The translations under genes and the position numbers were made by a program. Shown piece by piece: positions 1 through 64,000 of a stretch of 64,000 bases of DNA. The stretch comes from Verrucomicrobia bacterium Ga0077533. Its GTDB lineage: Bacteria; Verrucomicrobiota; Verrucomicrobiia; Opitutales; Opitutaceae. Each line of letters starts with the position of its first letter. Positions within the stretch are counted from its first letter, which is position 1. The stretch covers positions 8,886 through 72,885 of the forward strand of contig LNEH01000121.1 of NCBI GenBank assembly GCA_001464505.1. The letters run 5' to 3'. Under the pieces are notes generated by a model. It was not told the origin of the DNA. It searched no databases and saw only the letters and a program-made list of their open reading frames with translations.

Positions 1-193
1 CCCCCGCTTAAAAGGTGGTTGGCGAGGTCATAACGCCCGGCAATGCGGGCAAACATGCTGTTTACGGCCTGCGGATCGGGCATGGTTAAGGCCTAGCCTT
101 TGTGCGGCTTTGCGGTTGACGCAAGCACTGGGTAGTGAATTATTTGTGGCTGTAGTCTCCCTAGGAACACAAATTTTCAACCCCCGCCCAGCC

Positions 194-499
194 ATGTCGA
201 CCAATCTGACCAAACGTGAGATCGTGCTCGAGATCTACGAGAAGACCGGCTTCCCGCAGAAGCAAATTCAAGACACCGTGCAAATGACCCTCGACATTGT
301 CATGGATGCACTTGCGGCCGGCCGCAACGTCGAGCTCCGCAACTTCGGCGTCCTCGAGGTGCAGGTGCGCAAGGCCCGGGTGGGCCGCAACCCGAACAAG
401 CCTGAGACCGAGGTCGTGGGCAAGATTCTCAAGCAGAAGATCAAGCAGCTGAGCCTCGAGAAATTGCGCAGCAACCCGCCGCCCCCGGCCTCGGCCTGA
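194..499 (+). CDS. HU/IHF family DNA-binding protein with an apparent in-frame deletion in the returning arm
   Basis: LTKREIV...VELRNFGVLEVQVRKARVGRNP motif; the usual IPxRxVVKFK segment after PETEVV is absent. Confidence 0.85.
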   Translation: MSTNLTKREIVLEIYEKTGFPQKQIQDTVQMTLDIVMDALAAGRNVELRNFGVLEVQVRKARVGRNPNKPETEVVGKILKQKIKQLSLEKLRSNPPPPASA

Positions 500-523
500 G
501 CGCGCGCTTAGTCGCAGCGAGGC

Positions 524-1870
524 ATGGCCGGCTTTCAGTCGCTCCCGGGCTTCCGGGATTACCACCCGGAGGACTTTTCGCGTCGCCAGCAGGTCTTTCG
601 TGTCTGGCGCTCAGCCGCCACCGCCTTTGGCTTCCAGGAATACGATGCCCCGGTTCTGGAGCCGCTGGATCTCTACAAGGCCAAGTCGGGGGAGGAGATT
701 GAGACCCAGCTCTTCAGTTTCACCGACAAAGGCGGCCGCGAAGTTTCACTGCGGCCCGAAATGACGCCCACGGTATGCCGCATGGTCGGGGAGAAGGCCG
801 GCTCGCTGAAACGGCCGATCAAGTGGTTCAGCATTGCCGAGTTTTACCGCTATGAACGCGCCCAGAAGGGGCGGCTGCGGGCCTTTCACCAGCTCAATGC
901 CGACATCTTTGGCGAGGCCGGCCCGGAGGCCGAGATCGAGCTCATCGCCCTGCTCATCCAGTGCCTTGCCGGCTTCGGGCTGACCCAGGACGATTTTATC
1001 ATCAGACTGAGCGACCGCAACCTCTGGTTCTACTACTTGGAAGCACTCGGATTTACTGCGGCACAAATCCCCGCTGTGCTTACAGTGGTGGATCGCTTCG
1101 ACAAAGCGGGGGCACCGCAAGTAGAGGCATTCAAGCCCTATGTAGAGAAATTCGGCCCGTTAGATCAGACCACCAAAAACAGGGTTCATGCCTTCGCGTT
1201 GCAAAGTGGAAGCAACTTCAGCGAACAGGAAATCCTGACACTGTGGCTCCAAGATGCCAAACCAGAAGCCCGGGAGAAAGTATCTGCTCGCATGGCCGAT
1301 TTTCGAAAGATAATGGACGGACTAGCGGACATGGGACTTAAGGATTTTGTTGAAATGGACATGATGGTCGTCCGCGGCCTGGCCTACTACACGGGTTTCG
1401 TGTTCGAGGCCTTTGACCGCAAGGGCGACCTGCGCGCGCTGGCCGGCGGCGGGCGCTACAACGATCTCGTCAAGAAACTCGGCGGCCCCGACCTGCCGGC
1501 GGTGGGTTTTGCCATCGGCGACGTGACCACGGGCCTTTTGTTGGAGCAGCACAAGAAGACAGAGCCATATGCCAACGCCCCAGCGGTCTACGCCGTCATC
1601 GGGGGCGAGGCGGCGAGAAAGACGGCGTTCGCTGATATCCAAGCCCTGCGGGCCAGTGGGGTGCGCGTCGAGTATCCCTTCAAGGATCTGGCCTTCGGCA
1701 AGCAGTTCAAGACTGCGTCCGAGTCCGGCGCAAAACTCGCGCTCATCTATGGCGACGATGAGCTGGCCAAAAGGGTCGTGAAACTCCGGGACCTCGCCGA
1801 CCGTTCCGAGCGTGATGTGCCCCACGACCAGGTGGTGGCAGTCGTCCGTGATTTGCTGTCGAGGCGCTGA
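524..1870 (+). CDS. hisS: Histidine--tRNA ligase
   Basis: LRPEMT, YRYERAQKGRLRAFHQ, VRGLAYYTG and GGGRY motifs. Confidence 0.97.
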   Translation: MAGFQSLPGFRDYHPEDFSRRQQVFRVWRSAATAFGFQEYDAPVLEPLDLYKAKSGEEIETQLFSFTDKGGREVSLRPEMTPTVCRMVGEKAGSLKRPIKWFSIAEFYRYERAQKGRLRAFHQLNADIFGEAGPEAEIELIALLIQCLAGFGLTQDDFIIRLSDRNLWFYYLEALGFTAAQIPAVLTVVDRFDKAGAPQVEAFKPYVEKFGPLDQTTKNRVHAFALQSGSNFSEQEILTLWLQDAKPEAREKVSARMADFRKIMDGLADMGLKDFVEMDMMVVRGLAYYTGFVFEAFDRKGDLRALAGGGRYNDLVKKLGGPDLPAVGFAIGDVTTGLLLEQHKKTEPYANAPAVYAVIGGEAARKTAFADIQALRASGVRVEYPFKDLAFGKQFKTASESGAKLALIYGDDELAKRVVKLRDLADRSERDVPHDQVVAVVRDLLSRR

Positions 1871-1883
1871 GAGAACTCCAATC

Positions 1884-1966
1884 TGTCATGCTGAGCGAAG
1901 TGAAGAAACCAGCATGAAAATCCTAGCGCATATCCGGCTGGATCCTTCGCTACACTCAGGATGACA
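1884..1966. repeat. Palindromic element, family A (TGTCATNCTGAGCG...CTCAGRATGACA), intergenic
   Basis: Imperfect inverted arms; homologous to 3231-3313, 57116-57199 and 62642-62725. Confidence 0.85.
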
Positions 1967-1974
1967 TGATCAAA

Positions 1975-2763
1975 ATGTCGGATCTTTTCCTTAGCCTCAT
2001 TCGCATTCTGGCGCTGCTTGGCATCGCCTACGTGCTGCTGGCCGTGGGCACCCATTTCCTGGCGGGGTGGATGATATTCCCGCGTCCGCCGGTGAAATAT
2101 GAGCTGGGGCCGGACTACGTTCAGTTGACGGCGCCCGATGGCGTGAAGATCGCGGCCCGGCACTGGCCGAACCCGCAGGCGAAACACACGCTGCTCTACC
2201 TGCACGGCAACTATGAGGATCTTGGCAGTATCGGCGACTATATGCCGCAGTTTGTTGCCGCGGGCTACGCCGTATTCGCCATCGATTACCGGCGCTACGG
2301 ACACAGTGAAGGCACACCAACCGAGGCCAACGCCTGTTCCGACGCGGCCCTGGCCTACGAACATATGCGCACCAAACTGGGCGTGCCGGCGGACCGGATT
2401 GTCATCTTTGGCTACTCGCTCGGGTCCGGCCCAGCGGTCGAACTGGCCCGGCACCAGCCGGCGGCCGGCCTCGTGATCCAAGGTGCATTTACCAGCGCTT
2501 ATCGCGTCATGACGACCATCCCGGTTTTTCCCGGCGATAAATTTGTCAACATCGCAAAGATGCCGGAGCTTAAGCTGCCGGTGTTCGTGATCCACGGCAA
2601 GGCAGACGACACCGTTCCGTTCTGGCACGGGGAGAAACTCTACGAGGCCATCACCGCCCGAAAGGGGAAGCTGTTTGTCGAGGGCGGACCGCACGCCGGC
2701 CTGGCTGACTTCACCGGCCCGCGCTATTGGGAGGAGCTCCGGAAGTTCACCGACTCCTTGTAG
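1975..2763 (+). CDS. Alpha/beta hydrolase
   Basis: LYLHGN, GYSLG nucleophile elbow, IHGKADDTVP; N-terminal TM segment. Confidence 0.9.
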   Translation: MSDLFLSLIRILALLGIAYVLLAVGTHFLAGWMIFPRPPVKYELGPDYVQLTAPDGVKIAARHWPNPQAKHTLLYLHGNYEDLGSIGDYMPQFVAAGYAVFAIDYRRYGHSEGTPTEANACSDAALAYEHMRTKLGVPADRIVIFGYSLGSGPAVELARHQPAAGLVIQGAFTSAYRVMTTIPVFPGDKFVNIAKMPELKLPVFVIHGKADDTVPFWHGEKLYEAITARKGKLFVEGGPHAGLADFTGPRYWEELRKFTDSL

Positions 2764-2807
2764 GTGGCGTGCTGGCACGCCACATTGCGCGCCAGCGCGC
2801 AACCTAC
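2760..2807. repeat. GTAG REP doublet, family K; supplies the stop codons of both convergent genes
   Basis: GTAGGTGGCGTGCTGGCACGCCAC...GCGCGCAACCTAC; homologous to 58401-58480. Confidence 0.75.
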
Positions 2808-3220
2808 GCCAGATCCGCCGGCCCGAACGCACCGGGCAGCAGTTCGCGCGTGCTGGAAGCAATCTGGCCTTGGCCCCGGCAGATGGAGAGGACGCGGGCG
2901 TCGGGGCCGAATTCGTTGATGACCTGGCGGCAGGCGCCGCAAGGAGCCGTGGGCATGTCGGTCGGGGTGTAAACGACCACGCACTGCAGGCGGAGTTTCT
3001 TTTCACCCGCAGCCACAGCATTGAAGATGGCGGTGCGCTCGGCGCAGTTGGTCAGGCCGTAGGAGGCGTTTTCGACATTGCAGCCGGAGTAAATATTCCC
3101 GGACGAGGTCAGGATGGCGGCGCCGACCGTGAACTTGGAGTAGGGCGCGTAGGCCCGGCCGGCGGCGGTCTTGGCCGCGGTTTTGAGTTTCCTGAGTTGG
3201 GCGGGAGTGGGGCTTTTCAT
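2804..3220 (-). CDS. cdd: Cytidine deaminase
   Basis: AYAPYSKF, NVENASYGLTNCAERTA, PCGACRQ. Confidence 0.95.
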   Translation of the reverse strand: MKSPTPAQLRKLKTAAKTAAGRAYAPYSKFTVGAAILTSSGNIYSGCNVENASYGLTNCAERTAIFNAVAAGEKKLRLQCVVVYTPTDMPTAPCGACRQVINEFGPDARVLSICRGQGQIASSTRELLPGAFGPADLA

Positions 3221-3230
3221 TTTAGTCACC

Positions 3231-3313
3231 TGTCATTCTGAGCGAAGCGAAGAATCCATGGGCTGTCACGCTGCGAGTGTTCCGCTGGATTCTTCGCTGC
3301 GCTCAGAATGACA
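3231..3313. repeat. Palindromic element, family A, intergenic
   Basis: TGTCATTCTGAGCGAAGCGAAGAATCCA...TGGATTCTTCGCTGCGCTCAGAATGACA. Confidence 0.9.
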
Positions 3314-3322
3314 AGCGCAGGG

Positions 3323-4561
3323 CTACAAGCCAAACTCCTGCTTCACCTCGGCGAACTTCTCAATGGCAAACGCGAGGTCTTCCCGGCTGTGCGCGGCGGA
3401 CACCTGGGTGCGGATGCGCGCCATGCCCTGCGGCACGACGGGGTAGAAGAAACCGATGACGTAGACGCCCTTCTCCAGCATCCGGGCGGCGACTTTTTGC
3501 GACAACGCCGCGTCACCGAGCATAACCGGCACGATGGGATGGGAGCCGGGGCGGATCGTGAGGCCGGCCTTGGTGAGGCCGTCGCGAAAAAACTTCGTGC
3601 TGGCCTCGAGTTTGTCGCGCAGCTCGGTCGAGCGGCTGAGCATTTCAAGGCACTTGACGGACGCGGCGGCGACGCTCGGGGCAATCGTGTTCGAGAAGAG
3701 ATAGGGCCGGGAGCGCTGGCGGAGCAGATCGATGATCTCCTTCCGGCCGCTGGTGTAGCCACCAGTGGCGCCGCCGAGGGCCTTGCCAAGGGTGCCGGTG
3801 AAAATGTCCACGCGGCCCGCGACACCGCAGTGCTCGTGCGTGCCGCGGCCGGTCTTGCCCATGAAACCGACGGCATGGCTGTCGTCGACCATCACGAGGG
3901 CATGGTATCTGTCGGCGAGGTCGCAAATGCCATTCAGGTTGGCGATATAACCGTCCATCGAGAACACGCCATCGGTGGCGATGAGCTTGAAGCGCGCCTT
4001 CGCGGCGTCGGCCTCCCGCAGCTTCGCTTCCAGATCCTCGAGGTGGTTGTTCTTGTAGCGGTAGCGCTGGGCCTTGCAAAGCCGGACGCCGTCGATGATC
4101 GAGGCGTGGTTCAATTCGTCCGAGATCACCGCATCCTCCGCGCCCAGCAGCGTCTCGAACAGGCCGCCATTGGCGTCGAAGCAGGAGGAGTAAAGGATGG
4201 TGTCGTCGGTGCCGAGAAACCGGGAGAGGGCCGCCTCGAGATCCTTGTGAATCTGCTGCGTCCCGCAGATGAAGCGCACCGAGGCCAGGCCGTAGCCCCA
4301 GCGGTCGAGCGAATCACGGGCGGCGGCGATGAGCTCGGGATGGTCGGCCAGACCGAGGTAATTGTTGGCGCAAAGGTTCAGCACCTTTCGGTCAGGCGAC
4401 CCTGAGCCTGCCTGCGGTGAGCCTGCCGAACCCGTCGAAGGGCTGGCCACCGCGATGTGCGCCGTCTGGTGCGTGGTGATCACGCGTTCGCGCTTGTAGA
4501 GCCCGGCGGCCTCGATCTCGCCGAGGGTCTGCTTCAGGTGGGTGGAATAGGCGGTGTTCAT
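3323..4561 (-). CDS. kbl: Glycine C-acetyltransferase (2-amino-3-ketobutyrate CoA ligase)
   Basis: [36 protein letters not shown]; adjacent to tdh. Confidence 0.96.
4400..4442. repeat. Family H element (CCCTGAGCCTGTCGAAGGG) with a nested related copy, in frame within kbl
   Basis: CCCTGAGCCT[GCCTGCGGTGAGCCTGCCGAACCC]GTCGAAGGG encodes [14 protein letters not shown]; same core at 50954-50973. Confidence 0.75.
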
Positions 4562-4572
4562 GAAATACGGGT

Positions 4573-4650
4573 AAACACGGAGGACGCAGAGATCGCGGAG
4601 GATTTGCCGAATGAATTATCTCCGCGAACTCTGTGCGCTCTGTGTTAAAA
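4573..4650. repeat. Imperfect inverted repeat built from about 9-bp units, intergenic
   Basis: AACACGGAGGACGCAGAGATCGCGGAG...CTCCGCGAACTCTGTGCGCTCTGTGTT. Confidence 0.7.
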
Positions 4651-4651
4651 A

Positions 4652-5695
4652 TCAGGTTTCCCAGTTGAGCACGATCTTGCCCGACTTGCCGGCGCCCATG
4701 AGCGCGAAGCCCTCCTGGAACTTTTCGACGGGCAGCCGGTGCGTGATGACCGGCTTGATGTCCATGCCGCCCTGCACCAGCGCGGTCATTTTATACCAAG
4801 TCTCGAACATCTCGCGGCCGTAAATGCCCTTCAGGTGAAGCATCTTGAAGACGATCTTGTTCCAGTCGACCTGCGCCTCCCCGGGATGCACCCCGAGCAG
4901 CGCGATCCGCCCGCCCATGACCATGTTGTCGATCATCTGGTTCAAGGCCTGGGCGCTGCCCGACATCTCCAGGCCGATGTCGAAGCCCTCGCTCATGCCC
5001 AGCTCCTTGTGCCAGACATCGGTCAGGTTCTCCTTGGTGACGTTGACCGTGCGGGTCGGGCCCAACTTTCTGGCCAGCTCGAGCCGGCCGTCATTGATGT
5101 CGGTGATGACAATTTTGCGCGCCCCGGCGGTCCGGGCCACGGCGATGGCCATGCAACCGATCGGGCCCGCCCCGGTGATGAGCACGTCCTCGCCCACGAG
5201 GTCAAACGAAAGGGCCGTATGCACGGCATTGCCCAGCGGGTCGAAGCAAGACACGACGTCGAGGTCCATGCCGGCGGGGATCTTCCAGATGTTGGACTGC
5301 GGTATGACCACATAATCGGCAAACGCGCCGTTGCGGTTCACCCCGACCCCCTGCGTGTTGGGGCAGAGGTGGCGGCGTCCGGCAAGGCAGTTGCGGCAAT
5401 GCCCGCAGACAATGTGCCCTTCGCCGGTGACGAGCTGGCCCTTGGTCAGGCCGGTGACGCCGTCGCCGACGTCCTCGACCGTGCCGACGTATTCGTGGCC
5501 GATGATCAGCGGCGGCTTGATGGTGCGCGCGGCCCACCGGTCCCATTTGTTGATATGCACGTCGGTGCCGCAGATGGAGGTCTTCTTGATTTTGATCAGC
5601 ACATCGTTGACCCCGGGGGCGGGGACCGGGGCCTCGGTCATGATGAGGCCGGGGGCGGCGGTGGGCTTGACGATGGCGCGCATGGTGGTGGACAT
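4652..5695 (-). CDS. tdh: L-threonine 3-dehydrogenase
   Basis: [43 protein letters not shown]. Confidence 0.97.
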
Positions 5696-5843
5696 GAGGG
5701 AAGTTGGTCTGGCGGGAAACTAGGCGGGATGCCCCGGCTGACAACTGTGAACAGCTGGCCGGGCCGGGCTAAAAGCCTATCCGAGTAAAGATCCCCGGAG
5801 CAAGCTCCGGGGCATTCCAATAATTCCGCTGCTGCCCGGTTTT

Positions 5844-5922
5844 TGTGGGAGCGACCTTGGTCGCGACAGTCGCGTGCATCAGCCGTCGCCAAGCCTATGG
5901 CTGACAAGAGCACGCTCCCACA
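5844..5922. repeat. GTGG REP doublet (family C-like) with a nested 30-bp family D element at 5879-5908
   Basis: TGTGGGAGCGAC...GCGTGCA[TCAGCCGTCGCCAAGCCTATGGCTGACAAG]AGCACGCTCCCACA. Confidence 0.8.
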
Positions 5923-6291
5923 GATTCAAACCAAGCCGGAGCATTCTGCTGGCCAGCAGAACGGGGTATTAGACCCAAAGGGAATAAAAAATACCTGAGC
6001 ACCGATCTGCTGAGAGAGGAGCCTGTGCGACCCGACTATCTCGCCCCCGAGATCGAGTTGCCGGGCTTCGAGAGTGACAAGCGCGCCTGCGCGACGTGCC
6101 TGGAAGCGGATTGCGCCGCGCGCCCGGTCTGAACCGGGAAGGTGGGCGCAAATAACCCGCGGTGCGGGCCGCGGGTTTGCTTGCCTGTAACTACGCCGAA
6201 GGCCGCAGGTTTCAGGACAAGCCCCGGGTTTCCAGCAGGAAACGACGGGACATTCTGTCCTCTGACTTCTGTTCTCCGTCCTCTGGTCGCC

Positions 6292-6849
6292 TCACGCCCG
6301 GCCGAGATACGAACCGTCGGCCGTGCTGACCTTGATCATCTCGCCGGCCTTGATGAAGAGCGGCACCTGGACGACAAGGCCGGTTTCCATGGTGGCGGGT
6401 TTCTGGACGTTGCTGGCGGTGTCGCCCTTGATGCCCTCGGAGCTCTCGGCGACCTTGAGCGTCACGGAGGAGGGGATGTCGATCGTGACGGGGACGTCGT
6501 TGATGAAAAGCACGTCGGCCTTGCCGTTGGCGACGAGGTAATTTTTCGCCTCGCCGATCATGACGGCGTTGATCTCGAAGGTCTCAAAGGTCTCCGGGTC
6601 CATGAACGAGAAGACTTCCCGGTCGGCGTAGCTGAACTCCAGCGTGCGGCGGTCGGTATTGAGCACGTCGACATGGTCGGGGGAGTTGAAGCGCTGCTCG
6701 AGCGACTTGCCGTAGCGCAGATTGCGCATCTTCACCTGGACGAAGGCGCGGAGATTGCCCGGCGTGCGGTGCTGGGTCTCCATGATGAGGTGCGGCTCGC
6801 CGTTGAAGGTGATGACTTGGCCTTTGCGGAGGTCGTTGGCTGCGGGCAT
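6292..6849 (-). CDS. efp: Elongation factor P
   Basis: HRTPGNLRAFVQVK, FMDPETFE, KGDTA, VQVPLFIK. Confidence 0.95.
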   Translation of the reverse strand: MPAANDLRKGQVITFNGEPHLIMETQHRTPGNLRAFVQVKMRNLRYGKSLEQRFNSPDHVDVLNTDRRTLEFSYADREVFSFMDPETFETFEINAVMIGEAKNYLVANGKADVLFINDVPVTIDIPSSVTLKVAESSEGIKGDTASNVQKPATMETGLVVQVPLFIKAGEMIKVSTADGSYLGRA

Positions 6850-6962
6850 GACGGGGACAGGTAAGATGGTTTGGTTACGTAAAGGGATAGGATTACCGGT
6901 GCCGTTTCGGCGATGTCAACCTTGTCCTCGTTTTACTTCCTCGCGCTCATATTGGGGAAGTT

Positions 6963-8021
6963 TCAGTCCCGTCGAAGCGCTTCGGCGAAGACGGACGGCG
7001 ATGTCAACCTCGTCCTCACGAATACTTTTCCCACTGCAAAGATGGTTTTTCCCCGACCCGCCGAAACCCGGTCGTCTTTTACAACAGAACAGGTGATCGA
7101 CCAGGAACCGCGCTTGATGCCGGTCACTGAGCGTTCGAACGTGGAGCTGCCATCCACCACGGCTGATGGTTCGATCCGGAGTCGCTGGGTGTCACCGCCG
7201 CTCAGACTGATCACATCGGAAGAGGCATTTTCCAGCACAAGGGATATTGCTTTGGTCAGGCCATCGAGGCCGAGGACTTTCACCGTCAGGGTTGTCGTCT
7301 CGCCTTTCACGAGGGCGGTTTTCGGCGCGGCGAGGTTCACGGCAATGCTCCGAAAATCAGCGTCCGCGGTTTTGTCCCGCTCCCGCAGGACGAGCAGAGC
7401 CATGCCTTTCCTGGTGTAGGAATTGCGCGCGATGAGCTTGCGGGGCGATTCGGCGATGAGTTCGATGGGTTCATCATCCAGCTTCAGGCCGGTGGTGGAC
7501 AGATCGCCGTCGAATGGCCCGAGGGCTTCCAGCAGACGGCCGGTTTGTCCGATTGCCGGGAGGCGAAATGCTTTCGGGGCTCGATCCTCCCGGACCGTGA
7601 CGGAAAGCGGTGTGCGAGCCACTTCTTCTCCCCGGTCGTTCCTCAGCACGAGGGCGATGCCGCCGGATGGCAGCGTCGCGGGGATTGACCAGCCCACAGC
7701 CGGTGAGATTACCCGGTGTGACCGTTGCCCGATTTCGACCGTGCAGCCGGCCAAGGTGGAGTTATTGGCGGCCCGCGCTTCCGGGGAAGTGCCTTGCGGG
7801 GTAATGTTGATCGTGCCGGAAATCGCATCCCCGGGCCGGAGATCGTCGGGCAGGCAAATCTTGATCCCACCGGCCGTGGCGGTGAAGGAGATCGTTTGCA
7901 GCCCGTTGGCGACCTCGTTCTTCGCCGCGAAGGCCGGCCGTTCTGCGGGAGTTCCTTCTGCCCGGGCGCTCTGCGCCATCAGCAATACCAGTGACACCAG
8001 GCTCGCGCATGTTCGCATCAT
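6963..8021 (-). CDS. Hypothetical secreted protein, beta-rich
   Basis: 352-aa ORF with signal-peptide-like N terminus (…AQSARA); no recognised motif. Confidence 0.6.
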
Positions 8022-8176
8022 GGACTTGGGGGGTGGTTGAAAAACAGGGGTGCAGGGAGGGGAACACCCTCAGAGTAACCGTGCCGCGCCCCGCCGCGCA
8101 AGCGCGATGCCGCTCGCGGGCATCATCTCCAAGCTTGTCATTTCCAAGAGGTTTCCGACACTGCCGCGACATACCC

Positions 8177-9508
8177 ATGAAGCAGCGCACCCTTCTGCGC
8201 GAGGTCTCCATCAAGGGCAACGCCCTGCACACCGGAGACGCCGTGCATCTGACTTTCAAACCCGCGCCCGCGAACCACGGCATCGTGTTCCGGCGCGTCG
8301 ACCTGCACGGCCACCCCGAGCTGAAACCGCGCGTGGACCTCGTCACCGATCTGGTGCGGGCCACCACCATTCAGTCGGGCCACGCCAAGATCCACACGGT
8401 CGAGCACGTGCTCAGCGCGCTGAGCGGCTGCGGCGTGGACAACCTCGTCATCGAGATGGACGCCAGCGAACCGCCGATCCTCGACGGCTCCGCCCGGGAA
8501 TTTGTGAAGCTCATCCAACAGGGCGAACCGGTGGAGCAGGCGGCCGAACGCGAGTTTTTCACCCTGACCGAAACGGTCTCCGTCTCGCGCGGCAATTCCT
8601 CCATCATCGCGCTGCCCTTTGACGGCCTGAAAATCACCTGCACGAGCGCCGACGACCGCGGCATCCACACCCAGCACCTCTCGCTCGTCGTGGATCCCGA
8701 GGTCTACGTTACCCAGATCGCCGCCGCGCGCACCTTCACCATCTACGAGGATATCGAGGAATTGCTGAAGCTCGGCAAGATCAAGGGCGGCTCGCTCGAC
8801 AGCGCCATCGTCATCAAGGGCGACAAGATCATTTCGAAGGAGCCGCTGCGCTTTAACGACGAGTTTGTGCGGCACAAGATGCTCGACATCATCGGCGACA
8901 TCACGCTGCTCGGCCTTCCGCTCAAGGCGCATATTGTCGCCACGCGGCCCGGTCACGCCCTCAATGCCGAGCTGACCAAGATCCTGTTTGAGAAATATTC
9001 GTCCTGGCAGAAAGGCGGGAAGAAGGCGCTCAAACCCGCCAGGCCCAAAGTCGACATCACGACCGAGACCACGCTCGATATCCGCCGCGTGCTCGACACG
9101 CTGCCCCACCGCTACCCGTTTGTCATGCTCGACCGGGTCGTCGAGATGACTCCCGACACGCTCACGGCCATCAAGAACATCACCTTCAACGAGCCGTTTT
9201 TTCAGGGCCATTATCCCGGCAACCCCGTCATGCCCGGCGTGCTGCAGGTCGAGGCCATGGCGCAGGCGGCCGGGATCTTGATGCTCCGGCGCGGTTCGAT
9301 GGAGGGGAAGACCGCGCTGTTCATGAGCTGCGACAAGGTGAAGTGGCGCAAGCCGGTCCGCCCCGGCGACCAGTTGAGCGTGAAGGTCAAGCTCACCAAG
9401 GTGCGCGGCACCATCGCGTGCGCCGAGGGGGAGTGCAGCGTCGGCGACCAGGTCGTTTGCTCGGCCGAGCTGATGTTCGCCACCGTGGACAACAGCGAGC
9501 TGGACTGA
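8177..9508 (+). CDS. lpxC-fabZ: Bifunctional LpxC/FabZ fusion
   Basis: [15 protein letters not shown] and HKMLDIIGD (LpxC), then LPHRYPF and [13 protein letters not shown] (FabZ). Confidence 0.96.
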
Positions 9509-9512
9509 GGCC

Positions 9513-10298
9513 ATGGCCAGACAGATCCATCCCACCGCCATCGTCGAGCCGGGTGCGGAATTGGGCGAGGACGTCGTGATCGGCGCCTACGCCTACGTCG
9601 GCGCCAAGGCCGTCCTAGGCGCCGGCACCGTGCTGCACCACCATGCCAGCGTCGAAGGCCACACCACGGTGGGGCAGAACTGCGAGATTTTCCCCTTCAC
9701 CTGCATCGGCACCAAGACGCAGGATCTGAAATACCGGGGCGGCCAACCCGGCGTGAGGATCGGTGACCGCAATGTTTTACGGGAATACGTCAGTGTGCAT
9801 GCCGCCACCAACGACGCGGAATTCACCGTGCTCGGCCACGACAACACCATTCTCGCCTACAGCCACATCGCGCACGATTGCCGGCTGGGCAGCCACATCA
9901 TCGCGAGCAATTCCGTCGGACTGGCGGGACACGTGATCATCGAGGACTATGTCGGCCTCGGGGCCAAGTGCGGCGTGCACCAGTTCTGCCGCGTGGGCGC
10001 CAATGCGATGGTCGGCGCCATGTCGAAGGTCGTGCAGGATGTGCCGCCCTTCGTCATCGCCGACGGCAATCCCGCCATTGCGCGTTCGATCAACAAGATT
10101 GGGCTGGAGCGCAACGGCTTTGCCCCGGAGCGGCTCGATGCGATCAAACAGGCGTTCCGGATTTTCTACCGGGCGGGCCACAATCGCACCCAGGCCTTCG
10201 AGCGCATGCGCGCCCACCCGCTGGTCACGACGGCGGATTTCCAGCATTTTCTCACTTTCGTCGAGCGCAGCGAACGCGGCGTGGTCGCCGGCCGGTGA
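9513..10298 (+). CDS. lpxA: UDP-N-acetylglucosamine acyltransferase
   Basis: IHPTAIV, hexapeptide repeats, HIAHDC, VHQFCRVG, QDVPPF. Confidence 0.96.
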   Translation: MARQIHPTAIVEPGAELGEDVVIGAYAYVGAKAVLGAGTVLHHHASVEGHTTVGQNCEIFPFTCIGTKTQDLKYRGGQPGVRIGDRNVLREYVSVHAATNDAEFTVLGHDNTILAYSHIAHDCRLGSHIIASNSVGLAGHVIIEDYVGLGAKCGVHQFCRVGANAMVGAMSKVVQDVPPFVIADGNPAIARSINKIGLERNGFAPERLDAIKQAFRIFYRAGHNRTQAFERMRAHPLVTTADFQHFLTFVERSERGVVAGR

Positions 10299-10701
10299 AT
10301 GTAGGTAGGGCGCACCGGCCCGGTGCGCCGCTTTCGTCGAGCGCAGCGAACGCGGCGTGGTCGCCGGCCGGTGAATGTAGGTAGGGCGCACCGGCCCGGT
10401 TCGGCATTTCCCCCAGTTCCCGCAGGAGATCGTAACTGTAGAGTCCCGTCCCGTGGCCGTCGCTGAAATCGAACCGGATGGCGTAGTTGCCGATGCGTTC
10501 CCAGCCGGTCACCTCGACCCCGACGTAATTCCGCGGGGCCTCGCCGCCATAGTGGTGGCCGAAGATGTCGCGCTCGCCGCGCACGGCGGCGCTCGGCGAG
10601 GCCGCCCGCAGCGTGGCGAATGAAATGAAACTCTCCCGGCCGTCCTCCCAGCGGAGGGCGACCTCGGTGCCGATGAGTTGGAGGTCGGCGGGTGTTTGCA
10701 T
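10252..10701 (-). CDS. DUF971 / gamma-butyrobetaine hydroxylase N-terminal-like protein; C terminus runs through the duplication
   Basis: LRAASPSA, IGNYAIRFDFSDGHGTGLYSY. Confidence 0.85.
   Translation of the reverse strand: MQTPADLQLIGTEVALRWEDGRESFISFATLRAASPSAAVRGERDIFGHHYGGEAPRNYVGVEVTGWERIGNYAIRFDFSDGHGTGLYSYDLLRELGEMPNRAGAPYLHSPAGDHAAFAALDESGAPGRCALPTFTGRRPRRVRCARRK
10255..10400. repeat. Exact 70-bp direct duplication (period 76) of the lpxA 3' end plus a GTAG REP hairpin
   Basis: 10255-10324 equals 10331-10400; REP hairpin GTAGGGCGCACCGGCCCGGTGCGCCG. Confidence 0.9.
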
Positions 10702-10755
10702 GTGCCGAGTCTCGTTGGTTGGCGCGGGGAAGTGAAGCCCCGAAAACCCGGCGAA

Positions 10756-12057
10756 TCACCAAGCCTCCGGCTCCGGCCTCGCGGGCGGCTTCGGTTTCCT
10801 GAACCGACCGGCGTAGCTGCGGTCGATCTCCTCGATCTCCGGCTCGGGAATGCGGGTGAACGCGATGCGCATCGGTGCGTCCTGCGTGGCGCCGTGCGCG
10901 CCACCGAGATAGACGGTGTTCTTGCCCAGAACTTTGTTCAGGTGGTCCACCGCGGAGAACAGCCGGCCGCGGCTCTCCTCCGTTTTCTGCTCAAACAAAT
11001 CGGGCGTGTGCAGTCGCAGGTCCAGCAGGTGTGTTAGATGCACGCCGATGCGCAGCGGGACGCGTTTGCGGTCCGCCGCCGGGCGCTTTTTCCAGAGCGC
11101 GGTGAGCGCGCGCGTCAGCTCGAGGGTGTCCTGTGTCTCGGTGAACCGCAGCTCGCCGCTCCAGCGCGAGTCGTCCCGGTAATCGACCGACACGCTGAGA
11201 CCGCCGGCGCAATAACCGCCGTGGCGCAGGCGCATCGCGGCCTTTTGCAGCAGGCGGTGCAACACCGCGAGCGCGGCCTCGGGGTTGCGCCGCGTGGGCG
11301 GCAGCACATGGCCATGGCCGATGGTCGAACCAGTCTGTTGCTCGAAGAATGGCAGATCCTCGCCGTGCAGCAGCCGCCACATTTGCTCGCCGCGCACGCT
11401 CTGCCAGATGCCGCGAAACTCGGCCATCGTGGCGGCGTAGAGCTGCGCCATGGTGGTGATGCCGTGCTCACCAAGGCGCCGCTGGATGTTCGGGCCGATG
11501 CCGGCAATGTCGCCGGGCTGGAGGTGCAGCAATTTCGCGGGAATGTCCCCGTCATCGAGGATGACCAGTCCGTCCGGCTTCTGCATGTCCGAGGCGACCT
11601 TGGCGAGCAGCCAGGTCGGCGCGAGGCCGATGGAACTGCGCAGGCACGGACCGACCTCGCGGGAGATTTTGGCCTTGATGCGCTGCGCCAGCGCCACGGC
11701 CTCCGCTCGCGGCGCGAAACGCGCGGTCAACTCGCACGTCAACTCGTCGATCGACTGGACCTTCGTGACGTGGATGCAGGATTCGATGACCTCGATCAGC
11801 CGGCGGTGGTAGTTGATGTAGGTTTCCGGCCGGGCCTCGACGATCACGAGGCCGGGGCAGAGGCGGCGCGCGTCAGCCACGCGGGCGTTGCGGGTCAGGC
11901 CCATTTTTTTCGCCTCGCTGCTGACGGCGATGCATCCGGTGGTCTCCGCCAGCACCGGGACGATGCCGATGGGTTTGCCCCGCAACTCCGGGCGCTCCTG
12001 TTGCTCCACCGAGGCGAAGAATGAATTAAAATCGATCGTGAGGTATCGCAGCGCCAC
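10756..12057 (-). CDS. Y-family DNA polymerase (DinB/UmuC-like)
   Basis: IDFNSFFASVEQ, SIDE, LAKVASDMQKPDG. Confidence 0.93.
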   Translation of the reverse strand: MALRYLTIDFNSFFASVEQQERPELRGKPIGIVPVLAETTGCIAVSSEAKKMGLTRNARVADARRLCPGLVIVEARPETYINYHRRLIEVIESCIHVTKVQSIDELTCELTARFAPRAEAVALAQRIKAKISREVGPCLRSSIGLAPTWLLAKVASDMQKPDGLVILDDGDIPAKLLHLQPGDIAGIGPNIQRRLGEHGITTMAQLYAATMAEFRGIWQSVRGEQMWRLLHGEDLPFFEQQTGSTIGHGHVLPPTRRNPEAALAVLHRLLQKAAMRLRHGGYCAGGLSVSVDYRDDSRWSGELRFTETQDTLELTRALTALWKKRPAADRKRVPLRIGVHLTHLLDLRLHTPDLFEQKTEESRGRLFSAVDHLNKVLGKNTVYLGGAHGATQDAPMRIAFTRIPEPEIEEIDRSYAGRFRKPKPPARPEPEAW

Positions 12058-12368
12058 GCCGCTACGTTTGCCGCGACCTTGGCGCTGTCAAAAGAGAAGG
12101 GCGCTGCCGGCGGATGCCCTTGGGGCGATGGGGGCGACCCGGACTGCGGTTACAAGAGACCATAACCCATGCTGGCGCGACGGGCTGATGGTTGGAGACC
12201 GTGATGGGTTTTGCATCCCGGCAGACGGCAACCAACCGGCATGTTTTTTGTGACCGGCATACGTTGGGAATTCTTACAGAGACCGGAGGTTCATCGGCCG
12301 GCGCGGCGGAACCGGCCTTATCACCCTGATTTGGGTTGCGGGAACCACCAAATAACATCCGTTTGTCC

Positions 12369-13430
12369 ATGATGCCTGCAGCGGTGCCAGCCACCTTTTC
12401 CCCGACCGAGCTCGCAGCCGAAGCCGGCCGGCTGCTCCGGGTTCTGCTGCATGTGGACTGCGAACCGGGCCGCCAGTGGAACTACGAGTCGTGCCGCCGC
12501 ATCGCGCCGCTCACGCTTGAGATCAACCGCCTGAAACGCGAGCAGGACGCCGTCATCCTCACGCACTCCTACGTCGAGCCGGAGATCATCTACGGGGTGG
12601 GCGACTTCAAGGGCGACTCCTACTTCCTCAGCCAGAAGGCGCGCGACTCGCAGGCGAAGAAGATCGTGTTCGCCGGGGTCGTGTTCATGGCCGAGACGGC
12701 GAAGATCCTCTCGCCACAGGCCACGGTGGTCGTGCCCGATCGCGGCTCCGGCTGCTCGCTGGCCGATTCGATCACGGGTGAGGGCGTCCGCCGCCTGAAG
12801 GCGCTCTACCCGGACGCCGTCGTCGTTTGCTACATCAACAGCACCGCCGAGGTGAAGGCGGAGTCGGACGTCTGCGTCACTTCGGGCAATGTTTACGACA
12901 TCGTCGCCAAGCTCCCTGAGCGACGCATCCTCTTCGTGCCCGACCGGCTGATGGCCGACAACGTCCGCGTCGAGCTGAAGCGCCGCGGGGTGGACAAGGA
13001 GATCGTCTCCTCGGACGGCACCTGCATCGTGCATGACCAGTTCGATCCCGCGTTCATTGCCGAGGCGCGCACCCGTTTTCCCGGTCTGAAAGTTGTCGCG
13101 CACCCCGAATGCACCGCCGAGACCGCCGCCGCCGCCGATTTTGTCGGCAGCACGGGCGCCATGATGAAATACGTGAAGAACACGCCCGCGCCCTATTTCC
13201 TCATGCTCACCGAGTGCGGCCTCGTGGGCCGGCTGCAGGCTGAGGCGCCGGAGAAAAACTTCATCGGCGGCTGCCGCCTCTGTCCCTATATGAAGCTCAA
13301 CTCGCTGGAAAAATTGCACCAGGCCATGGTCGCCCCGCGCCCCGACCAGATCGTCACCCTCGACGAGGATCTGCGCCGCCGCGCCGCGCGCAGCATCGAA
13401 CGGATGTTCGAGCTCACGCCCAAGAACTGA
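12369..13430 (+). CDS. nadA: Quinolinate synthase
   Basis: ILTHSY, GDSY, GCSLA, VCYINS, CIVH, AHPEC, CPYMK; start approximate. Confidence 0.95.
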   Translation: MMPAAVPATFSPTELAAEAGRLLRVLLHVDCEPGRQWNYESCRRIAPLTLEINRLKREQDAVILTHSYVEPEIIYGVGDFKGDSYFLSQKARDSQAKKIVFAGVVFMAETAKILSPQATVVVPDRGSGCSLADSITGEGVRRLKALYPDAVVVCYINSTAEVKAESDVCVTSGNVYDIVAKLPERRILFVPDRLMADNVRVELKRRGVDKEIVSSDGTCIVHDQFDPAFIAEARTRFPGLKVVAHPECTAETAAAADFVGSTGAMMKYVKNTPAPYFLMLTECGLVGRLQAEAPEKNFIGGCRLCPYMKLNSLEKLHQAMVAPRPDQIVTLDEDLRRRAARSIERMFELTPKN

Positions 13431-13444
13431 CCACCCCGATAATC

Positions 13445-13463
13445 TGTAACGTATTATATTACA
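13445..13463. repeat. 19-bp AT-rich mini-palindrome, family I (TGTAACGTATTATATTACA)
   Basis: Identical copy at 61468-61486 inside uvrA. Confidence 0.8.
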
Positions 13464-13472
13464 CATTTCCCT

Positions 13473-14306
13473 ATGATCGACGTCCGCACCGCCCATCTGA
13501 TCGACCTCGCCCTCGAGGAGGACGCCGGCCTCGGCGATGTCACCAGCCGCGCCCTGTTCCCGGCTAAGCATCGCAGCCGCGCCGTCATCGACGCCAGGCA
13601 GGAGCTCGTCGTCTGCGGGCTCGAAGTCGCCGCCGCGGTGTTCGCGCGCGCCGATCCGGCTTTGAAAGTGAGACTGCTCGCGGCCGATGGCGACCGCATC
13701 AAGCCCGGCACCGCGGTGCTGCGGGTCGAGGGGCCGACCGCCGCGCTGCTCACGGCCGAGCGCACCGCGCTCAATTTCCTGCAGCGGCTCAGCGGCGTCG
13801 CGACGCAGGCCCGGCGTTTCGCCGCCGCCGTGCGCGGCACCGGCGTTCGCATCGTCGACACGCGCAAGACCACGCCGGGGTTCCGCGCCCTCGAGAAATA
13901 CGCGGTGCGCTGCGGCGGATGCTTCAACCACCGCTCCTCGCTGGGCGAGCATGTGCTCATCAAGGACAACCACATCGCCGCCGCCGGTTCACTCACCCGT
14001 GCCGTGCGGCTTTGCCAGGCCGCCGCGCCGCCCGGCGCGAAGATCGAGGTCGAGGCGGGCACCCTTGCCGAAGTTCGCGAGGCCTGCCGCGCCGGTGCCG
14101 GAATCATCCTGCTCGACAACATGACGCCCGCCCAGGTCGGTGCTGCCGTGAAAGTCATCGCCGGCCGCGCCATGGTGGAAGTCTCGGGCGGCGTCCGCTT
14201 TGACACCCTGCGTGATTACGCCCTGCCGGGCGTGGATGTCATCAGCATCGGCGCGCTCACGCACTCAGCCGTCGCGGCCGACCTGAGCCTGACAATCCTC
14301 AATTAG
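13473..14306 (+). CDS. nadC: Nicotinate-nucleotide diphosphorylase
   Basis: ERTALNFLQRLSG, DTRKTTPG, LIKDNH, LLDNM, SIGALTH. Confidence 0.96.
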   Translation: MIDVRTAHLIDLALEEDAGLGDVTSRALFPAKHRSRAVIDARQELVVCGLEVAAAVFARADPALKVRLLAADGDRIKPGTAVLRVEGPTAALLTAERTALNFLQRLSGVATQARRFAAAVRGTGVRIVDTRKTTPGFRALEKYAVRCGGCFNHRSSLGEHVLIKDNHIAAAGSLTRAVRLCQAAAPPGAKIEVEAGTLAEVREACRAGAGIILLDNMTPAQVGAAVKVIAGRAMVEVSGGVRFDTLRDYALPGVDVISIGALTHSAVAADLSLTILN

Positions 14307-14343
14307 ACCAACTGCATGCGCGAAGAAAATCACCGGAGTATTA

Positions 14344-14428
14344 AGGTGGAACGCGGCCTCCGGACGCGTTGTTGGACGTGTGTAGCACGGTCAACGCTCT
14401 TAGCGCGTCCAGAGGCCGCGCTCCACCT
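14344..14428. repeat. GTGG-type REP doublet (family G-like), intergenic
   Basis: AGGTGGAACGCGGCCTCCGGACGCG...CGCGTCCAGAGGCCGCGCTCCACCT. Confidence 0.75.
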
Positions 14429-14443
14429 CGGCATAGCCTGAAG

Positions 14444-16006
14444 ATGAAAATCATCCACACCGACTGCCTCGTCCTCGGCGCCGGGCTCGCGGGCTCCGCC
14501 TACGCGTGGCACGCGGCCCGCGCCGGCTTCAAGGTGGAGTTGCTTTCGCTCGGCGAGCCGCTGCGCGCGAACAGCGACTGGGCGCAGGGCGGCATCATCT
14601 ACGACACGAGTCCCGATCCGGCGCAGCTCGCGCAGGATATTCTCGCGGCCAGCGACGGCACCGCGAACGCCGCCGCCATTGAGCAACTCGTCCGCGAAGG
14701 CCCCGCGGCGGTGAAGGAACTGCTCCTCGACGAGTTGCGCGTGGATTTCGACCGTGACGCCGCCGGCCAGCTCGATCTGGCGCGGGAAGGCGGGCACAGC
14801 GCGCGCCGGATCATCCACGCGAAGGACGCCACCGGCCACGCGATCCTCGAGGCGCTGGCGCGAAAGGTGGACACGACCCGGGGCATCACCCGCCGCGGCG
14901 GATTCGCGGCGATTGACCTGCTGACGCTTTCCCACAGCTCCACCGCGGCCAGTGACCGTTATGAGCCGCTGACCTGCTTTGGCTGCTACGCGCTCGACAC
15001 CGCGACGGGCGAGGTTGTGGCCTTCGTCGCGAAGAAGACCGTGCTCGCCACCGGCGGGCTGGGCGGGATTTATCTGCACACCACCAACCAGCCCGGCAGC
15101 GTCGGGCCCGGGGTGGCGATGGCCTACCGCGTCGGCGCGCGGCTGATGGACCTCGAATACGTGCAGTTTCATCCGACAGTGTTCACCGTGCCCGGGGTGG
15201 CGCCCTTTCTCATCACGGAGGCGTTGCGCGGGGAGGGGGCCGTGCTGGTCGATGCCGCCGGCCGGCGTTTCATGGACGGCGTGCATCCGCTCGGGTCGCT
15301 GGCGCCACGCGACGTGGTCGCGCGGGCCATCAAGCAGCACCTCGCCACGACCGGCGAAGCGTGCGTCTATCTCAATCTGGCGGCGCTCAAGCCGGAATTC
15401 ATCCGCGAGCGGTTTCCGGGGATTTACCAGCGCTGCCTGGAGGGCGGGGTGGACATCACGCGCGAGCGCATCCCCGTCGTGCCGGCGGCGCATTTCTCCT
15501 GCGGCGGCGTGCATGCCGACCTGCGCGGGCGCACGAATGTCCGGCACCTGAACGCGATCGGCGAGACCGCCTGCACCGGTCTGCACGGGGCCAACCGCCT
15601 CGCGAGCACCTCGCTGCTCGAGTGCCTGGTCAGTGCCAACGCGGCCGCGGCGGCCGATGCGGTGGAATTGGGGGACGGGAAGTTTCATCGGCCGACACCC
15701 AAGCCCTGGACGAGTCCCGTCAAGGCGGCCGACCCGATGCTGGTGCGGCAGGATCTGCACCAGATCCGGACCACGATGTGGAATTACGCCGGCATCATCC
15801 GCTCGCCGCGCCGGCTGGCCCGGGCGCGCCGCATTCTTTTGGAGCTGCGCGAGGACATCCAGGCGTTCTACCGCGACTGCCGGCCCACGGCCGAGCTGGT
15901 CGAGCTGCGCAACGCCGTGCAGACGGCGCTGCTGGTCGTCCATGCCGCGGCGCTCAACCCGGTGAGCAAGGGCTGCCATTTTCTGGCGGGCGACGAGCAG
16001 CCATGA
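14444..16006 (+). CDS. nadB: L-aspartate oxidase
   Basis: GAGLAG, AQGGI, REGGHS, QFHPT, LHGANRLASTSLLE. Confidence 0.96.
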   Translation: MKIIHTDCLVLGAGLAGSAYAWHAARAGFKVELLSLGEPLRANSDWAQGGIIYDTSPDPAQLAQDILAASDGTANAAAIEQLVREGPAAVKELLLDELRVDFDRDAAGQLDLAREGGHSARRIIHAKDATGHAILEALARKVDTTRGITRRGGFAAIDLLTLSHSSTAASDRYEPLTCFGCYALDTATGEVVAFVAKKTVLATGGLGGIYLHTTNQPGSVGPGVAMAYRVGARLMDLEYVQFHPTVFTVPGVAPFLITEALRGEGAVLVDAAGRRFMDGVHPLGSLAPRDVVARAIKQHLATTGEACVYLNLAALKPEFIRERFPGIYQRCLEGGVDITRERIPVVPAAHFSCGGVHADLRGRTNVRHLNAIGETACTGLHGANRLASTSLLECLVSANAAAAADAVELGDGKFHRPTPKPWTSPVKAADPMLVRQDLHQIRTTMWNYAGIIRSPRRLARARRILLELREDIQAFYRDCRPTAELVELRNAVQTALLVVHAAALNPVSKGCHFLAGDEQP

Positions 16007-16036
16007 GCCCAACACCCCAGCCACAGCCAGAGCGAC

Positions 16037-16477
16037 TCAGGACGCACTGATCACGTCCAGCCCCTTCAGGCCAAAGTGCGGGGCGGCGGCGAGCAGGTGC
16101 CGATCGTGACTGTAGATTTCCTTCAAGCCTGCGTCTTTGGCGCAGGCCAAGTGCAGCGCATCGCCCGCGCGGATGAAAATTGTGGGTGGCAAGCCGGTGA
16201 TTTTGTCACAGGCCGTCGCGATCAATCCCGGGGAAAGCGGCAGCCAGTGCAGCATTTGCGAGGACTCGTCTTGGACCACCTGCTTGATGAGTGTGGTCAG
16301 ACGTGAGCCCGGCAAGCGGCCTTCCCGTTGGTGGCGTTTGAAAGCGGCAAAGAGTTCCAATCGTCCGTGGGCGGCACAGACCAGCTCGTTCTTGCCTTCC
16401 AGCCAGGCCAGAACTTCGTCGGCCCCGGATTCGTCGCCGTAAATTTTGACCAAATAGGATGTGTCGAGGTAGATCAC
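16037..16477 (-). CDS. vapC: PIN-domain toxin (VapC)
   Basis: IYLDTS, DALHLACA, YSHD; overlaps the upstream antitoxin. Confidence 0.9.
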   Translation of the reverse strand: MIYLDTSYLVKIYGDESGADEVLAWLEGKNELVCAAHGRLELFAAFKRHQREGRLPGSRLTTLIKQVVQDESSQMLHWLPLSPGLIATACDKITGLPPTIFIRAGDALHLACAKDAGLKEIYSHDRHLLAAAPHFGLKGLDVISAS

Positions 16478-16704
16478 CAGCGATCGCGGTCTTCGGAGAT
16501 GATGATGGTCGAATCGAAATCTATTTTCGGCCTTGGAGCACGGCCCTTGAGAGTGAACACGGGCCGGGGTGTCTGCTCCTCCGTGGGGGCTTTCAGCATG
16601 GCAACCTTTTCGCCGTTATCGGTCACGACGATAGTCTGCTTGGTTGCCGCGCGCACCCAGCGGCCGGTGGCCGCGTGGAGTTCCTTGATGGAAATCGTCT
16701 TCAT
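16474..16704 (-). CDS. Phd/YefM-family antitoxin
   Basis: MKTISIKELH...IVVTDNGEKVA pattern; upstream of the PIN gene. Confidence 0.85.
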   Translation of the reverse strand: MKTISIKELHAATGRWVRAATKQTIVVTDNGEKVAMLKAPTEEQTPRPVFTLKGRAPRPKIDFDSTIIISEDRDRW

Positions 16705-16711
16705 GCGGACA

Positions 16712-16739
16712 AGGTGTAACCGGTGACACCTCGGGTCAA
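16712..16739 (-). promoter_or_regulatory. Putative TA operator palindrome and -35 box
   Basis: AGGTGTAACCGGTGACACCT imperfect palindrome just upstream of the antitoxin; TTGACC on the minus strand. Confidence 0.5.
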
Positions 16740-16840
16740 GGGTGGAGGTTAGGGGAAGTGCTCAAGGGTGGGGGTGGCACCGGCGTAAGTGTGCAATTTG
16801 TGAACAAGTTTTGACAATTTCAGGGTGGTTTTTACTTGAT

Positions 16841-16880
16841 TGTGGGGGGTGAAATGGGGAGAAATGCAGCGTTCTGGGGA
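16841..16880 (+). promoter_or_regulatory. Putative MraZ-binding TGGGG direct repeats in the dcw promoter
   Basis: Three TGGGG copies upstream of mraZ; TTGACA at 16811. Confidence 0.55.
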
Positions 16881-16902
16881 AAAAGGCACTCAGGGCACAC
16901 TC

Positions 16903-17355
16903 ATGGCGCAATCAGGCACAACCGTTTATTCCGGCCGTTTCGAGCACACGCTCGACGACAAGAATCGTCTCACGATTCCGTCGTTGTGGCGTTGGGTGCA
17001 TACGGACACGGAGACGTTTCTGGCGATTCCGCATCCCGACGCTTACATCGCGGTGCTGCCGCCGGCCCGCGTGGAAAAACTGCTCGGGCAAATCGCCGAG
17101 ATGAAACTGTCGGACCGCGACGCGCAGGCCGTGAAGGCCAAGATTTTTTCCGAGGCCCTCTCGTTCACCTTCGACAAGCAGGGCCGCTTCGGCGTCAGCG
17201 CCAATCTGTTGCGCCACGCCGGTATCGCCAGGGACGCCGTGCTCTCGGGCATGGGCGACACCTTCAACATCCTCAGCCCGGCGCGCTGGACGGAAATGTC
17301 GCGCAGCACTGCCGGCGAAAACTTCGGCGACATGATGCGCCGCATCGGACTCTGA
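16903..17355 (+). CDS. mraZ: Transcriptional regulator MraZ
   Basis: HTLDDKNRLTIP and FDKQGR repeats; first gene of the dcw cluster. Confidence 0.93.
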   Translation: MAQSGTTVYSGRFEHTLDDKNRLTIPSLWRWVHTDTETFLAIPHPDAYIAVLPPARVEKLLGQIAEMKLSDRDAQAVKAKIFSEALSFTFDKQGRFGVSANLLRHAGIARDAVLSGMGDTFNILSPARWTEMSRSTAGENFGDMMRRIGL

Positions 17356-17482
17356 GCCATGAAACCCCTCGTCACGCTCATCCGGCCGCAGCCGCTGCCC
17401 AAATTGTCCCCTGTTTTCTGCGCGAATCGCCGCTCCCTCCCGCGCGAGCCGGTCTCGCTCGCCCTCCCGTGGAAGAAACTCC

Positions 17483-18433
17483 ATGCCCGCACCCGCTCTT
17501 GAGCTTGCTTCCCGCGCCATGACCCCGGGGCACCAACCCGTGATGTTGCATGAGGTTCTCGAATACCTCGCGCCTCTCCCGGGCCAGTGCCATCTCGACT
17601 GCACGTTTGGCGGCGGCGGCCACACCCGCGCCATTCTCGCCACCGGGGCCTCGGTCGTCGCCCTTGACCGCGATCCGGCAGCGGCGGACCGCGCGGCCGC
17701 CTACCGCGCCGAGTTTCCCGCGACCTTCCGCTTCGTTGACCTGGACTTCGGTGATCTGGCCTCTCTGCCGGATACCGGGTTCCACGGCATCCTGTTCGAT
17801 TTGGGCGTTTCGTCCTTCCAGCTCGATGAGGCGGATCGTGGTTTTGCCTTTCGGCAGGATGCCCCGGCCGACATGCGCATGGATCCGCGCGCCGGCATCC
17901 CCGCCGCCCAATGGCTGGAGGTCGCCAGCCACGACTCACTCGTCCGCGCCATTCGCGATTACGGCGAGGAGCCGAACTGGCGTCGCGTCGTCCGGGCCAT
18001 CGAATCAGCCCGCGGCACCCCTGCGCTCGCCCGCACCGCTTCGCTGGCCCAGCTTGTCGCCGATGCCATCCCGGCCGCCGTCAGGCGGGAGAGCCGCATC
18101 CATCCTGCCACCCGCGCCTTCCAGGGCATCCGCATCGCCGTCAATGACGAGCTGGGTGCCATCGAGCGCGCGCTGCCCGCGGCCTTTGCCAAGCTCGCGC
18201 CCGGCGGCGTGCTCGCCGTCATCAGCTTTCATTCCCTCGAGGACCGGCCCGTGAAGCAATTCTTCCGCGCGAGGTGCGGCCAGCCGGTCGACGCCAGCGA
18301 CGCCACGCCGCAGCAGCTCCGGACCAAGCACGCCGACCCGCTGACCCGCAAGCCGGTCACGCCTGCCGCAGCCGAGATTTCCGCCAACCCCCGCAGTCGC
18401 TCCGCCAAGCTGCGTGTTCTCCGCAAACTCTGA
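17483..18433 (+). CDS. rsmH: 16S rRNA m4C1402 methyltransferase
   Basis: [40 protein letters not shown]. Confidence 0.97.
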
Positions 18434-18439
18434 CCCGTC

Positions 18440-18850
18440 ATGAAACCACCTCCGACCCATGCCCACGTCAACCGGCTCATCGCCCTGACCCTGCTGCTGC
18501 TCGTTTTTTCCGGTTCCCTCGGTCTCGCCGCGGTCTGGGTCCGCCAGGAAATCTCCCAGACGGCCAATCGCAGCCGCGCGCTCGTCGCCAAGCTCACCGA
18601 CGTGGAGCGCCGTCTCGATGAGATCAACGCGGAGGTCGCCGCCGCCGTCAATCCCGACGCCCTCCTGAAGCAAAACCAGGTCATGCGGCTGGGTCTGGCC
18701 ACGCCACGCGAGATTCAAGTGGTCCGCATCGCGGAATCACCCGAACTCCGGCTCGCGGCCAAGCGCAACCAGGAGATCTTCAACCTCGCGTCGGCTCCGG
18801 CCGGCGACCACGCGCCCGTTTTCCGCCTCGTGACCGCTGCGCTGCACTAA
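18440..18850 (+). CDS. ftsL: FtsL-like cell division protein
   Basis: Single TM plus coiled coil; between rsmH and ftsI. Confidence 0.65.
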   Translation: MKPPPTHAHVNRLIALTLLLLVFSGSLGLAAVWVRQEISQTANRSRALVAKLTDVERRLDEINAEVAAAVNPDALLKQNQVMRLGLATPREIQVVRIAESPELRLAAKRNQEIFNLASAPAGDHAPVFRLVTAALH

Positions 18851-18854
18851 AGCC

Positions 18855-20705
18855 ATGTCCAAGGGTTTCGCCAACCGCCGCCTGACACTCCTTTCCCTGG
18901 GGATCGTAGCCTGCTTCATGACGGTGGGCGTGCGGCTGGTCTTCCTGCACCTGGTCGATCGCGACGAGCTGCTGCGCTTCGTGGACAAGGCCCGCCGCCA
19001 GATCGTCATCGAGCACGCCCGGCGCGGGACCATCCTTGATGCGCGGGGCAACCTCCTCGCGACCAGCCGTTCGGAAATGACCGTGGCGGTCGATGCCTGG
19101 GCGCTCGACGAATTCCTGCGCATCGACAAGAACCCGGCGAAGCGCGCGCGCCGCGCCGCGGAGCAGCAGGCCAAACGCGTCCAACTGGCCGCCCTGCTCA
19201 AGCTGCCCGTGGCCGACGTGGAAAAAGCCTTTGTGCCCGCCATGCGGACCATCAAGCCCGAGGCCGACCGGCGCGACGGCCAGATCGACGGTCTGACCAA
19301 GGACCGCTGGGTCAAACTATGCGAGGGGGTCGACGAGCCCACTTACGACCGGATCGAGGCGCTCAACATCCGGGGTCTCACGGCCGAGCGCGTTTACCGC
19401 CGCGTCTATCCGGGCAACGGCCTGGGCGCACACCTGATCGGCTACCTGAACAAGGAAGGCACCCCCGTGACCGGAGCGGAGAGCCATTTCGACCTCTACC
19501 TCAAGGGCTCGGACGGCTGGATCGAGTCCGAGAAAGACGGCGCCCGCCGCGAGATGGCGCAGTTTCGTTCGCGCGAAATCCCGGTGCAGGACGGCAACGA
19601 CGTGGTGTTGACCATCGATTCGGTCGTGCAGCACATCATCGAGGACGAACTCAAGGACATCGCGGGCAGATATTCGCCTAATTTCGCGACCATCATAGTC
19701 AGCGACCCGCAGACGGGGGCGATCCTCGGTCTGGCAAACTACCCGAGCTTCGACCTCAACAACTACAGCAAGGCGCCGCTGGGGGCGGACAAAAACCGCG
19801 CGGTCACCGACCGCATCGAACCGGGCTCCACCTTCAAGATCGTGGCCGTGGGCGCCGCGTTGAACGAGGGCCTCGTGACGCCGCGCTCCACTTTTGACTG
19901 CGGCAACCCGGCCATCGATTACAAGGGCCGCACCATCAGGCTGCCGAAAGAGGACGAACCGTTCGGGATCCTCAGCGTGGCGGACATCGTCGCGCATTCC
20001 AGCAACCGCGGGGCCGCGCAGCTCGCGATGGGTCTCGGGGATCAGCGTTTCTACGAGTATGCGCGCAAGTTCGGCTTCGGCCAGACGACGGCCTTCCCGC
20101 TCGGCAGCGAGGTGCGCGGCACGCTGGCCCCGCCCGGCCAGTGGGACGGTCTCACGATTTCGCGCCTGCCGATGGGCCATTCGGTCGACGCCACGCCCCT
20201 GCAGATTCACATGGCGATGAGCATCGTGGCCAATGGCGGCACGCTGCTCCGGCCGCAGATCATCAAGGAAATCCGCGACACCCGCGGCCAGATCATCCGC
20301 AACTTTGCGCCGGAGAAACGGGAGCAGGTGCTGGGCCGCGCCACAGCCGCCACCCTCGCGCAGTTGCTCACCGGGGTGATGCGCGTGGGCACCGCCAAGG
20401 GCTATGACATCGAGGGCTTCGAGGTTGCGGGCAAGACCGGCACCACGCAGAAAATTATCGACGGCAAATACTCGACGACCCGCCACGTCGCCTCTTTCGT
20501 GGGCTTCTTTCCCGCCAGCCGGCCGCAGGTTGTTCTCTCTGTGATCGTCGACGACGCGAAAGTTTCCGGCGGCACCGCCTACGGTCGCGTCGTGGCTGCG
20601 CCGGCCTTCCACCACATCGCGGAGCAGCTCATCCAATATCTCGACATCAAGCCGGTCCAGCCGGCCGCGCGCAACTTCCTCGCAATGACCGGAGGTGCCC
20701 CGTGA
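18855..20705 (+). CDS. ftsI: Class B PBP (FtsI)
   Basis: RGTILDARG, EPGSTFK (SxxK), SSN, KTG. Confidence 0.93.
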   Translation: MSKGFANRRLTLLSLGIVACFMTVGVRLVFLHLVDRDELLRFVDKARRQIVIEHARRGTILDARGNLLATSRSEMTVAVDAWALDEFLRIDKNPAKRARRAAEQQAKRVQLAALLKLPVADVEKAFVPAMRTIKPEADRRDGQIDGLTKDRWVKLCEGVDEPTYDRIEALNIRGLTAERVYRRVYPGNGLGAHLIGYLNKEGTPVTGAESHFDLYLKGSDGWIESEKDGARREMAQFRSREIPVQDGNDVVLTIDSVVQHIIEDELKDIAGRYSPNFATIIVSDPQTGAILGLANYPSFDLNNYSKAPLGADKNRAVTDRIEPGSTFKIVAVGAALNEGLVTPRSTFDCGNPAIDYKGRTIRLPKEDEPFGILSVADIVAHSSNRGAAQLAMGLGDQRFYEYARKFGFGQTTAFPLGSEVRGTLAPPGQWDGLTISRLPMGHSVDATPLQIHMAMSIVANGGTLLRPQIIKEIRDTRGQIIRNFAPEKREQVLGRATAATLAQLLTGVMRVGTAKGYDIEGFEVAGKTGTTQKIIDGKYSTTRHVASFVGFFPASRPQVVLSVIVDDAKVSGGTAYGRVVAAPAFHHIAEQLIQYLDIKPVQPAARNFLAMTGGAP

Positions 20706-22285
20706 TCGGCTACCTTGCGCCCAATTACCCGTTGATCGCCGCTTTTCGCGCGCAGCCCAAGGCCCGCACGCGGCCGGCTGATCGCGTGGCCCGGCGCATT
20801 TTCAAGACGGCCCCGAAAATCTCCGACTATCTTCATGACGGCGATTTTCTCTCCAGCAAGGGCGACTTGGACCGGCCCATCTCCGGTCTGGCGCTGGACA
20901 GCCGCCGCGTGCTGCCGGGCAATCTCTTCTTTGCCCTGCCGGGCGGCCGGGCCGACGGCCATTTCTTCGTCGATGAAGCGATCCAACGCGGCGCGGTCGC
21001 CATTGTGGGGGAGAAAATCCCCCCGGGCATGGCGGCGCGTGTCACCTACATCCAGGTCGCAGACGCCCGCCGGGCGCTCGCGCTCGTCGCGCAGCGCTAC
21101 TTCAGCTTTCCCGACCGGTCCCTTGACCTCGTCGGCGTGACCGGCACCACCGGCAAAACCACGGTCGCCAGCCTCATCAAGCACCTGCTCGCAACCCCGG
21201 CCCAGCGTGTCGGCCTCATCGGCACGATCAATTACGACCTTGGCGCCCGCATCGTGCCGTCCTATCGCACGACGCCGGAGTCGCTCGAGCTCTTCGGCAT
21301 GCTCGCCCAGATGCGCGACGCGGGCTGCCGCCAGGCCGCGCTGGAAGTCAGTTCCCACGGCCTCGACCAGCACTGTGTGCTCGGCCTGCAGTTCGGCGTG
21401 GCGGTCTTCACCAACCTGACGCGCGACCCCCACCGGACGATTGAGGCCAGCCTCGAGGTGCAATCCCGGCTGTTCACCGGCGGCTCCGGTCCGGCGCCCC
21501 GCGCCGCAGTCATCAACCTCGACGACCCCTATGGCCGCCGGCTCGCGACGGCGATGCCGAAGCGCATCAAGGTGGTCACGTTCGGCGAGTCGCCCGCAGC
21601 CACCGTGCGCGCCGAGAATGTCGGGCTGAATCTCAAGGGCGCCGCCCTGCGGCTGGTCTGGCCCGACGGATCAATCGAGATCGAGAGTCCCTTGATTGGC
21701 CGCTACCATGTGAGCAACTTGCTCGCCGCCTTTGCCGGCTGTTACGCGCTGGGCCGTGATCCGTCCGTCATCGCCGCGCGGCTCAAGAGCTTCGGTGGCG
21801 TCCCCGGCCGCCTGGAGCGGATCGAGGAGGCCCAGTCCGGCCACGTGTTCGTCGACTATGCCCAGACCGCTGACGCGCTGCGCCACACCCTCGGCATGCT
21901 GCGCGCGATTACCCCTGGGCGGTTGCTCGTCGTCTTTGGTTGTGGGGGAGATCGCGACCGCGCCCAGCGTCCGCTTATGACCGGGGCGGTGCAGGAGTTC
22001 GCCGACTTCGCCTGGGCGACCGCCGACAATCCGCGCTCGGAGGCGCTCAGCCGGATTTTCCACGACATGCAGGCCGGCGTGCAGCATGCGAACAAGATCA
22101 GTTTCATCGAGGACCGCCGCCGGGCCATCAGCCTGGCGCTCGCTACCGCCCGCGAGGGCGATTGCCTGCTCATTGCCGGCAAGGGTCACGAGACCTGCCA
22201 GGAATTTGCCGACACCATTGTGCCCTTTGACGACCGTCAGGTCGTCCGCGAGCTGGTCGGCTGCAAATCAATCAAGTCCGCCTGA
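20702..22285 (+). CDS. murE: MurE ligase with degenerate catalytic motifs
   Basis: GVTGTTGKTT, TTPES, EVSSHGL, DNPRSE, AGKGHE; DHLDYH and DYAHT altered. Confidence 0.88.
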   Translation: MIGYLAPNYPLIAAFRAQPKARTRPADRVARRIFKTAPKISDYLHDGDFLSSKGDLDRPISGLALDSRRVLPGNLFFALPGGRADGHFFVDEAIQRGAVAIVGEKIPPGMAARVTYIQVADARRALALVAQRYFSFPDRSLDLVGVTGTTGKTTVASLIKHLLATPAQRVGLIGTINYDLGARIVPSYRTTPESLELFGMLAQMRDAGCRQAALEVSSHGLDQHCVLGLQFGVAVFTNLTRDPHRTIEASLEVQSRLFTGGSGPAPRAAVINLDDPYGRRLATAMPKRIKVVTFGESPAATVRAENVGLNLKGAALRLVWPDGSIEIESPLIGRYHVSNLLAAFAGCYALGRDPSVIAARLKSFGGVPGRLERIEEAQSGHVFVDYAQTADALRHTLGMLRAITPGRLLVVFGCGGDRDRAQRPLMTGAVQEFADFAWATADNPRSEALSRIFHDMQAGVQHANKISFIEDRRRAISLALATAREGDCLLIAGKGHETCQEFADTIVPFDDRQVVRELVGCKSIKSA

Positions 22286-22295
22286 ACCCCCGAAC

Positions 22296-23663
22296 ATGCC
22301 TTCCTTCGCCCCAGAAAAACTCGCCACGTGGACCGGCGGGAGTTGGACGCGCCTTCCGGGCGGGGCGATCACGGGCTTCAATCAGGACACGCGCACCCTG
22401 AGCGCCGGGCAGGTCTTTGTCGCGCTCAAGACCGACAAACGCGACGGCCACGATTTTCTCCCCGACGCCCAAAAGGGCGGGGCGGTCGCGGCACTCGTCG
22501 GGCGCGAGATCAGGGACTCGACGTTGCCGCAGCTGGTGACCACCGATCCACTCGGCGCTTTCCAGCGCATTGCCCGGGAACAACGCCGCGAGTTTCATGG
22601 CACCGTCGTCGGCGTGACCGGCAGTGTGGGCAAGACCTCGACCAAGGACCTGCTCGCGCTGTTGCTCGGGGGCAGCCCCGATGTCCTCGCGACCGCGGGC
22701 AATCTCAACAATCACATTGGAGTTCCGCTGACCCTGACCCGGCTCGATCCGGCGCATCGTGCGGCCGTCATCGAGGCGGGCATCAGTCTGCTGAGCGAGA
22801 TGGCCGGCCTCGCGGAGATGATCGAGCCCGACCATAGCGTCGTCACGCTTGTCGCGGCGGCGCATCTGGAAAAACTGGGCACGCTCGAGGGGGTTGCGGC
22901 CGAGAAGGCGCAACTGCCTGCGGCCAACCGCCCCGGGGGGGTGGCGGTGTTTCCGGTTTCGTGTTGGGCCTATGCGCCGTTTCGGGCGCTGGCCAACCCG
23001 TTGGTGCTGGTGCCCGAGAGTGAGAGCAAGGTCGCCGCCCGCACGGTGAAATTCCAGGTTGCCCAGCGGTCCAATCGCACCGAGGTGACGCTGGACGGCA
23101 AGCGGAGCTTCGAATTCCGCCGGGTCTCAACCGGCATGGCGCAGAACACCGCGCTGGCCCTCACCCTCGCTTCCGAGCTGGGCGTGAAGGATGCCGTGCT
23201 GCAGTCGCGCCTGGCAGACTGGCAACCCTCCCGGTGGCGCGGCGAGCTGCGCCAGATGGGCGGGGCCACGGTGTATTGTGATTTCTACAACGCCAATCCG
23301 GCTTCGATGGCCGACGCCATCGACGCCTTCAACAGCATCGTGGATGCCGGCCTGCCGAGGTTATACGTGCTCGGCTCGATGGAGGAGCTCGGGGCCGGCT
23401 CCGCGACCTTTCACCGGCAACTGGGCCGGTTGCTGCACCTGCGGCCGGGCGATTTTCTATTCGCTCTCGGCAGCCAGGCTGCGGCGCTGCGCGAGGGTCT
23501 GCTCGAAAACGGCAATGCGGCCGCGCAGATCGCCCTCGCGGCCGATACGGCCCCCGTGCGCGAACACCTCGCGGGCTTCAAAGGTGCTGTGTTCCTGAAG
23601 GGCAGCCGCCGCTACCAGCTCGAAACCGTCCTCGCCCCCCTGGCGGCCAGCGCGGCGCACTGA
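22296..23663 (+). CDS. murF: MurF ligase
   Basis: GVTGSVGKTSTK, GNLNNHIGVP, YNANP, KGSR. Confidence 0.93.
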   Translation: MPSFAPEKLATWTGGSWTRLPGGAITGFNQDTRTLSAGQVFVALKTDKRDGHDFLPDAQKGGAVAALVGREIRDSTLPQLVTTDPLGAFQRIAREQRREFHGTVVGVTGSVGKTSTKDLLALLLGGSPDVLATAGNLNNHIGVPLTLTRLDPAHRAAVIEAGISLLSEMAGLAEMIEPDHSVVTLVAAAHLEKLGTLEGVAAEKAQLPAANRPGGVAVFPVSCWAYAPFRALANPLVLVPESESKVAARTVKFQVAQRSNRTEVTLDGKRSFEFRRVSTGMAQNTALALTLASELGVKDAVLQSRLADWQPSRWRGELRQMGGATVYCDFYNANPASMADAIDAFNSIVDAGLPRLYVLGSMEELGAGSATFHRQLGRLLHLRPGDFLFALGSQAAALREGLLENGNAAAQIALAADTAPVREHLAGFKGAVFLKGSRRYQLETVLAPLAASAAH

Positions 23664-23694
23664 ATCCCATGAACCCGACTCACCATGGCACAAC

Positions 23695-23780
23695 TGTAGG
23701 GCGGGGTCGCCTGACCCCGCCGCGATCGGGATGCAGATTTCGCCGCGGAAACAGGCGGGATCAGGCGATCCCGCCCTACA
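23695..23780. repeat. GTAG REP doublet, family F, intergenic
   Basis: TGTAGGGCGGGGTCGCCTGACCCCGCC...GGCGGGATCAGGCGATCCCGCCCTACA; homologue at 58004-58064. Confidence 0.88.
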
Positions 23781-23798
23781 GCGACGCGTTTCTCGCCC

Positions 23799-24914
23799 AT
23801 GCTTAGTTACCTGTCAGACTACGCGCACCTCTGGAGCCCGCTCCGGCTCTTCCACTACATCACGGTTCGCTCCGTTGGTGCGGCGGGCACGGCGTTGTTC
23901 ATCGGGTTCCTCATCGGTCCGTGGCTCATCGGGCGGTTCCGCGCCCTGAAGTTCGGCCATGGTTACATCGATGAGCGCACCGGTGCGCTGGGGGCGACCT
24001 ACTTTGACAAGAAGCACACCCCCACGATGGGCGGGCTGATCATCTTCATTTCGCTTTTTCTCAGCGCGGTGCTGTGGGCCGAGCCCAACGTCTGGGTGTT
24101 TGTCGCGCTCTTCGTCTACACCGCCCTCACGGTCCCGGGCTGGCGGGACGATTATCTCAAGGTCGTCCACAAGAACAAGGACGGCATCAAATCGTGGGAG
24201 AAGATCGCGTGGCAGTCGCTGGCGACCGTGGTGGCGCTCGGCATCCTGCTCTGGCACCCGCAGAGCGCGGCCAAGATCCGCGAACTCTGGGTGCCGTTCA
24301 TCAAGACCGCCGTCATCGCGCCCATGCCGTGGTGGGTGCTGCTCGTCCTGATCTACCTCTGGATCGTCGGCTTCAGCAACGCCATCAACCTGACCGACGG
24401 CCTGGACGGCCTCGCCACCGGATGCACGATCACGGTCGCGCTGGTGTTTGGCATCATGGCCTACGCGGCGGGCCACAGCATCATCGCCCAATATCTGCTC
24501 ATCAGCCACGTGCCGGGCACCGGCGAACTGACGGTGGTGTGCGCGGCGCTCATCGGCGCGTGCATGGCCTTCCTGTGGTTCAATTCGCACCCCGCCGAGG
24601 TGTTCATGGGCGACACCGGCTCGCTCGCGCTCGGCGGGCTCATCGGCGTCATGGCCTTCATGATCCACCAGCCGTTCACCCTCGTGATCGTGGGCGGCGT
24701 CTTCGTCCTGGAGGCGCTTTCGGTGATATTCCAGGTCAGCTGGTTCAAATGGACGAAGCGGCGCACCGGCACCGGCCAGCGGCTCTTCCTCATGGCGCCG
24801 ATCCACCACCACTTCCAGAAGCTCGGCTGGCCTGAGACCAAGGTGGTGCTCCGTTTTTGGATTCTCTCCCTCGGCTTCGCCCTCGCCGGGCTCGCTACGC
24901 TGAAGCTTCGCTAA
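23799..24914 (+). CDS. mraY: Phospho-N-acetylmuramoyl-pentapeptide transferase
   Basis: TPTMGG, NLTDGLDGL, FMGDTGS, APIHHHF. Confidence 0.97.
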   Translation: MLSYLSDYAHLWSPLRLFHYITVRSVGAAGTALFIGFLIGPWLIGRFRALKFGHGYIDERTGALGATYFDKKHTPTMGGLIIFISLFLSAVLWAEPNVWVFVALFVYTALTVPGWRDDYLKVVHKNKDGIKSWEKIAWQSLATVVALGILLWHPQSAAKIRELWVPFIKTAVIAPMPWWVLLVLIYLWIVGFSNAINLTDGLDGLATGCTITVALVFGIMAYAAGHSIIAQYLLISHVPGTGELTVVCAALIGACMAFLWFNSHPAEVFMGDTGSLALGGLIGVMAFMIHQPFTLVIVGGVFVLEALSVIFQVSWFKWTKRRTGTGQRLFLMAPIHHHFQKLGWPETKVVLRFWILSLGFALAGLATLKLR

Positions 24915-25035
24915 AACTCCAAGCCCCAAGCTCCAACCTCCAGTGAAAAACCAAGTATCAAGCTTCCAGCCGGACCTTTCGGCCCTTTGGCCGTTTGGTG
25001 CTTCGCTGGAGCTTGGCGGTTGGAGCTTGGAGCTT
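24914..25035. repeat. Inverted pair of 7-mer tandem arrays (CCAAGCT / TTGGAGC)
   Basis: Period-7 repeats on both arms; homologous block at 27458-27597. Confidence 0.8.
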
Positions 25036-25074
25036 CGTCGCATCATCCGCGCTTAATTTTCAACTCCGTCCTCC

Positions 25075-25233
25075 ATGCCCATCGACTACAGCCTCGAGAC
25101 CACGCCCAGTTTTCGCGACCTCACCCGCAGCAGCCTGATCCTTCTGCGCACGTTGCGCCGCCTCCGCAAGGGGCAGGCGGTCCCCGAGGGCCCGCTGGTG
25201 CGCACCGCCAAGCCTTTCGCAGGAGTCCGCTGA
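25075..25233 (+). CDS. Candidate 52-aa small protein at the usual murD position
   Basis: ATG...TGA, MPIDYSLETTPSFRDLTRSSLILLRTLRRLRKG…; GC-ending codons; below the ORF-track cutoff. Confidence 0.4.
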   Translation: MPIDYSLETTPSFRDLTRSSLILLRTLRRLRKGQAVPEGPLVRTAKPFAGVR

Positions 25234-25401
25234 CAGGTTCTTTATACTACCAATCGGAACCTTACTAATCCTTCTGTCCGCGGACACCTGCTCTTCTTTT
25301 CGAACTCACGCAACCGCCAGCGCCAATACCTTGTGGAAAAGCTGTGAATAAGTCCTATTTTTAGATAGCAATACTCCAACCCTGCCACTCATATTCCCGC
25401 C

Positions 25402-26274
25402 ATGAAAATCCTCCAGATCTTCGGAGCAGTCGTCGCTGTGCATCTGCTCGCGTTTATCTTCATATTTGCCAGCCCCGGTTGCCAGTCCGGCCCGCGCAAC
25501 ATTCCCACGCCCGACGCCACGCTGCCCGCCGGCGGTTCCGTCGCCCCCGTCACCTTCAACGTCGCCACGCCGCAACCGGTGGACCTCGTCGCCCCGGCCG
25601 TCTCGCCTTCGGGCCATGCCGCGCCGACCCGCCCCGGCTCCGCCGCCGCCGTCGCGATCACCCCCGCCAAGGCCGCGGCGGATGTCGCGCCGGTCAGCAC
25701 CTACACGGTGGTTCGCGGGGACAGCCTCTGGACCATCGCCAAGAAAAACAATCTGAGCGTCGCCGAACTCGCCAAGGCCAACAACCTCGGCGTCGGGGTC
25801 GCACTGCAGCCGGGCAAGAAACTTATCATTCCCGGCAAGATTGGCGCCGCGCCGGCCGCCGCGGACAAACCGAGGGACCTCGGGACGCTCACCCAGGCCG
25901 CGCCCGCCGCCAAGCCCGCGAACGGCGAGGCGGTCAAGCACACCGTCGCGGTCGGCGAGAGCCTCGGTGTCATCGCGCGCAAATACCAGGTGAGCGTCGG
26001 TGAACTGGCCGCGGTCAACAACATCACCGATCCCTCCAAGGTCCGCGCCGGGCAGCAGCTCATCATTCCGGGCTTCAAGGCCGTCACGCCGAAAGGCCCG
26101 GCCACCGCGAGCAAGCCTGCCGGGACCGAGACCCCCGCCGCGCCCGTCACCCCGCATTTTCAAATCGCCCCGCCGCCCCCCGGCCAGGACCTCGACTCGG
26201 GCTTGAAGGATGCCGGCACGGAGGTGCCGACCATCAAGGTCGAAGAGGCCACGCCCACGCCGCCGAAGAAATAA
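25402..26274 (+). CDS. Double LysM-domain protein with N-terminal anchor
   Basis: YTVVRGDSLWTIAKK and HTVAVGESLGVIARKY. Confidence 0.92.
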   Translation: MKILQIFGAVVAVHLLAFIFIFASPGCQSGPRNIPTPDATLPAGGSVAPVTFNVATPQPVDLVAPAVSPSGHAAPTRPGSAAAVAITPAKAAADVAPVSTYTVVRGDSLWTIAKKNNLSVAELAKANNLGVGVALQPGKKLIIPGKIGAAPAAADKPRDLGTLTQAAPAAKPANGEAVKHTVAVGESLGVIARKYQVSVGELAAVNNITDPSKVRAGQQLIIPGFKAVTPKGPATASKPAGTETPAAPVTPHFQIAPPPPGQDLDSGLKDAGTEVPTIKVEEATPTPPKK

Positions 26275-26286
26275 ACCAACGCCGCC

Positions 26287-27450
26287 ATGGTGGGTTCGCC
26301 GAGCGCCGCTGTTCTTCGCCGACCTCTCACGATCACCCCCGCGAGTGTCATTGTCGTCTGTGTGGCGGCCTTGGTCTCGCTTGGTCTCGTGGTGCTGTTC
26401 AGCGCGAGCTCCCCCATCAAGGGCGGGCCCTACGCCTACCTCTACAAGCAGTTCATCTTTCTCGCGCTCGCGATCGGCGCCGGATGGCTGGTGGCGCTTG
26501 CCGACCTCGAGCACCTGCGCAAGTTCGTCTGGGTGGCCGCGGCGATCGTCCTTTTCGCGCTGGTGCTCGTGCTCATCCCGCAAATTGGCATTGCGGTGAA
26601 GGGCAGCCGGCGCTGGCTCGGGTTCGGGGGCGTGCGGCTGCAGGTGTCGGAGTTCGCCAAGCTCGCGCTGGTCTTCTCCCTGGCGCATTACCTCGCGGTC
26701 AACCAGAGCCGGCTGCATGATTTCTGGCGCGGCTTCGCGCTGCCGTCGGCGTGGATCGGGCTTTTCGCGCTGCTCGTGCTCGTCGAGCCCGATTTTGGCG
26801 CGGCGATGCTGCTGGGTGCGATTGGCGTCATGCTGCTTTTCCTCGCGGGCGTGCGGCTGAAGTTTTTGCTGCCGGCGGTCGGCGCCGCCTTGCTGGGCTT
26901 TGTCATGCTTGTGCTGAACAATCCCGTGCGCCTGCAGCGCGTGCTCTCGTTCCTCGACCCGGAGGCCAACCGGCAGGGCACCGGCTACCAGCCGTGGCAG
27001 GCGCTGCTCGCGTTCGCGGCGGGCGGCGTGGATGGCGTCGGGCTGGGCAACGGCCGCCAGCAGAACGCCTTTCTGCCCGAGGCCCACACGGACTACATTT
27101 TCGCCATCATGGGCGAGGAGATGGGCCTCATCTTCACGCTCCTCACCGTCGCGCTGTTCGTGACCATCTTCGTCGCGGGCCTGATGCACGTGCGCCGCGC
27201 CCCGAACCTGTTCCAGTTCCTCCTGGTGACCGGCTGCATCCTGCTCATCACGCTGCAGGCCATCATCAACCTCGGTGTCGTCACCAGCCTGTTGCCGTCG
27301 AAGGGCATGTCGCTGCCGTTCATCAGCGCCGGCGGCTCCAACCTGCTGCTGATGGGTCTGCTCGTCGGCGTCATCATCAACTCCCAGCGCACGTGGGAGC
27401 GGCCCAAGCCGCTGCAACGGAAGCGCGCCCTCACGGAGGTGATCGCGTGA
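26287..27450 (+). CDS. ftsW: SEDS glycosyltransferase FtsW
   Basis: GSRRWL, QVSEFAK, EPDFG, LPEAHTDYIF, KGMSLPFIS. Confidence 0.95.
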   Translation: MVGSPSAAVLRRPLTITPASVIVVCVAALVSLGLVVLFSASSPIKGGPYAYLYKQFIFLALAIGAGWLVALADLEHLRKFVWVAAAIVLFALVLVLIPQIGIAVKGSRRWLGFGGVRLQVSEFAKLALVFSLAHYLAVNQSRLHDFWRGFALPSAWIGLFALLVLVEPDFGAAMLLGAIGVMLLFLAGVRLKFLLPAVGAALLGFVMLVLNNPVRLQRVLSFLDPEANRQGTGYQPWQALLAFAAGGVDGVGLGNGRQQNAFLPEAHTDYIFAIMGEEMGLIFTLLTVALFVTIFVAGLMHVRRAPNLFQFLLVTGCILLITLQAIINLGVVTSLLPSKGMSLPFISAGGSNLLLMGLLVGVIINSQRTWERPKPLQRKRALTEVIA

Positions 27451-27457
27451 GCGCGAC

Positions 27458-27597
27458 AAAACATCCAAGCTCGCAAGCTCCAAGCTCCAGAGAATTTCCA
27501 ATCAGGAATTCCCCGCTATCGTCAGCTCCTGCCGTCAGGGTTGGGGGTTTGTGCTTTGGGGCTTCTTTGGAGGTTGGAGGTTGGAGGTTGGAGCTTT
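27458..27597. repeat. Inverted pair of 7-mer tandem arrays
   Basis: CAAGCTC units then TTGGAGG units; same family as 24914-25035. Confidence 0.8.
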
Positions 27598-27613
27598 CGC
27601 CGGAGGCGCCGAC

Positions 27614-28750
27614 ATGAGCAAGTTCATCATCGCCTGCGGCGGCACCGGCGGCCATCTCTCGCCCGGCATCGCGCTGGCGGAGGCGCTGATCGCGCGCGGT
27701 CATACGGTCACGCTCTTCATCAGTCACAAGAAGGTCGACACCCGCCTGATCGAGAAATACCCGCACCTGCCTGTGGCCCGCGTGCCGAGCGCGCCTTTCG
27801 GCTGGCGGCCCGATGTTCACCTGCGATTTCATTGGAAACAAACCCTGGGCCTGATCTTCAGCCTGCGCTTCGTGCGCCAGTTCCGGCCCGACGCCATCAT
27901 TGGCTTCGGTGGTTTCACCAACGCCGGGGTGGTGATGGCCGGCCGTCTGCTCGGCCTCCCGGTTGCGCTGCACGAGGCCAACCGCGTGCCGGGCCTCGCC
28001 ATCCGCGTGCTCTCGCGGTTCGCGGCGCGGCTCTACCTGCCACCCGGTGTCCGATTGCCGGGCATCCGCGGCGTCCGGGTCCGCCACACCGGCCTGCCGG
28101 TGCGCAGTGAAATCGCCCGTTTGCCGCGCGACGAGGCCCGCGCCCGGCTGGGGCTCGATATCGCGCAGAAACTGCTGGTGATTATCGGGGGCAGCCAGGG
28201 CTCCGGCAGCCTCAACCAATGGGCGGAGCACAGCCTCACGGCGCTCGCCCACGATGGCATCCAGGTTTATTGTGTCACCGGTCTCGGCAAGGGCAGCGAG
28301 GGTATGCACGTGCTGCACGACAAGAGCGGCCAGGTCGTGCGCAGCTCGTTCGTCGCTTTCTCCGACCGCGTGGGCGTGCTGCTGTCGGCCGCCGACCTCG
28401 TGCTCAGTCGCGCCGGGGCCGGCACGCTGGCCGAGCTGGTGCGCTGCGAGACACCCGCCATCCTGATCCCCTATCCGCACGCCGCCGACAATCACCAGTG
28501 GGCCAACGCGGGGTATTTCGAGCAGCAGGGGGGCGGCGTGGTCGTCGCCGACCACGCGCTGGCCGGTTTGCAGCAGGAAGTGCGCGATGTTATTTTCAAT
28601 GACTGGCTGTTGAACAAATTCCGCACGAACCTGCACCGCATGTCGCAGGAGAACACCATCGATACCATCGTGCACGATCTGGAGGATCTCGCGACCGGCA
28701 CGCCGTCATCCCGCCAGCTGCGGCCCGCCCCGGCGGCCTCGCCGACATGA
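27614..28750 (+). CDS. murG: MurG glycosyltransferase
   Basis: GGTGGH, HEANRVPG, GGSQG, SRAGAGT, HQWANA. Confidence 0.95.
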   Translation: MSKFIIACGGTGGHLSPGIALAEALIARGHTVTLFISHKKVDTRLIEKYPHLPVARVPSAPFGWRPDVHLRFHWKQTLGLIFSLRFVRQFRPDAIIGFGGFTNAGVVMAGRLLGLPVALHEANRVPGLAIRVLSRFAARLYLPPGVRLPGIRGVRVRHTGLPVRSEIARLPRDEARARLGLDIAQKLLVIIGGSQGSGSLNQWAEHSLTALAHDGIQVYCVTGLGKGSEGMHVLHDKSGQVVRSSFVAFSDRVGVLLSAADLVLSRAGAGTLAELVRCETPAILIPYPHAADNHQWANAGYFEQQGGGVVVADHALAGLQQEVRDVIFNDWLLNKFRTNLHRMSQENTIDTIVHDLEDLATGTPSSRQLRPAPAASPT

Positions 28751-29724
28751 GCGCGCTTTCCAAAACATTGGACTTGGATCTGCGCGAGGCCCGGTGGAAC
28801 GAGTTCGTGGCCACGGTCCGCCCGCGGCTGACACCGGAAACCAGGCTGGCCGAACGGGAGGTGCTCGCCCCGAAGACGACCATGCGCGTCGGCGGCCCGG
28901 CGCGGGTCTATGCCGAACCGGCGACGACGGAGGAGTTGCGGCAGCTGCTGGTTGAGGCAAACCACCGCGGTCTGCCGGTCTTCCTCCTCGGGCGCGGCTC
29001 AAACCTGATCATCCCGGACGAGGGCGTGGATGGCCTGGTCATCTGCCTGGCGCATGAGAGCTGGCAGAAGTTCGAGGTGAGGACCGGCGGCCAAGTCTGG
29101 GCCGGGGCCGGATTGCGTCTGAAGAATTTGTGCGGTCTTGCGACCAAGGCCGGACTCAAGGGTTTTGAATTTCTTGAGGGCATTCCGGGCTCCGTCGGGG
29201 GCGCCTTGCGGATGAATGCCGGCGCCATGGGCGGCTGGATGTTCGATGTCGTCGAGGAAGTTCACCTGCTGAGCCTCGCCGGCGAATTGCGCGTGATGAA
29301 CAAATCCGAGATGCACGTGGACTACCGGCATTGCGCGGAATTGCACGACGCCATCGCGCTCGGCGCTCTCCTGAAGCCGGCCGCGATCGCGGAGTCCGGC
29401 GACATCCGCCGGCAGATCGATGTTTACCAGAAAAAGCGGGTCGAGTCCCAGCCGCGCGAGCCGAGCGCGGGGTGCATCTTCAAGAATCCGCCGGGTGCCT
29501 CCGCCGGCCGGCTCATCGACGAACTCGGGCTCAAGGGCACGCGGGTGGGGGACGCCGAGGTCTCGCCGGTGCACGCGAATTTCATCGTCAACCGCGGCCA
29601 TGCGACCAGCGCCGACATCATCAGGCTCATCCGCCAGATCCGCGCCCGGGTGAAAAGCGCCCGGGGCATCGACCTCGAGCCCGAGGTGCTGCTCTACGGA
29701 CAGGAATGGAGGGACGTCTTATGA
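28747..29724 (+). CDS. murB: UDP-N-acetylmuramate dehydrogenase
   Basis: VGGPA, GRGSN, GIPGSVGG, SAGCIFKNP, HANFIVN. Confidence 0.96.
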   Translation: MSALSKTLDLDLREARWNEFVATVRPRLTPETRLAEREVLAPKTTMRVGGPARVYAEPATTEELRQLLVEANHRGLPVFLLGRGSNLIIPDEGVDGLVICLAHESWQKFEVRTGGQVWAGAGLRLKNLCGLATKAGLKGFEFLEGIPGSVGGALRMNAGAMGGWMFDVVEEVHLLSLAGELRVMNKSEMHVDYRHCAELHDAIALGALLKPAAIAESGDIRRQIDVYQKKRVESQPREPSAGCIFKNPPGASAGRLIDELGLKGTRVGDAEVSPVHANFIVNRGHATSADIIRLIRQIRARVKSARGIDLEPEVLLYGQEWRDVL

Positions 29725-29851
29725 ATTTTGGATTTTTCGCCGTTGCCCGCTGCTGCGGGCCCGGTGTTCGTCCCGGCCGTCGCCGGGCGAAGATTTACGA
29801 TTTTCGATTGGGCGCAGACTTGAATGCCGGGGCGATAGGGAGGCTTACACC

Positions 29852-30784
29852 ATGAATGCCCCCATCATCGCGGTCTTGGCGGGCGGCACGTCGCCTGAGC
29901 GCGAGGTTTCGCTCGGCTCGGGCAAGGCGGCCGCATTGGCCATGGCCTACACCCATCCCACGCAGTTCTTCACCGTGGAGGCGGACGCCTTGCCGGAGGG
30001 ACTCGACCCGGCCCGGCACATCGTCTTCTCGACCCTGCATGGCATTTTCGGCGAGGACGGCGGCATGCAGCGGTTGCTGGAGTCGGCTGGCGTGGCCTAC
30101 GCCGGTTGCGACGCCAAGGGCAGCGATGTTTGCTTCGACAAGTGGCGCACGCGGCAGTGTGTGTCGGCCCAGGGCGTGCAGGTGGCTCCGGGCCGGTTGT
30201 TCCAGGCGCCCGCCAAGCCCGCCGCCGCGGCGCTCACGGCGGAGTTTGGCGAGCAGGTCGTGCTCAAGCCCAACCGGCAGGGCAGCAGCGTCGGCTTGCA
30301 GGTCACGACGTCCCAGGCCGGGCTGGAGGTCGCGCTGGGCGGCATCCGGCAGGGTGAATGGATCGCGGAGAAACGCATCCTGGGGCGCGAGCTGACGGTC
30401 GGCCTGCTGCGCGGCCGGGCGATGGGCGTCGTCGAGATCGTGCCGAAGTCCGGCGTCTTCGACTACACCAGCAAATACACCAAGGGTCTGACCGAGTATT
30501 TTGCCCCGGCGCAGATCTCGGCCGAGCTGGCCGCGGCCGCGCGGACGGCCGCCGAGACCGCCTTTGCCGCGTGCGGTTGCCGCGACTACGCGCGGGTGGA
30601 CTTCATGCTCTCGAACGACGGCGAGCTGTATTTGCTCGAAATCAACACGCTGCCCGGCATGAAGGAGACGAGCCTGTTGCCGATGAGTGCGCGTTGCGTG
30701 GGGCTGGATTTTATCGCGTTGTGCCGCGAGCTGGTGGCCCCCGCCGTCGAACGATTCGCCCTGGCTCGCCCTTTGCGGAAATGA
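29852..30784 (+). CDS. ddl: D-alanine--D-alanine ligase
   Basis: GGTSPEREVSL, LHGIFGEDG, GSSVG, EINTLPG. Confidence 0.95.
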   Translation: MNAPIIAVLAGGTSPEREVSLGSGKAAALAMAYTHPTQFFTVEADALPEGLDPARHIVFSTLHGIFGEDGGMQRLLESAGVAYAGCDAKGSDVCFDKWRTRQCVSAQGVQVAPGRLFQAPAKPAAAALTAEFGEQVVLKPNRQGSSVGLQVTTSQAGLEVALGGIRQGEWIAEKRILGRELTVGLLRGRAMGVVEIVPKSGVFDYTSKYTKGLTEYFAPAQISAELAAAARTAAETAFAACGCRDYARVDFMLSNDGELYLLEINTLPGMKETSLLPMSARCVGLDFIALCRELVAPAVERFALARPLRK

Positions 30785-31761
30785 ACCCCGTTGCCGACAA
30801 CTCCCCGCTGCCTCCGGGCCGCTCCTGGCGCCATATCCGCCAGGAGGTGAAGCCGCTGGCCATGTCGCGCCAAGGTCGTCGGCGGCAATTGGCGGCGTGG
30901 CTCAAGGTGGGCGCGCTGGCCGCCTTCGTCGTCGGTTCAGGTTGGGGGGTTTACGCTTTCGCCCGCTCCTGGGCCACCGATCGGGCGGCGCTGGCCACCG
31001 CGGTGCACAGTGAACCGGTGCGCGAGGTCGTCCTCATCACCGACGGTGTGCTGACCCGGGACTGGACCGTGCAGAGACTGGCCCTGCCCAAGGCGGCGAG
31101 CCTGATGGTGCTCGACCTGCCGGCGCTGCGCGACCGGCTGCTCGCCAGCGGCCAGGTGCGGGTCGCGGTGCTGACGCGCGATTTCCCCGACACGCTGGTG
31201 GTCACGTTGCAGGAACGCACTCCGGTGGCCCGCGTGCAGGCGGCCGACAGCCAAGGCGTGGCGAAACAGCTCTTGGTGGCGAAAGACGGCGTGGTTTATG
31301 ACGGCATAAACTGCGACCGGGAAATGCTGGCCCGGCTGCCCTGGCTCGACGGCATCCGGCTCGTGAAATCCGGAAACGGCTTCGAGCCGGTCGCGGGCAT
31401 GGCCGAGGTGTCCGCCCTGCTCTCCACGGCGCAACTGCAGGCGCCCCACCTCTACCGCGAGTGGCTCATCGTGTCGCTGGCGCGCCTCGCCGGGCGCGAC
31501 GAGATCGTGGTGAAGGCGCAGGAGGTGCCGGAAATTGTCTTCAGCCGGAAGCGCGACTTCTACAAGCAGATCGCCCAGCTCGACAGCGTGATTGACGCCG
31601 CGCACCGTCTCGAAACCGTGCCGGCACTGCTGTCGGTGAACCTCGCGCTGGAGGGCCAGGTGCCCGTGCGGCTGCAGGGCACGCCCGACGAACTGGCCGC
31701 GACGCCCGCCCCCGTTTTTTCAATCCAACCCTTACCACGGAAAACGAAGCGTGATTTCTAA
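30781..31761 (+). CDS. ftsQ: FtsQ/DivIB
   Basis: TM plus POTRA-like RDFPDTLVVTLQERTP; position in cluster. Confidence 0.85.
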   Translation: MNPVADNSPLPPGRSWRHIRQEVKPLAMSRQGRRRQLAAWLKVGALAAFVVGSGWGVYAFARSWATDRAALATAVHSEPVREVVLITDGVLTRDWTVQRLALPKAASLMVLDLPALRDRLLASGQVRVAVLTRDFPDTLVVTLQERTPVARVQAADSQGVAKQLLVAKDGVVYDGINCDREMLARLPWLDGIRLVKSGNGFEPVAGMAEVSALLSTAQLQAPHLYREWLIVSLARLAGRDEIVVKAQEVPEIVFSRKRDFYKQIAQLDSVIDAAHRLETVPALLSVNLALEGQVPVRLQGTPDELAATPAPVFSIQPLPRKTKRDF

Positions 31762-32965
31762 CAGCAGCAGAATCGTGGCGGCCGTCGAAATCGGCACCGG
31801 CAAAATCGCCGTGCTCGTGGGTGAAATCACCCGCGGGCGCAGCCTCAACCTCATCGGCGTCGGCGTGGCCCCGTCCCGCGGCGTGCTCAAGGGCGAGGTC
31901 GTCGATTACAAGGCCGCCTGCGAGGCGACCCACCACGCGCTCGAGACGGCCGAGAAGCGCGCCGGCGCCCGCATCGAGGAAGTGTGGCTCGCCCAGACCG
32001 GCGCGCACCTCGACGCCTTCTACAACGAGGCGTCGGTCAACGTGAAGTCCGCCGACAACACCGTGACCGCGCTCGACATCGCCTCGGTCTGCGCCCTCGC
32101 CAAGGAGAAGGAACTGCCCGCCGGCCGCTCCCGCATCCACGAGATCCGCCGGCCGTTCCGGCTCGATGGACGCGCCGTGCCGGACCCCGAACACCTGACC
32201 GGCCGCCGGCTGGAGGTCGGTTACTGGATTGTGCATGGGCCGGAGAGCAAGATCAGCGACAACATCCATGTCGTGGGCGGTTATCATTTGGAGGTGCGCG
32301 AGCTCGTCCTCGCCAGCCTCGCCAGCGGCTCGCTGCTGACCAGCGCCGAGGAACGCGCCCAGGGTGTCCTGGTGATCGACATCGGCAAGGGTGTCACCGA
32401 CTACGTGCTTTACCGCGCCGGCCATGTGCTGGTCACCGGCACGCTGCCGGTGGCGGGTGACCACCTGACCAATGACCTCAGCATCGGCCTGCGCGTCACC
32501 CCGGCCCAGGCGGAGATGCTCAAGCTGCGCCACGCCCGTGCCACCACCCTCACCCGCGACAAGACCGACAAGGTCTGGCTCAACGGCGACGCCTCGTTCG
32601 GCGACCGCCAGCTCCCCAAGATGGCCATCGAGACCATCGCCTCCGCCCGCATCCTGGAACTGCTGGAAGTGGTGCGCCAGAAACTGGGCCCCGCCTTTGT
32701 GCCCGAACACTGCGGCGCCGGCGTTGTCCTTGCCGGTGGCACGGCCAAACTGCCCGGCATCGAGGACGCGGCCGCGCGGGTCTTCGGTCTGCCGGCCCGC
32801 GGCGGCGAACCGCCGGGTTGGGTGAAGGACGAGCTCAAGGACCCGATGTTCAGCACGGTGCTGGGCGTATTCCAATTCGGCCTGCGCGCCGCCCACGAGC
32901 ACACCGTGCCGCGCCGCAAGACCGGACTGCTGAGCAACCTCACGAAAATCTTCGCCGCCTCCTGA
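31751..32965 (+). CDS. ftsA: Cell division protein FtsA
   Basis: EIGTGKI, VIDIGKG, GDHLTNDL, VLAGGTAKLPG. Confidence 0.93.
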   Translation: MISNSSRIVAAVEIGTGKIAVLVGEITRGRSLNLIGVGVAPSRGVLKGEVVDYKAACEATHHALETAEKRAGARIEEVWLAQTGAHLDAFYNEASVNVKSADNTVTALDIASVCALAKEKELPAGRSRIHEIRRPFRLDGRAVPDPEHLTGRRLEVGYWIVHGPESKISDNIHVVGGYHLEVRELVLASLASGSLLTSAEERAQGVLVIDIGKGVTDYVLYRAGHVLVTGTLPVAGDHLTNDLSIGLRVTPAQAEMLKLRHARATTLTRDKTDKVWLNGDASFGDRQLPKMAIETIASARILELLEVVRQKLGPAFVPEHCGAGVVLAGGTAKLPGIEDAAARVFGLPARGGEPPGWVKDELKDPMFSTVLGVFQFGLRAAHEHTVPRRKTGLLSNLTKIFAAS

Positions 32966-32967
32966 CC

Positions 32968-34251
32968 ATGAGCCTCCCGCCGAACGAACTTCCCCTCGAG
33001 GCCCTGACCGACCGCAACGTCGGCATCAAGCTCATCGGCGTGGGCGGCGGCGGCTCCAACGCCATCGACCGGCTCAAGATGGAGAACCTCGACCGTCTCC
33101 AGCTCGCGGTCATCAACACCGACTTCAAGGCCATCAGCACCTCCCCGGTGCTGGACAAGATCCTCATCGGCACCTCGCTCACCCGCGGCCTGAGCGCGGG
33201 CGGCGACCCCGAGCTGGGGCGCAAGGCGGCGGAGGCCGACGCCGACAAGATCGCCGAGATCGTCAAGGGCACCGACCTGGTGTTTCTTGTCGCCGGCTTG
33301 GGCGGCGGCACCGGTTCCGGGGCCACCCCGGTCATCGCGGAGATCGCGGCCGAGGCGGGCGCGGTGGTCATCGCGTTCGTCACCCTCCCGTTCAGCTTCG
33401 AGGGCGGGCGCCGGCGCAAGCAGGCCGAGGAGGCCCTCGCCGAATTGCGGCGCGTGTGTGATGCCGTCATCCCGCTCGCCAACGATGTGCTTCTGCAGGA
33501 AGGCACGGAGCAGACCAGTGTGCTCGATTCCTTCGCCCGCGCCGACGAGTGGGTCGGGCGCGGGGTGAAATCAATCTGGGCGATGCTCTCGCGCACCGGC
33601 CTCATCAATGTGGATTTCACCGCATTGCGCCAGGTCTTCCAGCACCGCGGCGGCAAGACCCTCTTCGGGCTCGGGGTCGGCACCGGCGAGAATCCCGCGT
33701 CGGCCGCGCTCGCCGATCTCAGGCAATGTCCGCTGCTGCACACCCCGGAATACGCCCGCAAGGCCGACCGCCTGCTCGTCAACATCACCGGCGGGGCCGA
33801 CTTGAGCCTGACCAAGGTCAAGGAGCTGATGTCCGCCCTGACCGACGAGTTTGGCCACGACGCTCACGTCGTCATGGGCGCCGCGATTGACGAGGCGCTG
33901 CAGGGCCGCGTCGAGATCTGCCTCATCGGCACGACCGACCTCGGCAGCCGCAACTTCACCCGCCGCCCGGCCCCCGCGCCGCTCCGCAAAACCTCCGAGC
34001 GCACCACCGGCCCGACCGCGACCTCCTCGGCGCCGGAAAGCAACCAGAACGTCAAGACCTCGGTCAGTCCCACGCCGTCGCGCGTCCCGGCGGCCACGCA
34101 TACCGCCAAGCCCACGCAGGAGGAATTCGGTTTCCAAGGCGCGCCGGCCGAGAACCGCGGCACCTTTGACAAGTCCGACCGCAACCTTTTCGAGGGCCAG
34201 GATCTCGACGTGCCGACCTACCTCCGCAAGGGCATCAAGGTCACGGTCTGA
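32968..34251 (+). CDS. ftsZ: Cell division protein FtsZ
   Basis: GVGGGGSN, GLGGGTGSG, C-terminal LDVPTYLR. Confidence 0.96.
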   Translation: MSLPPNELPLEALTDRNVGIKLIGVGGGGSNAIDRLKMENLDRLQLAVINTDFKAISTSPVLDKILIGTSLTRGLSAGGDPELGRKAAEADADKIAEIVKGTDLVFLVAGLGGGTGSGATPVIAEIAAEAGAVVIAFVTLPFSFEGGRRRKQAEEALAELRRVCDAVIPLANDVLLQEGTEQTSVLDSFARADEWVGRGVKSIWAMLSRTGLINVDFTALRQVFQHRGGKTLFGLGVGTGENPASAALADLRQCPLLHTPEYARKADRLLVNITGGADLSLTKVKELMSALTDEFGHDAHVVMGAAIDEALQGRVEICLIGTTDLGSRNFTRRPAPAPLRKTSERTTGPTATSSAPESNQNVKTSVSPTPSRVPAATHTAKPTQEEFGFQGAPAENRGTFDKSDRNLFEGQDLDVPTYLRKGIKVTV

Positions 34252-34292
34252 GCAGCACTTGACATAGGAACTGTGTGGAGCACTGTGTGGCT

Positions 34293-34493
34293 GTGCCTAC
34301 AAACCTTGAGATTGACGACCGGCTGCTGGCCAAGGCCCAGAAGGCAGGAGGACACCGGACCAAGAAGGCCACGGTGAACGAAGCGCTGGCCGAGTATATC
34401 CAGCATCGCCAGCAGCGCGAAGTGACCAAGCTGTTTGGCACGGTCGTTTTTGAACCGACCTTTGATTACAAAGCCGAGCGGGCCAAGCGATGA
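34293..34493 (+). CDS. vapB: VapB-type antitoxin
   Basis: TNLEIDDRLL...TKKATVNEAL RHH-like; overlaps the PIN gene; TTGACA at 34259. Confidence 0.85.
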   Translation: MPTNLEIDDRLLAKAQKAGGHRTKKATVNEALAEYIQHRQQREVTKLFGTVVFEPTFDYKAERAKR

Positions 34494-34900
34494 AAGTATT
34501 GGCGGATACGCCGGTGTGGTCGGCGGCTTTTCGCCGGGTCGAAGGACAAGCTTCGACTTTGCGGACGGAACTCGAATGGCTGGTCGCCAATGGCGCCGTG
34601 ACCATCATGGGTCCGATCCGGCAGGAACTGCTTTCGGGCATTCGCGGGAAAGAGCCATACGAACAGGTGCGGGGTGCCTTGCGCAGCTTTCCCGACCTCA
34701 CGCTTGAAACCGCCGATTTCGAGACGGCCGCCGAGTATTACAACATCTGCCGGAGCAAGGGAGTCCAGGGGTCGCTGACGGATTTCCTGATCTGTGCCGT
34801 CGCGGCCAGGCGGCAATTGGATATTTTTACCACCGACGGCGACTTTCAACATTACCGGAAGCATCTGCCGATTGCGCTTTACGCCAGCGCCCAAGCCTAG
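34490..34900 (+). CDS. vapC: PIN-domain toxin
   Basis: VLADTPVW, QELLSG, DFLICA, TTDGDF. Confidence 0.9.
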   Translation: MKVLADTPVWSAAFRRVEGQASTLRTELEWLVANGAVTIMGPIRQELLSGIRGKEPYEQVRGALRSFPDLTLETADFETAAEYYNICRSKGVQGSLTDFLICAVAARRQLDIFTTDGDFQHYRKHLPIALYASAQA

Positions 34901-34912
34901 ACTCATAGCCCG

Positions 34913-35944
34913 ATGTTCATCGACGAGACCTCCATCAAGGCGCGCGCGGGCGACGGCGGCCGCGGCTGCTCCAGCTTCCGGCGCGAGAAATATGAGCCGT
35001 GGGGCGGGCCCAACGGCGGCGACGGCGGCAAGGGTGGCGACGTGATCCTGCGGGGTGACGACGACCAGAACAACCTCGTCGACTTCAAGTTCAAGCCGCA
35101 TTGGAACGGAGAACGCGGCGAGCACGGGCAGGGTGCGGACTGCAACGGCCGGGAAGGCCGGCCCGCCATCCTCCGCGTGCCGCTCGGCACCGTGGTCTAC
35201 CGGCGCGCTACCGGCGAAAAGGTGGTCGAGATCCTCGAGGACCATCAGGAATTCGTCCTGCTCAAGGGGGGCAAGGGCGGCTTCGGCAATACCCGCTTCA
35301 AGTCGTCCGTCACCCGGGCTCCGCGCAAGACCGGCCCGGGCGAGCCGGGTGAAACCGGTGAATTCCGGCTCGAGTTGAAGAGCATCGCCGATATCGGCCT
35401 CGTCGGTTTCCCCAACGCCGGCAAGTCATCGCTGACCAACCTCATCACCAACGCACGGCCGAAGACCGCGCCCTATCCCTTCACCACGCTGCACCCGCAG
35501 ATCGGCGTCATCGAATACAAGGAGGACTACGAGCGCCTCGTCCTCGCCGACGTGCCCGGGCTCATCCCCGGGGCGGCCGAGGGCAGGGGACTCGGCCACC
35601 GCTTCCTCAAGCACATCGAGCGCTGCAAGCTGCTCCTGATCATCATCGACCTGGCGGGCACGGACAATCGCGACCCACGCGACGACTACAAGCAGCTCGT
35701 GAAGGAACTGGAGCTCTATGACAAGGCCCTGCTGGCCAAACCACGGCTGGTGGCGGCGAACAAAATGGACGAGCCGGCCGCAGTCGCCAACCTCGTGAAA
35801 TTCCGGAAACGCCACCCGAAGGTGGAATTGGTCCCGATCTCCTGCCTGTCCGAGGAGGGGATCCCGAAGCTCCGGAAGGAGCTCCTGAGGCGGGTGCGCA
35901 AATTGCGGGCCAAGGAAAAGAAGTCGCCAAGCCGGTCCCGTTGA
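34913..35944 (+). CDS. obgE: GTPase ObgE/CgtA
   Basis: GGPNGGDGG, GFPNAGKS, YPFTT, DVPG, NKMD. Confidence 0.97.
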   Translation: MFIDETSIKARAGDGGRGCSSFRREKYEPWGGPNGGDGGKGGDVILRGDDDQNNLVDFKFKPHWNGERGEHGQGADCNGREGRPAILRVPLGTVVYRRATGEKVVEILEDHQEFVLLKGGKGGFGNTRFKSSVTRAPRKTGPGEPGETGEFRLELKSIADIGLVGFPNAGKSSLTNLITNARPKTAPYPFTTLHPQIGVIEYKEDYERLVLADVPGLIPGAAEGRGLGHRFLKHIERCKLLLIIIDLAGTDNRDPRDDYKQLVKELELYDKALLAKPRLVAANKMDEPAAVANLVKFRKRHPKVELVPISCLSEEGIPKLRKELLRRVRKLRAKEKKSPSRSR

Positions 35945-35960
35945 GTAGATTAACCGGCAC

Positions 35961-36569
35961 ATGATGACGGAATACCGCCCCCTGCTGATGCGCGCCAACC
36001 GGCTGCTCGGTTCGGCGCTCATCGAGCACAACCTCGTGAAATTCGAGGACCTGGAAGCCGCCAATGAGCGCCTCCTGGAGGTCGCGGCCACCGGCCAGGT
36101 GCGGCAGAGTTCGGTGCTCAACATCCTCGTCAATGAAAAGAAGGTCCTGCGCGAGGAGGACGTGCTGCACCATGTCTACGATGTGCCGGACGATGTGCGG
36201 AAGGAGACCGACCTTGACGCCTGCTGGGCGACCTGGAGCGTGCCCTTCGACCGCGAGGAGGATTTCCATTTCATCGCCACCGCCTACTACCTGAGTCCGG
36301 CCGTGCGCTCATATTGGGAAAAGAAGCTCGGCGGCCAGATCATCTGGCAGGCCACCACGATGGAGATCATCGCCGATTTTCTCGACCGGTTGCACGCCGA
36401 GCGCGGCGAGGGCAAGAAAAGTGGCGGCACCCGGGTCCCATTCCCCGTCGCCGGCCCCGGAGGCAGCTCATCCCCGGTTCCGGGCGCAGGTGGTTCGCGC
36501 CCCCCGATGGGCGGCAGCGTTTCCCCGTTTCCCGTGCCCGGCGGCAGCAAGTCACCGATCGCCAACTGA
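35961..36569 (+). CDS. Hypothetical protein, possibly GspE N-terminal-like, with a Gly/Pro tail
   Basis: RLLGSALIEHNLV resembles MshEN/GspE N termini; upstream of the PilB-like ATPase. Confidence 0.6.
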   Translation: MMTEYRPLLMRANRLLGSALIEHNLVKFEDLEAANERLLEVAATGQVRQSSVLNILVNEKKVLREEDVLHHVYDVPDDVRKETDLDACWATWSVPFDREEDFHFIATAYYLSPAVRSYWEKKLGGQIIWQATTMEIIADFLDRLHAERGEGKKSGGTRVPFPVAGPGGSSSPVPGAGGSRPPMGGSVSPFPVPGGSKSPIAN

Positions 36570-36603
36570 CTGCAGTCGATTCCATGTCTCATTTCGCAAA
36601 AAT

Positions 36604-36659
36604 TGTAGCGGCGGTCTACCTGTCATCCGTAGCCTTGGCGAAGGATGATGACCGCTACA
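36604..36659. repeat. GTAG REP (family E) interrupted by a 30-bp family D element at 36619-36648
   Basis: TGTAGCGGCGGTCTA[CCTGTCATCCGTAGCCTTGGCGAAGGATGA]TGACCGCTACA; uninterrupted arm at 48790-48810. Confidence 0.8.
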
Positions 36660-36676
36660 GGCCAGCCAACTAAGCC

Positions 36677-38416
36677 ATGCCCCTCGGCCGCACCCAGACG
36701 CAGATCATCGACAAGCTCGAGGAGATGGGGAAACTCACCGCCGAGGCCAAGGGCGTGCTCCTGGCCCGCCCCGACGAGCCGACCGGAGATCAGCTCGATT
36801 CGATCCTCCAGACGGACCACCACATCACGATGTTCCAGCTGCTGCTGGCCAAGTGCCGCGCGCTGGGGCTGGCCCCGTTCAACGTCGCCCGCTACAAGGT
36901 CCACACCAGCACCTTTGAGAAGATCGACCTGGAGTTCTGCCAGAAGAACATGATCTTGCCGGTCGGCCAGGTGGGGGACTTCCTGCTCGTGGCCTTTGCG
37001 AACCCCTTTGACACGACCGTCGCGACCAAGATCCAGGACAAGACCGGCCAGCGCGTCGTCCGCCTGCTCGGCCGCGAGGTCGACATCCGCGAGAAACTCA
37101 AGAAGGACCAGGTGCACGACGAGGTGCAGTTTTCCGACGTCGTGGACCAGCTCGGCGCCCAGTTCGACGACGACGATACCGAGATCAAGGACGAGGACCT
37201 GGAGAACGAGGACTCGGCCCCGATCATCCAGCTCGCCAACCGCATCATCGAGGACGCCTACTTCGCCGGCACCTCCGACATCCACGTCGAGCCCTGGGAG
37301 AAGGAGATCGTCGTCCGTTACCGCATCGACGGCCTCACCCAGGAAAAACTCCGGCTCCCCGCCAAGGTCGCCGGCGCGCTCGTCGCCCGCCTCAAGATCA
37401 TGTGCAACCTGGACATCGCGGAACGCCGCCTGCCGCAGGACGGCCGCATCGTCTTCAAGCAGTATAACAAGAAGAACATCGACATCGATCTCCGCGTCTC
37501 CACCGCGCCGCTCAACCACGGCGAGGGCGTGGTCATGCGCATCCTCGACAAGCAGAAATCCACGCTGCCGCTGCCCGCGCTCGGTTTCACCGAGGCCAAT
37601 CTCGCCAAATACCGCGAGTGCATCCGCCAGCCCTATGGCATGATCCTGCACTGCGGCCCGACCGGCTCCGGCAAGTCCATGACCCTTTACTCGGCGCTCA
37701 ACGAGGTGAACACCCCCGACGTCGTCATCCGCACCGCCGAGGATCCGATCGAATACACGCTGCCCGGCATCAACCAGATGCAGATGCACCGGCACATCGG
37801 CCTCACCTTTGCCGCCGCGCTGCGCGCCTTCCTCCGGCAGGATCCCGACATCATCCTCGTGGGCGAAATCCGCGACAAGGAGACGGCGAACATCGCCGTC
37901 GAGGCTGCGCTCACCGGCCACATGCTCATCTCCACGCTCCACACCAACGACGCCCCCAGCACCGTCGCCCGCCTGACCGACATGGGCATCGAGCCGTTCA
38001 TGATCTCGTCCTCGCTGGTCTGTGTCTGCGCCCAGCGCCTGATGCGCCGCGTGTGCAAGGTCTGTCGCGTGGCCTACGAGCCCGAGGGCCGGGAGAAGGA
38101 TGTGCTGCTGCGCGGCATCGGGTGGAGCGGCCAGATCTACAAATCCAACCCCAAGGGTTGCTCGAAGTGCAACAGCACCGGCTTCAAGGGCCGCATCGGC
38201 ATCCACGAACTGCTCGTCAACAACGAGGAGATCATCGCCGCCATCAACCAGGAGGCCGAGACCGCCGAGTTGAAACGCCTCGCGATGAAGAGCGGCATGA
38301 AGACCCTCCATCAGGACAGCCTCGTCAAGGTCAAGGACGGCCTCTCCACGCTCGCCGAAGCGCTCAGCACCGTCCCGCAGGATATGGAACTCCGCGAGGG
38401 TGCCATCGAGCGCTGA
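36677..38416 (+). CDS. GspE/PilB family secretion/pilus ATPase
   Basis: [43 protein letters not shown], CxxC pairs. Confidence 0.95.
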
Positions 38417-38469
38417 GCGGCCCGCCGCCCCGGGCTTGCCCCCGCGCGCCGACCGGGCCATCCGTCACC

Positions 38470-39045
38470 ATGAAACCCAAGGCCCTGCGCAAGAAGATCG
38501 CGAAGCTGGAGGATGCGCTCGTCACTCAGAACGAGCACCTGGCGGCACTCAAACGCCGTCTGCCCCCGGAGGTTGTGAAGGATTATTTTCTCTCCGGTCC
38601 GGACGGCAAGGTCCGGCTCTCCGAGCTGTTCCGCGGCAAGCGCGACCTCGTGGTCATCCATAACATGGGCCGCTCCTGCCGCTACTGCACGATGTGGGCC
38701 GACGGCTTCAACGGTCTGCGCCACCACCTGGCGAACCGCGCGGGCTTCGCCGTGGTGTCACCCGATGCGGTGCGCACCCAGCAGCAGTTTGCCCAAAGCC
38801 GGGGCTGGGAGTTTCCGTTTTATTCGGGCAAGGGCAGCACCTTCATCAAGGACATGGGTTACCTGCCCAGGCCGGGCGAGCCGATGCCCGGTGTCTCCAC
38901 CTTCCGGCGCAAGGGCGCGAAAATCTACCGCATCGCCACGGCGCCCTTCGGCCCGTTTGATCAATTCTGCGCGACATGGCCGCTCTTCGCCCTGCTCGAC
39001 GGCGGGGTGGGCGATTGGGCGCCGAAATACCGTTACGTTAAATGA
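38470..39045 (+). CDS. DUF899 thioredoxin-like protein
   Basis: LSELFRGKRDL, CRYC, PGVSTF. Confidence 0.8.
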   Translation: MKPKALRKKIAKLEDALVTQNEHLAALKRRLPPEVVKDYFLSGPDGKVRLSELFRGKRDLVVIHNMGRSCRYCTMWADGFNGLRHHLANRAGFAVVSPDAVRTQQQFAQSRGWEFPFYSGKGSTFIKDMGYLPRPGEPMPGVSTFRRKGAKIYRIATAPFGPFDQFCATWPLFALLDGGVGDWAPKYRYVK

Positions 39046-39719
39046 GCGGCGGATACTGGGCGGAGTTCCTGACCATTATGGTGGCCCATGCGCTGGCGGT
39101 GGCCAGTCCCGGCCCTGATTTCGCCCTCGTTCTCCGGCAAAGCCTCGCGCACGGCCGGCGCACCGCCATCTGGAGCAGCATCGGCATCGGGTGCGGGCTG
39201 TCGGTGCATATCACCTACTGCATCCTCGGACTCGGGCTGTTCCTGAAAAACTCCGCCGGGGCGCTCGCCACCGTCAAATACCTCGGCGCGGCTTATCTGC
39301 TCTATGTCGGAGTCCAGGCCCTGCGCGCCCGGCCGCGTCAGTCTGATGTGGATGTAGGTCGGGGTTTATCCCCGACACTCACGGAGCCTGTCGGGCATAA
39401 AGCCCGACCTACAAACCCAACGAACGGAGCTGCATGGACGACGGGCTTCCTGGTCAATGTCCTCAACCCGAAGGCCGCGCTCTTCTTCATTTCGCTCTTC
39501 CCGCTGGCCGTCAGCGTCACGACGCCGAAGCTCGTGCAGGCGGGCTATGGGGTGTGGATGACACTCTCAACGATGGCGTGGTTCAGCTTCGTGTCGGTGG
39601 TGTTCACGCGGGATGAGATCCGCCGCCGTTTCCTCCGCCACGGCCACTGGATCGACCGCGCGCTGGGTGTGGTGTTCATCGGCTTCGCCGTCAGCCTCGT
39701 GCTGGCGAAGCTGAAATAG
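39042..39719 (+). CDS. LysE/RhtB family exporter with in-frame REP insert
   Basis: SPGPDF, YLGAAYL, GFLVNVLNPKA. Confidence 0.92.
   Translation: MSGGYWAEFLTIMVAHALAVASPGPDFALVLRQSLAHGRRTAIWSSIGIGCGLSVHITYCILGLGLFLKNSAGALATVKYLGAAYLLYVGVQALRARPRQSDVDVGRGLSPTLTEPVGHKARPTNPTNGAAWTTGFLVNVLNPKAALFFISLFPLAVSVTTPKLVQAGYGVWMTLSTMAWFSFVSVVFTRDEIRRRFLRHGHWIDRALGVVFIGFAVSLVLAKLK
39353..39413. repeat. GTAG REP doublet, family B, in frame in the LysE gene
   Basis: TGTAGGTCGGGGTTTATCCCCGAC...GTCGGGCATAAAGCCCGACCTACA encodes [20 protein letters not shown]. Confidence 0.9.
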
Positions 39720-39743
39720 ACCAAGGCAAAAGTCTTGGGCTCG

Positions 39744-39811
39744 CTACGCGAAAACCGCGCCGCCGAGCAGTTGCTCGCCGTCGTAGAGCGCCAGAATCTG
39801 GCCGGAGGCGA
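39744..39811 (-). repeat. 68-bp duplicate of the mnmA 3' end
   Basis: Near-identical to 40266-40333; encodes [21 protein letters not shown]. Confidence 0.9.
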
Positions 39812-39822
39812 GGACCGCTGGC

Positions 39823-40020
39823 TCAGGGCGTGTTGTCTGGTTCGGGACGGGCCAGGGATTTCAGGATTTTCTTGGCGAGCAGTTCGTTGATCTCGCGGTG
39901 CCGGGGAACCGGTTCGGTGCGGCCGGTCTGCGGATTGTGGTAAATGTCGTGCTTGGCTCCGTGCCGGAGCAGAACACTGCCGGCCTGCTCAAGCCGCGCC
40001 ACCAGATCCCGGCGCTTCAT
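39823..40020 (-). CDS. hicA: HicA family toxin
   Basis: MKRRDL...RHGAKHDIY...VPRHREI. Confidence 0.9.
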   Translation of the reverse strand: MKRRDLVARLEQAGSVLLRHGAKHDIYHNPQTGRTEPVPRHREINELLAKKILKSLARPEPDNTP

Positions 40021-40208
40021 GCCACCTCAAATTCCTCGACCCTTCGTATTCCGGGGATTTCGTCGGATCGGAAGAGCTGAAACAGGTCGCGCAGATGATC
40101 CTTCAGATCGTCCAGGCTTTCACCTTGGGTCCAATGGTCGGGATGCGAGTTCAAGTAACCGAGATACTTGCCGTCCGCTTCCTTCCAGTAGGTGAACTGT
40201 AGTTTCAT
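40017..40208 (-). CDS. hicB: Short HicB-like antitoxin
   Basis: WTQGESLDDLKDHL; overlaps hicA. Confidence 0.85.
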   Translation of the reverse strand: MKLQFTYWKEADGKYLGYLNSHPDHWTQGESLDDLKDHLRDLFQLFRSDEIPGIRRVEEFEVA

Positions 40209-40265
40209 GGCTGGAAAGATGCATAAATTTCTGTCTAACGCCAGCAGAGCTTCTGCCAGCTGGGG

Positions 40266-41414
40266 TCACGCGAACACCGCGCCGCCGAGCAGTTGCTCGC
40301 CGTCGTAGAGCGCCATGATCTGGCCGGAGGCGATAGCGCGCTGGGGCTGCTCGAATTTGATGTGGGCGGAAGGCAACGCGCTGGGGTCAGCGCGTTCCAC
40401 CTCGGGATCAAACTCGATGAAGACGCGCGGGTCGCGGTAGCGGACTTTGCATTCGAGGCGGCGTTTTTCCGCAAGCGGATCGCCGATGAAGCTCAGGCTG
40501 TGCACGCGGCACTCGCCGGCCCACAGGCCCGGGGCGTCGGTGCCGTCGAAGGCGACCAGCAGCGCGTGGTCGCTCGCGCGTTTGCCGGTCACAACGTAGG
40601 CCTTGTCGTCGGTGTTGGAGGGGATGCGGATGCCGCGACGCTGGCCGATGGTGTAGTAATGCAGTCCGCGGTGCCCGCCCAAAACCTGGCCGTCGGTGGC
40701 GCGGACAATCGGGCCCGGGTGATCGGGCACGTAGGTTTTCAGGAAATCGGCCATCTTCACCTCGCCGATGAAACAGATGCCCTGGCTGTCCTGCTTCGCC
40801 GCGGTCGGCAGATGGGCGTCGGCGGCCAAGGCGCGCAACTCGGGTTTGGTCAGATGACCGATGGGAAAGCGGGCCAAGGCGAGTTGTTGCTGCGAGAGCA
40901 GCGCGAGGAAGTAGGACTGGTCTTTGTTTTTGTCGGAGCCTTCCAGGAGGGAATAGGTGGAACGCGTTGACCCCAACGCGTTGGCTTGGGCAAGCGCGCT
41001 GGGGTCAGCGCGCTCCACCTCCACCCGCCGCGCGTAGTGCCCGGTGGCGACAGCAGCGAATCCTTCGGCTTGGGCATACTTCGCGAACACGCCGAATTTC
41101 ATCTCGCGGTTGCACATCACATCAGGGTTGGGCGTGAGTCCGCGCTGGTAGCCGTCGAGCAGGTAGTCCACCACGAGCCGGCGGTAGTCCGCCATCAGGT
41201 TGACGACGCGAAACTCGATGCCGATTTTATCCGCCACGGCGCGGGCGTCGTCGATATCCTGCATCCAGGGACAGTGGCCGATGACGTTGTCCTCGTTGAT
41301 CCAGTTTTTCATGTAAGCGCCGACGACGTCGTGCCCCTGCTGTTTGAGCAGGAGGGCGGCGACACTGCTGTCGACGCCGCCGGACAGGGCGACGAGGATG
41401 CGCTCCAGGGGCAT
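40266..41414 (-). CDS. mnmA: tRNA 2-thiouridylase with two in-frame repeat inserts
   Basis: [39 protein letters not shown]. Confidence 0.97.
40374..40402. repeat. Family G single REP arm, in frame in mnmA
   Basis: CAACGCGCTGGGGTCAGCGCGTTCCACCT encodes [10 protein letters not shown]. Confidence 0.8.
40955..41020. repeat. Family G REP doublet (66 bp), in frame in mnmA
   Basis: AGGTGGAACGCGTTGACCCCAACGCG...CGCGCTGGGGTCAGCGCGCTCCACCT encodes [22 protein letters not shown]. Confidence 0.9.
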
Positions 41415-41481
41415 GGAGAGGAGAAAAAACCACTAATAAAAACTAAGGAACACTAATTTTCGGGCGGTGGGCCTGGTCGTT

Positions 41482-41536
41482 TGTGGGAGCGAGCTTGCTC
41501 GCGAGGATCGGAGTCGCGAGCAAGCTCGCTCCCACA
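41482..41536. repeat. GTGG REP doublet, family C, intergenic
   Basis: TGTGGGAGCGAGCTTGCTCGCGA...TCGCGAGCAAGCTCGCTCCCACA; copy at 56973-57033. Confidence 0.9.
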
Positions 41537-41583
41537 GTCTTCCGCTGGCGAGCCTTCTTCGCATTGGTAGTGGGTCAGTTTGC

Positions 41584-41646
41584 TGTAGGTCGGGCTTTAT
41601 GTCCGACAGTCAACCGCCACATGTCGGGGATAAACCCCGACCTACA
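41584..41646. repeat. GTAG REP doublet, family B, intergenic
   Basis: TGTAGGTCGGGCTTTATGTCCGAC...GTCGGGGATAAACCCCGACCTACA. Confidence 0.9.
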
Positions 41647-41736
41647 AAAGCCTCGGCACCCAGATAGAATAAAACTGACCCACTACCTTCGCATTGTGGC
41701 GCTTTACAGGCCGGGTTCGCCGGCTAGGGTGGGGCG

Positions 41737-42672
41737 ATGAGACGACTATTCGCATGCCTGTTGGCGATCAGCCTCGTGACCGGCAGCCGCGCCCAGTTCA
41801 GCGCGCCGGTGGTTAAGCCCGTGCCGCATCCCATCCCCGGCATCGAGCGGGTGCTGATCATTGCCATCGACGGGCTGCGGCCCGACCGGCTGCTCTTCGC
41901 CAATACGCCCGTGATCCGTGGGCTGATGAAACAGGGTTCCTATTCGATGTGGATGCAGACAACGGCCAGCGCGAACACGCTGCCGTCGATCACCAGCATG
42001 CTCACGGGCGTGGCGCCGACGAAGCACGGCATCACTTGGAACAAGCTGCTCAAGTTGCAGACCCCCGAATGGCCGGCGAGACCGACGCTGTTCGAGATGG
42101 CGCACCAAGGCGGCTACCAGACCGCCATGGTCGTCGGCAAATCCAAGCTCCGGCACTTAGAAAAGCCCGGCACGATTGACTTCGTCTCCGGCCCGGCCGA
42201 GGGCATAACCACCGACCAGCAGGTGGCGGATGAGGCGGTCCGGGTCATCACGGAGATGAAACCCGACGTGCTGTTCGTGCATTTTCCCGACGTGGACACC
42301 GCCGGCCACGCCAAGGGCTGGGGTTCACCCGAGCAACTGGTCGCGATCGAGGAGGCGGATGCCTGCGTGGGCCGGCTGCTGGCCGCGCTTGAGGCGGCGG
42401 GCACGCGATCGTCGACCCTGATCATGCTCTCAGCCGACCACGGCGGCGCGGGTCTGAACCACCATCCCGACGATCCGCGCAGCCGCACCATCCCGTGGAT
42501 CGCTGTCGGACCCGGGGTGAAACGGGGTTACGACCTGACGCAGTCACGCGACCTGCTGATGCGGACGGAGGACACCTGCGCGACCGCCTGCTATGTGCTC
42601 GGCCTGCCGGTCATGCCCTATTTTGACGGCGCGCCCGTGACCCTGGTCTTCGAGAATCCGCCCGCCCCTTGA
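41737..42672 (+). CDS. Alkaline phosphatase superfamily (NPP/PDE) protein, secreted
   Basis: IAIDGLRPD, TLPS, DTAGH, SADHGG; signal peptide. Confidence 0.88.
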   Translation: MRRLFACLLAISLVTGSRAQFSAPVVKPVPHPIPGIERVLIIAIDGLRPDRLLFANTPVIRGLMKQGSYSMWMQTTASANTLPSITSMLTGVAPTKHGITWNKLLKLQTPEWPARPTLFEMAHQGGYQTAMVVGKSKLRHLEKPGTIDFVSGPAEGITTDQQVADEAVRVITEMKPDVLFVHFPDVDTAGHAKGWGSPEQLVAIEEADACVGRLLAALEAAGTRSSTLIMLSADHGGAGLNHHPDDPRSRTIPWIAVGPGVKRGYDLTQSRDLLMRTEDTCATACYVLGLPVMPYFDGAPVTLVFENPPAP

Positions 42673-45149
42673 ACACCCGCGCGCCCTTCACCGTTGAGCA
42701 AGCCCAGCGCATCGCCCGGGCGTGGCTGATCTCACCGTCATCGGGCGTCATCGAACTCGATGCGGACTGGACCGGGGCATCGCTGCCGCTGCTGGCGCCG
42801 GGCGACCAGGCCTTCGCCTTTGCCGATCTGCGGCCGGCGGCGCCCTCGCTCTATGCGGACGAAGCGGCGTATTACGTGGACGACGCGGGCCAGGTGGTCT
42901 TTGTGCTCGATCCGGCGGAGCACAGTTGGGTGGATTTCGGGGCGATGCCCGTCTATGTCGCGGGCGACTTCAACGGCTGGGAGCAGGCGGTCGGCCAGCC
43001 CGGATGGGCGCTGGAAGCCGGGGAGGTCAACGGCCGCGCCGTGTGGCTGCGGCGCAAACCCGGCGCGGAGTTGCTGACGGAGCCGCCGCAGCAGTTCAAA
43101 TTCATCACCGGCGATCGCCGCTGGCTGGAGCTGCCCCGCGAGGCGACGAACCTCATGCCCGACGGCAAGGGGCATTTCAACCGCGGCCTCCTCAAACACC
43201 GGACCGGGCGCAACCTGTTTGAGTTCACCACCACGGAGCCGGCGCTGCTCAACCAGACCCACTCGGTCGTCCACGTGCGCGACGGGAAAGAGGCGCCGAA
43301 AACCCGGGTGCGGCTGGGCAAGTTCTTCCACGAACTGCGCAGCGATTTGCCGCTCGGCGCCCTCGTCCAACAGGACGAAACGACTTTCCGGCTGTTCGCG
43401 CCCCGCGCCAAGCATGTGCGGCTTTTCCTGTGCGAGAACCTGGAGGAGATGGACGAGGCCTTCGGCTACGAACTGGACCGGCGGGAGGAAGAGGGGGGCG
43501 GCTGGTGCGGCGTGTGGGAGGCGCAGATCGACCGCAACCTGCACGGCTGGTATTACTGGTATTCGCTCAGCGGGCCGCACGATGTGTTCGGGCATTTCCA
43601 TCCGAATCACCGCGTGCTTGATCCCTACGCGCAGGCGGCGGTGGGGAGCGAAGGGCCGGGCATCGTGCTCGATCCCGGGTGGGTGGGGCGGGCAGACCGG
43701 AGTTTCGCGACCCCCGCGTGGCAGGATTTGATCATCGCCGAGGGCCATGTGCGCGACCTCGTGGCGCACGCGCCCACGGCCCTGAGCGCCGAGGAGCGGC
43801 TGGGCTTCAGCGGGCTCACCAAGTGGGTGCAAAGCCCGGATTTTTACCTGAAGCAGCTCGGCGTGAATTGCGTGGAGCTGCAGCCGGTGCACGAGTTCGA
43901 CCACCTAAGCCGCGAGGAATACCAATGGGGCTACATGCCGGCGAGCTACTTCGCCCCGGCAAGCAGCTACGCCCTCGACGGCGCGCATGCCTCGCAGGTG
44001 AATGAACTGCAGGAACTGGTGGCGGCGTTCCACCGGCAGGGCCTGGCGGTGGTGCTCGACGTGGTTTACAATCACGTCGGCCTGCCGGCGCACCTGCTGT
44101 TCGTGGACAAGCTCTACTACTTCGAGCTCGACGACGAGGGCGCGCTCGAGAACTGGAGCGGCTGCGGCAACGACCTGCGCTGCCGCTCGGCCATGACCAG
44201 GCGGCTCATCATCGACAGCCTGATCCACTACATCGAGGTCTACGGCGTGGACGGCTTCCGCTTCGACCTGGCCGAACTGATCGGGGTGGATGCCTTGCGC
44301 GAGATCGAGGCCGCGGTGAAGCGCGTGAAACCCGACGTGATCCTCATCGCCGAACCGTGGAGTTTCCGCGGGCACATCGCCGCCGCGTTGCGCCCGACCG
44401 GCTACACCTCGTGGAATGACGGCTACCGGAATTTCCTGCGCGACTACGTGCAGGGCCGGGGCACGGCGGACCGGTTGGAATATTTTCTCAAGGGCTCGCC
44501 CTGGCACTTCGCCTACTGGCCGGCCCAGACGGTCAACTACACCGAGTCGCACGACGACCGCACGTGGCTCGATGTGATCACGGAGAACGGGGACCACAAC
44601 GGCTTCCACCCGACCCAAAACGACCGGCAGCGCACGCACCTGATGGCGGCCATCCTGCTGGCGTCCGTCGGCATTCCGCTGCTGGCCGCCGGGCAGGACT
44701 TTCTGCGCTCCAAGCACGGGGTGAACAACACCTACCTGCGCGGCGATCTCAATGCCCTCGATTACCACCGACTCGCGCGCTTCCCGGCGACGCACGCGTA
44801 TTTCGCCGGCTGGATCAGGTTCCGGCGCTCGTCGCGCGGGCAATTGCTGCGGCATTTCAGCCGGCCCGGCGAGGGATTTTTCCAGTGTTTCAGCCGGGCC
44901 GGTGCCCCGGCCTTGGTCGCGATCTACAACGCCGACGGCAGCCAGGGGCGGACGCGGCTGATGTTCGCGGTCAATCCGCACACGGAAGACACGACGGTGC
45001 CGATCGGTGAGTTCGGCCACCTGGATTGGGAGCTCATCGCCGACCACGAGTGTTTCTACCACGAAGGCCGGCACCCGCCAGGCGAAGTCGCGGAGCCCGA
45101 CCTCTTCATTCCCGCGCTGGGCTGCAGCCTCTGGGTGCTTGAGGGGTGA
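42669..45149 (+). CDS. GH13 pullulanase/glycogen-debranching-like enzyme
   Basis: VELQPVHEF, WGY, DVVYNH, DGFRFDL, ESHD. Confidence 0.9.
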   Translation: MNTRAPFTVEQAQRIARAWLISPSSGVIELDADWTGASLPLLAPGDQAFAFADLRPAAPSLYADEAAYYVDDAGQVVFVLDPAEHSWVDFGAMPVYVAGDFNGWEQAVGQPGWALEAGEVNGRAVWLRRKPGAELLTEPPQQFKFITGDRRWLELPREATNLMPDGKGHFNRGLLKHRTGRNLFEFTTTEPALLNQTHSVVHVRDGKEAPKTRVRLGKFFHELRSDLPLGALVQQDETTFRLFAPRAKHVRLFLCENLEEMDEAFGYELDRREEEGGGWCGVWEAQIDRNLHGWYYWYSLSGPHDVFGHFHPNHRVLDPYAQAAVGSEGPGIVLDPGWVGRADRSFATPAWQDLIIAEGHVRDLVAHAPTALSAEERLGFSGLTKWVQSPDFYLKQLGVNCVELQPVHEFDHLSREEYQWGYMPASYFAPASSYALDGAHASQVNELQELVAAFHRQGLAVVLDVVYNHVGLPAHLLFVDKLYYFELDDEGALENWSGCGNDLRCRSAMTRRLIIDSLIHYIEVYGVDGFRFDLAELIGVDALREIEAAVKRVKPDVILIAEPWSFRGHIAAALRPTGYTSWNDGYRNFLRDYVQGRGTADRLEYFLKGSPWHFAYWPAQTVNYTESHDDRTWLDVITENGDHNGFHPTQNDRQRTHLMAAILLASVGIPLLAAGQDFLRSKHGVNNTYLRGDLNALDYHRLARFPATHAYFAGWIRFRRSSRGQLLRHFSRPGEGFFQCFSRAGAPALVAIYNADGSQGRTRLMFAVNPHTEDTTVPIGEFGHLDWELIADHECFYHEGRHPPGEVAEPDLFIPALGCSLWVLEG

Positions 45150-45153
45150 TTGT

Positions 45154-45291
45154 TGCAGCGGCGCCCTATGAGCGTCGGCGGCGGTCACAGACCGCCGCGA
45201 CAGGTCGGATCCGCGCCGCTCGAATGGTGGAAGGCTCGCGTCTCTGCGAGCCGAGATTGCGCCGACGGCCCGCGGGGACGCGGGCCCTCCA
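45154..45291. repeat. Two adjacent REP doublets: family E (45154-45202) and GGAG type (45228-45291)
   Basis: Homology to 48753-48810 and 58331-58395. Confidence 0.7.
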
Positions 45292-45320
45292 AAGTTCCCG
45301 CCATGGTCATGGGGCTTTGA

Positions 45321-46517
<1,197 letters not shown>

Positions 46518-46530
46518 GTCGCGCGCGACT

Positions 46531-46638
46531 CAAAGCGAAAGGCTGAAAGCCGGAAGGACTGAAAGGCTGAGATTCTCCGTTTCGATCTTCAACTTTCAGC
46601 CTCTTTCTTTTCAGCCCTTCAGCAATTCAGGCCTTCAG
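46531..46638. repeat. Inverted array of short tandem units (GCTGAAAG / CTTTCAGC)
   Basis: Degenerate tandem units on both arms. Confidence 0.65.
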
Positions 46639-46643
46639 TCTTT

Positions 46644-47888
46644 ATGAAATTCCGCTCCATCCGTGAGCTCAGCCTCGCCGGCAAACGCGTGCTCGTCCGC
46701 GTCGACTTCAACGTCCCGCAGGACAAGGCCACCGGCGCCATCACCAACAACCAGCGCATCGTCGCCGCGCTGCCCACCATCAAGCACGCCCTCGAGCAGG
46801 GAGCGTCCGTCATCCTGATGTCCCACCTCGGACGGCCCGACGGCCGGAAACTCGCCCAATTCTCGCTCCAGCCCGTCGCCATCGAGCTGGAGAAGCTCCT
46901 CGGCCGGCCGGTTAAGTTTCTTGATGACTGCGTCGGCCCGGCGGTCGAAGCCGCCTGCGCCAAGCTCGCGCCCGGCGCCGTCGTGCTGCTGGAGAATCTG
47001 CGTTTCCACCTCGAGGAGGAGGGCAAGGTCAAGCTGGAGGACGGCACCTCGAGGAAGGCTGACCCCGCCGCCGTCGCGGCCTTCCGCGCCTCGCTCACGC
47101 AGCTCGGCGACGTGTTCGTCAACGACGCCTTCGGCACGGCTCATCGCGCCCATTCGTCGATGGTCGGAGTGACACTCCCGCAAAAGGCCGCCGGCTTTCT
47201 GATGGAGGCGGAGCTTAAGGCCTTTGCCGCGGTGCTCGACCACCCGTCGCGCCCGCTGCTCGCCATCCTCGGCGGCGCGAAGATTGCCGACAAGATTCCG
47301 CTCATCAAGAACCTCATCGAGAAAGCCGATGAGATTATCATCGGCGGCGGCATGGCGTTCACCTTCAAAAAGGTCACCCAAGGCATGGCGATCGGCTCCA
47401 GTCTGTTCGACGCCGAAGGGGCCAAGCTCGTGCCCGAGCTTGTCGCGAAGGCCCGGGCTCGCGGCGTGAAGCTTATTTTGCCCGTGGACTATGTCTGCGC
47501 CGACAAGTTCGACGCCAACGCCAGCACCCAGGCCGCGACCGATGCCACCGGCATTCCCGCCGGCTGGATGGGACTCGACGGCGGTCCGGCATCCATCGAG
47601 CTGAACCGCGCCGCGATTCTCCGCGCGAAGACCATCATCTGGAACGGGCCGTCGGGCGTGTTCGAGTTCGAGAAATTCGCCGGTTCCACCAAGGCCATGG
47701 CCGCGGCGGTCGCCGAGGCGACGGCCAGAGGCGCGGTCACCGTCATCGGCGGTGGCGACACGGCCACGGCGGCGAAGAAATTCAAGATCGTGGACCAGGT
47801 CACGCACTGCTCCACCGGCGGCGGCGCGAGCCTGGAGTTCCTCGAGGGCAAGGTGCTGCCCGGCGTGGCGTTTTTGGAAACTAACTGA
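46644..47888 (+). CDS. pgk: Phosphoglycerate kinase
   Basis: [30 protein letters not shown]. Confidence 0.98.
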
Positions 47889-47981
47889 GCCAGGAAACAA
47901 GGAGTGAGGAGCGTGAATCGGGAATAACTTCGCCTGATTTTCTACTCGCTACCCGCTAGGCGCTTCTCACTACTTCTGGCC

Positions 47982-48749
47982 ATGTTTCGCAAGAAAGTCA
48001 TCGCCGGTAACTGGAAAATGAACAAGACGGCCGCCGAGGCCGTCACCCTCGCCAAGGACATCATCGAGGTGGTTGGCCGGGAGACATCGGTCGACATCGT
48101 GCTCTGCCCGCCCTACACGGCGCTGTTTGCCGTCGCCCAGGTGCTGGAGGGTCAGTCGGTCCGACTGGGTGCGCAGAACATGCATCCGGAGAAGAACGGC
48201 GCCTACACCGGCGAGGTTTCGGCCGAGATGCTGCGCACGCTTTACGTCACCCATGTCATTCTCGGCCACAGCGAGCGCCGCACCTATTGCGGCGAGACCG
48301 ACGCCTTCATCAACCAGAAGGTGCTCGCCGCCTTGGTCAACGAGCTGAAACCCATCCTCTGCGTCGGGGAAACCCTCGCTGAGCGCGAGGCCGGGTCGAC
48401 GCTGGCGGTCGTGCAGCGTCACGTCGAAGGCGGGCTGGCGGGCGTGAAGCCTGAGCAGATCACCACGGTCATTGTTGCCTACGAGCCGGTCTGGGCCATC
48501 GGCACCGGCAAGGTCGCCACCACGGCGCAGGCCCAGGAAGTGCATGCCTTCATCCGCGACCTGCTGACGAAGCTTTACGGTGCGCCGCTCGCGCAGAAGG
48601 TTCGCATCCTCTACGGCGGCTCGATGAAACCCGCCAACGCGGCCGAGCTGCTCGCCGAGAAGGACATCGACGGCGGTTTGATCGGCGGCGCTTCGTTGGA
48701 AGCCCGGTCCTTCATCGACCTCGTCAAGGCCGCCGGCGCGGCGAAGTAA
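47982..48749 (+). CDS. tpiA: Triosephosphate isomerase
   Basis: GNWKMN, GHSERR, AYEPVWAIGTG, GGASL. Confidence 0.98.
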   Translation: MFRKKVIAGNWKMNKTAAEAVTLAKDIIEVVGRETSVDIVLCPPYTALFAVAQVLEGQSVRLGAQNMHPEKNGAYTGEVSAEMLRTLYVTHVILGHSERRTYCGETDAFINQKVLAALVNELKPILCVGETLAEREAGSTLAVVQRHVEGGLAGVKPEQITTVIVAYEPVWAIGTGKVATTAQAQEVHAFIRDLLTKLYGAPLAQKVRILYGGSMKPANAAELLAEKDIDGGLIGGASLEARSFIDLVKAAGAAK

Positions 48750-48752
48750 GCC

Positions 48753-48810
48753 TGTAGCGGCGCTCTGTGAGCGCCGTTCCGAAGCCCGGCGGTCATAGAC
48801 CGCCGCTACA
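48753..48810. repeat. GTAG REP doublet, family E, intergenic
   Basis: TGTAGCGGCGCTCTGTGAGCGCCG...CGGCGGTCATAGACCGCCGCTACA. Confidence 0.88.
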
Positions 48811-48862
48811 GTTTCGTGATGGGGCATTTCCTCGTTGCCGCAGAGGAAGCTCCTCCGATTAG

Positions 48863-49855
48863 ATGGCGCGCGTGCGGCGCATCACCGGCATTCTCTGCCT
48901 CTTCCTGCTCTGGGCCGGTGCGGCCCGGGCGGCAGACTACCCGTTTGCCCCGGCGGGCTGGGCGATTGAGGCGCGCCTGCCCATGGCGCCGGGCAATGAC
49001 GTCGTGCTGACGGCCTCGCCGCAGGGCGACATCAAGGCCACCCGCTATTTCACGGAGCAGGGCGGCGAGCGGACCTTTCTGGTGCGCTTTACCTATCCGC
49101 TCGCCCTGCTGCCGGGAGCGGAGCCGGGGGTCTATACCAAGTCCTTTGGCGACATGCTGAAGTCGCGTCCTGGCGAGGTGAAATCACGCGACAAATTCTT
49201 CCTCGGGCCTTTCGGGGGTGAGCGCATGGTCATCGCCCAGCGCCGTGACCGCACCATCCGCGAGGTGCGGCTGCTGGTCATCGGCTCGACGCTTTACCTC
49301 TTCAGTGCCGAGTGGCCCGAGGCGGGCAAGGGGGCGGCGCGCGCCGCGCAGTTCTTCAGCAGCATCCAGTTGAAGCCCGACTACACCAACCTGCCCCTTG
49401 TGCAGGAGAAGGACCGCTGGCGCGAGCTGGTTGCGGGCAATTTCCGGCTGCGCTACGACGCCACGCGCTGGTATCGCGACCCGGCCGACACCGAGCCGGG
49501 TATTTTCAACCTGCTGCGGATCGACCAAAAGGTGGAGGCCCAGCTCATCGCCGAGGCGCTGCCGATCGAGGGCAGCATCGAGGCGGCCGTGATCAACACG
49601 GCCCGGGAGGGCGCGGAAAACGTCACCCTTCGCCGGCGCGGGTCGAAGCTCCGCGGCGCGACCCAGCTCACCGAACTGGAGTTCGCCGCGCGGGTCGACA
49701 ACGTCACCTACGTGAACCACGGCTATTTCTACAGCGGGCCGGAAGGCGCGGTGCAATTGCGCGGCTGGGCCAAGGACATTGAATACGACGCCGTCAGCAG
49801 CGACATCACCGAGCTGCTCGACGGGCTGGCGGTTGGAGTTGCCCCGGTCAAATAG
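48863..49855 (+). CDS. Hypothetical secreted protein
   Basis: 330-aa ORF, signal peptide (…GAARA), host-like codon use. Confidence 0.7.
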   Translation: MARVRRITGILCLFLLWAGAARAADYPFAPAGWAIEARLPMAPGNDVVLTASPQGDIKATRYFTEQGGERTFLVRFTYPLALLPGAEPGVYTKSFGDMLKSRPGEVKSRDKFFLGPFGGERMVIAQRRDRTIREVRLLVIGSTLYLFSAEWPEAGKGAARAAQFFSSIQLKPDYTNLPLVQEKDRWRELVAGNFRLRYDATRWYRDPADTEPGIFNLLRIDQKVEAQLIAEALPIEGSIEAAVINTAREGAENVTLRRRGSKLRGATQLTELEFAARVDNVTYVNHGYFYSGPEGAVQLRGWAKDIEYDAVSSDITELLDGLAVGVAPVK

Positions 49856-49882
49856 TCGGGGCGGCTAGGGTTCTTTTCTCAC

Positions 49883-50220
49883 CTATCGGAGGTATGATGG
49901 TAGACGGCCACTCCAGGCAATGTAGCTAAAGAGCGCACTTACCGCGAAACTGCTGGCTGCAAATTTCCAGCTCGAACGAAGCACCGCCATTTCAAAAATG
50001 CTCGCCGCGAGAGAAATAATACCAATTACCCATTGCTTCTGGACTGTAGGGTCGGCGCTTGCGCCGCACCTTTTTCCTGCGAGGCGTGCCGCAAGCGGCA
50101 GCCCTACAAAGTCTGAAACCAAAGGGTAATTGGTATAACAGCAATCACAGCACAAACTCCGCGAATAAAAGCGGACCTCTTCGCTACTTCTTTTTTAGGT
50201 GTGCCAGTCGACTCAGTCAT
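49883..50220 (-). pseudogene. AT-rich small membrane-protein gene interrupted by a GTAG REP doublet
   Basis: Removing 50046-50107 gives a continuous 91-aa hydrophobic ORF. Confidence 0.6.
50046..50107. repeat. GTAG REP doublet (62 bp)
   Basis: GTAGGGTCGGCGCTTGCGCCGCACC...GGCGTGCCGCAAGCGGCAGCCCTAC. Confidence 0.85.
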
Positions 50221-50251
50221 AGTGCTATTTTAACCAACAGAGTAATTCACC

Positions 50252-51175
50252 TTAGCTTGAGCGCTTGGCCATGTTCTCGACCAGCGTGGTGAGGAACGGA
50301 GCGCCACCGGGCAGACGGGCGAGGGTGGACTTGGCGGCGTCGGACTGCTCCCGGGCGTGTCGGCGCGAGGCGTCGAGGCCGTGGAGCTTCACGTAGGTGG
50401 TCTTGCCGGCCTTGGCGTCCTTGCCGGCGGTCTTGCCGAGTGTCGCCGTGTCGGCGGTGGCGTCGAGGATGTCGTCCACGATCTGGAACGCCAGGCCAAG
50501 GTGCCGGCCGGCATCGCGCAGGGTGGCGAGCTGAACCTCGGTCGCCCCGCTACAGAGTCCGCCGGTGACGAGCGAGGCGCTGAGCATGGCGGCGGTCTTG
50601 TTGAGGTGGATGAACTCGAGTTCGGCCGCAGTGGCGTCGGCCTTACGCTCGGCGAGCAGGTCCTCCATCTGGCCGCCGATGAGCCGTTCGCTGCCGGCGG
50701 CGTCGGCGATCTCGCGGGTGAGCGCGGTGCAGAGGGCGGGCGAACCGGCGTAGTGCCGGCCGATGAGCTGGAAGGCGAGGGTGAGCAGCGCGTCGCCGGC
50801 GAGCAGCGCGGTGGCCTCGTCGAACTGCTTGTGCGCCGTGGCCCGGCCGCGGCGGAGGTCGTCGTTGTCCATGCACGGCAGATCGTCGTGGATGAGAGAG
50901 TAGGTGTGCAGGCACTCCATGGCCACGGCGGCGGGCAAGGCATCAATTGCCCGCCCTGAGCCTGTCGAATGGGCGGGGAGGGCGTCGGCTTTGCCGCCGA
51001 GAAGATCGGCGGCGGCGAGCACGAGAACCGGGCGGAGGCGCTTGCCGCCGGCTGCCAAACTGTAGCGCATGGCCGCGTGGAGGCGCGGGGGGCGGGTGGT
51101 GGCGGATGGCACCAAGGCGTCGAGGCCGTGCTCAATCCGCTCACGATAGGCGTGCAACTGGGCGGTGAATTCCAT
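50252..51175 (-). CDS. ispA: Polyprenyl (farnesyl) diphosphate synthase with an in-frame insert
   Basis: GGKRLRP, HDDLPCMDNDDLRRG, FQIVDDILD, GKTAGKD. Confidence 0.95.
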   Translation of the reverse strand: MEFTAQLHAYRERIEHGLDALVPSATTRPPRLHAAMRYSLAAGGKRLRPVLVLAAADLLGGKADALPAHSTGSGRAIDALPAAVAMECLHTYSLIHDDLPCMDNDDLRRGRATAHKQFDEATALLAGDALLTLAFQLIGRHYAGSPALCTALTREIADAAGSERLIGGQMEDLLAERKADATAAELEFIHLNKTAAMLSASLVTGGLCSGATEVQLATLRDAGRHLGLAFQIVDDILDATADTATLGKTAGKDAKAGKTTYVKLHGLDASRRHAREQSDAAKSTLARLPGGAPFLTTLVENMAKRSS

Positions 51176-51230
51176 GGGGGAACGGATTGACCTCAACGCG
51201 CTATGTGCCTTGGGGTCAAGCCGCTCCACC
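51176..51230. repeat. Degenerate family G doublet, intergenic
   Basis: GGAACGGATTGACCTCAACGCG...TTGGGGTCAAGCCGCTCCACC. Confidence 0.7.
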
Positions 51231-51310
51231 AAGTATTTGGCGCCGGAACGGGGCAAGAACAGTCTCGCCAAGCCTCGGGAGCCGAGGCATATCTTGCCGC
51301 ACTTTTCCGA

Positions 51311-51571
51311 ATGCCCACCTACGAATACCTCTGCGCCAAATGCGGTCACGAAATGGAAGCCTTCCAGTCGATGAACGACGCGGCGTTAAGGCAGTGCCCG
51401 GCCTGCAAAAAATCCACCCTCAAGCGCCAGGTCGGCGGTGGCGCAGGATTGATTTTCAAGGGCTCCGGCTTCTATATCACGGACTACAAAAAGAAGTCCG
51501 GCACGCCCGACGCCAAACCCGCTTCCAAGTCCCCCGAAACCAAGCCCGCGGTCGCCACGGCCGCCAAATAA
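51311..51571 (+). CDS. FmdB-family zinc-ribbon protein
   Basis: MPTYEYLCAKCGH...CPAC...FKGSGFYITDY. Confidence 0.92.
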   Translation: MPTYEYLCAKCGHEMEAFQSMNDAALRQCPACKKSTLKRQVGGGAGLIFKGSGFYITDYKKKSGTPDAKPASKSPETKPAVATAAK

Positions 51572-51583
51572 ACCCCTCCGCCC

Positions 51584-52309
51584 ATGGCTGACAAAAAACT
51601 CGAAAAAGCCCTCTACGGTCCGAGCATGACGGAAGTCGCCCTCGGGGCGGTGCTCGGCCTTATCGCCGGCGTGCTGGTCGCCTGCGTTTACCTCGTGTTC
51701 AAACCGGTGGCGCAGGTGAAGGAGATGCCCGCCGAGGACAAGATCGTGAAAAGCATGGTCTATTTCATCCCGGGCAATGAGAGCACGGCCAAGAGCCGCG
51801 GCTGGCAGGCCAAACAAAAACAGATTCTCGCCGGCAATGCGCTCAGCCTCTCGCTGGTCGAGGACGAACTCAATGCGTGGGCCAACACCCTGGCCGGCCC
51901 CGCGCCGACGACTCCGGCCCCCAAACCGGGCGCAAAACCAGGGGCCAAACCGGAAGAAGCCCCCAAGCCCGCCGACGACGGTATTTTCAATCCCGGCAAA
52001 CCCAATTTTCGCATCGTGGGGGACAAACTGCAGATCGGAGGCAAGTGCCTGCTCAATTGGTATGGCCTGACCTACGAGGTGACCTATCTGACCACCGGCA
52101 CCTTCACCAAGTCGGGTGACTCGGTCGGTTTTTCGGCCGACAAGGTTTATCTCGGCTCCTGTCCCTTTCATCTGCTGCCCGCCGTCTCCGGACCGCTCGT
52201 GTCCCACCTGATTGCCCGGATGAAGGTGCCCGATGAAATCCGCGCCGGTTGGGCGAAGCTCGACAGCGTGACCATCGAGGGTGGCGCGCTGAAACTCGTC
52301 GCGCAGTGA
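51584..52309 (+). CDS. Hypothetical membrane-anchored protein
   Basis: 241 aa, single N-terminal TM, Pro/Lys linker. Confidence 0.7.
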   Translation: MADKKLEKALYGPSMTEVALGAVLGLIAGVLVACVYLVFKPVAQVKEMPAEDKIVKSMVYFIPGNESTAKSRGWQAKQKQILAGNALSLSLVEDELNAWANTLAGPAPTTPAPKPGAKPGAKPEEAPKPADDGIFNPGKPNFRIVGDKLQIGGKCLLNWYGLTYEVTYLTTGTFTKSGDSVGFSADKVYLGSCPFHLLPAVSGPLVSHLIARMKVPDEIRAGWAKLDSVTIEGGALKLVAQ

Positions 52310-52337
52310 TTCTCGCGGCCCCGTCCCCGCCGCGGCC

Positions 52338-53984
52338 GTGTCGCAGAACCTGAAAAACATCAGCGTGGTCGCCACGGCGACCGTGCTGTCGCGTCTGCTC
52401 GGGCTGGTGCGGGAGATATTCATCGCCGCGGTGTTCGGCACCAGCGCGCTCAGCTCGGCCTTTGTGTCGGCCTTCACGCTGCCGAATCTTTTCCGGCGGC
52501 TGCTCGGCGAGGGGGCGCTGACCGCCGCCTTGGTCCCCACGCTGGCCCACGAACTGGAACACCGGCAGCGGGCCGCCGCCTTTGCCCTCCTCAGCAAGGT
52601 GGCCAGCTGGCTGCTGGTGGTCACGACCGGGCTCGTCGCCGTGGCGCTGCTGGTGATGCTCAACGCCGGACCGCTGTTGCGCGCGACGGACGGCCTGGGC
52701 ATGGATGCCGCCACGGTGGGGCGTTTGCTGCTCGGAGCGGAGCTGGCGGTCATTTTGTTTCCCTACATGGTGTTTGTGTGTCTGGCGGCGGCGTTCAGCG
52801 CGGCGTGCCAGGTGCTGGGGCGTTTCACCGAGCCGGCCCTGTCCCCGGTCTGGCTGAACCTTGCCGTCCTCGGCGCACTCGGGCTCGGCGGGTGGTGGGC
52901 GTGGGGCGACAATGCGCGCATGCAGCTGCTGTGCGGCGGGGTGTTGGTGGGCGGTTTCCTGCAGATGGCCGTGCCGGCCGGCGTGCTGTGGACCGAGGGC
53001 TGGCGGCCGCGCCTGGACCTGCAGGCCGACGACCGTCTGCGCGAGATCGTCGGCTTGATGGCGCCGACCATCATCGGCTCGGCCATCTATCTCATCAACA
53101 TTTCCGTTTCCCGATTCATCGGACTCTCGCTCAATGACAGCGCCGCGCAGGTGCTGAACCTCGCCACCCGCGTCATGGAGCTGCCCATCGGGGTGTTTGC
53201 CGCGGCCATCGCCACGGTGGTCTTTCCGCTCATCGCCCGGCACGCCGCGAAACAGGACTGGCCGGCGCTGGCGAATGACTACCACAAGGGGCTCCGGTTG
53301 GTGCTGATCGTCAATGTGCCGGCGGCGGTGGGTCTGGCGCTGCTGAGCGAGCCGATCACGCGGCTGCTGTTCCAGCGCGGGGCTTTCACGGCGGCCGACA
53401 CCGCGCAGATGACGCCCATCCTCGCGGTTTACGCGCTCGGTCTGCCCTTCCTGTCGTTCACCACGGTGGCGCTGCGGGGGTTTTATGCCTTGAAGGACAC
53501 CGCCACGCCGGTGCGGGCGGCCGGTTTGAGCTTTGTCGTCAATCTGGGGTTGAGCCTCGTCCTGATGAACTGGCTTTCCACCCTCGGCCTCGCGTTGGCC
53601 GGCAACCTGGCGGTGTTGGCGCAGGCGTGGTTCCTGCAGACGCGACTGAGACGGAAGATGGCCGGACTGAGCTTCGCGCCGCTGCTGCCCAATCTGGGCA
53701 AGATCACGGTCGCGAGCGCGCTGATGGGCTTCGTGGTGTGGGGCGGGGCGAAACTGGCCGCGTTAGCACCGCTGACCGGCAAGGCGCAGGATCTCATCGT
53801 CGTGGCCGGACTGATCCCGGCCGCCTGCGCCGTTTACGGCGGGTTGTTGTGGGTGCTGAAGATCGAGGGACGCGAGGAAATCAGCGCGTTGTGGGCGAAA
53901 GATGGAATCAGGGGTGCAAGTGATCCACCATGCCGCCGCGCATCGTTACGAGGCGGTGGTGGATGGCCACCTGTCGGTCTGTGA
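52338..53984 (+). CDS. murJ: Lipid II flippase MurJ
   Basis: SRLLGLVRE, PNLFRRLLGEGAL, ELPIGVF, FYALKDTATP; C terminus overlaps the next gene. Confidence 0.94.
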   Translation: MSQNLKNISVVATATVLSRLLGLVREIFIAAVFGTSALSSAFVSAFTLPNLFRRLLGEGALTAALVPTLAHELEHRQRAAAFALLSKVASWLLVVTTGLVAVALLVMLNAGPLLRATDGLGMDAATVGRLLLGAELAVILFPYMVFVCLAAAFSAACQVLGRFTEPALSPVWLNLAVLGALGLGGWWAWGDNARMQLLCGGVLVGGFLQMAVPAGVLWTEGWRPRLDLQADDRLREIVGLMAPTIIGSAIYLINISVSRFIGLSLNDSAAQVLNLATRVMELPIGVFAAAIATVVFPLIARHAAKQDWPALANDYHKGLRLVLIVNVPAAVGLALLSEPITRLLFQRGAFTAADTAQMTPILAVYALGLPFLSFTTVALRGFYALKDTATPVRAAGLSFVVNLGLSLVLMNWLSTLGLALAGNLAVLAQAWFLQTRLRRKMAGLSFAPLLPNLGKITVASALMGFVVWGGAKLAALAPLTGKAQDLIVVAGLIPAACAVYGGLLWVLKIEGREEISALWAKDGIRGASDPPCRRASLRGGGGWPPVGL

Positions 53985-54183
53985 ATACGAGCTGGCGGAC
54001 GGGCGGATGATTTTCACCCACACGGTTGTGCCGCCGGAACTGCGCGGCCGGGGTATCGCTGAAAAACTTGTGCGGGCGGCGCTGACGGAGGCGCGTGCGG
54101 CCGGGCGGAAAGTGGTGCCGCAGTGCTCCTATGTCGCCAAGTTCATCGAGCGGAATAAGGAATTCGTGGCCTTGCTGGGGTGA
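53902..54183 (+). CDS. Small GNAT acetyltransferase (YjdJ-like)
   Basis: FTHTVVPPELRGRGIA, VPQCSYV. Confidence 0.9.
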   Translation: MESGVQVIHHAAAHRYEAVVDGHLSVCEYELADGRMIFTHTVVPPELRGRGIAEKLVRAALTEARAAGRKVVPQCSYVAKFIERNKEFVALLG

Positions 54184-54196
54184 TCGGGTGGCTTTT

Positions 54197-54282
54197 TGAC
54201 CACGGATTCACGGATCGGGACGGATGTTTCTCACGCCGGACGTGAGTATGATCCGTATCCATCCGGGATATCTGTGGTGAAA
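54197..54282. repeat. Imperfect inverted repeat of ACGGAT-containing units
   Basis: ACCACGGATTCACGGATCGGGACGGAT...ATCCGTATCCATCCGGGATATCTGTGGT. Confidence 0.7.
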
Positions 54283-54349
54283 AACAGCTTCGCCCGTCGC
54301 CAGATGCTGTCGCGTTCATGGCCTACCAATAAAAAACCCGCAGCGGGTG

Positions 54350-54580
54350 TCAGACCTTCTGGACGAGGCCGGCCTTGATGGCCTTGACCGACACCCACAT
54401 GCGCTTGGTGCCGCCGTTGGGCAGCTTGATCTTGATCCACTGCAGGTTCGGGCGGAACAAGCGGGTCGTCGTGCTGGTGACGTGCGTGCCGATGCCGCCG
54501 CTCTTCTTGGACTGACCCTTGCGGTTGATGATCTTGCCCTTGGTGGGGCGTTTGCCAGTGATAGCGCAAATTCGTGCCAT
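54350..54580 (-). CDS. rpmB: 50S ribosomal protein L28
   Basis: MARICAITGK...TRLFRPNLQ. Confidence 0.93.
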   Translation of the reverse strand: MARICAITGKRPTKGKIINRKGQSKKSGGIGTHVTSTTTRLFRPNLQWIKIKLPNGGTKRMWVSVKAIKAGLVQKV

Positions 54581-54664
54581 GGTGTTTGTTGAGTTAAAGG
54601 GTCAGGAGTAAAGGTCGGCTCTTCGCCTTAGCAAGGGAATTTTGGGAAACTGTGCCCCAGCGCC

Positions 54665-55651
54665 TCACTTGCGCAAAGCATGGAGGGCCTGAAACTTCTG
54701 CCCCATGTTGGCGGGATGGAGCAATTGCATGACCATTCTCTTTCGCCGGCTGAAACTGCCGGCTTCAGCCTTCGTGATGGCCGCCAGCGCTTCAGCGGCT
54801 TGGTTCATGAAGAAGCTCTCCTGGGAGTCGACCCTGGCTTCGCCAAAGCCGGCGCGGGCCAGTCCGTCCTCGAGCCAGTCCCAGCAAATATGGCCGGTGA
54901 TGTCCTGTTTGCCGGGGCGGTTGAGCAGATCGTTGCCCATTTTCTGGCGATGATAGGTGCGGATGGTGCCGGCCGGGGTGTGCTCGGCGAGCTCCGCCCA
55001 GGTTTTGCCGTAGTCGAAGGCCAGGAACAGGCCGGACCACCGAGGCCCGACCATGCGCTCCAAAATCGGCACCGTCCGGATCGGCAGGTCGATGTGATAG
55101 TTTTCCCCGGCGGTTTTGGGCAACCTCTCCGCGCAGGCCGCCAGTTCCGTTGAGAAATTCGGCATTTCCACCTCGCGCAGGTGCCGGCCGTGCAGGGCCA
55201 CGCCGAGTTCGCGCCAGCGGCCTTCCCGCCAGACCACCCGGGTAAAGGGCTGGGCATCGAACAGTTCGTTGGAGAACACCACGCTTCGCGCCGGGAAAAC
55301 GAAAGGCTGACCGAAGGAGATGGTCTGGTAGCGGGCAAAAGGGTGGGGCACATCCCGGAGGATGCCCGCGCCCGGTTCGGCGGCGACCTCGACAAACGTG
55401 AAATCAGCAGGCCGGGCGGGTGCGAGCAACTTGGTCGCCGCCGCGACAACCAGCTCACCGAACACCGGACTGAACGTCGTGGCCGTGAAAAAATCCGCCT
55501 TCTCATCCCGGCCGACGCGCTTGAAGTCCCGCGTGTAATACCCCGCCGTCGGGTGATACATCGCCAGTTCCATGTAGCGCGCAAACGGCACCCCGGTGGT
55601 GGCGTTCGGCTCAGTGGCGAAGATATCAAAAAAGTCGGACGAGGAAGCCAT
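54665..55651 (-). CDS. MidA/NDUFAF7-family SAM-dependent methyltransferase
   Basis: FARYMELAMYHP…GYY, DFFTA, FSNELFDA, FDYG, QDITGH. Confidence 0.88.
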   Translation of the reverse strand: MASSSDFFDIFATEPNATTGVPFARYMELAMYHPTAGYYTRDFKRVGRDEKADFFTATTFSPVFGELVVAAATKLLAPARPADFTFVEVAAEPGAGILRDVPHPFARYQTISFGQPFVFPARSVVFSNELFDAQPFTRVVWREGRWRELGVALHGRHLREVEMPNFSTELAACAERLPKTAGENYHIDLPIRTVPILERMVGPRWSGLFLAFDYGKTWAELAEHTPAGTIRTYHRQKMGNDLLNRPGKQDITGHICWDWLEDGLARAGFGEARVDSQESFFMNQAAEALAAITKAEAGSFSRRKRMVMQLLHPANMGQKFQALHALRK

Positions 55652-55685
55652 TTGCCAACTCAACCATTTGTGGCCACCTAAAGTC

Positions 55686-56951
55686 ATGCTTAAACGCTTT
55701 CTGCTCATCGTTGCCGCCGTCGCGATTGGCTTCGGGCTCGCCCAGTTCGCGGCCCGCAGCGGCGCGCCGGGCTGGTGGCCGGATCGCGAACGGGACCGCA
55801 ACGTGAAGTATTTCCGCGAAGTGCTGCAACTGGTGAAGGAGAATTACGTGGGCGACGCTCCGGCGGGCTACGACGATCTCACGCGCGCCGCGCTCGACGG
55901 TCTGCTCGGCCAGCTTGATCCCCATTCCCAGTTCCTGCGCGCCGACGACTACAAGCAAACCGAGGAGGAAATGACCAACGCCTTTGGCGGAGTCGGCATC
56001 CAGGTGGAGCTGCGGGATAACCAGATTGTGATCATCACGCCCATTGCCGGCACGCCGGCCGAGCGGGCCGGCCTCCGCCGGGGTGACCGGCTGGTGAAAA
56101 TCGACGGCAAGCCCCTCGAGCACCCCACCATCGAGAAGACGGTGAAACTGGTGCGCGGCGAGCCGGACACCACGGTGGCGGTCACAATTTTCCGGCCCAG
56201 CTCGAAGCAGACCCTCGATTTTTCCCTCAAGCGGGCCCGCATCCGGCTGGAGAGCGTGCGCAACGCCACCCTGCGCCCCGACGGCATCGGTTACCTGCAG
56301 GTCACGCAATTCAGCGAACGCACGGGCAAGGAATTCCGGTCGGCGCTCGGCGGACTCGAAAAACAGGGCCTGCGCGGGCTCGTCATCGATCTGCGCAACA
56401 ACCCGGGCGGCCTGCTCGATGCGGCGATCGATGTGTGCAACGAATTTTTCGACCGGGGCGAGCTCATCGTTTACACCCAGGGCCGCGCGCCGGAATCGCG
56501 CGAAAACTTCAACGCCGACGGCAGTCATGGGCCACGGGCCTACCCGGTGGCTATTTTGGTCAACGGAGGGACGGCCAGCGCGGCCGAGATCGTGTCGGGA
56601 GCCATGCGTGATACCAAGCGGGCCGTCATCGTTGGCGAGAAGACCTTCGGCAAGGGTTCGGTGCAGTCCGTCATTGAGCTGCAGAACGGCGAGGGACTGC
56701 GGCTGACGACCGCGCGCTACTACACCCCCAGTGGCGTCACCATCCACGAGAAAGGCATCCTGCCCCAGATCGAAATCGAGCTCTCGGCCGACGATGAAGC
56801 CAAGTTGCGGCTGCAGCAGTCGCGGGTTGATCTCACCGCCACGGCGGAGTTCAATGAACGTTTCGGGTTCCAGCGCATTGAGGACACCCAGCTGAATGCG
56901 GCGATGGAAGTGCTCACGGGGGTGCTGGCGGCCAAGGCCGCTGCAAAATGA
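55686..56951 (+). CDS. S41 carboxy-terminal processing protease
   Basis: LDPHS, PDZ domain, DLRNNPGGLL, TASAAEI, TFGKGSVQ. Confidence 0.95.
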   Translation: MLKRFLLIVAAVAIGFGLAQFAARSGAPGWWPDRERDRNVKYFREVLQLVKENYVGDAPAGYDDLTRAALDGLLGQLDPHSQFLRADDYKQTEEEMTNAFGGVGIQVELRDNQIVIITPIAGTPAERAGLRRGDRLVKIDGKPLEHPTIEKTVKLVRGEPDTTVAVTIFRPSSKQTLDFSLKRARIRLESVRNATLRPDGIGYLQVTQFSERTGKEFRSALGGLEKQGLRGLVIDLRNNPGGLLDAAIDVCNEFFDRGELIVYTQGRAPESRENFNADGSHGPRAYPVAILVNGGTASAAEIVSGAMRDTKRAVIVGEKTFGKGSVQSVIELQNGEGLRLTTARYYTPSGVTIHEKGILPQIEIELSADDEAKLRLQQSRVDLTATAEFNERFGFQRIEDTQLNAAMEVLTGVLAAKAAAK

Positions 56952-56972
56952 ATGATGCGATCTCCATTCGTC

Positions 56973-57199
56973 TGTGGGAGCGAGCTTGCTCGCGACATCT
57001 GCACTCTGTGTCGCGAGCAAGCTTGCTCCCACAAAATCACCCTTTCTGTCATTCTGAGACTAGACAGCAAGCCGCAGGGCTTACGTGGAACTCGCCCATG
57101 AACTTTCCAAAGCAGTGTCATTCTGAGCGGAGCGAAGAATCCAGAATGATGAGCGCCGGCGGTTGTGCTGCTGGATTCTTCACTGTGTTCAGAATGACA
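56973..57199. repeat. Repeat cluster: family C doublet (56973-57033), family A fragment (57047-57058), family A element (57116-57199)
   Basis: Direct homology to the other copies in this window. Confidence 0.88.
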
Positions 57200-57225
57200 C
57201 GCATCGTTTGTCTGGATTTGGCTGC

Positions 57226-58324
57226 ATGATCCTCGCCTTGGAAAGTTCCTGCGATGAGACGGCGGTGGCCGCCTTCGACCCGGCGCACGGCCTGGTTGGC
57301 GAGTGGGTGCATAGCCAGATCGCCTTGCACGAGGCCTACGGCGGGGTCGTGCCCGACCTTGCCAGCCGCGAACACCTGGCCAATTTCGGCCCGTTGCTTG
57401 CCCGGGCGCTGGCCGCGGTGCCCGCGGATAAATTCTCGAAGATCGCCGTGACCAACGGGCCGGGGCTGGCCGCTTGTCTGGCCATTGGCTTGGAGCGTGC
57501 CCGTGGCCGGGGTCAACCACCTGCGGGCCCACGCTTTTTCGCCCTTCATCGCCCTTCATGCCGCCAACCCGGCGGCCTTCGACGCGGCGTTTGCCAAGTT
57601 GCTGCCGCATCTCGGCCTGCTCGTCTCGGGCGGCAACACGGCGCTGTTCAGCATCGACGAGTCGCGGCGCATCCGGCTGCTCGCCACGACGATGGACGAT
57701 GCGGCGGGCGAGGCGCTCGACAAGGGGGCCAAGCTGCTCGGGCTGGGCTACCCCGGCGGACCGCAGGTGGAGAAACTGGCGGCAACCGGCAATGCGGCGG
57801 CCTTTGAATTTCCCAAGGCTGTCGCCCAGCGCTCGTCACTTGAGTTCAGTTTTTCCGGGCTGAAGACCAGCCTGCGTTACCAGTTGGAGAAAATGCCGCC
57901 GGTCGAGATCGAACGCCGCAAGGCCGACCTGTGCGCCAGCTACCAGGCGGCGGTGTTCAATGCCTTGGTGCGCAAGTCCAAGCTGGCGCTGGAGCGGGGT
58001 TTCGCAGGGCGGGGTCGCCTGACCCCGCCGTCCGAAAAGGCGGGATCAGCGATCCCGCCCTACAGTGCTGAGCCGATGGAAGTGAGCGCCTACCGCAGCT
58101 TCGGGCTGTCCGGCGGCGTGGCGAACAACAAGACTTTGCAGGCCGAGTTGGCGAAGGTTGCGCAGGCGCAAAACATCCCGTTCTACCGCGCCCAACCCCA
58201 GCACACCGGCGACAACGCCGGGATGATCGCGTTCGCGGCTTGGGCTGAGCGCGAGCCGGGTGGAATCAGCGAGGCCGGTCTCGGATTGCAGATCGCGCCG
58301 AGCCTGGCGCTGGCGGCAGGGTAG
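57226..58324 (+). CDS. tsaD: t6A synthase TsaD; frameshift near 57490; in-frame family F insert
   Basis: LESSCDET...GPGL in one frame; VNHLRAH, VSGG, DDAAGEALDK, SFSGLKT, DNAGMIA in another. Confidence 0.9.
58004..58064. repeat. Family F doublet, in frame in tsaD
   Basis: GCAGGGCGGGGTCGCCTGACCCCGCC...GGCGGGATCAGCGATCCCGCCCTACA encodes AGRGRLTPPSEKAGSAIPPY. Confidence 0.88.
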
Positions 58325-58330
58325 GATTGC

Positions 58331-58527
58331 TGGAGGGCGCGCGTCCCTGCGCGCCGCGAAGGTCAACTGCGGCCCGCAGGGGCGCGGACACTCCACTAAA
58401 TGCAGGTTGGGCGCTCGCCGCAACGTGGCGTGCATCGGCCGTCGCCAAGCCTATGGCCCGACAAGAGCACGCCACCTACAGGTTCAGCAGTTCCGCCGTC
58501 GCTCCTGCGGAGCTATGGCGAGACAAG
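58331..58527. repeat. Repeat cluster: GGAG doublet (58331-58395), family K with nested D (58401-58480), 36-bp D variant (58492-58527)
   Basis: Homology to 45228-45291, 2760-2807, 5879-5908 and 60276-60311. Confidence 0.8.
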
Positions 58528-58561
58528 TGAGCTACAGTGGCGGCTTCGAAGAACCGGGTTC

Positions 58562-61500
58562 CTATGCCTTCAGTTTATCGCGCAAGTAAGGAGCGGTAGG
58601 ACTATTTCTAATTCTGAGCAGCCCGGCGAGCGGGCCTTGGTAGAGAATCTCGCCGCCGCCGGGGCCGCCGTTGGGCCCGAGTTCGACGATGTAGTCGGCT
58701 TCGGCGAGCAGGTCGAGATGGTGTTCGATGACGACGACCGTGTGGCCTTGGTCGACGAGGTTGTGGAGGACCTTGATGAGTTTCTCGCAGTCGCTGAGGT
58801 GCAGGCCGATGGTCGGTTCCTCAAGCAGGTAGAGGTTTTTTATGGCGATGTTGTGGGAACGCTCCTTGTAAGTGGCCAGGCCCTTGGCCAATTCCGTGAC
58901 AAGCTTGAGGCGCTGGGCTTCGCCGCCCGAGAGGGTTGGGCTGCTCTGGCCGAGCGTCAGGTAGCCGAGGCCGCAATCGACCATCAGCTGGCACACCTGC
59001 GAGAGCTGGGAGTGGAAAGCGAAGAATATAGCGGCCTCGTCGAAGGAGAGTCGCAGCACTTGGCCGATGGTCTTGCCCTTCCACGCGATATCGGCCAATT
59101 CTGATCCGTAGCGCGAACCGCCGCAGGCGTCGCAGGGCAGGTAGGAGTCGGGCATGAACGCCATCTCGAGTTTGATGCGGCCGGCGCCGGAACAGGTCTC
59201 GCAGCGGCCGCCCGCGACATTGAAGGAGAATCGTCCTGCGCCGTAGCCGCGCATCTTCGCCTCCGGCAAGGAGGCAAAGAACTGGCGGATCAGGTCGAAG
59301 ATGCCGAGGTAGGTGGCGGGCGTGGAGCGGGGCGTCTTGCCGATGGGCGACTGGTCCACCTCGATCACGCCCTTGAAGTGCTGCGCGTTGCGCAGCTCTT
59401 CAAAGGGCATTTTGGATATTGGATTCCCGATTTTCGATTGCTCGGCATCGAACTTGGCGAGCTTCACGAAATCACGTCCGCTGAGTTTGACTTTCTTCTG
59501 CTTGAGCGCGCAGGTGACGGCGGGATGCAGGATGTCGCGGAAGAGCGTGGACTTGCCCGCGCCGCTCGGACCGCAGGCCATCGTGAGCCGGCCGAGCGGC
59601 AGGCGCAGGGTCTGGTTGCGGAGATTTCGGAAATTGATGCCGGTGAGCTCCAGCCAGTCGAGGTGGAGCGCGCTGACCCCCGCGCGCTTTGAACGTCCTG
59701 GGGTCAGGCCGTTCCACCTTGGCATCGGGCGGTAACTGCCGCGCAGCGGATGATTGATGCCCTTGGCGAGGAAGAGACCGGTCAGGGAGGAGGCGTTCAG
59801 CTTGATGCCGGCGGGGCTTTCATTGGCCAGCACGGTGCCGCCATGGATGCCGGCGCCGGGACCGAGGTCGATGATGCGGTCGGCGCGTTTCATGACGACA
59901 TCGTCGTGCTCGACGACCAGCACGGTATTGCCCTTGTCGCGGAGAGTGAGGAGCGTCTCGACCAGCCGGTCGTTGTCGCGGGCGTGCAGACCGATGGAGG
60001 GCTCGTCGAGCACGTAGAGGACGCCGGAAAGATTGGAGCCAAGCTGGGCGGCCAACCGGATGCGCTGGGCCTCGCCTCCGGACAGGGTCTCGGTGGGGCG
60101 ATCCAGCTGCAGGTAGTCGAGTCCGACCGAGCCGAGGAAGCGCAGACGCTCCTCGATCTGCGGGACGATGTCCCGGGTGATGAGCTTGCCGCGGGCGTCG
60201 AGCTGGAGGTTACGCAGCGTGGCGAGCAGATCGTCGGGCGTGAGCCGCAGGAGGTCCGAGAGTGAAATAGAATCGTCCGCCTTCGCTCCCTTGGAGCTAC
60301 GGCGAGATACGGGCAGTTTCACTGCCCTTGCGATGCGGTTGAGGCGTTCGCCATGGCAGGTGGGGCAGGCCGTGGATTTTTGATTTTCGATTTCGGATTT
60401 TAGATTGGATTTCAAGTCGGCGAGTTCGGCCGGGAGCTGTTCGGCTTCATCGTCTTTCTCCTCCAGCATCCAGTCGTAGATGCGGCCGTGGCCGCGGCAG
60501 GTCGGACACCAACCCTTGGGCGAATTGAAGGAGAAATGCTTCGGGTCGAGCTCGGGGAAGGACTCACCGCTCTGGATGTCGGTGCGCGTCGTGGAGAACC
60601 AGCTCAGGATCTCTCCGGTGGGAGTCAAAAGGAAGCAGGAGCCTTTGCCGAGCTTGAGGGCGGTCTCCAGCGCGCGCGCTGGAGAGTCGAAGGACGAGCG
60701 TCGAGAGTCGAGGACCGGCAGTTGCTTTCGACCTTGGGCTTTCGGCTTTCGACTGGTGAGTTGCGATTTCAGGTCGCAAACCACCACCTCCACATCGTGC
60801 TCCTTGTAGCGGTCCAGCTTTTGGAAAGCGTCGACCCGCAGCACGCGACCGTCGACGCGCATGAGTTCGTAGCCCTGTTTTCCGATCCACTTGGCGATCG
60901 GCTCGTGGTGGCCCTTGCGGCCGCGGATGAGCGGGACGCAGAGGTAGAGGTGTCTGGTCTTTTTCGCCTTGGGGGTGGCGAGGATCTTATCCAGCAGCAG
61001 ACGGAGCTGGCTGGGCGTGAGCGGCGTGACGGCCCGGCCCGTCTCGGGGTGGTGCTGGATGCCGAGCCGGGCGTAGAGCAGGCGGAGGTATTGGGCGACC
61101 TCGGTGATGGTGGCGACGGTGGACTTGCGCGAACCGCGGGTGACACGTTGCTCAATGGCCACCGTTGGCGGGATGCCGCTGAGCCGGTCGATGTCGGGCC
61201 GGGGCAGTTGCTCGACGAATTGCCGGGCGTAGGGCGACATCGATTCCATGAAGCGCCGCTGGCCCTCGGCAAAGATGATGTCGAAGGCCAGGGTGGACTT
61301 GCCCGAGCCGGACACGCCGGTGACGACCGAGAACTGCCGGTGCGGGATGGAGACGGAGATGTTCTTGAGGTTGTTCTCGCGGGCCCCGAGCACGGTCAGC
61401 TCGCCGGGGCTCATCGCGAGGGCAGTCTGATAAGGCGCGGCGTCCTCCGCAGCAGCGAGCGGCGAAGTGTAACGTATTATATTACACTCTTCCAGGGCGT

Positions 61501-64000
61501 GGCGCAGGAACGGCGAGGTGGCGGTATCGGCACGGGCGAGGGCCTCGGGCGGGCCTTCGGCGACGATGCGGCCGCCGTGGGCGCCGGCCTCGGGGCCGAC
61601 CTCGAGGATCCAGTCGGCGGATTTAAGCACATCGAGATTGTGCTCAATGACGACGAGGCTGTGTCCGCGGTCCACGATGCGCTGGAGCACGGCCAGCAGG
61701 CGCTTCACATCGTGACGGTGCAGGCCGGTGGTGGGTTCGTCGAGGAGGAGCAGGGCGCGGGCCGGCTCTTTTGTAGGTCGGGGTTTATCCCCGACTTCGG
61801 GTGTTGGTGTCGGGCGTAAAGCCCGACCTACATCGGATTCATTTGTGAATTCTGACAGGTAGCGGACGAGCTTAAGTCTCTGCGATTCACCCCCACTCAA
61901 TGTATTCAACGGCTGGCCGAGCGGAAGGTAGCCGAGGCCGACCTCGTCGAGGGCGGCAAGCCGGCGGTGGATCTCGGGATGCCCGGCGTCCCGTTGCGGC
62001 GTGCTCGCCGCCCGGGATGCGTCCGCAGAACTCGCGCGCCATTCGTCGCGATTCTGCGGCGCAAAGAGCACCAGCGCATCGGTGACATTCATCGCGAGCA
62101 GATCGGCGACGGAGTGGCCGTTCCACGTGATGGCGCGCACCTCGGGCTTGAAGCGTTGGCCCTCGCAGATGGGGCAGGGCACAAAGACATCGGAAAGGAA
62201 CTGCATCTCGACCCGCTCACTGCCGAGGCCCTGGCAGTTGTCGCAGCGTCCGTCTCCGCTGTTGAAGGAAAAGCTTGAGGCGCTGAAACCGGCCGCCTGC
62301 GCGGCCGGCACCGTGGCATAGAGTTCGCGGATGAGTTCCCAGGCCTCGCAGTAGAGCGCAGGGTTGGAACGTGGCGTCCGGCTGAGCGGCGACTGGTCGA
62401 CCAGCACGACCTCGGAGAAGACGAGGTCGGACTTCACGGCCTCGATTTCGGCCGGATCCCCGGTCATCAGGCTGCGTTGGGTGAGCAGGCCCTGGCAGAT
62501 GATGTTGTCGAGCAGCGTGGATTTGCCGGAGCCGGAGACGCCCGACAGACACACGAAGCGCTGGAGCGGCAGGCGAAAGGAGAGATTTCGGACATTATGC
62601 TTGGAGGCGTTGGTGAAGGAGAGCCACTTGGTTTCCTCGCCTGTCATCCTGAGCGAAGCGAAGGATCCAGAATGACTTTTGCTGGCGGTCGTGTTGCTGG
62701 ATTCTTCGCTGCGCTCAGAATGACAAGCCACGGGCCGTCTCACGGCCGGGGCGTCGATCCGCTGGCGGCCGGAGAAGTAGGCGCCGGTGATGCTCAGCGG
62801 CGCGGCCAGCATGCCGCCGACCGAGCCTTGATACACAATCTTGCCGCCGCGGGCGCCCGGCTCCGGACCGACTTCAATCACATGATCGGCGGCGCGGATC
62901 ATCGCCTCGTCGTGCTCGACGACGACCACCGTGTTGCCCGCATCGGTGAGGGTGCGGATGATGCCGAGCAGCCGGTCGATATCGCGCGGGTGCAGGCCGA
63001 CGGAAGGTTCGTCGAGCACGAAGAGCGTATCGACGAGCGAGGTGCCGAGGCAGGAGGTGAGGTTGACGCGCTGGACCTCGCCGCCGGAAAGCGTGCGCGA
63101 GGTGCGATCAAGGGTCAGGTAGCCCAGGCCGACCTGGGCGAGATAGCGCAGCCGGGTGACAATGGAGTCGTGGGCGAGGTCGCGTTGATGGGCGGAGGAA
63201 ATGTCGCGACCATCAGCCGTCGCCCAAGGCCAGCAGTTCGCTGATGGGCAGTTGGTAGAGTTGGGACAGGGTGCGGCCACGCCATTTCCAACAGAGCGCC
63301 TCGGGCTGGAGCCGGGCGCCGTGGCAATCGGGGCAGGGGTTGTAGGCCCGGTAGCGCGAGAGGAAGACCCGCACATGCATCTTGTAGGTCGTCTTCTCCA
63401 TCCAGCGGAAAAACCCCTTCAAGCCATACCAGTATTTCGGCCAGCGGTTGAGCTTGCCATCGTAACCCGGCGAGCCATCGAGCACGAACGCCTTCTGCTC
63501 CGGCGTGAGCGCGGCGAAGGGGACGTTGGTGGGCAGGCCGAGTTTTTTGGTGAAGCGGAGCAGGTCTTTTTTGGACTCACCGTAAATGACGCCCTCCCAC
63601 GGCCGGATGGCGCCCTCGTCGATGGACACGGAGTGGTCGGGGATGGCGAGGCGGTAGTCGATGTCGATGACGCGGCCAAAGCCCCGGCATTTCGGGCACG
63701 CGCCGAGCGGGGAGTTGAAGGAGAACATCCCGGGCGAGGCGGGACGGAAGGTGCGACCGGTCTTCGGCGAGTGCAGGCCGCGCGAGTAATGGCCGGCGGG
63801 CGGGAATTGCGGATTGCGGAGTGCGGATTGCGGAGTGCCGAACAGAAACACTTCACCTTTGCCAAAATGGAGGGCGGTTTCGGTGGCCTCGAGGAAGCGG
63901 GACTTGTTGTCGGCGGTGATCAGCAGACGATCTTGGATGACGTAGAGAAATGACGAATGACGAAGGACGAAAGTCGAAGGTTTGGCGGCGAGCAGGTCAT
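58562..64000 (-). CDS. uvrA: Double-length (tandem) UvrA; 5' end beyond the window; +1 frameshift near 63222; many in-frame repeat inserts
   Basis: Four LSGGE signatures, three visible Walker A motifs (GVSGSGKS twice, GPSGAGKS), FSFNS and CxxC zinc motifs. Confidence 0.95.
59661..59719. repeat. Family G doublet, in frame in uvrA
   Basis: AGGTGGAGCGCGCTGACCCC...GGGGTCAGGCCGTTCCACCT encodes [20 protein letters not shown]. Confidence 0.85.
60276..60311. repeat. 36-bp family D variant, in frame in uvrA
   Basis: TCCGCCTTCGCTCCCTTGGAGCTACGGCGAGATACG vs 58492-58527; encodes [12 protein letters not shown]. Confidence 0.8.
61468..61486. repeat. Family I 19-mer, in frame in uvrA
   Basis: Identical to 13445-13463; encodes CNIIRY. 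Confidence 0.8.
61772..61832. repeat. Family B doublet, in frame in uvrA
   Basis: Encodes [20 protein letters not shown] between the signature motif and Walker B. Confidence 0.9.
62642..62725. repeat. Family A element (84 bp), in frame in uvrA
   Basis: Encodes [28 protein letters not shown]; arms and spacer close to 57116-57199. Confidence 0.92.

Follow-up and report, generated by a model that had tools for sequence, protein, structure and literature searches.

Mobile hairpin repeats sit in frame inside the housekeeping proteins of an Opitutaceae bacterium, and they do so on a larger scale than a sequence-only reading of the 64,000-nucleotide stretch analysed here (the window) had first noted. 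In-frame REPs within Opitutaceae genes have been in the literature since 2013 (PMC3733652), and the present data greatly widen that finding: eleven profiled families yield 669 elements genome-wide, 454 of them intergenic and 72 internal to, and in frame with, 62 genes. We consider it probable that these are independent tiny repeats, copied in trans by partner genes and lodged in tolerant protein loops; their likely translation products are disordered peptides, and selection probably purges the copies that break the frame.

Census of the repeat families

Family profiles were built from the copies in the window, with thresholds placed above the top score in the reversed genome, and genes were called with a purpose-made hexamer model on an assembly that is 83% complete. 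All 21 palindrome coordinates of the sequence-only reading hold palindromes as described. The profiles recover 18 of them; the other three (D at 58492 and 60276, H at 4400) are longer-loop or nested variants that fall below threshold. Each of the seven families proposed from the window has further genomic copies, with profile arm counts of 124 (A), 79 (B), 178 (D), 15 (F), 158 (G), 61 (H) and 44 (I), and this range of 15-178 arms per family compares with zero at threshold in the reversed genome, from which the thresholds were taken. A twelfth profile, seeded on the flank of the C12 RAYT gene, came to match family G instead, with 78 overlaps, and is excluded from all counts. The seven families are not unrelated, as had been proposed, since B, F and G have a common GTAG/GTGG design and A and D a common TGTC head and purine-mismatched stems. 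Family H, which had been seen only in genes, is not confined to them, because 23 of its 43 H-only elements genome-wide are intergenic. That the unit is DNA and not a peptide motif was borne out, with elements read in several frames and both quoted G peptides (MnmA and UvrA) confirmed. Rfam at gathering thresholds gave zero matches across the window.

Elements occur at 0.91 per kb in intergenic DNA and at 0.040 per kb within genes, a 23-fold difference, and the 72-103 gene-internal copies observed stand against about 327 expected under a frame and stop filter alone. The proposal that this lineage tolerates the elements holds insofar as in-gene copies exist, but their density there is 16-23 times below the intergenic value. 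Most arms bear stops in some frames, and the in-gene copies keep frame and use stop-free frames; 12 candidate gene-breaking inserts lie, as judged by eye, mostly at gene ends or junctions. Dimer lengths modulo 3 are evenly spread in both the intergenic (63/59/68) and the internal (12/16/9) class, and we therefore rejected the idea that dimers come trimmed in advance to whole codons. Helicases, repair enzymes or RNA-modifying enzymes are the products of about 20 of the 62 host genes, and four of ten Helicase_C genes hold six elements where 0.85 would be expected (Poisson p 0.0003, in a test picked after inspection of the list). Low expression was rejected as a driver of host-gene choice when the codon-score p value of 0.0003 became 0.34 after the inserts were masked.

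Host genes and empty sites

The main host in the window is a long uvrA gene (Table 1), whose product has 13 length-variable loops among relatives. Its inserts include some that the sequence-only reading had missed, namely a 75-base element (N75, 61988-62062) and four heptamer arrays.

Table 1. Repeat elements and their principal host gene in the window, with coordinates of the window.
Feature	Position	Strand	Remarks
Family A dimer, intergenic	1884-1966		
Family A dimer, intergenic	3231-3313		
Nested family H variant in kbl (3323-4561, -)	4400-4443		In frame; 9/11 spanning relatives empty
E-type dimer, second arm hosting nested 30-base D unit (5879-5908)	5844-5925		
Family J	10303-10406		
Family I palindrome, intergenic	13445-13465		
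Family F dimer, intergenic	23695-23780		
30-base D unit within loop of family C hairpin	36619-36648	+	
Family B dimer in LysE-type gene (39042-39719, +)	39353-39413		In frame; missing in 9/9 aligned relatives
Single G arm near mnmA end	40375-40402		In frame; empty or nearly so in 15/23 relatives
Family G dimer in mnmA (40266-41414, -)	40955-41020		In frame; 12/23 full-length relatives empty
Family E dimer then family B dimer (41584-41646), intergenic	41482-41646		
Family C (GTAG REP) dimer, intergenic	45154-45202		
Further C and E elements	48753-48810, 56973-57033		
Family H arm in ispA (50252-51175, -)	50954-50972		In frame; 8/13 relatives empty
Family G dimer immediately upstream of ispA	51175-51231		
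Family A dimer, intergenic	57116-57199		
Family F dimer in tsaD (57226-58324, +)	58003-58065		In frame; gene frameshifted near 57485
Two D units, intergenic	58435-58524		58435-58464 nested in REP-like arm; 58492-58524 long-loop variant
Long double-module uvrA, extends past window	58562-64000	-	Main host gene; frame shift near 63213
Family G (GTGG REP) dimer in uvrA	59661-59719		In frame
Long-loop family D variant in uvrA	60276-60308		In frame; below profile threshold
Heptamer array in uvrA	60375-60406		In frame
Inverted heptamer arrays in uvrA	60682-60751		In frame; loop short in 13/29 sequences
Family I AT-rich palindrome in uvrA	61468-61488		In frame
Family B (GTAG REP) dimer in uvrA	61772-61832		In frame
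N75 (75-base double hairpin, exactly 25 codons) in uvrA	61988-62062	-	Three identical genomic copies, all genic, same frame
Family A inverted dimer in uvrA, +31 aa	62642-62725		In frame; empty in 14/23 spanning sequences; A also in G034, G007
D-unit remnant nested in E arm, at uvrA frameshift	63203-63225		Mismatch-free X1 contig departs from window sequence here
Two heptamer arrays, N-terminal part of uvrA	63806-63971 (63806-63838, 63949-63971)		In frame

Empty sites were found in orthologues of all six host genes, and the same loops are, in different species, either empty or occupied by different families; the heptamer arrays and N75 fill these same loops. The five of 13 ispA relatives with an occupied site carry unrelated inserts, several of them heptamer-like, and at the F site of tsaD a long insert is present in 5 of 24 relatives and at most 8 aa in 19. 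The UvrA tree, which is poorly resolved, and the loop counts omit G014, which was misaligned. In the MnmA model the core has a mean pLDDT of 87, invariant motifs are retained, and the inserts are predicted as coil (pLDDT 42-71), that at 40955 being low-confidence coil and that at 40375 coil between two strands.

The host genes had been described as open, which does not apply to uvrA and tsaD in this assembly, where the frames shift near 63213 and 57485, respectively. Both frameshifts are probably artefacts. Among the assembled contigs, at a depth of about 4-5, none spans either break, and the F insert of tsaD and several uvrA inserts are covered by contigs from runs X1 and X2 that match without mismatch. 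In relatives, inserts are carried by long uvrA genes whose frames stay open over about 1900-2100 codons, and the uvrA break in G027 is an N gap within an insert. The genome studied here has a second uvrA of standard length; mnmA, kbl, ispA, lysE and tsaD have a single genomic match each.

N75 folds into two stable stems, and near-identical copies occur in G009 and in seven metagenome contigs. All six of its frames are open, yet one frame is used at 4/4 scored coding sites. The empty uvrA site of G025 already resembles the first 11 bases around the N75 junction.

Candidate partner genes

Mobilization in trans had been proposed for all families, and candidates do lie outside the window, comprising small GIY-YIG genes and five RAYT genes that lie between REP arms; a single enzyme class for all families is not supported. 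Throughout, flanking by a repeat denotes association with a partner gene, not catalysis.

A GTAG or GTGG guide stands 0-2 bases 5' of a GC-rich hairpin in B, F, G, C, E, J and B2 (from consensus, and from folds of B and G) and is absent from A, D, H, I and N75. Inverted dimers account for 33/37 single-family elements of B, 60/76 of G, 54/96 of C, 24/46 of E, 22/43 of J, 19/34 of B2 and 3/10 of F. Five of the seven Y1 proteins of the genome pass the NF047646 (NCBIfam) cut-off for RAYT, and their genes lie between inverted arms, of E, J, C and B2 and weakly of an F-like type, each gene within its own family. B brackets a Y1 gene in the relative G013, as F does in G009; no partner of B was found in this genome (83% complete), and none for G among its seven Y1 loci and 55 located in relatives. 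The number of RAYT genes was rejected as a predictor of insert load, with no significant correlation to UvrA inserts across 11 genomes (rho 0.38, p 0.25). An E. coli RAYT is reported to carry out cleavage and strand transfer in vitro. The GTAG/GTGG REPs would be moved by RAYT HUH transposases acting on single-stranded DNA, which they would cut and rejoin at short sites that vary; junctions would then differ, and only part of the events would preserve the frame.

Family A combines a TGTC head, a short stem and a CCA tail, D has a TGTC head and a GA tail, and the head of H is not clear. At four of 36 located GIY-YIG loci, all from relatives, A flanks both sides; no A-bracketed GIY-YIG gene was found in this genome at 83% completeness. 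The proteins of these loci may resemble the Ssn (cd10448) clade, and A may spread with a putative Ssn-like single-strand GIY-YIG nuclease. A fails the published SRM motif, which has 31 matches in the genome and 22 in the reversed control, with zero overlap with any family.

D is a precise 30-base unit with fixed ends; it enters other hairpins, and the CCA ends of tRNAs, without duplicating its target. Excising exactly 30 bases recreates a sequence present elsewhere for 40 of 78 full units, compared with 7, 1 and 1 restorations after control excisions of 29, 31 and 32 bases; an arm of a profiled family is recreated in 25/78, a 3-base duplication accompanies 1/78, and the target preference is met in 45/78 against a 3% background. 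Moreover, 17 of 38 tRNA genes pass straight into a D/H-like arm starting with CCA (background 0.24%), and D lies on the upstream side only at 9/36 located GIY-YIG loci of relatives. This suggests that small GIY-YIG genes linked to tRNAs may spread D and H, with host repair or a RAYT perhaps doing the joining; GIY-YIG nucleases are not known to join strands, despite the precise insertion of D. Existing hairpins are likely targets of later insertions, which would turn over the content of the loops.

Heptamer periodicity occurs next to 20 of 30 four-helix-bundle loci and 29 of 739 control genes, which points to four-helix-bundle gene cassettes as a putative source of the arrays. Family I, an AT-rich palindrome, brackets a genus-restricted helix-turn-helix gene and may represent the scars, or else the operators, of a small cassette that carries a helix-turn-helix gene. 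The encoded protein has zero Pfam families above cut-off, zero fold matches at E 0.001, no evident catalytic domain, and weak matches to XRE/Cro helix-turn-helix proteins. RhuM was rejected as a partner of I, being single copy with no flanking repeat seen. In a comparison with integron att sites, an I-type palindrome directly follows the stop of 4/12 integrase genes and is absent there in 8/12.

Discussion

The sequence-only reading treated in-frame insertion as mainly a Rickettsia matter, whereas about 70 cases are reported from Opitutus terrae, of the same bacterial family (PMC3733652). Di Nocera 2013 (PMC3733652) found intragenic GTAG REPs to be most numerous in O. terrae, both uvrA genes included. 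As here, they occur in frame as singles and dimers, strike uvrA more than once and favor DNA and RNA enzymes, with HrpA, QueA, dihydrolipoamide acetyltransferase, the HI0933 family and DEAD-box helicase as common host types. That report lists three GTAG families within genes; here there are at least 11 hairpin families, heptamer arrays and N75, and the non-GTAG types, the empty sites, the cross-species re-use of loops and several proposed partner-gene classes go beyond it. The REP/REPIN-RAYT system (PMC3333891, PMC6006769) has the same GT[AG]G guide at the hairpin foot, inverted dimers, mostly intergenic location and arms bracketing a Y1 HUH gene, and in-frame REPs are described within subclass 2.4 tnpA-REP genes; this class, however, covers B, F, G, C, E, J and B2 only, and leaves the guide-less A, D, H, I and N75 outside.

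Family A is NTS-like in head, stem and tail, and resembles the CGTC REP/SsnA system in its inverted dimers and in bracketing single-domain GIY-YIG genes in relatives (PMC11893778, PMC3733652), but it does not fit the SRM motif (PMC11893778). Published work presents Ssn as a nuclease that influences transformation and treats mobility as a hypothesis only (PMC11893778), and for the CGTC REPs Di Nocera could identify no transposase (PMC3733652). The tie of D and H to tRNA ends is absent from the main text of PMC11893778, where "tRNA" never occurs, and the literature searched, which included few subscription papers, yielded no account of the D/tRNA, four-helix-bundle/GxxExxY or family I associations. 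RPE-1, RPE-4 and RPE-6 of Rickettsia (as cited in PMC3733652) likewise place palindromes in frame within housekeeping proteins, and two of them, RPE-4 and RPE-6, are CGTC REPs like A, and the inserts here are, by the same token, in frame, missing from orthologues and at non-core positions (MnmA model). Unlike Rickettsia, the host is, judging from its genome, not a reduced intracellular bacterium, its loops are common to many families, and candidate enzymes are at hand.

In the explanation that we favor, small partner genes elsewhere in the genome likely copy the repeats around the chromosome in trans, in-frame inserts are likely translated as tolerated disordered peptides, and copies that disrupt the frame or strike a folded core are likely lost to selection. 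A further reading, which we offer tentatively and with some doubt, has at least five unrelated micro-element systems feeding the same loops in parallel (RAYT, Ssn-like GIY-YIG, tRNA-linked GIY-YIG, four-helix-bundle/GxxExxY cassettes and a helix-turn-helix cassette). D would then be an undescribed, inherently frame-keeping, GIY-YIG-driven 30-base element that continually rewrites loops, entering single-stranded hairpin loops without duplication and also slipping between the tRNA discriminator base and CCA. Spread might instead need no dedicated enzyme, proceeding through host repair, through template switching or through gene conversion between short matches at hairpins, with the partner genes as birthplace or passengers. 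The taste of D for existing hairpin loops, where excision of D can recreate a profiled arm, the prior likeness of the G025 site to the N75 junction, the uncorrelated RAYT counts and the seemingly non-catalytic partner of family I are all consistent with this; we nevertheless judge it unlikely, given that every RAYT gene lies between arms of its own family, that D has fixed ends and a strong target preference, and that strand transfer by the E. coli RAYT is on record.

Rather less probable still is that inserts are favored, through targeting or positive selection, in DNA- and RNA-handling enzymes whose activity the peptides would tune. The share of such enzymes among the hosts, the post hoc Helicase_C excess, the like bias in O. 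terrae (PMC3733652) and the single frame used by N75 would fit, but close relatives have nothing or unrelated peptides at the same loop, and so no conserved peptide; elements are also strongly depleted from genes overall, and large multi-domain enzymes may simply offer more tolerant loops. That the hosts are decaying pseudogenes, or the inserts assembly artefacts, seems very improbable: against the two frameshifts, the spare uvrA and the low depth of the best run stand the long open frames of relatives, the single-match host genes, the mismatch-free contigs across inserts and the N gap in G027. We give slightly less credence again to removal or skipping of the inserts at the RNA level, leaving proteins without them, for although all families form hairpins and N75 two stable stems, such removal would make frame-keeping and stop-free frames needless, Rfam matches in the window are lacking and the gene-breaking candidates mostly resemble, by eye, gene ends or junctions.

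These results bring two open questions within reach of testing, the identity of the enzymes that mobilize non-GTAG repeats and the role of the small GIY-YIG, four-helix-bundle and GxxExxY proteins, and they provide in D a well-defined substrate, 30 bases long, whose target is defined as well. If at least five systems do act in parallel, new peptides would be trialled in essential enzymes. The recurring loops form a natural map of insertion-tolerant sites in essential enzymes, UvrA, MnmA and TsaD among them, and show directly how non-coding DNA yields new protein sequence.

Results

The assembly (2.93 Mb, 64% GC, 83% complete) carries the window on contig C121, and its Kbl protein has its nearest named relatives in records of Opitutus, Lacunisphaera and other Opitutaceae. 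The identity of uvrA is backed by a match to solved structures; the other gene names in the window are taken from the sequence-only reading and agree with known motifs. The palindromes claimed in that reading were present at all 21 listed positions, three of them as variants scoring below the profile threshold, which was chosen to exceed every score in the reversed genome. Profiles seeded on window copies or RAYT flanks located, genome-wide, 124 arms of family A, 79 of B, 178 of D, 15 of F, 158 of G, 61 of H and 44 of I, together with four additional families (J 77, C 164, E 94 and B2 57). A k-mer survey revealed more families beyond these 11, and several longer AT-rich families (11-23 copies, median length 75-99 bases) were also seen in it.

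Using gene calls from our own hexamer model (2590 genes, 83% coding), the 1051 arms were resolved into 669 elements. Of these, 454 lie between genes, 72 inside 62 genes and 31 in frames whose flanks are weak, and the remaining 112 sit at the edge of a gene or contig. The claim that the same repeat DNA is read in different frames or strands holds for every profiled family except I. Element density is 0.91 per kb between genes versus 0.040 per kb within them (0.057 counting weak cases), and the 72-103 internal copies compare with about 327 expected under random insertion filtered by frame and stop codons alone. Dimers fall evenly into the three length classes modulo three, so it is variable junctions and selection, not design, that preserve the frame; D (30 bases) and the double-hairpin element N75 (75 bases) are exceptions with lengths divisible by three. 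Among the 62 host genes, about 20 are for helicases, repair enzymes or RNA-modifying enzymes (57 non-window proteins scanned). Helicase_C genes carry elements in four of ten cases, with six elements against 0.85 expected, in a test picked after the list was seen.

Alignment with orthologues bore out the insertions, as empty sites were found for UvrA, MnmA, TsaD, Kbl, IspA and the LysE-type protein. The Kbl site is empty in 9 of the 11 relatives spanning it, the IspA site in 8 of 13 and the LysE-type site in 9 of 9, and TsaD carries a long insert in 5 of 24 relatives. In an AlphaFold model of MnmA (core mean pLDDT 87), the two inserts take a coil form and are predicted with less confidence. Among the best 29 UvrA loci of 60 relatives searched, with one misaligned locus (G014) dropped, 13 loops vary in length, and from genome to genome the same loop can be empty or be occupied by a REP dimer, a D unit or a heptamer array. 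Heptamer arrays also fill IspA loops. The two relatives sharing the uvrA A insert are not sisters of the source genome in a weakly resolved UvrA tree, and the distribution of the insert may reflect shared ancestry with loss, recombination or repeated insertion.

Features of the window
Feature	Position	Observation
Direct repeat	10255-10403	73 bases, 76-base spacing, family J arm in each copy
Inverted heptamer arrays	24917-25035, 27464-27593	Intergenic, no gene enclosed
Two small genes	39746-40333	Between mnmA end and 66-base copy of it; they look like a hicB-hicA pair; layout resembles an integrated cassette
MnmA site	40375-40402	Empty or nearly empty in 15/23 full-length relatives (alignment)
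MnmA site	40955-41020	Empty in 12/23 full-length relatives (alignment)
tsaD frameshift	near 57485 (57470-57500)	About 29 bases missing versus relatives; no repeat nearby
N75	61988-62062	In uvrA; absent from the sequence-only reading
A insert	62642	In uvrA; found again in relatives G034 and G007
uvrA frameshift	near 63213	Inside a D/E remnant

Three identical copies of N75 occur in the genome, in uvrA, a DinG-like helicase gene and a putative metH gene. Relative G009 has a 74-base identical copy in a different UvrA loop, and N75 is found at 97-100% identity in seven of the eight metagenome contigs matched by a 22-base probe. All six frames of N75 are open, yet one frame is shared by all four of the distinct coding sites amenable to scoring, most simply explained by selection for the mildest peptide; three other copies sit in heptamer arrays and were not scored as coding.

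The frameshifts in uvrA and tsaD count against intact host genes. At the uvrA break, a mismatch-free contig of sequencing run X1 diverges from the window, and in relative G027 the uvrA break is an N gap within an insert, which suggests assembly errors. No contig bridging either break was present among the run contigs examined. A second, shorter uvrA is present in the genome, and tsaD is single copy.

Family D includes 78 full 30-base units. Exact 30-base removal restores a sequence that occurs elsewhere in 40 of these, while removal of 29, 31 or 32 bases does so in 7, 1 and 1. Target duplication is absent apart from one 3-base case among the 78, a five-base target pattern is matched in 45 (3% background), and 25 are located within arms of the profiled families, counting D itself. 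At 17 of 38 tRNA genes, against a background of 0.24%, a D- or H-like arm directly continues the gene, with CCA as the arm's first bases. A coiled-coil, SMC-like protein (L448:1-4104, G000:C209) contains at least three in-frame D units, which read as ten-residue segments rich in alanine.

Seven Y1 transposase matches were found in the genome, and the five above the RAYT cut-off are each flanked on both sides by inverted arms (E, J, C, B2 and weak F). Of 57 Y1 loci from relatives, 55 could be located, and among these B brackets one gene, F two and G none. Two longer Y1 proteins (L001 and L003; open frames of 335 and 288 residues) score under the cut-off, and their genes have GGGGTCAG-type ends instead of REPs. 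Family A brackets GIY-YIG genes, whose products are about 100 residues long, at 4 of 36 located loci of relatives. D lies upstream at nine of these 36 loci, with a tRNA detected at eight of the nine, and H upstream at one; in the source genome, seven of nine small GIY-YIG genes follow tRNA genes. CCCCTCT-type hairpins, which form another abundant unprofiled family, come after the only DUF559 gene (G000:C104:14100-14510), and a GIY-YIG gene in locus L165 has hairpins of similar type on its flanks.

Family I brackets a gene whose product has 120-147 residues and weakly resembles XRE-type helix-turn-helix proteins; it was found in 23 of the 24 relatives from the genus and in none of 16 other families. 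Both flanks of this gene carry AT-rich palindromes at 15 of 35 loci, compared with 1 of 555 control genes. Family K, which is related to I and has some 30 copies on several source-genome contigs, brackets one helix-turn-helix gene, at C190. At 4 of 12 integron-integrase loci (L405:387-2200, L406, L402 and L416), a family I palindrome lies within about 10 bases downstream, its central TATTA constant and its 7-base arms co-varying; the helix-turn-helix gene is also there in three.

Heptamer periodicity marks a flank at 20 of 30 four-helix-bundle loci versus 29 of 739 control genes, and inverted words common to both flanks occur at 17 of the 30 four-helix-bundle loci and at 20 of 30 GxxExxY loci versus 15 of 739 controls. 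Both sets include source-genome loci, and two four-helix-bundle loci are one place.

Discussion

The partner genes are candidates tied to their repeats by genomic association. RAYT cleavage and strand transfer are demonstrated by Ton-Hoang et al., and D insertion resembles HUH chemistry in its lack of duplication and short target motif, while GIY-YIG genes are the genomic neighbours of this family. Family A brackets small GIY-YIG genes in relatives much as NTS brackets ssnA, but does not match the published SRM motif; NTS-like repeats are linked to GIY-YIG nucleases by Chenal et al. 2025. RAYT count did not predict UvrA insert load across 11 genomes.

Di Nocera et al. 2013 had already documented GTAG REPs in frame within genes of Opitutus terrae, both uvrA genes included. 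Quentin et al. 2018 define the features of REPs and describe REPs lying in frame within subclass 2.4 genes. None of the D/tRNA, four-helix-bundle/GxxExxY and family I links was described in the papers found by our literature searches. The in-frame repeat inserts are a real and extensive instance of an already known phenomenon, and what is new is their anatomy, in which many systems occupy common loops, together with the D unit, family I and N75.
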